Source: Leptospirales bacterium | GTDB taxonomy: Bacteria > Spirochaetota > Leptospiria > Turneriellales > JAOUFE01 | Direction of reading: 5' to 3' | Assembly: GCA_040326155.1 (NCBI GenBank) | Contig: JBEQLE010000022.1 | Span: forward strand, 1 to 52,569 | DNA length: 52,569 nucleotides | In this document: in pieces, positions 1 to 52,569 of the stretch | How the letters are laid out: every line of letters starts with the position of its first letter | How positions within the stretch are numbered: position 1 is the stretch's first letter | Position numbers and translations under genes: made by a program | The notes under the pieces: generated by a model | Told to the model about the DNA's origin: nothing | The model's input: the letters and a program-made list of their open reading frames with translations, nothing else | Database searches by the model: none

Positions 1-80
1 CACCACTTAAATTCCATAACGCCCCTCTTAAAATGTATGAGGGTAAAAATAGAAGCAGACCTGTATTGTATAGATTATTT

Positions 81-119
81 AGAAAAGAAACCAGCTCGCG
101 AGAAAACCCACGGGCCGGT
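81..119 (-). terminator. Probable intrinsic terminator downstream of the lipoprotein gene
   Basis: Minus strand reads ACCGGCCCGTG-loop-CGCGAGCTGGT (G-U pairs allowed) followed by TTCTTTTCT, 17 nt after the stop at 137. Confidence 0.6.
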
Positions 120-136
120 GCAGGTGGAAGATTGCT

Positions 137-907
137 TTATTTACTTTCTCCACATATATAGGTTATAGCCATGGAATCAGTATCTTGAAAAACCTCACCG
201 GTCGGATACCCTTCTTCGTTGTAAGTTAAAGAGAGTTCCTGAACGTCTTGTTGTCCTTTTTTCCATTTTACTCCATTTATTTTATAGGGGATATTTTGCG
301 CATACGTTTCAACCACTTTTATTAAATTGTGTTTCGCATGACCAACGGGAAAACCAAACAACAATTGAAATGAATTTCCTGAATAAACGCCAACAAACGG
401 ACTCGGTTTATCGTCGTAAGAATACTCGTTCGTAGTGTACAACTTGCCCTTGTAATCATATACCAGTGATTTCACCGGAACACCTTCGCCATTATATTCA
501 TAGGTTTTTTTACCCATAGAACGTCCGCCCGAGATTAAATTTTCAGTTACGATTTGACCCTTGTCGTCGCGTTCAAATTTAACAGTTACATGCGTAGCAA
601 CAATTTTACTAACCTGACCATTCGCATCGTAAGAAAATTTCATGTCTCCATATGCTGTATCTGATACCGAAACAACTTTCCCTTTTTCGTCATAGGCATA
701 TTCAGATGTTCCATAATCTTTGCTGCCATCTTTTAACGCCGCATGGGATGAAGCCAGTTTACCTGATTCGTATGTGAAATGCATAACTCGAACTTTAGCA
801 CCAAAAGAAAATTCCATTTGACTCATGTTGCAACTTTTTTTCGCACCGCACGCCGTAAAAGCCAGCAACAACACCGGCAATACTGATATTACAATAATTT
901 TTTTCAT
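137..907 (-). CDS. Lipoprotein with YD-like repeats
   Basis: ATG at 907 preceded by AAGGAG; MKKIIVISVLPVLLLAFTA-C lipobox; repeated YxYD/YxYN..G motifs. The ORF-track extension to 1099 belongs to a separate toxin remnant. Confidence 0.8.
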   Translation of the reverse strand: MKKIIVISVLPVLLLAFTACGAKKSCNMSQMEFSFGAKVRVMHFTYESGKLASSHAALKDGSKDYGTSEYAYDEKGKVVSVSDTAYGDMKFSYDANGQVSKIVATHVTVKFERDDKGQIVTENLISGGRSMGKKTYEYNGEGVPVKSLVYDYKGKLYTTNEYSYDDKPSPFVGVYSGNSFQLLFGFPVGHAKHNLIKVVETYAQNIPYKINGVKWKKGQQDVQELSLTYNEEGYPTGEVFQDTDSMAITYICGESK

Positions 908-959
908 ATTTACTCCTTTAAAGAAAGTAACTGCAATTCCAGTTTTCAAGACATAAGTT

Positions 960-1093
960 GTAAATCTCTTTATAATGCGATTAAAAATATCATATGCTAT
1001 ATCTTCATTATCCAGGATAATGTGTTCAATAATAGTTTCAAGATCTTTCTCCGCTGTTTCAGCCCAATAAATGGTAAATTTATTTTTTAACAT
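960..1093 (-). pseudogene. 3'-truncated RelE/ParE family toxin
   Basis: MLKNKFTIYWAETAEKDLETIIEHIILDNEDIAYDIFNRII fits the ParE/RelE N-terminus; similarity stops after ~43 aa; end coordinate approximate. Confidence 0.7.
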
Positions 1094-1217
1094 TGGCAAA
1101 GAATTTATTTTCTAATTTAGTGAATACATCCAGGTTTTTTCTCACTTTATTATTGTCAATATCATTATTCATGGATACCCATAATATCTTTGATATGTCT
1201 ATAGTCACATCCAGCAT
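1080..1217 (-). pseudogene. Remnant of the cognate antitoxin C-terminus
   Basis: 45-aa ORF ending NNDIDNNKVRKNLDVFTKLENKFFANVKK* overlaps the toxin start, as in Phd/ParD-type operons. Confidence 0.45.
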
Positions 1218-1337
1218 TACTGTTTTAGACGTAAGTAACCAGGCTTCCGTATATATAAATTACACTTATACGATGAATCCTCCACCATCACAGCAAACCG
1301 CGAAGCCCCAAAAAAACCCACACTGAATCTTACGAGC

Positions 1338-1680
1338 CAGCCTGGCATATAATATATATTGTATAACGAAAATTCGAAAACGAAGTTTACAAGTTCAGTA
1401 GAATACGCGGGGGTAGCGCAAACCGCCGCAGGCGGTTGGTGCGAGGGGCGAGCTAGCCGAGCGTCATCACCCAGGGAGGGGTGATGCTCGCTCGGCGCTT
1501 TTCTTTTGGTTACTTTTCTTTTGACGGCAAAAGAAAAGTGACACCTCCCCGGCGGTCAGCCGGGCATAAAGTATAAATATTGTATATGGAAAATTCGTAA
1601 ACGAAGTTTACAAGTTCAGTATATTACGTCGGGGGTAAGCCGAGACCGTGGCTCGGCTTAGGGGGCAGACTTGCACCCCT
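1338..1680. repeat. Duplicated ~80-bp unit plus GC-rich hairpin cluster (REP/MITE-like structured element)
   Basis: Imperfect direct repeat 1338-1415 / 1557-1637 with identical 23-mer AAACGAAGTTTACAAGTTCAGTA (1378-1400, 1599-1621); hairpins near 1421-1437, 1456-1496, 1509-1542, 1548-1564, 1636-1660. Confidence 0.8.
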
Positions 1681-1745
1681 TTGCCTCTCTTTTCTTTTTT
1701 AATTTGGTATTGACTCTATAAAGCAAAACGATTTCTTATCAGGGT

Positions 1746-2492
1746 ATGGTAGATCGCGACGAGCTTGAAAAATTTTTAAATGGGTTTTTGAATGTTAAGG
1801 ATTTTGATGATTACGCTCCAAACGGACTTCAGGTAGAGGGTAAACCGCAAATTCAAAAACTGGCTGTGTCGGTGTCCATTTCGGAGCAGGTTATTCACGA
1901 AGCGGTTGAAATGAAAGCGGACGCAATTCTGGTTCACCATGGGCATTTCTGGAAAAACACTCCGCCAATTATTACGGGGGCGGCAAAACGAAAAATTGCT
2001 CTATTATTAAAAAACGATATAAGCTTGTTTGCCTATCACCTTCCTCTCGATTTTTTAGCCGAGTATGGGAATAATCATCCTGCGATAAAAGATTTAGGCG
2101 TTGAACAACCGGAACCGTTTGACAATATTGGATATACGGGGAAACTAAATAGGCCTGTTTCCAGCGCTGAGTTGATCGATAGGCTGGAAAAGTATTATGG
2201 GGCCAAAGGAACTTATGTTTTGCCAAACGAAGAGAACGCTATAGAACATCTTACTCTGGTTTCAGGCGGAGGCCAGTCGTGGCTTTCGAAGACGGTTTCG
2301 ATTGATAACGGGGCTTTTGTAACCGGGGAGGGTTCAGAGTGGGTCTATAACATGGCTCGCGAAAATAATCTGTTTTTTGCAGCTATGGGGCATTACACCA
2401 CAGAAATAGTTGGACCTAAAAAACTGGCTGAGTTTTTACAAAATAAATTTAATCTTGAGTGGGATTTTATAAAAGAAGAAAATCCGTTTTAA
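1746..2492 (+). CDS. ybgI: Nif3-like dinuclear metal center hexameric protein
   Basis: DYAPNGLQVEG, ILVHHG, AYHLPLD, GHYTTE motifs. Confidence 0.93.
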   Translation: MVDRDELEKFLNGFLNVKDFDDYAPNGLQVEGKPQIQKLAVSVSISEQVIHEAVEMKADAILVHHGHFWKNTPPIITGAAKRKIALLLKNDISLFAYHLPLDFLAEYGNNHPAIKDLGVEQPEPFDNIGYTGKLNRPVSSAELIDRLEKYYGAKGTYVLPNEENAIEHLTLVSGGGQSWLSKTVSIDNGAFVTGEGSEWVYNMARENNLFFAAMGHYTTEIVGPKKLAEFLQNKFNLEWDFIKEENPF

Positions 2493-4942
2493 GCGTCAGT
2501 TGGTTTCGAGATACCGTTCTCTTTCCAACCCGGTAAATGGCTGGCATAAAAAGGGTATTGGCCCGGTTTCTCTTTGAAAATTCCACTGGGGTCGACCAGG
2601 GCCAAATTTATGACCTGTCTAATGTCTGAAACAAAATGAAAATTTAGTCGCTTTTGAATACTTTCTGGAATTTTTTCCATATCTTTTTGATTTTCTTTCG
2701 GGCAAATTATATCGGTAATTCCCGCCCGAAAAGCGGCGAGAGATTTTTCTTTTAAACCACCGATCGGTAAAACTTTTCCGCGAAGGGTCATTTCACCTGT
2801 CATCGAGATTGTATTTTTTATCGGGTTTTGTGTAACGGCTGATATTAAACATGTTGCTATGGTTATACCGGCAGAGGGTCCGTCTTTCGGTATGGCCCCT
2901 TCTGGTACGTGAATATAGATATCGGTTTTGTCAAAAAAGTCATCGGCAAGTCCCATGAAGTGACCTTGCGAACGAACATAACCGACGGCGGCGCTTGCAG
3001 ACTCTTTCATTACATCGCCAAGATTACCGGTTAAATTCAGTTTGCCTTTTCCGTGAGCCAGGGCGACTTCAATAATCAGGGTGTCGCCGCCTGCAGAAGT
3101 CCAGGCAAGACCGGTTACAAGACCGACGGAAACTTCTTTTTCTTTTTTGCCGTAATTAAATTCAGGTTGGCCAAGAAGTTTATGTATAAGTTCTTTTTGA
3201 ACATCGTATGACGGTTCAACTTTAGATTCCTCTTTCGATTGAAGGTAGGCAAGATACTCTCTGGCCATCTTTCGAAAAAGTTTTGCCAACACACGATCAA
3301 TTTGCCGCACTCCGGCCTCTTTCGTATATCTTCGAATGATATAAACAATATTTTCAGGAGTTACCTGAACCTTTAATTTTTCAATTCCATTATTCTTTAG
3401 CTGTTTTTTAAACAAATATTTTCGAACAATATGTATTTTCTCTTCTTCGGTATAACCCGAGAGTCGAATTACTTCGAGACGATCGGCCAGGGCGTCGGGA
3501 ATGGAGTGCGTTACATTTGCCGTTGTAATAAACAAGACCTGTGAAAGGTCGAAAGGTAGTTCTAAATAGTGGTCTGTAAATTCTTTATTTTGTTCGGGGT
3601 CGAGTACTTCGAGCAACGCTGCGGCGGGGTTTCCCCGGTAATCGGACGAAAGTTTATCAATTTCATCGAGTAAAATAACAGGGTTTTTCACATCCAGTTT
3701 TTTTAACGTTGAAATAATGCGGCCAGGAAGAGCGCCAATATAGGTTCTTCGGTGCCCTCTGATTTCAGCTTCGTCACGAACTCCCCCGAGAGAGATTCTG
3801 GCAAATTTTCTTCCGAGACATTCTGCCATGGAACGCGCGAGGCTGGTTTTACCCACCCCTGGAGGTCCGACCAGGCATAAAATTGGTCCGGATGACTCCG
3901 GGGATAATTGACGTACGGCTATAAATTCCAGAATTCTGTCTTTAATTTCTTCGAGACCATGATGACTTTTTTCAAGTATTTCACGAGCCCCTAGTATATC
4001 TTTATTGTCTTGCGTAGTCGAGTTCCAGGGAAGATCGCGTATCCAATCGAGATAATTACGTAATATGGAAGATTCCGCAGACATCGGCGGCATCTTTTCA
4101 AATTTTTTCAACTCTTGCAGGGCTTTCGTTTTTACCTCTTCAGGCAGTCCGTCTTCCTCAAAAGCTTTTTTGTATTGTTCAAATTCGTCATATTCACCGT
4201 CACCCATCTCTTCACGAATGACCTTCATTTGTTCATTCAGATAATATTGACGCTGCATCTTGTCCATCTGGCGACGAACTTTATGTTGAATCGACTCTTC
4301 AAGATCGGTAATTTCCGTTTGCTGATCAATTGCTATGTTTACTTTTTCAGCTCTTTCAACCAGTGGAAGTGTTTCGAGAATATTCTGTTTTTGCTCAAAG
4401 GGAACCTGTAAAATATGCGCGATTGAATCGAGCATGGTTTCGAAATCATTTTTTGCGGTCAATTCGCGAGAAAGGTTTTCAGATAAGGTATCTGAGCTTT
4501 CAACATACTTTGTAAATTTTGTTAGTATTTCGTTTACAAACCGGGAGAGCAGCTGGTTTTCAAGATCGTCTTTTGCGGGTATTTTGGTTTCAACAGGTTT
4601 TAAGGTTGTTACAATATGTTCTTCGGTCGCTTCATATGTCTCAATTTGAACACGTTCAAGACCCTCTACCAGTATTTTAAAAGTGCCGTCAGGCATTTTT
4701 AACAATTGAAGTATTTCACAGATAACGCCAATTTCATATAAATCTTCGCGTTCAGGATGAATAATTTCGGTGTTTTTCTGGGCTACAAGAACAATCATTC
4801 GATTGTTTTCCATAGCTTTTCGCGTCGCTTCCATCGATTTTTCACGTCCCACCAGTAACGATGAAACATTCTTTGGAAATACAACCATGTCCCGTAATGG
4901 AAGTAACGGGTATTTATAATCAGTGTCTAAATTTTCACTCAC
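2489..4942 (-). CDS. lon: ATP-dependent protease La
   Basis: LPLRDMVVFP N-domain, GPPGVGKTS Walker A, PKDGPSAG catalytic Ser, IGGLKEK Lys; GTG start. Confidence 0.98.
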   Translation of the reverse strand: MSENLDTDYKYPLLPLRDMVVFPKNVSSLLVGREKSMEATRKAMENNRMIVLVAQKNTEIIHPEREDLYEIGVICEILQLLKMPDGTFKILVEGLERVQIETYEATEEHIVTTLKPVETKIPAKDDLENQLLSRFVNEILTKFTKYVESSDTLSENLSRELTAKNDFETMLDSIAHILQVPFEQKQNILETLPLVERAEKVNIAIDQQTEITDLEESIQHKVRRQMDKMQRQYYLNEQMKVIREEMGDGEYDEFEQYKKAFEEDGLPEEVKTKALQELKKFEKMPPMSAESSILRNYLDWIRDLPWNSTTQDNKDILGAREILEKSHHGLEEIKDRILEFIAVRQLSPESSGPILCLVGPPGVGKTSLARSMAECLGRKFARISLGGVRDEAEIRGHRRTYIGALPGRIISTLKKLDVKNPVILLDEIDKLSSDYRGNPAAALLEVLDPEQNKEFTDHYLELPFDLSQVLFITTANVTHSIPDALADRLEVIRLSGYTEEEKIHIVRKYLFKKQLKNNGIEKLKVQVTPENIVYIIRRYTKEAGVRQIDRVLAKLFRKMAREYLAYLQSKEESKVEPSYDVQKELIHKLLGQPEFNYGKKEKEVSVGLVTGLAWTSAGGDTLIIEVALAHGKGKLNLTGNLGDVMKESASAAVGYVRSQGHFMGLADDFFDKTDIYIHVPEGAIPKDGPSAGITIATCLISAVTQNPIKNTISMTGEMTLRGKVLPIGGLKEKSLAAFRAGITDIICPKENQKDMEKIPESIQKRLNFHFVSDIRQVINLALVDPSGIFKEKPGQYPFYASHLPGWKENGISKPTDA

Positions 4943-4951
4943 TTTGGTCTC

Positions 4952-6298
4952 TTAAGCTGGAGATTCTAACCTATCTTCGTCATTTTTTAAATCATCTGAA
5001 AATGTTTTTTTTAACTTGTTTTTACCTTTATCGCCAAAATATTGAATTATAGGTTTTCCATCCCCTTCTACCATCTCTTTTGTAATGGTTGCTTCTTCTA
5101 CACCTTTCATCGATGGAATTTCGTACATTAGTTCGCCCATAACCTCTTCCATAATAGCGCGAAGTCCGCGAGCACCGGTTTCTCTTTTTATGCCCAATTT
5201 AGCTATGGCTAGAATGGCATCTTCAGAAAAATGAAGTTTTACACCTTCCATATCAAAAACAGCTTCATATTGATTAATCAGTGAATTTTTCGGTTCCGTT
5301 AAAATACGGACCAGTGCTTCTTCATCTAAAGGATTCAGAGTTCGAATAACAGGTAGTCGTCCGACAAACTCTGGAATTAACCCGTACTTCATTAAATCTT
5401 CAGGTATAATCTGTTTTAAATATTTTTTGCGTTCATCTTTTTTCGTGCTTTTAGCCGAAGAGTCAAAACCAAGAGTCGTTTTTTCAACCCTTTGGCTTAC
5501 AATATCTTCAAGCCCCTCAAAGGCTCCTCCGCAAATAAAAAGAATATTCTTTGTATTGATTGTTAAAAAATCCTGGTGGGGATGTTTACGGCCGCCAACA
5601 GGGGGAACGCTTGCTGTTGTTCCTTCAATTATTTTCAATAAGGCTTGTTGCACTCCCTCGCCCGATACATCGCGTGTAATCGACGGGTTGTCGCCTTTTC
5701 TGGCAATCTTATCGATTTCATCGATATATATAATTCCAATTTCTGTTTTTGCAATATCCTGGTCGGCATTTTGGTACAAACGCAGTAAAATATTTTCAAC
5801 ATCTTCACCGACATATCCGGCTTCCGTTAAAGCGGTGGCGTCCACAATTGCCATTGGTACGTTGAGCACTCTTGATAAAGTCTGCGCTAAAAGAGTTTTT
5901 CCTGAACCGGTGGACCCGATTAAAAGTATATTCGATTTATCCAACTCAATATGGCGGTCTTTGGACTTTTCAACCTTCTTGCTTTTTCCATTTGCATCAT
6001 GCCTGATTCGTTTATAGTGATTATAAACTGCCACAGATAAAGCTTTTTTCGCATCAACCTGATCAATTACATATTCATCAAGCGTAGCTTTAATTTCTTT
6101 AGGTTTTAATAACTTGCTTAAATTGCCCGGTTCTTCTTTTGTTTCTTCATCATCTGCTAATATAGTATTGCAAAGTTGTACGCATTCATCGCATATAAAC
6201 ACGCCCGGGCCCGCAATTAAACGGGTAACTTCATCTTGCGTTTTTCCGCAAAATGAGCAGTAATATGAATCATCTTTTTCGTCGCTTTTCTTTGCCAT
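4952..6298 (-). CDS. clpX: Clp protease ATP-binding subunit ClpX
   Basis: CSFCGK...CDEC zinc finger, [35 protein letters not shown]. Confidence 0.98.
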
Positions 6299-6301
6299 AA
6301 T

Positions 6302-6898
6302 TTATTTACTATCGTCCAGATTTCTATTTTCTATAACACTATCTATAAGACCATATGTTTTAGCCTCTGCGGCGTCCATATATAAATCACGAGATGTCTC
6401 TTTTTCTACTTTTGCCAGGTCCTGGTTTGTATGTTGAACATAAAGACCGTTTAAAGTATCTTTTACCCGAATTATTTCATTGGCCTGAATTTCAATATCA
6501 GCGGCCTGACCAGATGCGCCACCCATCGGCTGGTGAAGCAATATTCGAGCATTTGGCAATGCAGATCTTTTTCCTTTTGTGCCGGAGCAAAGAATAAGAG
6601 CGGCCACGCTGGCAGCCTGACCAATACAGACAGTCCGAATATCAGGCTTAATAAATTGCATTGTATCATAGATTGCTAACCCAGAAGAGACATACCCTCC
6701 CGGTGAATTAATATATAAATAGATATCTTTATCAGGGTCTTCTGATTCAAGGTATAAAAGTTGTGCAATTACAACATTGGCATAAGCGTCATTAATCTGG
6801 TAGCCAAGAAAAATAATTCTGTCTTTTAATAACCTGGAATAAATATCGTACTGGCGTTCGCCTCGGTTTGTTTGTTCGATCACTATCGGTGTCATCAC
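6302..6898 (-). CDS. clpP: Clp protease proteolytic subunit
   Basis: [34 protein letters not shown]. Confidence 0.98.
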
Positions 6899-6982
6899 AT
6901 GGTTTCCTTGTATTTTATATGTAAAAGTATACTATCCCGGTAAGATAACAAAATAAACTCGTGTGGTCAACATATTCATGAA

Positions 6983-7825
6983 TTACGCTTTATTTACATA
7001 CCGATTTCTATAGTCATCGGTAATCATGGGTAAAAACCGGACCATTTCCTTTAAACGGGAGAATACTCTGCCGTCAAAAAGTCCTGACCAATCATCAGGT
7101 TGTACATTCGATGTAATTATTGTCGGTTTTTGACTTTCGTAACGGGCGTCAATAAGGTCATACAGGGTTCTTTTTTCCCATTCTGAGTCGGCCTGAACGC
7201 CAAGATCATCAATTACCAGAACTTCCTGTTCGGCCAGGGTATGAAAGATATCATCCCCACGTCCGTAAGTAGCCGATTCAACATTAAAGCTGGCTCGGAT
7301 TCTATTAAAAAAGTCCCTCGTAATTTTAATATATCTAACCTGTTCCTGGTATCGAAATATAATTTCATTGAGAATTAAGCAAGAGAGCATGGTTTTACCT
7401 GTTCCGGTAGTGCCAAAAAAATAGAGACCATTCGGGTGTTGTTGCGATTTTTTAAATAAATTTACAAACTCCATCGCAAAATCGAGAGCTATGTATAATT
7501 CTGTATCAGATTCAGGGTTTTCAATTGTAAATTCAGTTAGTCTTCGGTAAAGATACTTATTGGGAATATTTGAAATTTTAAACAGGCGGTGAATATTTTC
7601 TATTTTAGTTCGAGATTTTTTACAAGAACACTGCCGTAACGTATTCGACTCAACGAGTTTATAAAGGTAAGGAGGTTTCTTGTCACAAATACATTTTTCT
7701 TCAACGCACTTGCACACTTCAAGATATGATATGTTTTTGGAACGACCCGAAGGTTGGTAAATAATTTCGGCCCCTTTACAAATCGGGCATGTCCCTTTTT
7801 TCTTAACCATGCTGATTCCCGACAT
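6983..7825 (-). CDS. DnaC/IstB-like AAA+ ATPase with Cys-rich N-terminus
   Basis: GTTGTGKT, VLVIDDLG, TIITSN, RVFSRL motifs; CPIC/CKC/CSC cysteine clusters. Confidence 0.85.
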   Translation of the reverse strand: MSGISMVKKKGTCPICKGAEIIYQPSGRSKNISYLEVCKCVEEKCICDKKPPYLYKLVESNTLRQCSCKKSRTKIENIHRLFKISNIPNKYLYRRLTEFTIENPESDTELYIALDFAMEFVNLFKKSQQHPNGLYFFGTTGTGKTMLSCLILNEIIFRYQEQVRYIKITRDFFNRIRASFNVESATYGRGDDIFHTLAEQEVLVIDDLGVQADSEWEKRTLYDLIDARYESQKPTIITSNVQPDDWSGLFDGRVFSRLKEMVRFLPMITDDYRNRYVNKA

Positions 7826-7878
7826 AAAACGAGTCTACATGGTTGAAACAGAGCGTCAATTGAATAAGAACCCTTCCC

Positions 7879-8304
7879 CTATACTTTTAGTCGGGCAAGA
7901 TTTTCCGTTAAAGCAATAAATTCCGGGGGGAGGCGAACCGGTTTACCGTTTTTTAAAACCATCGCTGTCATTTTGGCATTCACAGTCGGCGTATGATCGG
8001 GCAATCGAAATATGTCCTGAAAAAAAATACATCTGGCTCTGCTTTCGAGTTCCACTCTGGTACATACAATAAAAGTATCGTTACTTTTTAGCGCGGACAA
8101 ATAGTCTATATCTACGTGTACTAAAACCGGATCAATACCTTCCGAGTGAAGTTTTGCAAAATCAAGATTTTGAAACCGTAAAAGTTCATGGCGAGCGTGC
8201 TCCATATAATTTTGATACGTAGCGTTGTTTACAACTCCCTGTAGATCGCATTCATAATCTCGAACTTTAAATTCAATAATCGTATGATATTCTGCTGGCT
8301 TCAT
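7879..8304 (-). CDS. Acyl-CoA thioesterase (4HBT/YbgC hot-dog fold)
   Basis: VRDYECDLQGVVNNATYQNYMEHAR; start could be 8340. Confidence 0.9.
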   Translation of the reverse strand: MKPAEYHTIIEFKVRDYECDLQGVVNNATYQNYMEHARHELLRFQNLDFAKLHSEGIDPVLVHVDIDYLSALKSNDTFIVCTRVELESRARCIFFQDIFRLPDHTPTVNAKMTAMVLKNGKPVRLPPEFIALTENLARLKV

Positions 8305-8336
8305 ATAAAATATTTCCTTTTGTGAGCAGGCCAGAC

Positions 8337-9122
8337 TCAATCTAAATTAAAACGAGGCCGACGTTTTTCTTGAATTGCTGCGATACCTTCATTAAAGGTG
8401 TCGTCAAAAAACCCTGAAATATAGGATATAATATTATCTTTGCCGGTTTCGAGACCCTCTACAATTTCTTTTCGTATATTCATTTTTGTTTTTATATAAC
8501 TTTGCAGGGGGAGTGCAGAGATTTTATGCAGTTGTTTTTTTGCCATTTTTTTCAGATCTGCTGGTTTCACTACGGAATCAATTAAACCTATCTCCAAAGC
8601 GGCGCCAGGCTTAAGCGCTTCACCCATTAATATAAGTCTTTGAATAGAGCGAGGGCCGGTTATAGACTCTAATACTTTAATAAATTCCAACGGCACAGAC
8701 AGCCCGATTTTAATTTCTGAAAATGATATTCGATATGGACCATCCGCCATGTATCGATAATCTGAAAGTGAAGCCAGCACAGCTCCACCACCCATTGCAT
8801 GACCGGTTACCAGAGCGATATGAGGTTTATAGAACCCATATATGGCTGTCACCATATCGATCAGGGTTAAAAACATCTCTTTTTTTCCATTCAAATCTGC
8901 TTTTAATAGTGTGGCTATATCAAGTCCATTTGAAAAATAGTTGGGTATATCCGAAAGTAGAATTACACCACGAACCGACCTGTCGTTTGCCCACCGATTA
9001 TGGATGCCGATTAGCTCTCGCATCATATCTATAGTCAAAGAGTTATCCGATAATCGACTTAAGGTAATTTCACCTTGGTAATCTTCAACTTTTGTTTTAA
9101 TATATTTATAGTTCTCACTCAT
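8337..9122 (-). CDS. Enoyl-CoA hydratase/isomerase family protein
   Basis: FSNGLD, GHAMGGG, SEIKIG, C-terminal EGIAAIQEKRRPRF. Confidence 0.9.
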   Translation of the reverse strand: MSENYKYIKTKVEDYQGEITLSRLSDNSLTIDMMRELIGIHNRWANDRSVRGVILLSDIPNYFSNGLDIATLLKADLNGKKEMFLTLIDMVTAIYGFYKPHIALVTGHAMGGGAVLASLSDYRYMADGPYRISFSEIKIGLSVPLEFIKVLESITGPRSIQRLILMGEALKPGAALEIGLIDSVVKPADLKKMAKKQLHKISALPLQSYIKTKMNIRKEIVEGLETGKDNIISYISGFFDDTFNEGIAAIQEKRRPRFNLD

Positions 9123-10048
9123 GGCAGTGCCTTTTTAATTTCTTTATACTGATTCACCATCCCTGAAACTATCTCACTTACAGGTAAAATAGAATCAATT
9201 TGTGCAACGCCTTGTCCGGCGGACCATATTTCCTTCCATCTTTTTGCCTGGTTCATTGCTGCCACTTTTTCAAAATTCGCAGTGGCAAGATCGATACCGG
9301 CCCTTTCCAGGCTTGGCTTTAACCAGTTTGCAGAAATTCCACTAATTTTATCGGTGTAAACAATGTCTTCAGATTTAGAAGTTAAAATCATCTTTTTATA
9401 CTCTTCAGGCGCCGGTGACTCTTTAGAAGCGATGAAACGAGTTCCGACATATACAGCAGAAGCGCCAAGAGAAAATGCTGCGGCCATTTGACGTCCGTCC
9501 GTAATCGCTCCGGCGGCAATAACAGGAACTTCGAATTGCTGCTCTTTAAGATGGTCTATTAACGTGGGTATAAGCGCAAATGGAGTCAAATTTCCTGCAT
9601 GCCCACCAGCTCCGTGACAAACAGCAACCAAAGCGTCAACACCGAGTTTAGCGGCAAGACGGGCTTGTCGCAACCCGATTACATCATATAATATTTTAGT
9701 GCCGGTCTTTTGAATCTCTTTAATCACCGTTCGGGGAACGCCAAGACTGGCAATAATTACGGGAACTTTTTGCGCAAGTACGGTATCGAGCTGGGCCGGC
9801 CAATCAGGATTATACTGCTTATGCATAACAATATTAACCCCGTAAGGTTTACTTGTCCGCTCTGTAATTTCAGAAATCGCTTCTTTTAATTCAGATAAAG
9901 ACCTATAGTTTTGCGCGGGAAAAGTTCCCATCCCGCCGGCCTCTGAAACAGCAACCGTTAAATCAACATTGGATATTAAAAACATGGGAGCTCCGATCAT
10001 GGGTAGATCAATATTAAGCAAACGGGTAATCGGTGTCTCAATAATCAT
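9119..10048 (-). CDS. Nitronate monooxygenase / FabK-like flavin oxidoreductase
   Basis: IGAPMFLIS, AGGHAG, IAAGAITDG, VGTRFIASKES, WSAGQG; ATG at 10048. Confidence 0.9.
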   Translation of the reverse strand: MIIETPITRLLNIDLPMIGAPMFLISNVDLTVAVSEAGGMGTFPAQNYRSLSELKEAISEITERTSKPYGVNIVMHKQYNPDWPAQLDTVLAQKVPVIIASLGVPRTVIKEIQKTGTKILYDVIGLRQARLAAKLGVDALVAVCHGAGGHAGNLTPFALIPTLIDHLKEQQFEVPVIAAGAITDGRQMAAAFSLGASAVYVGTRFIASKESPAPEEYKKMILTSKSEDIVYTDKISGISANWLKPSLERAGIDLATANFEKVAAMNQAKRWKEIWSAGQGVAQIDSILPVSEIVSGMVNQYKEIKKALP

Positions 10049-10099
10049 TGTTTGTATAATACTATAAAGGCAACCTGAAAGCAACGATTTATTTGTTTC

Positions 10100-10120
10100 C
10101 AGGCCGACGCCGTTTCGCCC
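10100..10120 (+). repeat. Partial copy (A) of the dispersed CAGGCCGACG repeat family
   Basis: CAGGCCGACG is identical to the ends of copies at 35506 and 49126; flanked by ATTTGTT/AACAAAT. Confidence 0.45.
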
Positions 10121-10149
10121 AACAAATTATTCATTATACAAAAAAAGAT

Positions 10150-10188
10150 TTGACATAGTAAACTAGTTGTTTAAACTAGTTTACTATG
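10150..10188 (+). promoter_or_regulatory. Sigma70 promoter overlapped by palindromic TA operator
   Basis: TTGACA 10150-10155 and TAAACT 10172-10177; perfect 15-bp inverted arms CATAGTAAACTAGTT (10154-10168) / AACTAGTTTACTATG (10174-10188). Confidence 0.85.
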
Positions 10189-10434
10189 TCAAAAGAAAAG
10201 AAAATAGGTTCCTTTTACGCCAAAACAAATTTATCCAGCCTTTTGCACGACGTACAGATGGGGACCGAATACACAATTACAAACCGGGGCAAACCTGTTG
10301 CAAAAATTACCCCTTATGTAAATGAAGAAAATATGGAAACCGAAGAAATTATGAAACAATTCGATTCTATACGAAAATCCGTAAAAGGCAAAGTAGACAT
10401 AAAAAAGTTTATTGAAGAAGGACGCAAATATTGA
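10186..10434 (+). CDS. Phd/YefM family antitoxin
   Basis: AKTNLSSLL...ITNRGKPVAKI signature; 4-nt overlap with the toxin. Confidence 0.92.
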   Translation: MSKEKKIGSFYAKTNLSSLLHDVQMGTEYTITNRGKPVAKITPYVNEENMETEEIMKQFDSIRKSVKGKVDIKKFIEEGRKY

Positions 10435-10841
10435 ACTCCTACGTAGTCGACTGCTCTTTTTCTTCGGCTCTTTTTTTACCCGATGAAAACTCGGAAAGTA
10501 TAAAGAACTTCTTCTTAAAACTGAATAAAAAAGATAACGTTTATACTCCGGTGTTATGGTACTATGAAACGGCAAATGTATTGAACATATCCGTAAAAAG
10601 AAACCGGCTGACCCACTCCGATGCATTCTCTGTTGGTGAACTTTTCAAAGAAATTGGTTTTACAACCGACATCTACTTCGGCGTACACTTTACAAAAGAA
10701 TTATTTGACCTGACACAGCTCTACGGCATTTCGTCTTACGACGCAGTTTACCTTGAACTGGCCATGCGAAAAAAAGCTGAGCTGAAAACTCTTGACAAAG
10801 GATTAATGCAAGCTGCAAAAAAAATCGGCGTCCCGGTCTAA
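10431..10841 (+). CDS. vapC: PIN-domain toxin VapC
   Basis: VVDCS, YETANVL, SYDAVYLELA, TLDKGL acidic PIN motifs. Confidence 0.92.
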   Translation: MNSYVVDCSFSSALFLPDENSESIKNFFLKLNKKDNVYTPVLWYYETANVLNISVKRNRLTHSDAFSVGELFKEIGFTTDIYFGVHFTKELFDLTQLYGISSYDAVYLELAMRKKAELKTLDKGLMQAAKKIGVPV

Positions 10842-10860
10842 ATTTACAAAAGGGGTATTT

Positions 10861-11649
10861 ATGAAACGAATTCACTTGTTTGAAGTTGAAGATTTTAACT
10901 GGGTTCCCAACTGGTTAAGACGTTGTATGACTCTTCTAATCGTGGTAATGCACCGTATTCTGGGTTCGCCTGAACAGGTCGCCAAACTGGTGAGCAAAGC
11001 TCTTTTGTATTCCAAAAAACCTGAAATTATTGATCTTTGCTCTGGCAGCGGTGGACCAATGCCGGAAGTCATTGAAATATTGCAAAATAAATACAATGTA
11101 AAAAACATAAAACTAACTCTCAGCGATTTATACCCCGATACAAAAATGGCCGAAACGGTTAACGGCGGCAACAATAAAAACATAACGTATTTAACAACCC
11201 CGCTGGACGCTGCAAAAATTGGCGCCAAACAAAAAGGGGTCCGAACGATGGTCGGAAGCCTGCACCATATGAAACCAGATATCGCACACAATATACTGAA
11301 AGATGCTAAAGAGAGCCGTCAGCCAATCTGTATATTTGAAATCAGCGACAATAGTTTTCCCGCCTGGCTCTGGTGGATTGCCATACCAATCAACACCATC
11401 ACATCACTGTTTGTTACATTGGCGGTGCGACCCATGACCTGGCAGCAAATCGTTTTTACATACATTATTCCAATTATTCCCCTTGCATTTGCCTGGGACG
11501 GAGCCGTTTCAAATGCTCGCACCTACACTCTTTCTGACATGGATGAACTGCTCGAAGGTCTTCACTCAGATGATTACACATGGGAGAAAGGGACCATCAA
11601 AGGAAAATCCAAAAAACTTTACTTATTGGGACTTCCCGTTAATAAATAG
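10861..11649 (+). CDS. Class I SAM-dependent methyltransferase-like protein
   Basis: IIDLCSGSGGP motif I, LSDLYP, SLHH. Confidence 0.7.
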   Translation: MKRIHLFEVEDFNWVPNWLRRCMTLLIVVMHRILGSPEQVAKLVSKALLYSKKPEIIDLCSGSGGPMPEVIEILQNKYNVKNIKLTLSDLYPDTKMAETVNGGNNKNITYLTTPLDAAKIGAKQKGVRTMVGSLHHMKPDIAHNILKDAKESRQPICIFEISDNSFPAWLWWIAIPINTITSLFVTLAVRPMTWQQIVFTYIIPIIPLAFAWDGAVSNARTYTLSDMDELLEGLHSDDYTWEKGTIKGKSKKLYLLGLPVNK

Positions 11650-11723
11650 AAGATAGATTATGCGGGGAAAAAGGGTAATTTCTCCGTTTGCATTTTCGTT
11701 TTTCCCCCCGCTTCGACCCGTAC

Positions 11724-11747
11724 CGGTTCTACGCTTCCCCTTTTATA
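11724..11747 (+). repeat. 24-bp direct repeat, left copy
   Basis: CGGTTCTACGCTTCCCCTTTTATA, identical at 15976-15999. Confidence 0.9.
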
Positions 11748-11826
11748 TTATTGTGAGGGGATCTATTAGAAAACAGGATTTTTACAAACGTCTATTGTTT
11801 ACTCTCTGTCAAGTTTTCGTTGTTAT

Positions 11827-12075
11827 CTAACGGATATTTTTTTTCAATTGATCATAATAATATATAAGTACACCAATCGATACGGCCATTTCAAGAAATG
11901 TTAGAAACAGGCTTATTGTAAAAGCTGTTGGTTCATCCAAGGCAAATATATTTATAACTAACGATTTGATTATTAAACCTACAACAAAGACCCCTACTAT
12001 TGTAAGCACTGCAACCATTACCCAGGACATTTGGCTTGTGCCTCTTTTTTCTTTTAGGAATGGCACATCTAACAT
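11827..12075 (-). CDS. Small two-TM membrane protein
   Basis: Two hydrophobic helices; ATG 12075 preceded by GGCGGAG; start uncertain. Confidence 0.55.
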   Translation of the reverse strand: MLDVPFLKEKRGTSQMSWVMVAVLTIVGVFVVGLIIKSLVINIFALDEPTAFTISLFLTFLEMAVSIGVLIYYYDQLKKNIR

Positions 12076-12262
12076 CTCTGCTCCGCCATTCCTAAAAGAA
12101 AAAAGACCAAAATGGCATAAAAAGTAAAATAGTCCTTTCCTTTCAAAAGCTCGAATTGCATTGTAGAATGCTCTTGATTTATTTTTCTTTATTTTTATAA
12201 AAAGTATCACATTTTATAAAAATGACTTGTCATAATCATGCACTGTGGTAAAATGATTGATT

Positions 12263-14476
12263 ATGTCAAATTTTCAGCACACCCACAAAACGGGTTCAAG
12301 TGCCGAGAAGAAAAGCTCATCATCTAAGACATCGACCACATTTTCGTCTTCTCGACCTCAGTATCCGCAAGGCATCCATAATAATGCCCGTGATTATATA
12401 ATGCATTTGCAACGAACCATCGGCAACCAAGCCGTAGGTCGATTGTGGCGATCCGGCGCTTTGCAACGCAAACTCAACATTGGCCCGGCCAACGACAAAT
12501 ACGAGTTAGAAGCCGACGCCGTCGCCGATAAAGTCGTCTCCATGAACGAACCACAAGTCGGTTCTGGTGTGGTCGGCAATTCCCCACCTGGAGAGACTCA
12601 ACGAATTTCGCGAACACCGCTGGTAGATTCCATAACGCCATTACAGCGTGAAGCCGCTCCTGAAGAAGAGGAAGCCCAAGGTAAGTTTTTACAACGAAAA
12701 TGTGCCACCTGCGAAAAAGAAGAGGCGCAGGCAAAAATTCAACGGCGTTTGGTAAATCCAGCTAGTCTCTGTCCGAAATGTCGGAGCAATTCGCTTTTGC
12801 AGATGATGCAACGGAAATGTTTACCTGTTCGGGTGAATCCGATGAACCGGCAACTCACTCCACCGACAAATTATCATATTCAAAAAAAGACAACCGGATC
12901 TACACCGGCATCATCAAATATTGAATCTTCAATCAATGCTGCTCGTGGCGGTGGAAGGTCGCTTTCACAAGGAGAACGCTCTTATTACGAACCTCGCTTT
13001 GGAACCAGCTTTGCCGGGGTGAAAATTCACACCGACTCGAAGGCTGCGCAGCTTTCTCGCTCGGTGAATGCACGAGCGTTTACTGTGGGGCGTGAAGTAT
13101 TTTTTGGTGCGGGTGAATACTCTCCGAATACTGTGCAGGGTAAGAGATTGATGGCGCATGAGTTGACACATACGGTGCAGCAGGGTGTCACCGTTGGACG
13201 TCACTCTAGCCGTAGGCTGGCCGTGCAACGCTTCTCGCCCGTTAGCCATCGAGGAACCACAATCGACGCTCTCACGGGCAGCTTTACGAAAGAGGAGACC
13301 GGGAAGATCTACAAGGGAAACTTTGAGCGCGACTTCGCGCAGATCCCATCGGTGCTGGTTGAACTCGTGCTGGTCTGGAAAGAATGGGCTCAGGCGGGGT
13401 TTCCGATGAGCCATGTAGAAAAATATCTCACCACGCTCGCAAAGGTTTTTAATTCCATGTCGACGAAGGAGAAGCTAGACGCGACAATGGCTATGTTTAA
13501 GTCCCCATTCGGTGGTAGCAAAGAAGTAGAGCATGTCGACAACCCCGGCGGCGAGGAGAAGGCAGAGTCGGTGTCTGGGCTACCCGCGAACATTCACCGG
13601 AGCCGTGAGTACATCAAGACCCAGATGCTGGAGGCCTTCTCAGCGTTTGTTGGGGGCAAAAAAGCCGATGAGGATGTGAGTGATGTCAGAAGCAGAAATG
13701 TGATCGAGAACGAAACGGTGGGTCTAGTCGATAAATATTATAAGGGGACATCGAAGTCCAAACCAATGAACACCTCCGAAGATAAAAAGTGGAACGTGGT
13801 CGGGGGATTCCTGGGACGAGGTACACACGCCACTGAGGACTTCTATGCCCATAGCAACTGGGTCGAGATGGCTATTTACCAGCAACGCCGCGCCCAAGTC
13901 AAGGCGTACAACGAGCGAACTACTTGGCCAGCACCGAAGTACTTCCCCTCAGATGACGACTACCAAATGAGCGATAAGGTAAAGCAGTATGGAAAGATGA
14001 ACCTTTTCACTGGTACCTTTGGGATCTTCGACAAGATCCATGCAATCTCTGATAAGGTAGAGGCGCTGACCGAGGAGATCAATAGTGCGAAGCTCCCGCC
14101 ATCACTCGACCACGTGAAGGAACAGAGCCTCAAAAAGTTGAATAAAGTTGCGATGGTTCTGACGGTCGCCGCAGCGGGTGCAAAGACGTTGGCTGACAAA
14201 AGAAGTCACTCGAACATTGCGAAAGACTCACCGTCCAAAGATAAGGACGAGGACAAACTGTTCGAGAATAGCTATCGCTGCGCGAGGGCAGCGGATAAAC
14301 TCCTGTTCGCACCTCTTAAACAGATCATGGTCAAAAAAGACAAGGCTGGGCTCGTAAAACAAATATCACTAGTAGATCAAGTCATTGCCCTGCCATCGAA
14401 TTCCCATTATGCTGTGTTGTCGCAATTGGACGCGGGTCGGCTTTCTTGGGTGAATGGGAAACCAAGATTCCACTAA
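12263..14476 (+). CDS. DUF4157 (eCIS core) protein with C-terminal Het-C/Zn-phospholipase C-like domain
   Basis: LQRTIGNQAV, YELEADAVADKV, repeated QR motifs, NARAFTVG..FFGAG..LMAHELTHTVQQ; then IYKGNFERDFAQ and GRGTHATEDFYAHSNWVE. Confidence 0.88.
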   Translation: MSNFQHTHKTGSSAEKKSSSSKTSTTFSSSRPQYPQGIHNNARDYIMHLQRTIGNQAVGRLWRSGALQRKLNIGPANDKYELEADAVADKVVSMNEPQVGSGVVGNSPPGETQRISRTPLVDSITPLQREAAPEEEEAQGKFLQRKCATCEKEEAQAKIQRRLVNPASLCPKCRSNSLLQMMQRKCLPVRVNPMNRQLTPPTNYHIQKKTTGSTPASSNIESSINAARGGGRSLSQGERSYYEPRFGTSFAGVKIHTDSKAAQLSRSVNARAFTVGREVFFGAGEYSPNTVQGKRLMAHELTHTVQQGVTVGRHSSRRLAVQRFSPVSHRGTTIDALTGSFTKEETGKIYKGNFERDFAQIPSVLVELVLVWKEWAQAGFPMSHVEKYLTTLAKVFNSMSTKEKLDATMAMFKSPFGGSKEVEHVDNPGGEEKAESVSGLPANIHRSREYIKTQMLEAFSAFVGGKKADEDVSDVRSRNVIENETVGLVDKYYKGTSKSKPMNTSEDKKWNVVGGFLGRGTHATEDFYAHSNWVEMAIYQQRRAQVKAYNERTTWPAPKYFPSDDDYQMSDKVKQYGKMNLFTGTFGIFDKIHAISDKVEALTEEINSAKLPPSLDHVKEQSLKKLNKVAMVLTVAAAGAKTLADKRSHSNIAKDSPSKDKDEDKLFENSYRCARAADKLLFAPLKQIMVKKDKAGLVKQISLVDQVIALPSNSHYAVLSQLDAGRLSWVNGKPRFH

Positions 14477-14668
14477 TGAATTCAGGTTATTAGAAAAAAC
14501 CAAAAAAGTATAACAAAGTGTATTGCAAGATGCGCGGATTTATTTTTTGGAAATCACAGTTTAGATGCGGAGTGAAAAGATACTTTAAATAAATCATAGT
14601 TAGATTCTATCGTCTAACAGTGGTTGACTTATTCACTCCTTTCAGTCATTAGACTTTGTAGGTAAATT

Positions 14669-15766
14669 ATGAAAAAAAAATTTTTATTACTAATTACTTA
14701 TTTTCTTTTTTCTATAAATAATACAGGTGTAGTAGAAAGCAGGCCAACTGATAATGTTTCATTAATTCCAATATTAGATTCGATTAGAAATTGTAAAAAA
14801 GAAAAATTTAGAGGTGAAAAAGAGCGTCATATTCAGATGATTAAGATTCGTTCCCCTCGAATATTAGAGTTTTATCCCGAAATTATTAGTAATATGCAAG
14901 TCTTTGCTCTAAAGTGCTCCAGAAATGAAATTGTAAATATTTATCAATACAGTTTTTCAGAAAACAAAGTTGCAAGAATTTTTAAAAGACTGATGAAGTC
15001 TACATTATCCTTAGATTTAAATCTTTTTGATGAATATTCTGTTTATGAGGTGCCTAAGAAAGAAGAGTTCGAAAACGTTTATTTGATAGATAATACAGTA
15101 ATTATTATAAACTATAAAGTTAACAATATTGTACACGAAAAATTAATCAAACATGACAATAGCAATCAATCCCTAACTCAAAATATATTAGATAAGCTAA
15201 GTACAACACTCAATTGTAAGTCCAATAAAAAATCTATTTGGTGTAAAACTACCAATTGGAATATTGGTAACTCCATTCCGAAATGCGATCAGAAAAAGTG
15301 TAGATATATCGGAATCACTGTAAAAATAAGAGAAGAAGATAATTTGTCAGAGGCATTAAAAAAATCTCATGTGAGTACTTTAATAATTGAACAATTAGAT
15401 AAAAAACCGGTATTAGGGTCAATTTATGAAGTAAAAGTTGAAGATTATATGCCCGAACATTTTCTAAGAATTGATCCGATTGAAGTAGAAAAACACCAAA
15501 TAAAATTGAATAGTTTATTAACTGGCCTGACAAATCATTTGTTATCCAATGAAAATAAAACATTCCATATTGATAAAGATATAAATCAAAGTATCAAATA
15601 TTTTAAAGCAAAGTATAAACTAATACCCCAAAAAATAAGTTTTGCCATTAAAATGCGATACGTAGATGCGGAAATTCGACTGATAAAAAAAGATATTATT
15701 TCTATTGAAAGTTCTCTTACAACCAATGCTATTTATATTTCGATTTTTACTTCAAACTTCGAATGA
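14669..15766 (+). CDS. AT-rich exported hypothetical protein, candidate immunity protein
   Basis: 365-aa ORF with MKKKFLLLITYFLFS signal-like start, directly downstream of the toxin-like gene; immunity role inferred from position only. Confidence 0.6.
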   Translation: MKKKFLLLITYFLFSINNTGVVESRPTDNVSLIPILDSIRNCKKEKFRGEKERHIQMIKIRSPRILEFYPEIISNMQVFALKCSRNEIVNIYQYSFSENKVARIFKRLMKSTLSLDLNLFDEYSVYEVPKKEEFENVYLIDNTVIIINYKVNNIVHEKLIKHDNSNQSLTQNILDKLSTTLNCKSNKKSIWCKTTNWNIGNSIPKCDQKKCRYIGITVKIREEDNLSEALKKSHVSTLIIEQLDKKPVLGSIYEVKVEDYMPEHFLRIDPIEVEKHQIKLNSLLTGLTNHLLSNENKTFHIDKDINQSIKYFKAKYKLIPQKISFAIKMRYVDAEIRLIKKDIISIESSLTTNAIYISIFTSNFE

Positions 15767-15975
15767 AATAAAAAGCATGAATTTAATTGCGTTCGAAGTG
15801 GCTCACGATGTGGATTTCCCATCCGTAATCTTAAAACACCCGTTGAGCGATACTTTGTTCATTATCGAATATCATGAGAGGGGGTAACATGAGAAAATTG
15901 CCGAAAAAAAGTAACATACGTGTCGCAACTATCCACAGTTGGATGGAACCCATCACCTACGAAATACAATCGCGG

Positions 15976-15999
15976 CGGTTCTACGCTTCCCCTTTTATA
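15976..15999 (+). repeat. 24-bp direct repeat, right copy
   Basis: Identical to 11724-11747. Confidence 0.9.
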
Positions 16000-16064
16000 C
16001 AATTTCAGGTACAGATTCTGTTATTTACAACGTTAAACTTCACACAATGCATCCATAGAAATAT

Positions 16065-16152
16065 TTCGGTAGCATTCCGCAGTACGGACCCAGCTCGTAT
16101 GTGGCGGACCGCCACCTTTTACACCTCGAAAAACCTTAGAACTTCGCCTGCC
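16065..16152 (-). repeat. Dispersed repeat family copy B
   Basis: Minus strand GGCAGGCGAAGTTC..TTTTCGAGGTGTAAAAGG..ACTGCGGAATGCTACCGAA; shares the 12-mer ACTGCGGAATGC with copy C. Confidence 0.7.
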
Positions 16153-16246
16153 ATGTTTTTCAATATTTAAATTGACAATACAGAGTTGTCCTTCGTTTTT
16201 AACAAGCTGGAAACTTTTTCGGTAAATAATTACATTTGGAATAATC

Positions 16247-17158
16247 ATGATCGACGTAACGCATAAACCCAAAACCCTTCGCAAGGCAAGCGCCGAGGGT
16301 TTCATAAAACTACAAAAAGAGACTATTGAGAAAGTGAAAACCGACTCCCTGCCCAAAGGCAACCTGTTCGATGTCGCCCGGGCTGCAGGGCTCCTGGGGG
16401 CAAAACAGACACCGATGTTAATTCCACATTGCCACCCTGTTCTCATTGATTTTCTGGAAGTCAATTTTGAAATTGATGAAAAAGCTGGAGCGATAAAAGT
16501 CATAGCTTCGGGAGCTGCCATTTCGCGCACGGGAATAGAAATGGAAGTTCTTTCTGCGGTATCGACCGCCCTTTTAACAATGTACGATCTATTAAAACCC
16601 GTCGATAAACAAATGGAAATAACCGGAATTCGACTGCTCGACAAAAAAGGCGGGCGAAAAACAAAAGATCCCGAGAAGTATTCAGACTTGAAAGCTGCCG
16701 TACTTGTGGTTTCCGATTCAACAGCCGCCGGCGAACGAAAAGACAAGTCAGGGCAAATTATAAAAGAGATGGTAGAGCAATATAATTTAAGTATTGAGGA
16801 CTATCAAATTGTACCCGATGAAATTGACCAAATACAAAAGCAAATATTAGTTTGGATCAATAAAGATATTCCATTTATATTTACAACCGGCGGTACCGGG
16901 CTGGGACCACGCGATGTTACCGTCGCAGCGATTGAAGAAATTGCCGAGCGAAGAGTCGAAGGTATCGGTGAAGCCATGCGAAATTATGGTCAAGAGCGAA
17001 CTTTAAAAGCAATGCTCTCTCGTTCTTTTGCCTGTACTATTCAAAAATCTGTTGTGTTATGTTTACCCGGAAGTTCAGCGGGCGCCCGCGAAAGCCTGGA
17101 AGCGATACTGCCCGAACTTTTTCATGCCCGCAGAATGATAGACGGTGGTGGGCACTGA
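16247..17158 (+). CDS. moaCB: Bifunctional molybdenum cofactor protein MoaC-MoaB/MogA
   Basis: MIDVTHK, LIPHCHP, TGIEME, DKKGG (MoaC); VSDS, TGGTGLGPRDVT, LPGS (MoaB/MogA). Confidence 0.93.
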   Translation: MIDVTHKPKTLRKASAEGFIKLQKETIEKVKTDSLPKGNLFDVARAAGLLGAKQTPMLIPHCHPVLIDFLEVNFEIDEKAGAIKVIASGAAISRTGIEMEVLSAVSTALLTMYDLLKPVDKQMEITGIRLLDKKGGRKTKDPEKYSDLKAAVLVVSDSTAAGERKDKSGQIIKEMVEQYNLSIEDYQIVPDEIDQIQKQILVWINKDIPFIFTTGGTGLGPRDVTVAAIEEIAERRVEGIGEAMRNYGQERTLKAMLSRSFACTIQKSVVLCLPGSSAGARESLEAILPELFHARRMIDGGGH

Positions 17159-17847
17159 GCATTGTAGAGTCCAATAGTCTGCTCGCTCTCGTTTTATGCG
17201 GGGGCAAAAGCGTTCGCATGAACCGCGACAAAGGTTTGCTCAGCCTCAATGGTGAACCGCAGTTTTTAAACGCCGCCAGAATCTTATCAGGCGTATTTTC
17301 AAGCGTACCCTCAAAAGTTGTACCTGAAGTGGCTGTCTCCGTTCGTTCGGAACAAATATCTTCGTACAAAAATGCATTACATGATGCCGTATGCGCCGCA
17401 ACAGTTGATGCGAAAATCCCCAGGATTACATTTATTACTGATTCGGATAATATTAAAATCGGCGGTCCTTTAAAAGGTATTCTCAGCGCACATGAAAAAC
17501 ATCCTGAAAAAGATCTGCTGGTTTTAGCTGTAGATTATTTTTCAATGCTAACTGCCCCTCTGAGTGTTTTAATGGAACTGTATACTGAAAATCGAAATAC
17601 AAAAGAGAACAATTACGATGCAATTTGCTGGGCAATAAACAAGCGCCCCGAGCCTTTATGTGCTATATACACAGCTTCCTTTTTATCTCATATCTATACT
17701 GAAATAACATCGAAAAAAAACACATTGGATTCGGCCCGGCAGTGGCTGCTAAAAGGGCGAACCCTACTTAAAGAAGTGCCACCCGAACTCATTTCGGCGT
17801 TTAAGAATTATAACTACGCACAAGATTTGGCAATACACAAAAAATAA
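17059..17847 (+). CDS. mobA: Molybdenum cofactor guanylyltransferase (start uncertain)
   Basis: LVLCGGKSVRMNRDKG, GPLKGI, LAVD, PEPLCAIY. Confidence 0.82.
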   Translation: MFTRKFSGRPRKPGSDTARTFSCPQNDRRWWALSIVESNSLLALVLCGGKSVRMNRDKGLLSLNGEPQFLNAARILSGVFSSVPSKVVPEVAVSVRSEQISSYKNALHDAVCAATVDAKIPRITFITDSDNIKIGGPLKGILSAHEKHPEKDLLVLAVDYFSMLTAPLSVLMELYTENRNTKENNYDAICWAINKRPEPLCAIYTASFLSHIYTEITSKKNTLDSARQWLLKGRTLLKEVPPELISAFKNYNYAQDLAIHKK

Positions 17848-17934
17848 AGTGAATATTACGAAAGTTTTATATTAGACTAGCTATCTTTGTTATATTATTT
17901 ATACCCCTATAATATTTGTGCGGGGGGTTCCATT

Positions 17935-18196
17935 ATGAAATTAAAAGATTGCGCTATTTTAATTGTCGATGACACGCCAACCGCAGATTCCCATCGAAGG
18001 TCGCATAGTTGCCATTGCCGATGTGTTTGATGCTTTGACTTCTAAAAGGCCGTACAAAGAAGCATGGCCGGTTGAAAAATCAGTCGATTATATCCGAAGT
18101 GAATCTGGAAAACATTTTGATCCGGAATTAGTCAATGTGTTTCTGGAAAAACTTCTGGAAGTTATAAGTATTAAAAAACAATATAAAGAAGATTAA
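17935..18196 (+). pseudogene. Internally deleted REC-HD-GYP response regulator
   Basis: MKLKDCAILIVDDTP (REC start) joined out of frame to IPIEGRIVAIADVFDALTSKRPYKEAW...HFDP (HD-GYP end). Confidence 0.85.
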
Positions 18197-20842
18197 ATGC
18201 CAATAAAAAATCGTTCCGGGAATAGCCCAAAATTGAATTTTATAAAAAAGTTTTTACTGTTTTTTACTCTAATATACGGGTCCGTTTTGGCTCTTATTTT
18301 ATTTTTTCAGTTTACTGAATTTAAAGAAAAGAGTGTTGTCATCGATACCCATATAAAAAATACCCTGGACTACGAAAAAAAAATAATCGAAGATACAATT
18401 GAGCACGGAGCCAATGATCTATTCGTACTCACCAAGCACAATGAACTTGCCCTATATCTGAACAAACGAGCGCCGAAACAAAAGAGAGCTCTGGAAAAAG
18501 AGTTTGCCGCGTTCTTGCTTCAAAAGCCAGCGTTCGACCAGATCAAATTGATCAACATGAAAGGCGACGAAGAGATAAGATTGAACAATTCACCCAACGG
18601 ACCCGAGTTAGTCGGACCAGATAAATTACAAAACAAAGCAACACGCAGTTATTTTTTGAATACCTTGAAATTAAAAAAAAATAAACTGTTCATATCTCGT
18701 TTTGAGTTGGGCATGGAAAACGGAGTTATTGAACAACCAGTTAAGCCTTTAATTCGACTTTCTACGCTGCTCTATGACGAATCGGGAAATCAAAAAGCAA
18801 TGCTTGTTTTAAATTATCACGGGGAAATTTTACTGGATAATATAAAGCAAGCCTTTGTAAATATACATGACCATTTATACTTAATCAACCAGGATGGGTA
18901 CTACATCATTGGACCGAACACCGCAAATGAGTGGAGTTTCATGTACAATGAAAAAGAAGCCGGATTTCACAAAGATTACCCTGAAATATGGCAGCTTATT
19001 CAAAATGAACAAAAAGGCAAAGTAAAAATAGACGCCGGTCATATTCACTATCAAACTATTTCTTTTTCACCTTCTCGCTTTAATGGTGGTACTTCACCAG
19101 GTATAAATGATAAAGATAGTATAGATCAGGGACAATACAAGTTAATTGTTTTACAAACCGACGATTCCTTTTTTGCCAATATCACCTGGCAAAAATATAT
19201 CTACTTATCTATACTGGCGATTGTTTTTGGTTTCCTCTCCTTTGCCCTCACAAAATACAGAATGGATAAAATTCAAACGCGTCTCGATCTTTTGAATCTT
19301 TCAAAAGCAATAGAAGCTGGCTCCAGTATGGTGATTAATACAGATTCTGAAGGGAATATTATTTTCGTAAATCCCCAATTTGCACGAATAACCGGGCATA
19401 AAATTGAAGATGTAATCGGAGAAAATATCAGAATTTTAAAAGGACAAGGAAAAACGGATGAAGAATACAAAGAGTTGTGGAATACAATTTCATCCGGAAA
19501 TATCTGGGAAGGAACTTTTCATAACAAAAAAAAGGATGGATCTTTATACTGGTCTTCCGCATCCATTTCTCCTGTTTACACCGAAGACAAAAAACTCTCA
19601 GGATTCGTATCCATCCAGGATGATATTACAAAACAGATCAATTTAAATAAAGAACTTAAAAAATCAAAAGAAAAAGCTGAAAAAGCAAATCGTATAAAGT
19701 CAGAATTCCTGTCGAATGTCAGCCATGAACTGCGCACACCGCTGAATTCAATTCTCGGTTTTTCACAACTCATGTTATTAGATAAAAAGAACATCGTCAA
19801 TGCTGCGCAGATACAAAACCTTCAATATATACAAAGTAGCGGAAAACATCTTCTCGACCTTATAAATGATGTACTTGATCTCTCTTCGATTGAAGCCGGA
19901 CGTCTGAACCTGAATATACAAAACGTTAATTTATGCGATGTAATAAAAGATGTTTTAAGTATGGTAAAATCCATACCCGGCGCTGACGCTTTAATCATAG
20001 AAAATTTGATCTTACCGGAAAAGCCAATTTTTGTATTGGCTGATTACACTAGAATTAAACAAGTTTTAATTAACCTGGCCTCGAATGCCATTAAATATAA
20101 TAAAGTCGGCGGAAAGGTCACTTTTAATTGCAATGTTAAAAAACATAGTGTCTTCGTATCGGTACAAGATACCGGCCATGGAATTCCAAAAAATAAAATT
20201 AAACATGTCTTTGAGCCATTTAACAGATTGGGCGCGCAAAATACGGGAGTGGAAGGTACTGGAATTGGTTTAACAATTACTAAAAATATTATCGAATCAA
20301 TGCAGGGGAAAATCAGTTTCAAATCCGTTGAAAACGAAGGAACGACTTTCATAGTTGAAATTCCCATCGCCTCCAAAAAAGACCATGCAGAAGAGCATAA
20401 AAAAGAAAAACCAATAATCGCCAAAAAGGAATCCGGAAAAAAACAAACCATCAAACGTAAAATACTTTATGTGGAGGATGACCCTGTAAATATCATTTTA
20501 ATGGAAAAAATAATTTCCCGCCTGCCGGGGTTCAGTTTAATAACAACTCACCTGGGCGAATTTGCCTTTGACCTTGTGACATCGGAAAATCCCGATGTAC
20601 TAATAACAGATATAAACCTGCCGGACATGAATGGAATTGAGCTGGCAAAGAAAATAAAGAAAATAAAACATAATCTGCCCATTATCGCTTTATCCGCCGA
20701 TGCCCCCGGACAAAGCAAAACATCTAAAGCCGATTTAAAACTTTTTTTCACCTATATGACAAAACCGTTTAATATTCCGGAATTTACAACAACCCTGGAA
20801 GACTCTATGAAAAAAGTTTCGAAGAAAAAACAAACTAAATAA
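18197..20842 (+). CDS. Hybrid sensor histidine kinase (Cache-like, PAS, HisKA, HATPase, REC)
   Basis: Two TMs around a periplasmic domain, PAS (VNPQF..ITG), SHELRTPLN, NAIKY, DTGHG, GTGIGL, C-terminal YVEDD..DINLPDMNG..KPF. Confidence 0.93.
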   Translation: MPIKNRSGNSPKLNFIKKFLLFFTLIYGSVLALILFFQFTEFKEKSVVIDTHIKNTLDYEKKIIEDTIEHGANDLFVLTKHNELALYLNKRAPKQKRALEKEFAAFLLQKPAFDQIKLINMKGDEEIRLNNSPNGPELVGPDKLQNKATRSYFLNTLKLKKNKLFISRFELGMENGVIEQPVKPLIRLSTLLYDESGNQKAMLVLNYHGEILLDNIKQAFVNIHDHLYLINQDGYYIIGPNTANEWSFMYNEKEAGFHKDYPEIWQLIQNEQKGKVKIDAGHIHYQTISFSPSRFNGGTSPGINDKDSIDQGQYKLIVLQTDDSFFANITWQKYIYLSILAIVFGFLSFALTKYRMDKIQTRLDLLNLSKAIEAGSSMVINTDSEGNIIFVNPQFARITGHKIEDVIGENIRILKGQGKTDEEYKELWNTISSGNIWEGTFHNKKKDGSLYWSSASISPVYTEDKKLSGFVSIQDDITKQINLNKELKKSKEKAEKANRIKSEFLSNVSHELRTPLNSILGFSQLMLLDKKNIVNAAQIQNLQYIQSSGKHLLDLINDVLDLSSIEAGRLNLNIQNVNLCDVIKDVLSMVKSIPGADALIIENLILPEKPIFVLADYTRIKQVLINLASNAIKYNKVGGKVTFNCNVKKHSVFVSVQDTGHGIPKNKIKHVFEPFNRLGAQNTGVEGTGIGLTITKNIIESMQGKISFKSVENEGTTFIVEIPIASKKDHAEEHKKEKPIIAKKESGKKQTIKRKILYVEDDPVNIILMEKIISRLPGFSLITTHLGEFAFDLVTSENPDVLITDINLPDMNGIELAKKIKKIKHNLPIIALSADAPGQSKTSKADLKLFFTYMTKPFNIPEFTTTLEDSMKKVSKKKQTK

Positions 20843-20929
20843 ACCATTGACGACAACATAGGTTTCTTTAAAGCTTCGATACAAGAGGTTCAATTGGGTT
20901 TGTAAATCAAAACTTTTGAAATTTATACT

Positions 20930-23023
20930 ATGCTACTTCACTATGATCGTATTCAACGTAGAATTTTACTTTCACTTACTTTACTGTTCTGTGTAGGTTA
21001 CAATCAAGCGCTTTTCGCGCAATCCAACAATACGATAGTTCAACTCGAAAACTGGCAATATCGCATTGGGGAATCACCCGAGAATGAAAATGGATTACCA
21101 ACATGGCTCACCGATGAGGAAACATCGGAAAATTGGCAGAGCTTTCAAGGCGCCGGTTCCATAGAAAAACCGAAAGATCGATCTGCGGTCTGGATACGCG
21201 CCAAAGTTCCCGCCGGCGATTTAACCGAAAGGTATATGCTGAATTATAACTTAATTCCCGATTTTGAAATTTATTTTGGCCAGACCCGCATTCAAAAAAT
21301 AGGAAACTTTGTACCGCAATTAATGGCCGGAAAGGACTTTACAGATTACATGCCCCGCCCCTTTGTTCGGCTGCCGACAAGCGACGATGCCGAATGGATC
21401 GTTATAAAATTCAACCAGATAGACTATTTCACCGCTCGCCCCATATATATTGGCAATCATGCCGACCTTTATATGAAGTTGATTGAGGGTGATCTGATAC
21501 GAATTGCAATTGGCATTTTTGCCATTTTGATCGGCCTTTTTCTATTGGTTTTAATGAGAGGAATTTCGAATAAAAACGCAATTATCTCTTTTATCATTTT
21601 TGCTATTTCAGCCGGAACATATTTGCTCATTGATAATTTTGCGGTGATGATATTCTCAAAATTTTCAAAACCACTATATATTGCACAGGGAATAGCTTTA
21701 TCTTTAGTACCCATAGGTGGTGCCCGTTTTATTGAAAATATTTTTGGGGCGGGCTATAAATCTATTATACGCCGTATCTGGCAAACTCACCTGATTTTCA
21801 CTCTGGTGTTCATCGTTCTATTACTATTTACAGGATTTAATTTCAATTTATGGACGACATATATTTCACCCGTATTTTTTATAATGCTGATTACCGGGTT
21901 TATTATTCAATTTGTTTTTGTTACACATCGAAGTACCAAAGGCGATACGGATGCAAAAATTTATGTTTATGGTATAATCATTTTTATACTGGCCGGTATT
22001 CATGATGCATTCATTGGACTGGGTTATCTTACATATTTTGTATTAATGTTACATTGGGGGGTTTTTATTTTTATACTCTCTTTAGGTTGGATCTTAAAAC
22101 GGCAATTTATAGAGTCGAAAAACAAACTGGAAGATTACAGTCAAAACCTTGAAAAAAAAGTAAAAGACCGTACAAAGCAACTGGATTCGAAAAACCGAAA
22201 ATTAGCCGATACTTTGCGGCAGGTAAAAACGATGCAAAAGCAAATTATTACACAGGAAAAACTGGCGTCATTGGGAACTTTGACGGCCGGTGTGGCCCAT
22301 GAAATTAAGAATCCATTAAACTTCATAAATAATTTTGCACAACTATCAGCAGACATGGTGAGAGACTTGAAAATAGACATTGAATCTCAAAAAAATAATA
22401 TCGATGTGAATGCGCGAAAAGAAATTCTGGAAACCTTAAAAAACCTCGAACAGTTTTCTAAAAAAACAAATGAACATGGGCAAAGAGCAAATAATATCGT
22501 AAATAACATGCTGCAACATTCCCGCAGTAAAACCGTAGAGTTTCAATCCATCGACATCAATAAATTACTGGAGGAATACCTTCAACTTTCATACCATGGA
22601 ATGCGTGCTGCAGATTCAACATTTATGGTAACCATTCATAAAGATTCAGGCAAGTTAAAAAAGGTTAAAATTGACCCTCAAAACATGAGTCGTGTATTTA
22701 TCAATTTGTTCAACAATGCATTTTATGCCGTGCAATCAAAACAGAAAGAAAATCTCAGCAATTATATTCCTGAAGTGCATATTTCTACAAAAGAGTTGCA
22801 AAAAACAATTGAAATTCGAGTCAAAGATAACGGAAACGGTATTCCAAAGTCAATTCTTGATAAAATTTTCACCCCATTCTTTACCACCAAACCGGCCGGC
22901 GTCGGCACCGGACTTGGTTTATCTATTACACATGAAATAATCGTACAGGAACATAAAGGGGAAATTTCAGTTAAGTCTAAAGAAGGAGAGTATGCTGAGT
23001 TTGTTATCCGCTTGCCAAAATAG
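20930..23023 (+). CDS. 7TM (7TMR-DISM-like) sensor histidine kinase
   Basis: Signal peptide, extracellular domain, ~7 TMs, AHEIKNPLNF, DNGNG, FFTTKPAGVGTGLGL. Confidence 0.9.
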   Translation: MLLHYDRIQRRILLSLTLLFCVGYNQALFAQSNNTIVQLENWQYRIGESPENENGLPTWLTDEETSENWQSFQGAGSIEKPKDRSAVWIRAKVPAGDLTERYMLNYNLIPDFEIYFGQTRIQKIGNFVPQLMAGKDFTDYMPRPFVRLPTSDDAEWIVIKFNQIDYFTARPIYIGNHADLYMKLIEGDLIRIAIGIFAILIGLFLLVLMRGISNKNAIISFIIFAISAGTYLLIDNFAVMIFSKFSKPLYIAQGIALSLVPIGGARFIENIFGAGYKSIIRRIWQTHLIFTLVFIVLLLFTGFNFNLWTTYISPVFFIMLITGFIIQFVFVTHRSTKGDTDAKIYVYGIIIFILAGIHDAFIGLGYLTYFVLMLHWGVFIFILSLGWILKRQFIESKNKLEDYSQNLEKKVKDRTKQLDSKNRKLADTLRQVKTMQKQIITQEKLASLGTLTAGVAHEIKNPLNFINNFAQLSADMVRDLKIDIESQKNNIDVNARKEILETLKNLEQFSKKTNEHGQRANNIVNNMLQHSRSKTVEFQSIDINKLLEEYLQLSYHGMRAADSTFMVTIHKDSGKLKKVKIDPQNMSRVFINLFNNAFYAVQSKQKENLSNYIPEVHISTKELQKTIEIRVKDNGNGIPKSILDKIFTPFFTTKPAGVGTGLGLSITHEIIVQEHKGEISVKSKEGEYAEFVIRLPK

Positions 23024-23055
23024 CGCAAGACAGCAAATATGTTATAAATATCGAA

Positions 23056-24477
23056 ATGATGAAACCTGATTCAACCAAGAAATTGCATTTTTTATATCTG
23101 GATGAAATCCGTATAAGAACGATCAAGCTGGGACGTATCACAGCAACTCTGGTTATATTAATGTTGTCTTATTATATATATGAGGATATTTACCATACTC
23201 AGTTATCAATGGCTTTTTCTTTGGTCTGGCGCGGAATGCCCATTGCTCTGGCTTTTATTTTTTTAACGATTACATTTACAATGTTAAGGAAGAAACAGCT
23301 CATAATACGAATTATTTATTTTTTTCTGCTACTATCCATGATGAATATGACCACGGCATTTGCTATTAAAACGGATTTTCACTATATTTTTATTCTCGGG
23401 TTAACTTTTAGTGTATTTGCATTGTTTGCCGCTTCAACGGAAGGGTTTATTTATTTAATACCAATATTTTCAATATCTTTAATATCATATATAGGTTATA
23501 TAGTTATAAATATCGGAAATTTGCCCGCCAATATTGTTTATTTATCCAACCCGATTTTTATGATGATTGTTGCTCTGTTCTTAGCCAGGGTGCGGGAAAA
23601 ATTGACATACAAGGCATTTATAGCGACCAACGCGGCTTTGCATGAAAAATCCAAAATTCAGACAGTGAACATTAATTTAAAAAAAATGCAAAAACAGATT
23701 ATTACACAAGAAAAACTGGCTTCGCTTGGCGCATTAACCGCAGGCGTTGCGCATGAAATAAAAAACCCGTTGAATTTCATTAATAACTTTGCTGACCTTT
23801 CCGGAGAGCTAATAACGGATTTAAAAAAATGTATTGAAATTGAAAAAGGAAAAATTGAAAAAAATATTCTTCTTGAAATGAAGGATAGCGTTAAAAATCT
23901 GGAAAATTTTACAGCTAAAATCCATAAGCATGGGCAAATTGCAAACGACATTGTAAACAACATGCTGCGACATTCTCGCAGTAAAACAGGAGAATATCAG
24001 TTAACCGATATTAATCAAATCATAGAAGAATACCTGGAACTTGCCTACCATGGAATAAAAGCGAAAGATTCAAATTTTGTAGTGGAAATTCGAAAGAATC
24101 TAAAAGCCAGAGGGAAAATAAATATCGATTCGCAAAGTATAAGCCGGGCAATCTTAAACATCATCAACAATGCGTTTTACAGCGTACAACAAAAGCAACA
24201 TGAAAAAATCGAGGGTTACGTACCGCAATTTTTCATATCCACAAAGACTTTAACTAAAACCGTAGAAATTAGAATAAAAGACAATGGCGCTGGTATTCCG
24301 GAAAGCACCCGGGATAAATTATTCACGCCTTTTTATACAACGAAACCAGCGGGAGTTGGTACTGGATTGGGTCTTTCTATCACCCATGATATCATCGTAC
24401 AGGCACATAAAGGGGAAATTTCGGTTAAATCTAAAGAAGGAGAGTATGCTGAGTTTGTTATTCGGATACCGCGCTGA
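23056..24477 (+). CDS. Membrane sensor histidine kinase (paralog 1)
   Basis: Multi-TM N-terminus, AHEIKNPLNF, DNGAG, GTGLGL. Confidence 0.92.
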   Translation: MMKPDSTKKLHFLYLDEIRIRTIKLGRITATLVILMLSYYIYEDIYHTQLSMAFSLVWRGMPIALAFIFLTITFTMLRKKQLIIRIIYFFLLLSMMNMTTAFAIKTDFHYIFILGLTFSVFALFAASTEGFIYLIPIFSISLISYIGYIVINIGNLPANIVYLSNPIFMMIVALFLARVREKLTYKAFIATNAALHEKSKIQTVNINLKKMQKQIITQEKLASLGALTAGVAHEIKNPLNFINNFADLSGELITDLKKCIEIEKGKIEKNILLEMKDSVKNLENFTAKIHKHGQIANDIVNNMLRHSRSKTGEYQLTDINQIIEEYLELAYHGIKAKDSNFVVEIRKNLKARGKINIDSQSISRAILNIINNAFYSVQQKQHEKIEGYVPQFFISTKTLTKTVEIRIKDNGAGIPESTRDKLFTPFYTTKPAGVGTGLGLSITHDIIVQAHKGEISVKSKEGEYAEFVIRIPR

Positions 24478-24703
24478 TGTTTTAGTCATGAAGTACCGTC
24501 ACTCCTGCTTCAGCTCAATTTTATAATGTACAGTTTCTTCTTTTAGAAATAAATCCACCATCGCTTATACTGGAAATTCTATATGGCACTCAAGCCACCC
24601 GAAATTTGTGATGCTAAAATACAATCAATAACCCTTCATAAAACGAATCTGATTTTGGTTGGTACGACAGTCTATGAATACATTGTTATTATTGGTCAGT
24701 TAA

Positions 24704-26131
24704 ATGAAAAATAAAACAAAAAAAGAAGATCTATGGCATGCGATATATCTTGACGAAGTCAGGGTAAGAACTATGCGACTAGGGCGCATCGCAGGCGGAC
24801 TGGTATTGTTTGTTCTCCCTTATTACATATACGAAGACATCTTTCAAACGCATATCCCCGTAGAATTTTCACTGTTTTGGCGGGGCCTGACGATCAGCCT
24901 TGCAATTATATTTATTTTTCTTACCTTGTCCAGGTTTCGACGAAATATTCGGATAATCAGGACAGTATATTTTTTATTTTTATCTGCTATAATGAGTATG
25001 GGTACAGCTTACGCTTTGCACACTAATTTACATTCCATTTTTTTAATTGGATTGATGTTTACAGTTTTTGGCGTCTTTGCATGTTCAACAGAAGGGTATA
25101 AATATTTAAGTTTTATTTTTGGCCCATCCGTTGCCGCTTTGTTTATATATATTATTCTTTATTTTAACAACTTACCTCAAAATGTAGTTTATTTATCCAA
25201 TCCAATACTTATGATGTTGGCGGCTCTTTTTTTAGCAAATGTTCGTGATAAATTATTTTTTAAAGCATTCAAGGCAACGCGAAATGCTCTTCGTGAGAAG
25301 ACTCGAATTGAAGCGGTAAATAAAGATTTGAAAGAGATGCAAAAACAAATTATTACGCAGGAAAAATTGGCTTCTCTTGGCGCTTTAACGGCGGGTGTCG
25401 CGCATGAAATAAAAAACCCGTTGAACTTCATTAATAACTTTGCCGACATATCCGGAGAATTAATAACAGATTTAAAAAAATGCATAGAAATTGAGAAAGG
25501 CAAAATTGATAAAAATGTCCTTCTTGAAATTAACGAGAATATTAAAAATCTGGCAACTTTTACGACCAAAATCAATAAGCATGGACAAATTGCCAACGAC
25601 ATTGTAAACAACATGCTGCGACATTCACGCGGTAAGGCCGGAGAATACCATTTAACGGATATTAATAAAATTATAGAAGAATACCTGGAACTTGCCTACC
25701 ATGGAATAAGAGCAAAAGATTCAAAATTTATCGTAAAAATTCGACAGAAATTAAAGGCCACGGGGAAAATAAACATTGATTCGCAAGGTATAAGCCGGGC
25801 TATCTTGAACATCATTAATAATGCATTTTATAGCGTTCAACAAAAACAGCATGCAGAAATCGTTGATTATGTACCCGAGGTTTTGGTATCCACAAAGACT
25901 TTAACTAAAACCGTAGAAATTAAAATAAAAGACAATGGCGGCGGTATTCCTGACAGCAGCCGGGATAAATTATTCACGCCTTTCTATACAACCAAACCAG
26001 CGGGAGTTGGTACGGGATTGGGCCTTTCTATTACGCATGATATTATCGTGCAGGAGCATAAAGGGAAAATTTCGGTTGAATCGAAAGAAGGAGAATATAC
26101 CGAATTTATTATAAGCCTGCCTAAGAAATAA
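24704..26131 (+). CDS. Membrane sensor histidine kinase (paralog 2)
   Basis: Full-length paralog of 23056-24477. Confidence 0.92.
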   Translation: MKNKTKKEDLWHAIYLDEVRVRTMRLGRIAGGLVLFVLPYYIYEDIFQTHIPVEFSLFWRGLTISLAIIFIFLTLSRFRRNIRIIRTVYFLFLSAIMSMGTAYALHTNLHSIFLIGLMFTVFGVFACSTEGYKYLSFIFGPSVAALFIYIILYFNNLPQNVVYLSNPILMMLAALFLANVRDKLFFKAFKATRNALREKTRIEAVNKDLKEMQKQIITQEKLASLGALTAGVAHEIKNPLNFINNFADISGELITDLKKCIEIEKGKIDKNVLLEINENIKNLATFTTKINKHGQIANDIVNNMLRHSRGKAGEYHLTDINKIIEEYLELAYHGIRAKDSKFIVKIRQKLKATGKINIDSQGISRAILNIINNAFYSVQQKQHAEIVDYVPEVLVSTKTLTKTVEIKIKDNGGGIPDSSRDKLFTPFYTTKPAGVGTGLGLSITHDIIVQEHKGKISVESKEGEYTEFIISLPKK

Positions 26132-26204
26132 TTTTTCCCACAAATAGCTCGACCAAGAAAACCGTATTTCATTGACAAACGGATGATTGTATTGATGTTA
26201 CCAT

Positions 26205-26588
26205 ATGTACAAAATCAAAGCGGATGTAAGTAAAAATAGAATTTATATAATTCTGAAAGGGGCGCTTACCAACGAAGAATTGAAAAAGGCCGCCGACTTG
26301 TTTATTCAAGAAGTTCAAAATCTTAAAGCGCCTGTAGATGCGATCAATGACATAAGCGAATTTTCTCCGGGAGCCGATACGGATTTAAGCGATATCAAAC
26401 GTGCGCAACTTTATCTTGCTGAATATGGACTGCGCAAAGCCATTCGCGTTGTGCGTGACAAAATGGATGGAGCCATCCCTTTTGTTTCCGGCGGGGTAGA
26501 GGCAGGGTATCATGCCGGTCTGGCATTTTCTGTCGAAGAAGCGGAAAAAATGCTGGATGAAAATATGCCACAAAATAATGCCGACTGA
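26205..26588 (+). CDS. Hypothetical protein, possibly STAS/SpoIIAA-like
   Basis: 127-aa ORF; KNRIYIILKG...INDISEF...FSVEEAEKML pattern. Confidence 0.7.
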   Translation: MYKIKADVSKNRIYIILKGALTNEELKKAADLFIQEVQNLKAPVDAINDISEFSPGADTDLSDIKRAQLYLAEYGLRKAIRVVRDKMDGAIPFVSGGVEAGYHAGLAFSVEEAEKMLDENMPQNNAD

Positions 26589-26960
26589 GAATCTATTTTT
26601 CATACTTATACTTTCATTAGCAATAACAACCGTTACTTGCTATATCGACGACCGGAAGATAGTATAAGATGAAGAAAAAAACAACAACATGTATGGTGAG
26701 AACAGCTTGCTTCGCCTTTCGAAGATCTTAACCGAATTTTTCAAGATTCGTATGAGATTAAGGTCATAAACATAGCTCTGGTGAAACGGACAACGGAAGC
26801 ATCCAACAAGTCTTATAATTTCTTTTCGCCTGTACTTTTACTACTTTACACGGCTTAAGGAGTCTAAATTATATACTTAATATTGTTATCTTTTTTTGAA
26901 GACTCAGAGATAGTGAACGTAAAGAAAAACGTGATTTAAAGGAAATTGGTGCCATACAGT

Positions 26961-29081
26961 ATGCTAAATAAAAACAACCGAACAAAAAATTACTTGAAAT
27001 TTCTCCTGGCGTCAATTTCCTTTTCTATTATTTATCTTTTGGTTTTAGGTATATTTCGCGCGGTTTTTTATATTGGCTACGCACCCGAAGGCCTTAATGA
27101 CAATTATTTCTCAGATGTATTAAGTGCCTTTTTCCTGGGCTTTCGTTTTGACCTGCAAATAGTATCTTACTTGCTGATTATTCCTGTAATGGTTTATATA
27201 ATATTATTTTTGTTTTTGAAAAAATATTCAGGTAAGCAGACAGAAGCTATTGCAGACCAAAGACCACGCAGATTCTTTTCTATTTACTATACTGTATCGA
27301 CCATTTTGTTGACTTTTATTTCATTGGTCGACTATTATTACTACGCCTATTTTCAAGACCACATCGACTTTATGTTTTTTGGGCTTTTTGATGACGACAC
27401 GATGGAGCTGGTAATTATATTTTGGAAAAATTATCCCTTGATACAAATTACTCTGGCATTTATTCTCATTACATTTCTTGTATACAAGGCAACCGTATTT
27501 ATTCTGAAACAATTATGGATAGAGAAACTGGCATCTAAAATTGTTGCCAGGGTTTCTTCACGTATCGTCTGGTCACTGGTTCCCATTTTGATTATTTTTT
27601 TACTGGCAAGAGGAACTTTTTCCCTTTTTCCGCTTACCATCACCAAAGCGAGTATTTCTACAAATCAATTTGTGAATAAAATTGCAGTCAATGGAGTACT
27701 GGCATTTCATCGTGCTTATATGGAATACAGCGGACAGAAAAAATATGCTTCTCGAAAAAGTTATTCGGAACGTTATGGGTTTAAAAAAAATATTGATGAA
27801 GCTTTAAAAATTTGGGGGGGCACCAAAAAGGCGCCGGAAGGAAAAACCTTACTCGACAAGATTACGCGGCGAACCCCACGCCAGAACACAGGAAAGCCTC
27901 ATGTTGTTCTGGTAATTATGGAAAGTTTTGGTAGTTACTGGTTACAATACAACAGTTCCGATTTTAACATAATGGGAGAATTAGCAGAACATTTGAATTC
28001 AGATTACTACTTTCCAAATTTTACATCAGCTACGGGAAATACGATAGGCAGTACAACTGCCCTGATAACGAATTCCCCAGGGGTTCCAGGAGTCTATTTT
28101 TTATCGGAAGGAAAATATTCTAAACTGTCTTTGAGTTTTGCAGCAGCACTCCCCTTCAAGAAAGCCGGTTATACAACACGTTTTCTATATTCAGGCTCCG
28201 CTGGTTGGAGAAATATGAACGATTATTATGTTCGTCAGGGGTTTGACTCGATTGAATCAGAAAATACCATTCGGGGAAAACTCAACAAACCCGCAGGTAC
28301 TCAAGTCGGAAATGAGTGGAGTGTGAAGCTATACGATGAATACTTATTCGAATATCTATTCAAAGAATTATCAGAGGCAAAAAGTCCCCAGTTTATAGTA
28401 ATCCTGACCACTACGAACCATCCACCTTACGATTTGCCTGACACCTATCAGCCTTTGTCGCTTAAAATACCACCTACACTTAAAGAAAATCTTATTGGCA
28501 ATAAAAAACTATTGGATCAAAGGTTTATGGCTTTTCAATATTCAAACCACCAGGTCGGCAAATTCCTTACTAAAATAAAAAACTCTTCTTTAAAAAATAA
28601 AACAGTGATCGCTATAACCGGTGACCATGGATTTCGGGCAGTAAACTTTGAAACAGATCAAAGTTTTCAAAAATTTATGGTTCCCTTGTATATATATACA
28701 CCTGAGCATATAGTGCCAAAATATTATGCTTCTGATACTTTTGGAAGCCATATTGATATAATTCCAACTCTATACAATTTGACCCTGTCTAATGTCACCT
28801 ACCAGTCTCTAGGATTTGATCTATTTGCACGGAGTGGTGGGCATCGTTCCATTTATATGAGCCAGATCTACTCAAGCGAAGGCGCGGTCAGGTTAAGAGG
28901 GAAAGGAAGAAAGTATTTCAACTGGGATTTTAAAATTCCCGGAAAGTTTGATATTTTGAAACCTACCAAAAAACCTACACGGGGATTAAAAAAAATCGAA
29001 AATGAATTTCATGCAACAATGATGATTACCGAAGCCTTACTTGAAGAGCAGTTGAAAAACAGTGAAATGACTAAGCGATAA
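26961..29081 (+). CDS. LTA synthase family / sulfatase membrane protein
   Basis: N-terminal TMs with GFRFD, HVVLVIMESF, TTTNHPPY, ITGDHG, SHIDIIPTL. Confidence 0.92.
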   Translation: MLNKNNRTKNYLKFLLASISFSIIYLLVLGIFRAVFYIGYAPEGLNDNYFSDVLSAFFLGFRFDLQIVSYLLIIPVMVYIILFLFLKKYSGKQTEAIADQRPRRFFSIYYTVSTILLTFISLVDYYYYAYFQDHIDFMFFGLFDDDTMELVIIFWKNYPLIQITLAFILITFLVYKATVFILKQLWIEKLASKIVARVSSRIVWSLVPILIIFLLARGTFSLFPLTITKASISTNQFVNKIAVNGVLAFHRAYMEYSGQKKYASRKSYSERYGFKKNIDEALKIWGGTKKAPEGKTLLDKITRRTPRQNTGKPHVVLVIMESFGSYWLQYNSSDFNIMGELAEHLNSDYYFPNFTSATGNTIGSTTALITNSPGVPGVYFLSEGKYSKLSLSFAAALPFKKAGYTTRFLYSGSAGWRNMNDYYVRQGFDSIESENTIRGKLNKPAGTQVGNEWSVKLYDEYLFEYLFKELSEAKSPQFIVILTTTNHPPYDLPDTYQPLSLKIPPTLKENLIGNKKLLDQRFMAFQYSNHQVGKFLTKIKNSSLKNKTVIAITGDHGFRAVNFETDQSFQKFMVPLYIYTPEHIVPKYYASDTFGSHIDIIPTLYNLTLSNVTYQSLGFDLFARSGGHRSIYMSQIYSSEGAVRLRGKGRKYFNWDFKIPGKFDILKPTKKPTRGLKKIENEFHATMMITEALLEEQLKNSEMTKR

Positions 29082-29133
29082 GCTAATGTAACATCTATCC
29101 AGTCACAGCACTAGTCAAAATTCTTGCATCGGT

Positions 29134-29796
29134 TTAATCCATTGCAGTATTTAAAAAGTCGTTCAAAGGAAAAATCGCTTTAAACCCTTTTAACACAGCG
29201 GGTAAAAATCTTTCGGTAAGTACTTCATCATCACTTACCGTATGTGAAACAATGTAATTTTTATATCGTAGCAAGTGTGCCGCCGGATTATCTTTCTTAA
29301 AACCCCTTGGTACTGTTTTTAGTTTATCATCCATTAGCTCGGTATAAAGTTTTTTAAACTGTGCATTTTTCAGAATCTGTTCCAGTTCAGTAAACTCACT
29401 GGCAATTTTATTGCGCACCAAAGCCAACTTTGCGGGTTCTGCCCCATATAAACCACCTGCAAAAACGGTTTTAGAGCCTGGCTCTATATGTATATAATAA
29501 CCCGCTCTCGAAGACTTACGACCACCGGGTGTAATGAATGCGCCAAAATGGGTTTTATAAGGAGTTTTATCTTTTGAAAACCGGGTGTCTTTATATATTC
29601 TAAATATACAATCCTTGGCTCTAACATTCTCTATACGAGCATCAAAGTTAATAATTTTAGATATTAAAACTTCTGTAAACGCTTCAAATTCTTCAAGACA
29701 ATTTTTATATTCGTCTTTATGGTCATGAAACCATTCTCGATCGTTATTGGCTTTCAAGTTTTCCAGGAACTGAAAAGTATTTTTGCTTATTTTCAT
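29134..29796 (-). CDS. DUF2461 family protein
   Basis: NNDREWF, FRIYKDTRFSKDKTPYK, LKTVPRGF. Confidence 0.92.
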   Translation of the reverse strand: MKISKNTFQFLENLKANNDREWFHDHKDEYKNCLEEFEAFTEVLISKIINFDARIENVRAKDCIFRIYKDTRFSKDKTPYKTHFGAFITPGGRKSSRAGYYIHIEPGSKTVFAGGLYGAEPAKLALVRNKIASEFTELEQILKNAQFKKLYTELMDDKLKTVPRGFKKDNPAAHLLRYKNYIVSHTVSDDEVLTERFLPAVLKGFKAIFPLNDFLNTAMD

Positions 29797-29940
29797 CTTA
29801 TTACCTTATTATAAATTTCTTATCATAACGCAATAAAAAAAGTAATGTGCCATCATAGTATTCTGTTAACGTTTTCTAATTTGCTTTACATGCTCAGCGA
29901 AAAATAACCGATAGTAATATTATGAACAAGGAGTCCAACG

Positions 29941-30720
29941 ATGTCAGATAACAATTTTAATTGGGAAAATTCGAAACAGCTTTCGGTTATAAAAGTTATT
30001 TTGGCTTTTGCTATTCCCAGCGCTGTTGCTTTTACAGGGTTCAGAATTATTCTACCCATTATTTATGAGCAAGGGATTCCTGCAATTATTGCCTGGCCTG
30101 CCATCGCGTCAGGAATGTTACTTTTGGTTTTAATTGTTGCCATAATACTTCTTCGACGAGAAGCAAAAGAGTTAAATATCTCTTTTAAAGAAAGAATATG
30201 CCTTAAAAAACTTACAGCCAGCCAGTGGGGTATTTATCTCGGTGTACTGGCCCTGGGTTTAGCGATCACCATGGGTATGAGCAATCTCAGTATCTACATG
30301 ACTGAAATACCCGGACTTTCCGTTCCGGACTATTTTCCGTTTTTTCTGAATCCAGCAATTGACCCAATGAAGACAGATCCTTCCATACTGTCTCCTGACT
30401 TTATTTTAAAAGGAGAATATTGGTTATTTCCTCTGCTCTTTCTTACCCTGTTTCTAAATATTCTAACCGAAGAACTTTACTTTCGAGCATGGCTTCTGCC
30501 AAAAATGAGTAAATTGGGGAAAGCATCCTGGGTCATCAATGGCTCACTTTTTGCATGTTACCACACATTCCAATTTTGGCTTTTCCCGCAGCTTTTACCG
30601 ATCAGTCTTTTTATGGCGTATGTAGTCTATAAAAGTAAAAGCATCTGGCCGGCATTCGCTATTCATATGGTCGTAAACTTGATGACACTCGCAGGGTTAA
30701 TTACATTGATTATTGTATAA
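29941..30720 (+). CDS. CPBP/CAAX (Abi) family intramembrane metalloprotease
   Basis: EELYFR, FACYH, H..VN motifs in a multi-TM protein. Confidence 0.9.
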   Translation: MSDNNFNWENSKQLSVIKVILAFAIPSAVAFTGFRIILPIIYEQGIPAIIAWPAIASGMLLLVLIVAIILLRREAKELNISFKERICLKKLTASQWGIYLGVLALGLAITMGMSNLSIYMTEIPGLSVPDYFPFFLNPAIDPMKTDPSILSPDFILKGEYWLFPLLFLTLFLNILTEELYFRAWLLPKMSKLGKASWVINGSLFACYHTFQFWLFPQLLPISLFMAYVVYKSKSIWPAFAIHMVVNLMTLAGLITLIIV

Positions 30721-30737
30721 ACTCCAGGCGGGTAAAA

Positions 30738-31391
30738 TTATTGTTTCTTTCCAATGCAGTAATAATATGCCTTAAAAAAGAACTCTTTTTTTACAACCGC
30801 GCTTAAATCTTTTTGCATTATGGCATATAACTCTTTACTGTTTTGGTGACCTTCCCGGGTTCCCCCAAATTTTTTGGATAAAAAAATTGTAACCGGGTCC
30901 AAAACTCCAAACCAACCTGATGCCAATTGCATATCACCAATAATAATCTCCCCTTGTTTTTTAACAAAAGAAACCAGGTTGCTATAAGCTTGCTTATAAC
31001 CCGGAATGATGGACATCCCCAAAGTGCAAACACCGACATCAAAATAGGAGTCTATTTTACTTTTCACTTTTGTAAATTTTGTTATGTCCGCTTCAATCAG
31101 TTCAATATTTTCCCAGCGGTTTTTCCTGATTTTTTCCTTCGCCTGACTTAACATTTCAGAAGAAAAATCGACACCTACTATTTTTCCTTCTTTGCCAATC
31201 TTCTTTAATATATGCGGAAAATCCAGACCGGTACCGCAGCAAAAAACCAAAACAGTATCTCCTTTTTTTAAAGATGAATCGTAAAAAGCTTTCTTTTTCC
31301 ACCTGGTAAAAAATGGGGGAATTGAAAAATCGTATTTATCAGCGACTTTACTTTCATAAATTTTTTCTATATTACCAGACACCAATTTCAT
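30738..31391 (-). CDS. Class I SAM-dependent methyltransferase (UbiE-like)
   Basis: VLVFCCGTG, VGVDFSSEML, IEADI. Confidence 0.88.
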   Translation of the reverse strand: MKLVSGNIEKIYESKVADKYDFSIPPFFTRWKKKAFYDSSLKKGDTVLVFCCGTGLDFPHILKKIGKEGKIVGVDFSSEMLSQAKEKIRKNRWENIELIEADITKFTKVKSKIDSYFDVGVCTLGMSIIPGYKQAYSNLVSFVKKQGEIIIGDMQLASGWFGVLDPVTIFLSKKFGGTREGHQNSKELYAIMQKDLSAVVKKEFFFKAYYYCIGKKQ

Positions 31392-31430
31392 TTCGTTCTC
31401 CTTAAATCAAAACCTTTCGAAATCTTAATT

Positions 31431-33821
31431 CTATTCATAAGCTAATGCCTCTCGGGTCGACACCTTAATCGCTTTTCGGGCGGGTATTCTGCTGGCTAAC
31501 CAGCCAAATATAAAAGTTACAAAAAAAGTAATAACGAAACCCATAAAACTAAAAGTAAAGTCAAGCCGGGTTTCATCCCCTAAAATTAACTCACCGAAAA
31601 ATATCGAAGCAAAGTAACTCAAAGGCAAGCTGAACAGTAAACCCAAAGAAATTCCTGTTAAACTGATTACTAAACCTTCGGTGACAAACAAATTATATAT
31701 TTTTTGTGGTGTGGCGCCTATAGCTCTAAGTACGCCTATCTCTCTTGTTCTTTCCATTATATTAATACCGGTGGCCGAGGCCATACCAAGCGCGCTGACG
31801 ATTAAAACAAGCAACGATAAAAATATTAACACAGAAAGAATAATATTCAAATGGTTAAATATAATAAGCCCCCGCTCCGCCTGTGACATTACATACAAAA
31901 CAGATAAACCGGAAGCCCCTGCTCTTTTTTCAATTTCTCTTTTCAGAAGAATCACTTTTTCATAATCTCTATTTTCTGCTGAAAAAAGCAAGCTATTCAC
32001 TAAATGATCAGGGTTTGCAAACCGGTCATAGATTTTTTTATCCATATAAATTTTTGGCGCGTCAAACTCTTTAATAACACCAACCAGTTTTGCGCGAATC
32101 GGTTTTTCTTTCAATTCTATATCGTATGTATTCCCAATAACCGGTTGCCCGAAAACCCCGGCAGCTTTTTGATTCAACACAAACTCCGGACTGTCCGAAC
32201 CCCCAAGCCAACGCCCCCTGATGACATCGAATTTTACAAGTTGAGTATTATGGGGAAGAGCAACAATACCAATGCCACTTTTCGCAGAAAGAACTTTCGA
32301 TTGAAGGCGCCCGGTTCCACCATTCCAGGACTCAACACTTTTAATATTATCCAGATTTTCAAAAGGTAAAATAGCATCCGCATAAGATACCTGCTTTTTA
32401 AAAACAACCTTAACATCATATTTCATAGAATCTTTTGAGTCGAATAAAAAGTTGGCTAACGATGCCCTTACATTAAATCCTGTACTGAAAATAGCAACAC
32501 CGAGCGACATCATCGCTACGGTTACCAGTAATCTCTTCTTTCTACGCAGGAGGTTTCTAAATGCAAGTTGCGTACTATAAGAAAAAAACTTTTCCCGGGA
32601 CTGATCGCCGGCACTGCTTCTATACTCACTTTTCGAAACTTTGTTTTCACTTCCCGTACCGTAATCACTCAAGGCCACTAGAGTTGTAACTTTTATTCCT
32701 TTTAACAAAGCCGGTAAAGAAAATAAAACAGGTAAAAACAACGCCAATACAACAAAATTTATATACAAATCCATCGGAAGAGATGTGGTTAATACATCAA
32801 AATTTAATATATCAGCAACAAAGTTGGCAAAACCATACCCGGATGCAACGGCAAGCGGAATAGCTATTATACCGGCTATCATTGCGAGTATCAATATCAT
32901 CGACAAATAAATTTTAAACACACTCAGGGGGGCGGCCCCAATCGCCTTCATAATACCGACCTGGCGAATTTGTTGTGCTAATATAGAACCCATTAATTGT
33001 GAAACTAAAACCATGCCCATAACAAAAGCTAAAAAACCAATAATTCCTTCAAGAGAAAGTATCGTGTTCAATTGCCACTGGTGAGGGTGTTCTTGAAAAT
33101 TCGGAATCTCCAGAGATTTCAAATGTACCCCGTTTGTTTCAAGCTTATTTACTAAACGCTCTACAAGAGAAATTACCTCTTCTCGGGAAGAGACATCACG
33201 TAATCGTAGAATTAAACGAGTATTCAATTTCTCACCGGTAATTTGTGTAAAAGTTTCCCGGTTTACATAAGCATAGATAAAGGCATCCTGCGTGGCGGGG
33301 GCTTGCGCCGGGTCAAAAGTAATTCCACTAATTGACAATTGAATTGTTTTACCGTCAACCCTGACCCTGGCCTTAGACCCGAGTTTCAAATTAGAAACCA
33401 ATTGCCCGTTTCTCTCGATTAACATTGTTCCGTTTTCCGGGACCGTGTCTCCTTCTTGCTGAAAAATTTCAGCCAGATGAAAGGAATTAAAATCTTCTAC
33501 ACCATACAACCACAATGGAAGCCACTGGTCCGGGTAAACTTCAATTCTTTGCAATAAAAACTCTCGAAATTCTGCGCTCTCGATTCGCTCGTCTTGTTTA
33601 AAATTTTCCAGGTCAATTTTATAAAAATCATCAGACGTAAGTATTGCATGAGCCGGTCTTGACCTGATGAAATTTTCACTAAGGTCATTCTTAAGGATAG
33701 TATAGGAGACCAGAATAGTCCCCACTCCCCACAGACCAATTACCAAAGAAAAAATTACCAGAGCAGACCGACCGGGGTTAGTCAATAAATCTGCAAATGC
33801 TTTTTTATACTTTGCGTTCAT
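31431..33821 (-). CDS. FtsX/MacB-like ABC transporter permease (two-repeat)
   Basis: QVGIMKAIGA, ERTREIGVLRAIGA, C-terminal PARKA..REALAYE; ATG at 33821. Confidence 0.93.
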   Translation of the reverse strand: MNAKYKKAFADLLTNPGRSALVIFSLVIGLWGVGTILVSYTILKNDLSENFIRSRPAHAILTSDDFYKIDLENFKQDERIESAEFREFLLQRIEVYPDQWLPLWLYGVEDFNSFHLAEIFQQEGDTVPENGTMLIERNGQLVSNLKLGSKARVRVDGKTIQLSISGITFDPAQAPATQDAFIYAYVNRETFTQITGEKLNTRLILRLRDVSSREEVISLVERLVNKLETNGVHLKSLEIPNFQEHPHQWQLNTILSLEGIIGFLAFVMGMVLVSQLMGSILAQQIRQVGIMKAIGAAPLSVFKIYLSMILILAMIAGIIAIPLAVASGYGFANFVADILNFDVLTTSLPMDLYINFVVLALFLPVLFSLPALLKGIKVTTLVALSDYGTGSENKVSKSEYRSSAGDQSREKFFSYSTQLAFRNLLRRKKRLLVTVAMMSLGVAIFSTGFNVRASLANFLFDSKDSMKYDVKVVFKKQVSYADAILPFENLDNIKSVESWNGGTGRLQSKVLSAKSGIGIVALPHNTQLVKFDVIRGRWLGGSDSPEFVLNQKAAGVFGQPVIGNTYDIELKEKPIRAKLVGVIKEFDAPKIYMDKKIYDRFANPDHLVNSLLFSAENRDYEKVILLKREIEKRAGASGLSVLYVMSQAERGLIIFNHLNIILSVLIFLSLLVLIVSALGMASATGINIMERTREIGVLRAIGATPQKIYNLFVTEGLVISLTGISLGLLFSLPLSYFASIFFGELILGDETRLDFTFSFMGFVITFFVTFIFGWLASRIPARKAIKVSTREALAYE

Positions 33822-33822
33822 A

Positions 33823-34518
33823 TCAGTTCCTTTTGTCATCGACAATACTACCATCATGAATCGTAACAACTCGATTATATTGAGACGGTTTTACATTTTC
33901 ATGAGTCACAACAATGACTGTTTTACCATCGTCCGAAAGTTGTGAAAATAAATTTTGAATGGACGCAGCGGTTTTACTGTCCAAATTTCCAGTAGGTTCA
34001 TCTGCGACCAAAATCGGGGGGTCGTTGGCAAGCGCCCGTGCAATGGCTGCGCGTTGTTGTTCTCCTCCCGAAAGTCCCGATGGTTTTTTCGCCGCATGGT
34101 CTAAAATTCCCACCCTGGCAAGTAAGTTCTCAGCCCGTTCCCGGCGCTCTTTCCGGGGAAATACATTTACAAAATCCATAGCCAGCATCAAGTTTTCCAG
34201 AATACTCAGTGTGGGAATTAGCTGAAAAAACTGAAACACAATACCCACAGTTTTTCCTCGCCAGTTAGCCAAGCGACTCTCGTTCAAGGTATGTACCTGG
34301 TTGCCATCGATCGTCACCGTGCCTTCGCTTGGATGGTCTATACCGGTCAGCATATTCAGCAAAGTGGATTTCCCACTTCCCGATTTACCGACAATTGCCA
34401 ACTGCCTGCCTTGCTCAATGGTTAAATCAATATTACATAAAGCATTAAAGCGCCCCGCCGGCGTATCAAACCATTTCGAAACACCGTGAAACTGGATGTA
34501 GTTTATATTCTCTTTCAT
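33823..34518 (-). CDS. ABC transporter ATP-binding protein (LolD/MacB-like)
   Basis: GKSGSGKS, LSGGEQQR, ADEPTGNLD, VTH. Confidence 0.95.
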   Translation of the reverse strand: MKENINYIQFHGVSKWFDTPAGRFNALCNIDLTIEQGRQLAIVGKSGSGKSTLLNMLTGIDHPSEGTVTIDGNQVHTLNESRLANWRGKTVGIVFQFFQLIPTLSILENLMLAMDFVNVFPRKERRERAENLLARVGILDHAAKKPSGLSGGEQQRAAIARALANDPPILVADEPTGNLDSKTAASIQNLFSQLSDDGKTVIVVTHENVKPSQYNRVVTIHDGSIVDDKRN

Positions 34519-34578
34519 TTTAGTTCCTTTATTCTCCTATCCCAATGCAGGGAAACCCAACACTACTATCAACTATAA

Positions 34579-34595
34579 TACTATACTGTATAGCA
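34579..34595. promoter_or_regulatory. Putative PadR operator upstream of the ABC operon
   Basis: TACTATACTGTATAGCA with palindromic core CTATAC-n-GTATAG; exact reverse complement at 35178-35194. Confidence 0.75.
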
Positions 34596-34610
34596 CTCGA
34601 CCAAAAAAAC

Positions 34611-35177
34611 TCACTTCTTTTTATTTTCTTTTTCGAAATCCTGCACAACCTCTGTTATCCATTTTACCAATGTATTTAATGTCATACGATATTGTTTTAC
34701 AATCATTCGAATAGCAAACGGAGCCCGAGATACCTCTTTTTCATGCGAGACTACCCAATCTCTCAACTGTCTCAATTGAACTTGTAAATTACCCAGCATC
34801 TCGCTGGATTTTTGCGGTTCCAACTGGTCAATATTCCAGAGGAAGGTGTTAAAATCAAAAAAGAAGGGCTGAATCTGACTCGAAAAATGATGCATCAAAT
34901 TGTAAAAATGTGTTTTTCCTTTGGCATTTACTGAATAGACAATTTTTTCCGGGTTCTCGCCATCGCGAATAGTTTTGCCGTTTAAAAACTCAGATTTATA
35001 GAGTCGTTTGCATACCTTATAAACAGCCGGGGAGCTAATCTTTATTAACCGATTAATATTCATTTCGTCGATAAAATGCGTTATCTCGTAGGCATTCATC
35101 TGTTTTTTCTGTAAAATGCCCAACACGATCAGATCTATCGTCGACATAGTTTTGTTCGTTTTCACCGGCGACTCCAC
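34611..35177 (-). CDS. PadR family transcriptional regulator
   Basis: LIVLGIL..MNAYEI..SSPAVY..L..PEKIVYSVNAKG; start GTG 35177 or ATG 35147. Confidence 0.9.
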   Translation of the reverse strand: MESPVKTNKTMSTIDLIVLGILQKKQMNAYEITHFIDEMNINRLIKISSPAVYKVCKRLYKSEFLNGKTIRDGENPEKIVYSVNAKGKTHFYNLMHHFSSQIQPFFFDFNTFLWNIDQLEPQKSSEMLGNLQVQLRQLRDWVVSHEKEVSRAPFAIRMIVKQYRMTLNTLVKWITEVVQDFEKENKKK

Positions 35178-35214
35178 TGCTATACAGTATAGTACTTTGC
35201 TTCGGCAGCGTCAA
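35178..35214 (-). promoter_or_regulatory. padR promoter with overlapping operator
   Basis: TTGACG (35214-35209), 17-bp spacer, TATACT (35191-35186); operator copy at 35178-35194. Confidence 0.8.
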
Positions 35215-35220
35215 GTTTTT

Positions 35221-35463
35221 TTAACGCATCTGTGAAATTTGTTTAGCCAAACGAGTAAGATCGTCTATAACTTCTGCAGGGTTTGGGTTTATGTTACCGG
35301 CCAACTCCAGCGCGCTTTGTATTAACTCCAGCAACAACTTTTTCTGGGCCTCCGATTGAACCTCTCTCATATTAAATCTTTCTTCTTTAAATTGAGCCGC
35401 TTTCTGGTCAATCGTCCCCATAATTTGATTCAGGGTTTGTATCTGCTCTGATTGTAAACTCAT
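35221..35463 (-). CDS. Hypothetical helical protein
   Basis: 80-aa ORF with ATG start filling the gap; no family recognised. Confidence 0.7.
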   Translation of the reverse strand: MSLQSEQIQTLNQIMGTIDQKAAQFKEERFNMREVQSEAQKKLLLELIQSALELAGNINPNPAEVIDDLTRLAKQISQMR

Positions 35464-35504
35464 ACTACACGGTTCTCATTCGTTAGACATCTTTGCAACA
35501 AATT

Positions 35505-35645
35505 TCAGGCCGACGAAGTCCCGTGTATTTTCGTAGAGTAAAAGTAAATTTCACCACAAGTTCGCACTGCGGAATGCGACCGGCATCGAGATCCGTTGCT
35601 TTAGGGCTGGATGAATCACCGGATGAACCATCGCGTTCGTCGGCC
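35505..35645 (+). repeat. Dispersed repeat family copy C, longest, with 10-bp terminal inverted repeat
   Basis: TCAGGCCGACGAAGTC identical to 49125-49140; GGCCGACGAA (35508-35517) inverted as TTCGTCGGCC (35636-35645). Confidence 0.8.
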
Positions 35646-35758
35646 ATTTAAAAAGATGAGATACGTGATTTGTTCGACGTAATCTACATAACCAACGCCG
35701 TCGTCGCATAATACATGGGCGTAATTACAGACTTTGTCGATAATTTCTGATGTGGACA

Positions 35759-36853
35759 TTATATTCCTTTTAGTTCAAACTTTTCTTTAAAACCATTATG
35801 CCAGCCATGGTCAATATGATCTTCTCGTTGCAATCTACCGACAACTATAGCAGGATGAATTGTATTCTTTTTAGCAAACTCAAGAATATCCTTTTCATAG
35901 AAATGAGCGGCTTTAACAAACCTGTTATATTCTTTTTCGGGGATTAACATATTTCGTGAAAAACGATTGGCTTCCTCTTCTTTGTCCGATTTGTCTAATT
36001 CTTTTGAATCGATAAATATTTCTTTTCTACCATGCTTTAAAATATGAGCCGCTTCATGAAAAAAGGTAAACCAGAAATGATCATTGGTCTTGTGTCGCAA
36101 ACTCATCACAATCATTGCCTTATCAGAACTTAACCATCGTGTGGCACCGGACACATGTGTTTTTTGAAACTCCGGGACAAAGACAAGGGCAACGCCCGCC
36201 TCAGCACAAAGCTTTTTCATTTCAGGTTCAAACTCTTTTGGTGATTTATTGGTAAGGTCTCGTATCTTTTTCAAATTAGCCGAAAACTTTTCTTTATTAT
36301 AAGGATGCGTTTCAACTTGTTCTGCGATTTTTTCACCAACACGAAGCCATGTGGCAATATGGGGAAGATCATCCGTAAAAGACGGTGACTTACGAAAGCT
36401 GGTCGCTGTCTTTGAATAATAACTGGCCCATTGATCTACACCAGGCACGCGAAAAAAATGAAGAAGACCTTCCAAGAGTTCCAATCGATCTTTACCCGGC
36501 GGCAAATAGCCCATTTCCTGGAGGTTTTTTATGGGAAACTTTTTAAGCCACTCGAAATTATTTTTCAACGTCTCTTTTTATTTTTTTCGGGCAGCATAAA
36601 GTTCATAATCGGCGTTCATATTATTCCAGATATTTGCAGAAATACCCAATGCTTTTTCAAGTTGTAACGATAGCTCGGAAGTTAAACCAACATGGGCGTT
36701 GACAATCTGGCTGATATGTTTTTCTGATACGTTGAGTCGCTCAGCCAGCTCGGTTTTTTTTATCCCCCGACTTTCCAGCACTTCTTCGAGGTATTCCCCG
36801 GGGTGCACAGAGTAATCGGGTTTATATGCATACATTGTATTATTATTCGCCAT
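35759..36853 (-). pseudogene. higA: HigA antitoxin (XRE HTH + ImmA/IrrE metallopeptidase) interrupted by an in-frame TAA
   Basis: SVHPGEYLEE..HTH..W(NNM)..Y then AAA AAA TAA AAA GAG ACG TTG in the same frame, continuing to HFWFTFFHEAAH..EEEANRF. Confidence 0.88.
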
Positions 36854-37030
36854 GGTAATCCTCCACACCAAGAATTATTATCCCGGTAATTATTGTTAAA
36901 TTTATTTCGCCATTTTCAAGATAGGTCAGTTCATCGCTCGCTTCAAATATCAGCCTGTATGGTTGCACCAAGTCAATGGCAAACTCATTTTTTCTTTTCC
37001 CGGATAAGCGATGTCTTCTTTCTGGTTTTT
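36843..37030 (-). pseudogene. higB: 5'-truncated HigB (killer-suppression type) toxin
   Basis: PERRHRLSGKRKNEFAIDLVQPYRLIFE...GVEDYHGE* overlaps the higA start; N-terminal half absent; boundary approximate. Confidence 0.8.
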
Positions 37031-37212
37031 GCTGATATAAAAAAGATACGCACGGCAAACTATAATACTCTTTACCTGTTTGGTAAAGTGTTTTTTGTTG
37101 TGTTGTTGGGCTACCGTTGAATCGCCGGTCCGGGCAGTGTGTATTTCCCGGGGTGTTTTGTTGTTTATTGTTTGTTCGTTATTATACTTTGGTTATAAAT
37201 TAAACTCATCAA

Positions 37213-40200
37213 TCATATTAAAGAGTTTCTATATAATGCAAATTTTGTATTTTCTCGAATCTGAATAGCTTCTTCCGCTGGCTCGATGCCTTCAATATTT
37301 AGTATTTTAAAATCTTGCCTGGTACCTATTTCTTCTACAATTGCAGATACCAATCTTAATGCTTCAATAGTTTTCCTACTCTTTAGCCAATTGCTTGTAT
37401 ACTGTATGATTTGTTTGATGCTTATACCTTGTTCTAATAACTTTTCAATCTTATGATCAATAAATGCAGTATGATGATACCTCAAATTGTCATCCAAGCC
37501 ATAGAAAAAATCATCTTCATTTAAAATTGCCTGCTTTCGCCAGTCATTATCTATTCTATTATCAAATATTTTATTTCTGAATTCATACCATTTATTCTTA
37601 TTACAGCAATTCCATATACTGTGAATATCTGAGGGATCAATATAGTCAAGATAAGGTATCAATGATTCTAGTTGCGATTGATTTTGAATACCGGGCATTC
37701 CTGACATGTCAATACCCCAATGCATCCCAATGTATTTAAAAAAAACCTTTGGGTTTTTGTGTTTCTTAATTTCAATATCAACGAGTTCTTTTAATTTTGT
37801 TGTACTCATATAAAGTGCACATTGTATAAATAAATGATTTTGCTTAAGGTTTTGCCAGTTTGCAATTAATAATTGTTCTACATATTCAATATCTAGGCGC
37901 ATCAACAAATCTGACACTGCATAATTTAAATTCGATGAAGGATTTTTTTGTAATTGAATAATCGTTTGTTTATCTGTTATGTAATTGGTTAATGTCTCCG
38001 CGATTTTATCTGACCATATATATTTGCAATAGCGCAACCAAAATTCAACTTTTCCCGTTAGTAATTTTTCTATTAATTGAGGTTCAGCAAGTTGATCGTT
38101 TAACTTTAATCTCTCAGCCAAAATCGAATCGGTTAATACCGTATCTTTCGATTTCTCTATTAGGACATCGATATCATTCATATCTGTTTTTATCGCCCAA
38201 AGATAGAAAGAATTTTTTCTTATAAAATCTTCTTGTTTATCATCATACCATAAACTTAACAATTTATCTCTACTTACTTTCGAATAACCAATACCTTTCT
38301 CATATTTTCTACGCCAATGATCTAGAATTGAACTTTTAAACGACCAAAAACTGCCGGGTTTTCTATCGGCGTCTGCAAATACATTCACCAGGTATTCGAA
38401 TGTCAAGGGGTGATCAGTATTTCTTAGCATCAAAGTTATTGGCCAATGTAATTCACTTTCCTGCGCTTTATTTATAAAATATTTTATAAAATGGTCACTT
38501 GGTACATATCTACCAAATGCCCATGATATATTATATTCACCTACTGCTGCTCTTACTGATTGTGTTTGTTGATCTGATTTATCTGGTAATTGTTCCCATT
38601 CACTACAAATTTCATCAAGAATTTGTTTACTATCTTGAAGATAGCATCTACCTACCGCCCAAAGATAATCTGCCAGGTGTTGAGTTCTATTTACATCATT
38701 TTGCCAACAATCATATATACTAGCAGAAAGTCGTTCGTCAGCAATAAAACCTGCTAATCTTAGTGAACCAATTCGTGCATCATCGGTTATATCAGCTTTA
38801 CTTAAGTAATCAGATAAAGCTATAGTGAGTTGATCTCCAAAACGAATTTTTGCATGTTCAATTTGTCTGTCTCTCCATGGTGCAATTGATCCGGGTTCAA
38901 TCCGTCGACATAGCCGAACACCGGCATCTAAACGACCATTTCGAAATAGAGCAAATAAATTATAATTGCCAAAATCTTTGAAAAGTAAAGTTATTGCCGC
39001 TATCTCATCTTTTTCAATCTCAGATAGAATGCGTAATGCAGACCACCGTAAATTCATAAAATTATCAGAGTGTGTTTTTTCTTCTTTTAGAAAATCTTTA
39101 ATATACCGAATAATTATCTTGTTAAGCTCTTCATTCGAGCTCATATATTTGAGAGCATAAAATAAAGCAAGTTGGTTTTTCGATCGAACTTCGCTTACAA
39201 TATTATCTGAAATGTTATCTCTTGTTATAGCTATGCCTATTGGTTCTGCATAGTATGGTTCTTTTAAAATATCTTCATCTATTGAATCAGTTATCAATGA
39301 ACTATAAATAGTTTCAGCAAGTAAATTATTTCTAATTCTATCATGTCGAAATACTAATATTTCCGATTCACTTTCTTTACGTAAACTTATGAGATCTTTA
39401 GCCTTTGCTAATTCACGTATAATTGTGACTTCTTCGGAAGGGCCAGGGAACCAATTTTTTAAATCTAAAAACTTTGGTGATAGATTATGATTTAAAAGCA
39501 TTTTATAACACAATAAAATCAATGTTGTCTTGTATTCATCATAAGTAAAAGAACCTGAAATAGTTGTTTTTCCTATACTGCTATCCAAATAATCTTTAAT
39601 AATATTTTCTATTTTGTTTTTGTCCGGTTCCCACAATCCGATTAGCAAAGGGTCATTCCCCAGTGAATTAGCTAGTTTATCTGCATCCAGTATGGAGATT
39701 TTTTTATTAATTAATTTATATTTTTTTACTATTGCAGCTCTTGCTTCTTTTATGTTAAAGATTGTTAATGGTAAAATGAATGATTTTATCTGTTTTCTTC
39801 TATTTTCGGATAATAAATCAATATTCGTTGGCCAAATTGGACAAATGAGCTGCCAATTTAATGGCTCTATTTTATCATTACGACCTTCTTTGAATGGTAA
39901 CCATGATATTAACCGATCAAGAATCCTGTTACCTTGGGTCGATCTATTTATATCTTCAATAATACAGACAAGTGGCTTATCTGGTGAAGATAAATTTAAA
40001 GCTGTTTTGCCTGCATGTATTTCTAGTTCAGGTTTTAGTTTATGCAATTCAATGTCTATCGCTTGCTCAAATGTTATGCCGGATTCGAAGTAGTCCGTAT
40101 ACAACACTAATCCAAAACCATCGTTTGAAATATAATCAAATAAATATTTCTTTGCCGCCTCAGTTTTTCCAACCCCCGATTCACCTAAAATAAAAGTAAT

Positions 40201-40887
40201 GGGCCTAACAATATTATTAGTTAAAGCCTTATCTATACCCCTGCTTATAAGGGTGTCTATAGGTATTGTATTAAAATTATTAATACTTTCTCTAGATATC
40301 TCTTGTAAAAGATCATGATTTAATCTTTGCTGATTTATACCTAAGTATTTAGATCTTAGCCATTGACCATCAGGTGAATTATCTAATCTATCTGCTAGGC
40401 GAGAGCACGACCAAATATCGTTAAAGATCGAATTATCTTTAAGAATTTGATTTACTTCTACTAAGAGTTCATGAGTCGGTTCTTTATTTGTGGTTAAAAC
40501 AAGGGTTGCATAATATTTCGGATTATCCTTTCTAATATTTTTTATAACTTCTATTGATTTAATAACATCACCTGGAATTGGTTTTGTTTTTGAGCCTTTT
40601 CTTTGCTTTACTTTGGTTGGGTTTAACAACCATTTTTTTCTTAAATCTTCTGCTTTACCACTAGCATGATGTATCACAATAATCATTTTAGTATCTCGAT
40701 GGTCTATGATTGAGAAATTGTCAACAGGTGATGTTTTAGTTTTACCCTCCGTATTCATTCCAGGGTGAGTCAAGCTTTCGTATAAGCCAGGTTTTGCTTT
40801 ACGAAGTATTGCGGTAGCTAACCGTTCGAACAAACCGGCATCGGTTATTTTTGCTAATTGATCGTTTGTTTCGCTATGTTTTTCCAT
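37213..40887 (-). CDS. Large STAND/NACHT-like NTPase with N-terminal restriction-endonuclease-like domain (Avs-like candidate defence protein)
   Basis: FERLA...PVD N-domain, Walker A GESGVGKT, Walker B VCIIED, GNDPLLI, FRHDRIR, long helical C-terminus. Confidence 0.75.
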   Translation of the reverse strand: MEKHSETNDQLAKITDAGLFERLATAILRKAKPGLYESLTHPGMNTEGKTKTSPVDNFSIIDHRDTKMIIVIHHASGKAEDLRKKWLLNPTKVKQRKGSKTKPIPGDVIKSIEVIKNIRKDNPKYYATLVLTTNKEPTHELLVEVNQILKDNSIFNDIWSCSRLADRLDNSPDGQWLRSKYLGINQQRLNHDLLQEISRESINNFNTIPIDTLISRGIDKALTNNIVRPITFILGESGVGKTEAAKKYLFDYISNDGFGLVLYTDYFESGITFEQAIDIELHKLKPELEIHAGKTALNLSSPDKPLVCIIEDINRSTQGNRILDRLISWLPFKEGRNDKIEPLNWQLICPIWPTNIDLLSENRRKQIKSFILPLTIFNIKEARAAIVKKYKLINKKISILDADKLANSLGNDPLLIGLWEPDKNKIENIIKDYLDSSIGKTTISGSFTYDEYKTTLILLCYKMLLNHNLSPKFLDLKNWFPGPSEEVTIIRELAKAKDLISLRKESESEILVFRHDRIRNNLLAETIYSSLITDSIDEDILKEPYYAEPIGIAITRDNISDNIVSEVRSKNQLALFYALKYMSSNEELNKIIIRYIKDFLKEEKTHSDNFMNLRWSALRILSEIEKDEIAAITLLFKDFGNYNLFALFRNGRLDAGVRLCRRIEPGSIAPWRDRQIEHAKIRFGDQLTIALSDYLSKADITDDARIGSLRLAGFIADERLSASIYDCWQNDVNRTQHLADYLWAVGRCYLQDSKQILDEICSEWEQLPDKSDQQTQSVRAAVGEYNISWAFGRYVPSDHFIKYFINKAQESELHWPITLMLRNTDHPLTFEYLVNVFADADRKPGSFWSFKSSILDHWRRKYEKGIGYSKVSRDKLLSLWYDDKQEDFIRKNSFYLWAIKTDMNDIDVLIEKSKDTVLTDSILAERLKLNDQLAEPQLIEKLLTGKVEFWLRYCKYIWSDKIAETLTNYITDKQTIIQLQKNPSSNLNYAVSDLLMRLDIEYVEQLLIANWQNLKQNHLFIQCALYMSTTKLKELVDIEIKKHKNPKVFFKYIGMHWGIDMSGMPGIQNQSQLESLIPYLDYIDPSDIHSIWNCCNKNKWYEFRNKIFDNRIDNDWRKQAILNEDDFFYGLDDNLRYHHTAFIDHKIEKLLEQGISIKQIIQYTSNWLKSRKTIEALRLVSAIVEEIGTRQDFKILNIEGIEPAEEAIQIRENTKFALYRNSLI

Positions 40888-40910
40888 TAGACATCAATCA
40901 AAAAATCCAC

Positions 40911-41033
40911 TCACTCCAACCTCCCACTAAACGCAGGAGCCAGCATCGATTTTTTAGTTTCTCCCGCTTGCACAAGTTTTTGGTCTATTCCAACGCGGGT
41001 CAGGGTTTTATTTTTCGTATATTCAGGTGACAT
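40911..41033 (-). pseudogene. Fusion scar of a type I R-M locus (hsdR-like start + hsdS-like end)
   Basis: MSPEYTKNKTLTRVGIDQKLVQAG resembles HsdR N-termini; KKSMLAPAFSGRLE* resembles the HsdS C-terminal KKSIL.KAFSGEL motif. Confidence 0.6.
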
Positions 41034-41185
41034 AGGTTTTCGAATTTATATATTTTATAATACGACACAAACAAAGAAAATGTCTCTTTGATCTGGTGTC
41101 AATACTGTTTTACATAAAAGATTCTCATTCCATCCCGGCTGATATTTAACGACAACCAACTTTAAAAAACAAAACACCTCTCGAC

Positions 41186-41264
41186 TTCGGTCGAATACCG
41201 CAAAAACGTACATGATTGCTTCATACCTTTACCCTCGAAAAGACAAAAGAGGCGGGCGGCCTGA
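41186..41264 (-). repeat. Dispersed repeat family copy D
   Basis: Minus strand TCAGGCCG..TTTTCGAGGGTAAAGGTAT..GTACGTT..TGCGGTATTCGACCGAA; shares GTAAAGGTAT and TATTCGACCGAA with copy E. Confidence 0.75.
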
Positions 41265-41467
41265 TTTTCTGATGTTCAAAACATGCCACGAAGCAAGCTT
41301 CCGCCAAGTCATCTACCCACATGATATATTTTTCTAGTATTTATTTTCTATTGAATTTCATTTGACTTACTGTTCTTTTTGGACCCACACAACCGAGAAT
41401 ATTTACCGGTAGCTTAGAAAATAATCCTTTCAATAACGTACCCGAATAGGAATAATAGAACCCAAGT

Positions 41468-42331
41468 ATGGTCAAAGCGCGTTTCAGAATCTTTGTTTTC
41501 TCGTCAATCACAGCCATAGCCTTGGCTGTCTTTCACTTCTATCCACTTTCGGGGATATACGCCAAAGAGAAAAAAGGCGAAGTTCAAAAGCCCTGGAAAG
41601 TTGGCGAAGTTTTGCATTACACCGTTTATTATAAGGTCGGATATATTTATATTCCGGGAGTGCGGGCCAGGCTTACAATTGTCAAAGAAAGCGATGAGAA
41701 CAATAGCAAGGTTTTGCATATTTCCGGGAGTGCAGTTTCCAATAAATTGGTGGACCTCTTCTTTAAAGTTCGGGACTCCATATCTTGCGCTTATGATTGG
41801 AAAAACAGAGTTCCTTTATGGGATAGAAAAAGTTTACGGGAAGGAAATTATTTTCGCGAATACGAAGCTTTGTTTCATAATCATGCCAGAACTGCAACAT
41901 TTAGCCAAAAAGAGTTTAATGGTAATACTGATGTAAAGGGGGTAGTTAATAAAAATGCCAAGTGGAAAGAAAAAAAAGGGACTATTTCAAAACTAAAACC
42001 GTATACCCAAAGTGTATGCAGCTCTATTTTTTATCTACGCCATAACGCAGTTTCTACCTCCATAGGAAGTTCCATCGTTATTCCTTTATTTGACGATGGT
42101 AAAAAAAATAGTTTAAAACTTACCGTTGTAGAAAAAAAGAAAGTAGAAATTGAAGCTGGTATTTTTGCGGCCTTGGTCCTGAAACCGAAATATAAGAAAA
42201 ACGGGGCGTTTACATCAAAAGGAAAAACAATGTTGTATGTATCAGATGACAAAAACAGATATCTGCTTAAAGCCGAGTCTGACCTTCCAGTGATCGGACA
42301 AATTTTAGTAGAACTGGTTAAAATCGAATAA
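41468..42331 (+). CDS. DUF3108 domain protein
   Basis: GEVLHYTVYY, FFKVRD, LREGNY, EAGIFAAL, VSDDKNR..IG. Confidence 0.85.
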   Translation: MVKARFRIFVFSSITAIALAVFHFYPLSGIYAKEKKGEVQKPWKVGEVLHYTVYYKVGYIYIPGVRARLTIVKESDENNSKVLHISGSAVSNKLVDLFFKVRDSISCAYDWKNRVPLWDRKSLREGNYFREYEALFHNHARTATFSQKEFNGNTDVKGVVNKNAKWKEKKGTISKLKPYTQSVCSSIFYLRHNAVSTSIGSSIVIPLFDDGKKNSLKLTVVEKKKVEIEAGIFAALVLKPKYKKNGAFTSKGKTMLYVSDDKNRYLLKAESDLPVIGQILVELVKIE

Positions 42332-42554
42332 AGGTTTTATTCTTTTAGTCAAAGTCGATCTTCAAGCCTTTTTTTAGAAACAGGCATTTTGTCTATTATG
42401 CCTTAACTAAATAAAATACATTTGAGATGGGCGTTGAAGCTCTTTTTATCTTGTATAAGAACATGCTTTTTGTACACTGGTATTATAAGTGTATTTATCT
42501 GTTATGCGGCAGGCAAAACGGTCAACAGGCTGGCCGGTCTCAAAGGAGTTACCT

Positions 42555-43103
42555 GTGAAAAAAGTATTGATATTAATAGAAACCGGTTTTGAAGAGGTGG
42601 AGGCGTTGACTCCAGTTGACCTGCTTAGAAGGGCGGGAGCCGAAGTCGTTTTAGCGACCAGTGTTTCAAACTGCCAGGTTACAGGCAGAAACGAAATTAC
42701 AGTTCTTTGCGACGCTGCATATGAAACGGTGGACCCCGGTGAATTCGATATGGTGGTTATCCCTGGTGGGAATGGCGGAGTCGATGCCCTGTCAAAAAAC
42801 TCCTTTGCTCTTGATTTGATAAGAGAATATTTTGCTCAGAAGAAATGGGTCGGGGCGATTTGTGCAGGGCCCCTGGTTCTGAAAGAGGCCGGAGTTCTGA
42901 ACTGGCAGTCGATAACAAGTTACCCCTCTACAAAAAGCGAACTGACGGCGATTACAAACTACAGCGACGAACGTGTGGTCACGGACGGCCATTTAATTAC
43001 AAGCAGAGGCCCCGGCACATCCGTTGAATTTGGCCTGACTCTGGTCGAGAAGTTATTCGGACCGGAAAAGGCGACGGAAATACAGAGGCAAATAGTTGCT
43101 TGA
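42555..43103 (+). CDS. yajL: DJ-1/ThiJ/YajL family protein
   Basis: GFEEVE, IPGG, AICAGP, ITSRGPGT; GTG at 42555 after AAGGAG. Confidence 0.92.
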   Translation: MKKVLILIETGFEEVEALTPVDLLRRAGAEVVLATSVSNCQVTGRNEITVLCDAAYETVDPGEFDMVVIPGGNGGVDALSKNSFALDLIREYFAQKKWVGAICAGPLVLKEAGVLNWQSITSYPSTKSELTAITNYSDERVVTDGHLITSRGPGTSVEFGLTLVEKLFGPEKATEIQRQIVA

Positions 43104-43121
43104 TAGGAACGTGAATAAACT

Positions 43122-43859
43122 TTAATCGATTAAAATTGTTGCAGCAAAAAAAGTTCCTGTAGTAAAGGTTCTTTGCGGGTTGTTTCGACCAAACCATTGA
43201 CCTAAAACTAGAATTACGGACTCATTTACATCCCAGGTAATACCGGTATATCCATACGTTTCCTCTTCTCCATAACGTATCACACGTGCATAGCTAGCTT
43301 CAATACAAAACTGTACATTATCTACAAAGTACCACCCAATACCCAGATTTAAGCCTGCTGACAGACTATTACGGGTATAACCTGCTTCAGCGCTAAAATC
43401 CACATGTAGTGTTTTACCCAATGGAGCGGAAAAAATAAGTCCTGCTCCATAAGCGTTGGTGCCTGTACCGGAACCCCAGCCAACTCCACCCATAAAGCCG
43501 AGCCCAAAGCTTTCTCCGAATTGAAGAAAATTCCATTTGAAACCATAATCAAATGCAATATCTGTCGTTGTAATAGCCGCATTGATGCCCATTTCAAATG
43601 TGTCAGACACACCCCATGTTATCCGGTTTCCGAAGCTATTGGTGAATAAAATACTCTCTGTTTCGAGGCCATAATCCACTTCCGCAGTTGGCTCAAATTC
43701 AATTGCTCCTGCTGGTACGGTATCTACAGTTGGCACGACCAGTTTCGCAGCAGAGATTCCTCCCACAGCGTATACAGGGGCGGCGACGAATGTTACCAGC
43801 GAAAACAAAACCAGCAACAATGCGGTTTTACCGATAGGTTTAATTAAAAATTGTTTCAT
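43122..43859 (-). CDS. Exported outer-membrane beta-barrel-like protein
   Basis: Signal peptide ending VYA; alternating hydrophobic/aromatic strands. Confidence 0.7.
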   Translation of the reverse strand: MKQFLIKPIGKTALLLVLFSLVTFVAAPVYAVGGISAAKLVVPTVDTVPAGAIEFEPTAEVDYGLETESILFTNSFGNRITWGVSDTFEMGINAAITTTDIAFDYGFKWNFLQFGESFGLGFMGGVGWGSGTGTNAYGAGLIFSAPLGKTLHVDFSAEAGYTRNSLSAGLNLGIGWYFVDNVQFCIEASYARVIRYGEEETYGYTGITWDVNESVILVLGQWFGRNNPQRTFTTGTFFAATILID

Positions 43860-44099
43860 TACATACTTCCTTCAACAAATAATTTTCAAATATAGTTTAA
43901 AATGGTCAATAGATCAATTTTCAACTTATTGACAATCAATTTAATCTTCTCGCCCCGGCATATAACATCTCAAATGCTTATGGAAAATTGTATTATTTTA
44001 GTATTCAACCGTGTTCTCTTCACGAGTTTGGCATAACTTAGTCGTTTATGCGGTTTGTTTTCAATGCTGACCGGTCTATAGCGACCAACGCATTCTCCT

Positions 44100-44768
44100 A
44101 TGAAATTATCGAAGTCATTGGCAATATTATTGATCTCCAACATGGTTCCACTCGCGGGAGTCGCATGGTTGGGCTGGAGCGCGGCAACAATTTTGTTGAT
44201 ATATTGGGCCGAGAATGCAATTATCGGTATTTATAATATTGCGAAAATGTTAAGGGCGGGGTTTACTTTCAAAAAACACGAATCTGCGGTGTTGAAAATT
44301 ACAGGAGCTATATTTATGAGCCTGTTTTTTGTAGTTCATTACTCTATGTTTATGGGCGGACACCTGGTATTTCTTATAGTGCTTTTAAAAGTTGATACGG
44401 ATACTGTTTTCGATATTTTTAAATCGGGTAACATTGAAGCCATCTTTTTTCAGACCGGCATGGCGGCCCTGCTCGCCCTTTTTGCCAGTCATGGATACTC
44501 CTTTTATTATAACTTTTTAAAGAAAAAAGAGTATCGAAATAAAACAGCTGAGGATTTTCTGGGTCACCCCTACCCTCGAATGATTATAATGCACATGGCT
44601 ATACTTGCCAGCGCATTTTTCGTTATCGATAATAAAGATGAGTCTGCTCAAATTCCCATGCTCCTTATACTGATTATCTTAAAAATTGCCATTGACGGTA
44701 TTTCCCATGTACGAGAACACAAAAATAAGAAAAACAGAAAAAAACAGAAAAAAAAACATGAAAGATAG
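44100..44768 (+). CDS. DUF6498-like membrane protein
   Basis: N.VPL.GV...GW...YWAEN..IG, FF.VHY..F, PY.R...MH. Confidence 0.8.
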   Translation: MKLSKSLAILLISNMVPLAGVAWLGWSAATILLIYWAENAIIGIYNIAKMLRAGFTFKKHESAVLKITGAIFMSLFFVVHYSMFMGGHLVFLIVLLKVDTDTVFDIFKSGNIEAIFFQTGMAALLALFASHGYSFYYNFLKKKEYRNKTAEDFLGHPYPRMIIMHMAILASAFFVIDNKDESAQIPMLLILIILKIAIDGISHVREHKNKKNRKKQKKKHER

Positions 44769-45012
44769 CATTCGCCTCTCTCTAGCAACCGGTGTGGCGA
44801 AAGGCGACCTTTCGAAATATCTTTTCACTCGGGTTTATTAAATCCGGCAGAGGCCGTTGCCGCAAGCCACGGCGCCAGAGTATGGATTCAAATTCTGTGT
44901 GTGGGCGTAATTTATCCCGTCCCTGCCTTTACTTTTTGAACAAACACCACGAATAGTCTGCCTGATTTTTTTCCTTTTCAAGCCGTCTCGAATCAAGCGA
45001 AGAGTAAACTTG

Positions 45013-46863
45013 ATGAGCGATAAACACTTTAAGCTGAAAACGGTTTTCGGGCATGACTCTTTTCGTCCCCTGCAAGAGGATGCAATAGACACGATTCTTG
45101 CGAAGAAAGATCTATTGATGATTTTGCCGACCGGTGGCGGAAAGTCTCTTTGTTACCAGCTTCCTTCGCTTCTGATGCCGGGGGTTACGATTGTGGTTTC
45201 TCCTTTGCTGGCGCTGATGCAAGACCAGGTGATGGCGCTTCATGCGCTCGATATTTCCGCCGATATGATTTCGTCGATGCAGGATCTCGAAGAGCTTGAG
45301 TTGGTTTTTGACCGTTTAAGGGCCGGCGATCTGAAGCTGCTTTATGTGGCTCCCGAAAGGTTTAAAAGCAGTCGGTTCATGAATATACTTTCTATAACGG
45401 AAATAAATTTCTTTGTCGTTGATGAGGCTCACTGTGTGAGTGAATGGGGGCATGAATTTCGAGAGGATTATCGTAAGCTCAATTTATTGCGTAAGAATTT
45501 TCCGAAAGTACCCATTGCGGCATTTACTGCTACGGCTACACCAAAAGTTCAAAAAGATATTGCAGCTAACCTTAAACTGGTTGACCCCCATCTTTACAGA
45601 GGTCCGGTTTTTCGTGAGAATCTGGAAATTAATGCCGCGTATCGGGCCAAGGATGGACGCGACCAGCTTTTGAATATTATTCGAAGTCACCCTGGCGAGG
45701 TTGGTATTGTGTATTCTTTTACTCGAAATTCGACCGAAAGTATTGCCGCATTTTTACAGAAAAAAGGCATTAAAGCCCGCTGTTATCACGCCGGGTTGCC
45801 CGTACACGAAAGACAAAAGGCATATCGAGAATTTGTCCATGACAAAATTCAAGTGGTTGTTGCGACAATCGCTTTTGGAATGGGAATCGATAAAAGTAAC
45901 ATTCGGTTTGTCGTGCATATGTCACTGCCGAAAACTATTGAGAATTACTACCAGGAAATTGGAAGAGCGGGGCGCGACGGACTGCCCTCCCGCGTTTATC
46001 TGCTTCATTCAATTTCTGATAAAATGCAGCGAAAAGGTTTAATTGACCAGCTTGACGAATCGCCTTATAAAGATCATGCTTATGATCAACTCGAAGAGAT
46101 GGCAAAATTTTCCGTGGCTGAAAAGTGTCGGCACGGCATGCTCACTGCGTATTTCGAGCAGTTGGGCGATAATCTTGTGTCAGGGTGCGAGACCAACTGC
46201 GATAATTGTATGGAGCAAAATTCTCCGGATGACAGCGCGCAAAAAGAGAGAGTAGATATTACCCGCGAAGCCCAGATGTTTTTATCGGCTATTATTCGAA
46301 GCGAACAGCGTTTTGGATCGGGCTATATTATTGACCTTCTAAGAGGCTCCAAAAATAAAAAAATACTGGATAATGCTCACGAGAATCTTTCCGTCTATGG
46401 AATTGGAATGGAACGTACAAAACCCGAATGGATAACGATCTCTCAAAGGTTGCAAGAACTGGAAGTAGTAACTCGGGGCGAGTTTCAAGAATTAATTATT
46501 AAACCCAAAGGCGTTGAAATACTGAAAAAGCAGGCGGAAGTTTCCATTAAAAAAGAGCGTTTGCTGTTTTCAAAAGTAAAAACAAAAAATGCAAATACCG
46601 ATGGGTCCCCCGCTATAACTGAAGAAGAACAATCTTTTTTTGAAAGACTTCGCAGCCTGCGCAGTAATATTGCCACGAGTGAGAAAGTTCCCGCTTATAT
46701 AGTTTTCAACGATAAGACGCTCATTGAAATGTCTTCGGCGCTACCCGTTACTCGCACTGAAATGCTAGAGATTGGCGGCGTTGGTGAAAAAAAGTATGAC
46801 CGATTCGGGAAAGAGTTTATTGACCTATGCCTTACATTTAAAAAAGAGTTGTCTGAAAAATAA
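45013..46863 (+). CDS. recQ: ATP-dependent DNA helicase RecQ
   Basis: PTGGGKSLCYQLP, DEAHCVSEWGHEFR, QEIGRAGRDG, RQC cysteines, HRDC VPAYIVF. Confidence 0.97.
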   Translation: MSDKHFKLKTVFGHDSFRPLQEDAIDTILAKKDLLMILPTGGGKSLCYQLPSLLMPGVTIVVSPLLALMQDQVMALHALDISADMISSMQDLEELELVFDRLRAGDLKLLYVAPERFKSSRFMNILSITEINFFVVDEAHCVSEWGHEFREDYRKLNLLRKNFPKVPIAAFTATATPKVQKDIAANLKLVDPHLYRGPVFRENLEINAAYRAKDGRDQLLNIIRSHPGEVGIVYSFTRNSTESIAAFLQKKGIKARCYHAGLPVHERQKAYREFVHDKIQVVVATIAFGMGIDKSNIRFVVHMSLPKTIENYYQEIGRAGRDGLPSRVYLLHSISDKMQRKGLIDQLDESPYKDHAYDQLEEMAKFSVAEKCRHGMLTAYFEQLGDNLVSGCETNCDNCMEQNSPDDSAQKERVDITREAQMFLSAIIRSEQRFGSGYIIDLLRGSKNKKILDNAHENLSVYGIGMERTKPEWITISQRLQELEVVTRGEFQELIIKPKGVEILKKQAEVSIKKERLLFSKVKTKNANTDGSPAITEEEQSFFERLRSLRSNIATSEKVPAYIVFNDKTLIEMSSALPVTRTEMLEIGGVGEKKYDRFGKEFIDLCLTFKKELSEK

Positions 46864-46901
46864 CGTTATATTAATATTAAACAAAGGATTCTAAAACAAA
46901 A

Positions 46902-47789
46902 ATGGACGCAGAAGATAACAAGGATGATTTAAAAATTGGAGATTACAACGATCTGGAGGTGCTCCGATTTGTTGATTTTGGCGCCTATTTGCATGCCGGC
47001 GATTTCGATATTTTATTACCAAAAAGAAAAATACCTGAAAATACTTCCATCGGGGAAGTGCTAACGGTCTTTGTTTACAACGATTCCGAAGGTAGGGAAA
47101 TTGCCACTACGGATACTCCTAAAATTAAAGTGAATGAATGTGGTTTTCTCGAAGTAATGGATGTGAATAAGTACGGAGCTTTTCTGGACTGGGGTATAGA
47201 AAATCAACTTCTTGTTCCGTACCGAGAGCAGGTAACGGAATTAAAAGAAGGGCAAAAATACATGGTGTATATGTATCTTGACAAGGTCTCTATGCGGTTG
47301 GTCGCGACGACCCGTATTGAAAAACATTTGTCTAAACTACACATGATTCATCTTCACGAGTTGCACGAAAAAGATAAAGTAGATTTGTATATCTACCAAA
47401 AAACTGACATGGGGTATAAGGCCGTTATCAACCAGAAAAACATGGGACTTCTTTATGAAAATGAACTGAAACAGAAAATTCATGTTGGCGAGCGTGTGAC
47501 CGGTTATATTAAACAAATTCGAGAAAGCGGTAAAGTCGACTTGTCTCTGGAACCGATTGGATTTGATCGGTTGAGCGACATACAGGAAATAATTTTAAAT
47601 TACTTGAAGGATCACAATGGCGCTTTGTCGCTGAATGACAAAAGTTCTCCTGAAGAAATAAAACAACTTCTTAAAATGAGTAAGGGTGATTTTAAAAAGG
47701 CTATTGGTATGCTCTGGAAGCAAAAGAAAATTAAAATATCTCCCGAAGGAATTACCCTGATTACCCTTTCCGATTCACCTGACCCGTAA
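46902..47789 (+). CDS. cvfB: CvfB/YitL S1 RNA-binding protein
   Basis: FGAYL, VFVYNDSE, GAFLDWG, DKSSPEEIK..MSKGDFKKAIG. Confidence 0.92.
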   Translation: MDAEDNKDDLKIGDYNDLEVLRFVDFGAYLHAGDFDILLPKRKIPENTSIGEVLTVFVYNDSEGREIATTDTPKIKVNECGFLEVMDVNKYGAFLDWGIENQLLVPYREQVTELKEGQKYMVYMYLDKVSMRLVATTRIEKHLSKLHMIHLHELHEKDKVDLYIYQKTDMGYKAVINQKNMGLLYENELKQKIHVGERVTGYIKQIRESGKVDLSLEPIGFDRLSDIQEIILNYLKDHNGALSLNDKSSPEEIKQLLKMSKGDFKKAIGMLWKQKKIKISPEGITLITLSDSPDP

Positions 47790-49035
47790 CACGTGGCCCC
47801 CGTGTTAAAGTCAATAGTGTAACCTCAGACGGAACCCCGAGACGCATCGGCGGTCCCCAGTAGCCTGTTCCCCGGTTTACGTTAACCCACATTTTATTTT
47901 GGTACAGGTGAAATCCTTTTGAATATGTATAAATCAGTTTAACAGCGAAATTCCATGGGAAGAATTGTCCCCCATGGGTATGGCCCGACAATTGTAAATC
48001 ATAACCAGCCTTCCACGTACGCTCAAGATCACGGGGCTGGTGAGCGAGTAAAATTTTAACGTCATTTTCGGGAACTCCCTCTATGGCTGTTTCGGGTTCG
48101 TATGGATGCTTGCCTGAGCGCGGTCCTTCCCCTATATCCGGTACGCCGGCAATAACCAGATTCGCCCACTTCTTTCTACCTTGTTTTTTTATTGTTATTG
48201 CTGGTCGTCGTATAACATCATGGCTGTTCATTAATGTCTTCACTCCGAGGCGACTTAACTCTTCAATCCACTCTGAAACTCCAGAATAATATTCATGGTT
48301 GCCGGTAATAAAGTATGTACCATAAGTAGATTGTAATTCCTGAAGCGGTGCAATATCGGATTTCAAATTTGCAACCGTGCCGTCGACCAGATCGCCGGTT
48401 ATGGCCACCATGTCGGGTTTCAGTTCATTTACCTGCGCGACCACTTGAGCCAGGTAATCTCTTTTTATAGTTGGTCCAATATGAATATCTGAAATTTGCG
48501 CGATTTTGAATCCATCAAATTCTGTAGGTAAATGTGGTATGGGAACAATGTGAGAAAATAGAGTTGGCGGTTTATTCACCTGGGTATTTCCATAAACTTC
48601 AGATAGCGCCATGACCCCCATTAGAACATAATTACTTTTTACCAAAAACTGTCGACGTGAAATTGCATCCTCACTTACGACATCTGGTTTGTCTTCCATC
48701 GTATTGTTTGAAAACCTGCGGTTTAATTTCTTTATGAGTGAATAAATTCCGATCGCGGCGTCACGCGCCACAGATACAGGGAATAAAATAATAACAAAAC
48801 CTAAAGCTGTATAAGCGACCCAGACAAAAGTGTCGAGCAGCGGTCCGCTGTGCGTCATAAAAAAGAAAGGTAAAATCGGTAAGTAAATAAAGCAAAACAG
48901 GGAGACACTCAACAGTCGCCGAGCCTTTAAACTCACGTCCAACTTCTTTATGTAGCGTCGGTAAAAATAGTAATAAAATAAAAAATAAATGACTGCGATT
49001 ATAGAAACAAAGAATATGATAGACATAATGTTCAT
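47761..49035 (-). CDS. Membrane-anchored metallophosphoesterase (YkuE-like)
   Basis: SDIH, TGDLVD, GNHE, LAHQP, SGHTHGGQ, GTGYWGPPMR. Confidence 0.93.
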   Translation of the reverse strand: MNIMSIIFFVSIIAVIYFLFYYYFYRRYIKKLDVSLKARRLLSVSLFCFIYLPILPFFFMTHSGPLLDTFVWVAYTALGFVIILFPVSVARDAAIGIYSLIKKLNRRFSNNTMEDKPDVVSEDAISRRQFLVKSNYVLMGVMALSEVYGNTQVNKPPTLFSHIVPIPHLPTEFDGFKIAQISDIHIGPTIKRDYLAQVVAQVNELKPDMVAITGDLVDGTVANLKSDIAPLQELQSTYGTYFITGNHEYYSGVSEWIEELSRLGVKTLMNSHDVIRRPAITIKKQGRKKWANLVIAGVPDIGEGPRSGKHPYEPETAIEGVPENDVKILLAHQPRDLERTWKAGYDLQLSGHTHGGQFFPWNFAVKLIYTYSKGFHLYQNKMWVNVNRGTGYWGPPMRLGVPSEVTLLTLTRGPRVTGQVNRKG

Positions 49036-49124
49036 TATTATCCGTTGTTTAATTTTTATGTACAATTGCAATACAAATATATTCCGGTTATGAATTTCTC
49101 CCTTAAGTTTTTCCTTTTTTTTAA

Positions 49125-49203
49125 TCAGGCCGACGAAGTCTGGTGTATTCTTGAAACGTAAAGGTATTGTATTCCGGGGTACGTTGTGCGATATTCGACC
49201 GAA
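49125..49203 (+). repeat. Dispersed repeat family copy E
   Basis: TCAGGCCGACGAAGTC..GTGTATT..GTAAAGGTAT..GTACGTT..TGCGATATTCGACCGAA. Confidence 0.8.
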
Positions 49204-49574
49204 ATTCCAGGTTCGGATAGTATTTTGAAGTTATTTGCAATTTCGAATCGAAACTTTAGATATTCTTTTTTGTCATTTTTCATTAATAAAATATGACACA
49301 AGTGACGTAGATACACCCCCTATTGTCAGGAAAGTTGTCACCTAAAACGAGGTGACAAATGGGATATGATAAAAGATTTCATAAAAGTTATTACCCTTTT
49401 AAGATTTTATCAAAAAGCGCCACATTAATGTTTTCAGAGATGAAAAGAAGGTGTTCAGTTTGAACATTCAGAGGATGCGGTCTTCCCAGCGTATGGTAAA
49501 TTTTACACTAATTTATTTACTTTAATGAGATTAGAGAACTGGACGCAATAATTGTGTGCTGAATGAAGTATCCA

Positions 49575-49913
49575 TTAAAACAGTAACATATGGTTATTTT
49601 CTTGAACTTCTGTAATTATCTTCTTGCTAACTCTGGTAATATAATTGGCTTTTCGTTTACGCCAATCCAAACTCTTGATTTGATCTGATAGAATTACGCC
49701 TTCAATTTCACCATCTATTTTAACTTCAAATGGGTAGTTTTTAATTTTACTGGTGATTGGACAGAAAAGAGCAAGTCCTGTTTTTTCATTATATTCTTTG
49801 GGGGATAAAACAATGGCAGGCCTTTTTCCTTTTTGTTCATGACCGGTTTGTGGGTCAAAATCTAACCATACGATATCCCCTCGTTGCGGGATATAATTTT
49901 TTATGGCTACCAT
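49575..49913 (-). CDS. mazF: MazF/PemK endoribonuclease toxin
   Basis: RGDIVWLDFDPQTGHEQKGKRPA, CPITS, DQIKSLDW. Confidence 0.96.
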   Translation of the reverse strand: MVAIKNYIPQRGDIVWLDFDPQTGHEQKGKRPAIVLSPKEYNEKTGLALFCPITSKIKNYPFEVKIDGEIEGVILSDQIKSLDWRKRKANYITRVSKKIITEVQENNHMLLF

Positions 49914-50143
49914 TCTTCGTTACCAACGGGGGACCCATTTGGTATTTCCTTATGTATATTTTCAGACGTTATTTTCGCCAATTTATCTTTTAGGCTTTTT
50001 TTTTCATGCGGGAAAATTAATATTTTTCCATCCTCATCTAATATTTCTACATGCGATCCACTTTCCAGGTTTAGGTCTTTGACTATTGAATTAGGTATTC
50101 TTATACCAAGACTATTGCCCCATTTTTGAATTATTGCATCCAT
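49907..50143 (-). CDS. mazE: MazE (AbrB-type) antitoxin
   Basis: KWGNSLGIRIP...ITSENIH..G.E.W; overlaps mazF. Confidence 0.96.
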   Translation of the reverse strand: MDAIIQKWGNSLGIRIPNSIVKDLNLESGSHVEILDEDGKILIFPHEKKSLKDKLAKITSENIHKEIPNGSPVGNEEW

Positions 50144-50169
50144 ATTACAATCCTCCGATGTATAAACAT

Positions 50170-50198
50170 AGTATATACTTTATCTTATACTTTGTCAA
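50170..50198 (-). promoter_or_regulatory. mazEF sigma70 promoter
   Basis: TTGACA (50198-50193), 17 bp, TATACT (50175-50170). Confidence 0.8.
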
Positions 50199-50311
50199 GA
50201 ATAAATATTATTGACATAGGTACTGGTTTATATGGAATTTCCATAGACCATCAGTGATTCCATAATGTCCGGAAAATTGTATATGGATATGTTATGACTA
50301 CGGGGGAATAT

Positions 50312-50956
50312 GTGAATTTAAAATTGTCCGTTATTATTTTGGTTGCGCTTTTTGCTTCTTCGTGCGTAGAAAGAAACGATGTCGACCAGATTGGCCAAGA
50401 AGGCATGGAGCTTTTTAATAATGGTGATGTTCAAGCTGCCTTATTAAAATTTGAGGCGATTCTAGAAATGGATGACACAATTGCCGAGGCACATTTGCGC
50501 AAAGCGGATTGCCTTGATTTAATGAATCGTTATGAGGAAAGCATTGCCAGCTATACCAGAGCAATTGAGTTAGATCCGCTATACAAAGAGGCTTTTTACA
50601 ATAGAGCATTAACGTATACGGGAATTCGGTCGAATAAAAAAGCGATAAATGATTACAAATCGGCAATAAAATCCGACCCTGAAAATACACAAGAGTTAGA
50701 TAGTAAATTTATATACGTGAACCTTGGAGTTTTGTATGGAAAAGAGAAGCAGTTATATAAAGCAATTGAATCGTTCAGCAGGGCAATTGAACTCGATCTT
50801 ATATACACCGATGCGTATTATAATCGAGGCTATGCGCATGAACTCAAAGGTGATCATAAGAAAGCCATTGAAGATTTTAATAAAGCGCTTGAACTAGACC
50901 CTGGAAATCAAGATTTCATAAATGCAATATCACACTCAAAAAGACAAGTGCCATAA
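50312..50956 (+). CDS. TPR-repeat lipoprotein
   Basis: GTG 50312 after GGGGGA; ALFASS-C lipobox; repeated AIELDP/AYYNRG TPR motifs. Confidence 0.88.
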   Translation: MNLKLSVIILVALFASSCVERNDVDQIGQEGMELFNNGDVQAALLKFEAILEMDDTIAEAHLRKADCLDLMNRYEESIASYTRAIELDPLYKEAFYNRALTYTGIRSNKKAINDYKSAIKSDPENTQELDSKFIYVNLGVLYGKEKQLYKAIESFSRAIELDLIYTDAYYNRGYAHELKGDHKKAIEDFNKALELDPGNQDFINAISHSKRQVP

Positions 50957-51097
50957 GTGGCATAACAAAAGAAATTTTTTAACTATATTTAATCTTTGCT
51001 TTGCCCGCTGCCATTGAAATAGTGACTTTCGGATTTACAATTTACGAAAAGAAAAAAAGATAATTTCTGTGTTGAAATATACCTTCAAAAGTATAAA

Positions 51098-52348
51098 ATG
51101 AAAAGCAAGAAACATCGTACCGCAAAAAATGTAACCACGATTTATGTTGTTTTAACTTTGCTGACAACTTTATCGGCGTCATTTATATGGGGTGTAAATA
51201 CACTATTTTTACTGGATGCAGGTCTTAGCAATACGGAAGCATTTACGGCGAATGCTTTTTTTACTGCGGGTATGGTTTTATTTGAAGTTCCTACGGGAGT
51301 GGTCGCAGATACCTGGGGTAGGCGTATGAGCTTTTTAATTGGTACAATTACTTTGCTCTTTAGTACTCTTTTTTATTTGTATTTATGGTATATTCAGGGG
51401 GCTTTTTACTTGTGGGCGATCTCTTCTATGATCATAGGGTTGGGTTTTACTTTCTTTTCCGGTGCTGTTGAAGCCTGGATCGTTGATGCATTACATAACA
51501 AAGGTTTTAAGGGTTCTCTAGAATCTGTTTTTGCCAAAGGGCAAATTGCCAGCGGGTTGGCCATGCTGATCGGTTCTGTTGCAGGCGGAGTTATGGCGCA
51601 ATATACCAACCTTGGCGTCCCATTTATTTTGCGAATGATAATGCTCGTTTTGACCTTTCTGGTTGCCTTTATTTTTATGGAAGACTGGGGATTTACGCCA
51701 AAAAAAGTTTCACAACCTTATAAAGAGATGTCAAAAATATTCAAAGCTTCTATTGAACATGGATGGAAAAATCGCCCTGTTCGCTGGCTTATTCAGGCGG
51801 CTCCTTTTACTTTTGGCATTGGTATCTTCGCTTTTTATGCCATGCAACCTTATTTGTTAGAACTTTATGGAGACGCCAAAGCTTATTCTATTGCCGGTCT
51901 TACGGCGGCTATTGTTGCCGGGGCTCAAATGGTTGGTGGAATAATTGTTCCTTATGTCCGAAAACTGTTTCGCTTGCGCACCACAATTTTAGCAATAAGT
52001 ATTGTAATTAACGCTGTTGTATTGATCTTAATTGGACACACCGATCATTTTTACATTGCCATCGCTCTGTTAATCGTCTGGGGTATGGTTTACTCTTTAG
52101 TCATGCCCGTTCGACAAGCATACTTGAATGAATTGATTCCCTCTGAACAACGAGCAACGGTTTTATCGTTTGATTCCCTTGTGGGCTCTTCCGGCGCGGT
52201 GTTTACCCAACCCGCATTGGGAAAAGCAGCCGATGTTTATAGTTACTCCACGGCCTACTTGATTTCCGGTGCAGTGCAGCTGTTTGCCCTGCCTTTTACT
52301 CTGCTTGCCCGAAAAGAAAAGGCTTCTTCTGATAATATCGTTACGTAA
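51098..52348 (+). CDS. MFS transporter
   Basis: FEVPTGVVADTWGRR motif A, ~12 TMs, IPSEQRATVLS. Confidence 0.93.
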   Translation: MKSKKHRTAKNVTTIYVVLTLLTTLSASFIWGVNTLFLLDAGLSNTEAFTANAFFTAGMVLFEVPTGVVADTWGRRMSFLIGTITLLFSTLFYLYLWYIQGAFYLWAISSMIIGLGFTFFSGAVEAWIVDALHNKGFKGSLESVFAKGQIASGLAMLIGSVAGGVMAQYTNLGVPFILRMIMLVLTFLVAFIFMEDWGFTPKKVSQPYKEMSKIFKASIEHGWKNRPVRWLIQAAPFTFGIGIFAFYAMQPYLLELYGDAKAYSIAGLTAAIVAGAQMVGGIIVPYVRKLFRLRTTILAISIVINAVVLILIGHTDHFYIAIALLIVWGMVYSLVMPVRQAYLNELIPSEQRATVLSFDSLVGSSGAVFTQPALGKAADVYSYSTAYLISGAVQLFALPFTLLARKEKASSDNIVT

Positions 52349-52402
52349 GCCGGGAAGAAATTTGTCACGTTGCCATATGAAATCGGGGGGTAGTGAAAAA
52401 TC

Positions 52403-52440
52403 TTTTTGTAAGTCTGTTTGAATAAACAGACCTACAAAAA
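52403..52440. terminator. Long hairpin, possible bidirectional terminator
   Basis: TTTTTGTAAGTCTGTTT-GAAT-AAACAGACCTACAAAAA, 17-bp arms with one mismatch. Confidence 0.5.
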
Positions 52441-52569
52441 ATTTGGAACGAGGGGGGTCAGATATCTACATGAGGTGGGAAAACTTACCCCCCCTATTGC
52501 AAAAAAGATAGAAAAGTTGTTGAAACTGCATGGAATGAGGCAGAATTGGCGTAGTGCTCAGCCTTTTAA

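Follow-up and report, generated by a model that had tools for sequence, protein, structure and literature searches.

Small dispersed repeats are usually described either as orientation-free genomic litter or as the ends of transposons. REP and REPIN sequences are defined by a palindrome of 20-40 nt together with a Y1 (RAYT) transposase gene, ERIC/IRU and Correia repeats are long imperfect palindromes or carry terminal inverted repeats, and the pdif (Xer-site) modules of Acinetobacter plasmids are bracketed by inverted sites and frequently contain toxin-antitoxin (TA) genes. Paired miniature elements derived from Tn3 (TIMEs) are reported to mobilise the DNA that lies between them (PMC4133298), and some small repeats are described as concentrating in regions of genomic plasticity (PMC3184786).

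The present work concerns a non-coding repeat, here called the element, which occurs in a window of 52,569 nt (the whole stretch of DNA analysed) from a Leptospirales genome referred to as G000. A sequence-only reading of this window had described five related copies, A to E, as an unrecognised dispersed family that brackets TA-bearing accessory modules in inward-facing pairs, and had proposed that the copies are either the ends of a cargo-capturing mobile system or a MITE or structured element that marks insertion hotspots.

Comparison with described systems

The element recalls the attC and attI sites of integrons, by their usual description, in being a site folded from a single strand, with its ends paired, some unpaired bases conserved and a terminal hairpin of variable length, in the TA-rich cassettes beside it, and in a short core sequence that recurs at junctions (ACCG in the element). 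It differs from attC in that it has no RYYYAAC/GTTRRRY boxes and its copies stand singly instead of forming a one-way array beside intI. Membership in the attC class was rejected, the R''/R' boxes being absent on inspection of the alignment, the copies being dispersed in both orientations and the IntI-like gene of the genome scoring below its cut-off. The insertion hotspots at tRNA and tmRNA genes, as generally described, are likewise conserved structured loci at which foreign DNA always lies 3'; the element is not a tRNA, and it departs from both these hotspots and pdif modules in that it occupies about 80 paralogous sites, its cargo contains no integrase, no direct repeat was demonstrated beyond the cargo and no 28-bp dif-like site was identified. 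Its size of about 100-150 nt, its tens to hundreds of copies in transcribed intergenic DNA, its old, diverged copies with conserved cores and its insertion/deletion polymorphism at orthologous sites are features of ERIC/IRU and Correia repeats as usually described, from which it differs in being asymmetric, in having a fold that is not unusually stable and in its fixed orientation towards accessory DNA.

Three further assignments were also rejected: REP/REPIN with RAYT (no PF01797 match in G000, and an element of 85-130 nt that is not palindromic), IS200/IS605 ends or TnpB omega-RNA (no matches to PF01797 or PF07282), and a mobile insertion cassette or composite non-autonomous transposon (homology extends past 217 nt in 0 of 89 paralog pairs). 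Like MITEs and TIMEs (PMC4133298), it is small, non-coding, present in many intergenic copies and present or absent between close relatives, and its copies sometimes form inverted pairs around passengers, TA genes included. It is unlike them in having no demonstrable target duplication, variable edges, no cognate transposase found, passengers that are never co-duplicated, and no terminal inverted repeats: the reverse complement of the first 10 nt, sought 95-330 nt downstream with at most one mismatch, was found in 1 of 71 copies, as it was in an upstream control. The single case is a perfect 10-bp inverted repeat in copy C (35508-35517 / 35636-35645).

The element family and its copies in the window

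The element has 77 copies in the 4.26-Mb genome at E<1e-3 by nhmmer, and at least 79 matches to a covariance model, R1; because the nhmmer matches are spread over many contigs of the same genome, it is confirmed that the window repeats are not chance matches. Copies B, C, D and E were recovered where they had been claimed by sequence inspection, by nhmmer and by R1, which, applied to the entire window with its filters off, gave four strong matches (B to E) and a next best of 15 bits. The words said to be shared between copies were read directly: a 16-mer in C and E (TCAGGCCGACGAAGTC), a 12-mer in B and C (ACTGCGGAATGC) and a 12-mer in D and E (TATTCGACCGAA). The partial copy A survives as a short 5' remnant and is below detection by nhmmer and R1. 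Its 10-mer CAGGCCGACG occurs 3 times in the window against 0.06 expected, a count reached in 0 of 100 shuffles, and its composition is that of a stump on another contig (C89) at a locus where a congener holds a full copy; we therefore read copy A as a probable decayed 5' stump of the element.

The family is genus-specific, non-coding and absent from Rfam. R1 had no match in 40 relatives; an exact element pattern gave 38 matches in G000 and none in the 40 relatives, a reversed-pattern control gave 0, and a search of 185,579 species representatives returned nothing beyond chance singles. The element is present in metagenome contigs of a congener. That the family is unrecognised was borne out: no Rfam family matched the window at gathering score, so that membership in a known RNA family was rejected, and 20 copies searched against Rfam at E up to 5 gave only two matches, both at chance level (21 bits where the cut-off is 100, and 11 bits where it is 46). 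Conserved 13-mers of the element had no occurrence in a relevant context in the literature searched.

Table 1. Copies of the element and accessory genes in the window
Feature	Position	Strand	Description	Basis
Copy A	10100..10120	+	apparent 21-nt 5' remnant, CAGGCCGACG..TTCGCC	
Copy B	16018..16168	-	full element; core about 16061-16159	R1 89.9 bits, nhmmer 64.4 bits
Copy C	35492..35631	+	full element; core 35501-35589	R1 97 bits, nhmmer 75.9 bits
Copy D	41139..41277	-	full element	R1 73.3 bits, nhmmer 67.1 bits
Copy E	49112..49251	+	full element	R1 87.9 bits, nhmmer 71.3 bits
Accessory block between A and B	10186..15766	.	Phd, PIN, 262-aa unknown, 127-aa ORF, eCIS_core/Het-C protein, 365-aa unknown	Pfam
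Phd	10186-10434			Pfam
PIN	10431-10841			Pfam
eCIS_core	12257-14476		former DUF4157	Pfam
Accessory block between C and D	35759..40887	-	Peptidase_M78, HTH_3 protein, 71-aa ORF, 1224-aa ORF without family match	Pfam, PADLOC
Peptidase_M78 protein	35759-36568	-	PADLOC match PD-Lambda-2_B	Pfam, PADLOC
HTH_3 protein	36578-36871	-		Pfam
MazF and MazE	49575..50143	-	MazF 49575-49913, MazE 49907-50143; pair on 3' side of copy E	Pfam

The gene content claimed for the window was mostly upheld by Pfam, namely Phd, PIN, DUF4157, MazF and MazE (Table 1). The pair taken for higBA is in fact an HTH_3 protein and a Peptidase_M78 protein, and the 1224-aa ORF described as Avs-like has no match in Pfam or PADLOC. 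In agreement with the sequence-only reading, a Pfam scan of 45 ORFs of the window detected no transposase or integrase family. The window also contains one IstB/DnaC-like ATPase (6983-7825; Pfam).

Each copy has a core gene or short ORF on its 5' side. Copy A lies 16 nt from the start of an NMO-family core gene (9119-10084, - strand) and faces the phd/PIN module. The 5' end of copy B is 88 nt from the start of a MoaC/MogA gene (16247, +), and its 3' end faces the eCIS_core protein and a 365-aa ORF of no known family. Copy C begins 38 nt from the start of an 80-aa ORF (35221-35463, -) and faces the M78/HTH pair and the 1224-aa ORF; copy D, whose 3' end faces the same 1224-aa ORF, begins 200 nt from the start of a DUF3108 gene (41468, +); and copy E begins 51 nt from the start of a metallophosphoesterase gene (47761-49071, -) and faces mazEF, beyond which no partner copy was found in the window.

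Conserved core and fold

The element consists of an 85-nt conserved core, a variable-length hairpin and a variable tail of 25-70 nt. An alignment of 64 copies has 11 invariant and 11 near-invariant columns, a mean column identity of 42%, and the invariant core blocks GTAAAGG and GCGGAATGCNACCG. Two helices were recognised, P1 (GGCNG/CN'ACC) and P2, and the variable-length hairpin follows GTAAAGG. Copy B carries a GC-rich insertion hairpin at the variable P3 position. The variable pair N/N' of P1 is complementary in 63 of 64 copies (CG 34, AU 19, UA 9, GC 1). The covariation score of 0.240 compares with 0.121 in shuffles, 0 of 500 of which reach it, and with 0.04-0.11 when the partners are slid, controls that are 2-6 times lower. 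Compensatory changes thus exceed those of the controls, as expected of a structured RNA or single-strand fold, mainly through one P1 pair and P2; the covariation is limited to P1 and part of P2, in which 32% of the cells are unpaired. The variable P1 base is linked to its partner with a mutual information (MI) of 1.38 and to any other column with 0.28 or less, and this lack of comparable linkage elsewhere argues against a plain subfamily effect.

The predicted fold showed no extra stability relative to shuffles on either strand in 18 copies (z mostly -1 to +1), significant stability being confined to copies with long insert hairpins. The evidence on the functional strand conflicts: a conserved C.A in P1 (62 of 64 copies) would read G.U on the opposite strand, whereas the hairpin and T-run tails fall on the strand used in the sequence-only description. 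These terminator-like tails follow the core directly in copy D (41195-41180) and lie at 49199-49216 in copy E, and the consensus 5' flank of the element is A-rich. The best explanation of these data, which we hold tentatively, is that selection keeps a single-strand fold of the core (P1, P2 and the variable hairpin), a fold that would be recognised as single-stranded DNA or as RNA.

Propagation and copy edges

The element multiplies alone, as a unit of about 130-200 nt, without its neighbouring genes. Among the 89 paralog pairs with detectable homology, the homology across the element spans at most 217 nt, and in none was cargo duplicated with it. Some pairs are 92-95% identical, which points to recent copying; others are about 60-80% identical and still keep the invariant blocks, so that decay is evidently restrained in old copies too. 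In the five youngest pairs the 5' edge lies at -12 to -51 and the 3' edge at +85 to +154, with no uniform 3' break point, and one of them took along 51 nt of the 3' end of argH, which looks like imprecise duplication and not site-specific cutting. In one 95%-identical pair (C81_8200/C81_11685) identity stops 3 nt past ACCG. Two G000 copies have, nested directly after the core, a unit of about 65 nt whose own end is ACCG: C154_16981 contains two such units, and C81_13539 a single one, with an ACCG|ACCG duplication. The unit is also present at two congener loci. No repeated flank of the target-site-duplication kind was seen at the copies, the paralog edges being variable, and no direct att-like repeat was established on the far side of the cargo.

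Polarity and pairing

The element is polar, with its 5' edge towards housekeeping genes and its 3' edge towards low-GC accessory DNA. In neighbour counts that rest on crude longest-ORF gene calls, TA families make up 8 of the 70 neighbours on the 3' side and none of the 72 on the 5' side (Fisher p=0.003), so that the proposed enrichment beside TA and defence genes is not only present but directional. Other 3' neighbours include restriction, Fic and STAND genes and many unknowns, and the 5' neighbours are housekeeping genes such as those for EF-P, RF3, SmpB, trigger factor, GluRS, ArgG/ArgH, MurJ, Ddl, IMPDH and SSB. Flank GC is 40.4% on the 5' side versus 38.0% on the 3' side, and is lower on the 3' side in 48 of 72 copies (Wilcoxon p=2e-4). 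The 5' edge lies either just past a stop codon or 35-200 nt from a divergent start. The suggestion that the copies are all located upstream of divergently oriented core genes is correct for B to E but not genome-wide, where the 5' gene is divergent in 39 cases and co-directional in 37; in the latter the element begins a median of 34 nt past the stop codon, and 45 nt or less past it in 22 of the 37. Classified by both flanking genes, 25 copies are divergent, 23 co-directional, 14 convergent and 11 antisense to both.

The inward-facing pairing held for close neighbours (of the 7 adjacent pairs separated by no more than 6 kb, 5 are inward, C/D of the window included; binomial p=0.013 versus 25%) but not overall, where most copies are solo and the 28 adjacent pairs comprise 9 inward, 9 outward and 10 tandem.

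Comparison with a congener

Presence and absence of the element, and differences in cargo, were apparent at 8 element loci of one congener. At L216 a full copy is flanked by convergent genes, and at the corresponding site G000:C89 retains about 20 nt of it as a stump. At L240 a 372-nt non-coding insertion between hgcB and a xer-like gene, composed of the element and other repeats, is missing from G000:C141; it ends TTTCAC...GTGAAA, the element being internal and not at the tips. Thus, at two sites at which G000 lacks a full element, the congener carries one unaccompanied by cargo genes, and the empty-site check proposed in the sequence-only reading shows the element alone as present or absent. 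The synteny breakpoints that it had proposed to compare with the repeats fall at element edges: homology of L281 to C155 ends at the 5' edge, and two orthologous copies keep flank and core and are entirely different beyond, after ..TACCGA in L259/C141 and after the tail ..AAAGTTTTT in L223/C120.

Search for a mobilising enzyme

No transposase, recombinase or integrase was found among the 142 immediate neighbours of the copies, and no autonomous IS with the same ends was found among them, in a 171-contig draft from which a partner could be missing by assembly. In this genome, which is 94.7% complete, there were no matches to Y1 (PF01797), which was found in 6 of 14 control genomes, or to TnpB (PF07282). 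G000 holds 4 tyrosine recombinases, 3 IS110 genes, a few rve fragments and 2 RT genes, none of which adjoin copies. One integron-integrase-like gene (G000:C12) scored 181.8 bits, below the cut-off of 265, and the 256 nt that the contig includes upstream of it are free of copies.

Discussion

The element marks variable spots and is not the ends of a cargo transposon, because it spreads by itself and keeps a fixed polarity between core and accessory DNA. The second option of the sequence-only reading, an element that marks insertion hotspots, fits the data, since the family is dispersed, its association with TA and defence genes is directional, close pairs are inward and homology with the congener breaks at its edges. 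We tentatively prefer a small, structured repeat that propagates itself, with a hotspot of accessory-DNA turnover at its 3' edge. The folded core would be recognised in trans by a putative recombination or transposition activity, and DNA would be exchanged at or just past the 3' edge (..CNACCG). Small accessory cassettes would then have in the element a dispersed landing pad or turnover hotspot, and inward pairs may arise where copies occupy both junctions of one variable gap.

The other option of that reading, in which the copies are the two ends of non-autonomous units (mobile insertion cassettes or composites like paired TIMEs) with TA and defence passengers, draws on the excess of inward pairs within 6 kb, on the accessory character of the enclosed blocks and on the reported mobilisation of intervening DNA by paired miniature elements (PMC4133298). 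It is nevertheless very improbable, since cargo is not shared between paralogs and differs at orthologous copies, element-only insertions exist, there are no family-wide terminal inverted repeats, no transposase lies nearby among the window ORFs or the 142 neighbours, and fewer than a third of the 77 copies sit in an inward pair at any distance (9 pairs, 5 of them within 6 kb). Overall randomness of pair orientation is what would be expected of a passive small mobile repeat (MITE-, ERIC- or Correia-like) with no role in cargo turnover, which would land or survive in long, weakly constrained intergenic DNA, commonest beside accessory genes, and whose conserved blocks would serve an unseen mobilising enzyme. 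Small size, lack of coding sequence, lineage restriction, about 80 copies, decayed stumps (copy A and the C89 remnant), clean presence or absence without cargo and the near-identical pairs all agree with such a repeat. A mere preference for variable regions, however, predicts no fixed orientation, whereas the 3' end faces the accessory low-GC side; there is no terminal inverted repeat, consistent target-site duplication or autonomous partner, the edges are heterogeneous, and decay of the invariant blocks is restrained, so that we consider this account rather unlikely.

An RNA-level element is somewhat more credible, though still on the unlikely side. The core would be transcribed, either as the 3' UTR of the core gene upstream or under a promoter of its own, and would act as a structured RNA: an sRNA, a 3'-UTR-derived RNA, a module that stabilises or terminates mRNA, or an insulator against read-through between foreign and core genes. 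The polarity would reflect selection for shielding core genes. Functional RNAs are typically recognised by conserved unpaired blocks, covarying helices and a hairpin of variable length, as found here; the position of the co-directional copies close behind stop codons, the hairpin and T-run after the core in D, E and, by eye, many other copies, and the G.U reading of the conserved P1 mismatch fit as well, as does the U-run that would follow the closing helix on the opposite strand because the 5' flank is A-rich. Against this, orientation tracks the core/accessory axis and not transcription, a terminator would have no role in the 25 divergent gaps, no conserved promoter lies upstream, the fold is no more stable than shuffles and has no Rfam relative, and an RNA role alone leaves unexplained the different cargo at orthologous copies and the nested ACCG units.

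Whichever reading is preferred, this is a concrete, testable family absent from Rfam, and it is distinct in being old and diverged yet tightly constrained, in keeping a base pair by compensation and in having one orientation towards the core/accessory boundary at most of its approximately 80 sites, many of which host TA or defence genes. If the 3' edge is an exchange site, it would offer a dispersed, integrase-poor route to cassette gain and a ready marker for variable defence slots in an uncultured lineage; if the element is an RNA insulator, it would illustrate a way in which core operons are protected from the foreign genes beside them. A more specific and improbable form of the exchange reading is a new folded single-strand recombination site, in which about 80 dispersed one-slot "micro-integron" docks beside housekeeping genes would have their TA and defence cassettes swapped at ..CNACCG by a putative recombinase, perhaps an extra Xer-like or IntI-like tyrosine recombinase, with the N/N' pair setting site identity.

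A stem/7-nt loop/stem motif, CGG-AATGCNA-CCG, is invariant in 62-64 of the 64 aligned copies and resembles the sublocations of tRNA and tmRNA genes that integrases use.

The repeat family and its distribution

The sequence-only reading had placed related non-coding repeats at five sites in the window, and the repeat sequences are confirmed at all five (copies A to E in the table). A profile built from copies B to E and run against the window's own genome (G000; 4.26 Mb in 171 contigs, designated by C-numbers) returned 77 matches at E<1e-3, spread over dozens of contigs. The covariance model R1 was trained on an alignment, A2, of 64 copies (60 of the 73 near-full-length copies and the four window copies); it finds at least 79 copies of the element in G000 and exactly four in the window, which score 73-97 bits with the next match at 15 bits. 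Copy A, a 21-nt stump, falls below the detection of this model, but the 10-mer CAGGCCGACG is common to it and copies C and E (3 occurrences where 0.06 would be expected), and its composition is that of a stump on C89, a site with a full copy in a congeneric species. The solo 5' stump was considered as an empty-site class and rejected, since the genome holds only these two.

G000 contains 38 exact matches to the pattern GTAAAGG-N15-45-CGGAATGCNACCG. The 40 relatives examined, of which 3 belong to its family, 30 to its order and 7 to its class, have none, and they have no R1 match either. Among 185,579 species represented by one genome each, 69 stretches from unrelated phyla carry the pattern, with one match apiece, which by a rough estimate is about what chance would produce. 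Metagenome contigs supplied 109 pattern-matching stretches, and among 80 of those nhmmer recognized 8 true members; the flanks of five of the eight are 75-86% identical to G000 by nucleotide BLAST, so these five come from a congeneric species. Rfam gave no match to the element at gathering scores and nothing credible in a relaxed search with 20 copies, in keeping with the earlier failure to recognise the family; no tRNA or tmRNA identity was found for the element, and four 13-mers of its conserved block had one match in the full texts searched, in an unrelated paper. The family is new. It counts as a variant among small dispersed intergenic repeats, set apart by the polarity described below.

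Features of the window and of its genome, with their locations
Feature	Location	Strand	Remarks
Copy A	window 10100-10120	+	
Copy B	window 16018-16168	-	
Copy C	window 35492-35631	+	
Copy D	window 41139-41277	-	
Copy E	window 49112-49251	+	
~65-nt ACCG-ended unit	G000:C154:17065-17200		two in a row after core
~65-nt ACCG-ended unit	G000:C81:13420-13540 (C81_13539)		one unit, ACCG/ACCG
Copies with AAGGAAGGCAGGAAG/GACAGGATTTACAGGATTAACATGATTT blocks 3'	C138:46961, C127:40126, C106:12540, C125:18946, C128:13065, C83:68095, C138:33067		
352-aa tyrosine recombinase	G000:C12:8247-9305	-	TIGR02249 partial, 181.8 bits vs cut-off 265
Pair formerly named higBA	window 35759-36871	-	
1224-aa ORF	window 37213-40887	-	
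Four histidine-kinase genes	window 18197-26131	+	in a row
IstB/DnaC-like ATPase	window 6983-7825	-	stands alone, no IS21 transposase beside

Anatomy and covariation

Read in the orientation of the sequence-only reading, the element begins with an A-rich leader, which is followed by (T)CAGGCNG, a variable stretch of 25 nt, GTAAAGG, a hairpin whose length ranges from about 12 nt to that of a 50-nt perfect stem, GTTCGYAGTGCGGAATGCN'ACCG, and a tail of 25-70 nt in which a T-rich run and a small hairpin are often found, as is RAAGTTT about 35 nt past ACCG. Mean column identity in A2 is 42%, with 11 columns invariant and 11 nearly invariant.

Three helices, P1 to P3, are proposed. In P1, formed by GGCNG with CN'ACC, the variable position is complementary in 63 of the 64 copies (CG 34, AU 19, UA 9, GC 1), and 62 copies have C.A as the middle pair and the other two have U-A, readings that become G.U or A-U on the opposite strand. 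Mutual information between the variable base and its partner is 1.38, and no other column exceeds 0.28 with this base; subfamily descent alone therefore does not explain the pairing. The covariation score of P1, P2 and P3 together is 0.240, compared to 0.121 for shuffled alignments (0 of 500 reach 0.240) and a range of 0.04-0.11 once the partners are slid along; pairing in P2 is incomplete, at 68% of cells. When 18 copies are folded individually, their stability on either strand does not exceed that of dinucleotide shuffles, barring long insert hairpins, and RNAalifold applied to the gapped alignment returns no structure on the reader's strand and P1 only on the opposite strand. An extended hairpin, GTAGTGCGG/CCGCACTAC, was rejected as a family feature: it reaches at least 5 bp in 23 of 64 copies, without covariation, and only CGG/CCG is constant.

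Polarity of the flanking genes

For the 73 copies that lie beyond the window, the nearest gene on either side was scanned, from a gene set of crude longest-ORF calls. Those on the 5' side number 72; they are overwhelmingly housekeeping genes, and include those for EF-P, RF3, SmpB, trigger factor, GluRS, ArgG, ArgH, MurJ, Ddl, IMPDH, SSB, CdsA and PanC, among others. Toxin-antitoxin families, counted on these calls, account for 8 of the 70 neighbours on the 3' side (PIN, HicB, DUF4258, SocA/Panacea, Xre-MbcA/ParS, YafQ, DUF2281 and Fic) and for 0 of the 72 on the 5' side (Fisher p=0.003). HsdR, an N6 methylase fragment, SLATT/DUF4231, nSTAND1, TerB and a phage sheath protein are further 3' neighbours; Pfam recognises no family in 31 of the 70 at E up to 1e-5, and some ordinary enzymes are found among the 70. 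PADLOC, applied to 44 proteins (39 of the 70 3' neighbours and five window ORFs), matched SoFic, type I R and M, and two candidate systems. Defence-like proteins occur on the 5' side too (kinase-STAND, SNF2-associated and Macro-domain proteins), and FliG, HgcA/B and an ATP-citrate-lyase-like gene are also among the element's neighbours.

The base composition of the flanks provides an annotation-free check which agrees with the gene-based polarity: mean GC over 2 kb is 40.4% on the 5' side and 38.0% on the 3' side (genome 39.6%), and the 5' flank has the higher GC in 48 of 72 copies (Wilcoxon p=2e-4). Copies B, C, D and E all have a core gene 5' and accessory DNA 3'. Contig ends are not significantly more frequent on the 3' side, either within 2.5 kb (10 vs 3, p=0.09) or within 5 kb (15 vs 11). 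The element has no set orientation to transcription. Its 5' gene is co-directional 37 times and divergent 39 times; its 3' gene is co-directional 48 times and convergent 25 times. Where the 5' gene is co-directional, the element lies a median of 34 nt past the stop codon, and at most 45 nt past it in 22 cases.

Comparison with a congeneric species

An empty-site test in the three genomes of the same family placed their NMO and MoaC orthologues, at 52-61% identity, on separate contigs, and found FtsX in only one of the three and DUF3108 in none; these relatives are too distant for synteny. Comparison was made with the metagenome loci of a congeneric species (L-numbers), for which the absence of a BLASTN match is not proof of different genes, as hgcAB on the 3' side of L240 is conserved at about 75% identity. 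In L216, the space between two convergent genes is occupied by a full copy; the C89 counterpart keeps the stump of about 20 nt alone. In L240, a 372-nt non-coding insertion that includes the element and other short repeats separates hgcB from an Xer-like recombinase gene, and hgcA-hgcB-xer on C141 of G000 is without a copy. Homology between L281 and C155 stops at the 5' edge of the element. Two copies are orthologous in both species with flank and core conserved, and similarity ends after ..TACCGA in one (L259/C141_16221) and after the tail ..AAAGTTTTT in the other (L223/C120_23264); at the protein level, their 3' sides match only paralogues elsewhere, or nothing. The 5' flank of L224 is syntenic and its 3' flank is not. 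L213 has no syntenic match 5' of the element; its sole orthologous match is on the 3' side at a distance of 2.2 kb, past a block that matches a paralogue only. L208 has no syntenic match.

Mode of spread and the competing readings

In an all-against-all comparison of the copies with 3-kb flanks, homology extends across the element in 89 paralogous pairs, is at most 217 nt long and reaches the neighbouring gene in none. The youngest pairs (85-95% identical) have 114-207 nt in common, with edges that vary from -12 to -51 on the 5' side and from +85 to +154 on the 3' side; one takes in 51 nt of the 3' end of argH, and another ends 3 nt past ACCG and has, on its 5' side, a 20-nt repeat of a different kind. 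A terminal inverted repeat is present in copy C only (1 of 71; control likewise 1 of 71). Searches of G000 found no Y1/RAYT or TnpB gene, and an IS91 Y2 search gave no match there and none in control genomes either. Possible mobilising enzymes present in G000 are four tyrosine recombinases, three IS110 transposases, a few rve fragments and two reverse transcriptases, none of which adjoins a copy of the element there; the tyrosine recombinase on C12 lies 256 nt from a contig end, and those 256 nt contain no copy.

The proposal that the repeats are the ends of a cargo-capturing transposon drew on their inward-facing pairing, which holds for copies at most 6 kb apart (5 of 7 pairs, including C/D; p=0.013 against 25%) and fails overall, where 28 adjacent same-contig pairs comprise 9 inward, 9 outward and 10 tandem. 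The close inward pairs do not need a two-ended transposon, because the polarity rule predicts them when both junctions of one variable gap hold copies. With homology confined to 217 nt in 89 pairs and an inverted repeat in 1 of 71 copies, this reading is not supported; it is ranked last, as very improbable. A passive MITE-like repeat would accord with the short shared segments and would leave the polarity of the flanks to be accounted for; it is ranked third, and we consider it unlikely.

An RNA-level insulator, 3'-UTR element or sRNA would fit the covariation of P1 and the position of many copies shortly past a stop codon, and would fit less readily the variable orientation to transcription and the unremarkable single-sequence folds; it is ranked second, as a doubtful explanation. 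The alternative suggestion that a structured element marks insertion hotspots is supported, and we tentatively rank first the reading in which the repeat is self-propagating, folds as a single strand and is selectively maintained, its 3' edge being a hotspot of accessory-DNA turnover.

The ACCG junction and companion repeats

A unit of about 65 nt with an internal hairpin (CAAGCTTGAACAGAGCTTG) and the terminal sequence ..CC(T)ACCG directly follows the core at two sites of G000 and occurs also in the congeneric loci L259 and L240. The recurrence of this unit, the homology breaks and the one young pair that ends there are suggestive of an exchange of DNA at the ACCG edge of the element. A 20-nt GGGGAATTTCCGACC repeat was considered as a direct att-like partner and set aside as a lead, its counts within 8 kb of copies (3'-direct 9, 3'-inverted 5, 5'-direct 4, 5'-inverted 3) being inflated by one contig.

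In G000, nhmmer gives 39 matches at E<0.1 for a second short repeat, (T)GGTGGGGAATTTCCGACC with A-runs after it, which lies beside or inside the tails of several copies of the element and just 5' of those at C81:8200 and C81:11685. It loosely resembles the 3' end of the element (GCGGAATGCGACCGAAA), two inverted copies make a 20-bp perfect hairpin at C120:8861-8910, and the window has a diverged look-alike around 50231-50252. Purine-rich blocks (AAGGAAGGCAGGAAG...) and GACAGGATTTACAGGATTAACATGATTT, another unrecognised repeat, stand 60-120 nt downstream of at least seven copies.

In L240, the element lies 244 nt upstream of, and divergent to, the Xer-like recombinase gene. In both species (C141:10830-13546 in G000), hgcA and a putative hgcB, genes of mercury methylation, adjoin this third Xer-like tyrosine recombinase; the putative hgcB is a 120-aa ORF without a family match, assigned by position.

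Other genes in the window

The pair named higBA in the sequence-only reading does include an HTH_3 partner, but its other member is a Peptidase_M78 protein (PADLOC PD-Lambda-2_B, E=6.8e-41), and the 1224-aa ORF described as Avs-like has no match in Pfam (E up to 0.001) or PADLOC (E up to 1e-12). The kinase row consists of a hybrid PAS/receiver kinase, a 7TMR-DISM kinase and two paralogues of about 475 aa. The IstB/DnaC-like ATPase gene is co-directional with and downstream of a thioesterase gene (7879-8340), and lies upstream of clpP-clpX-lon.
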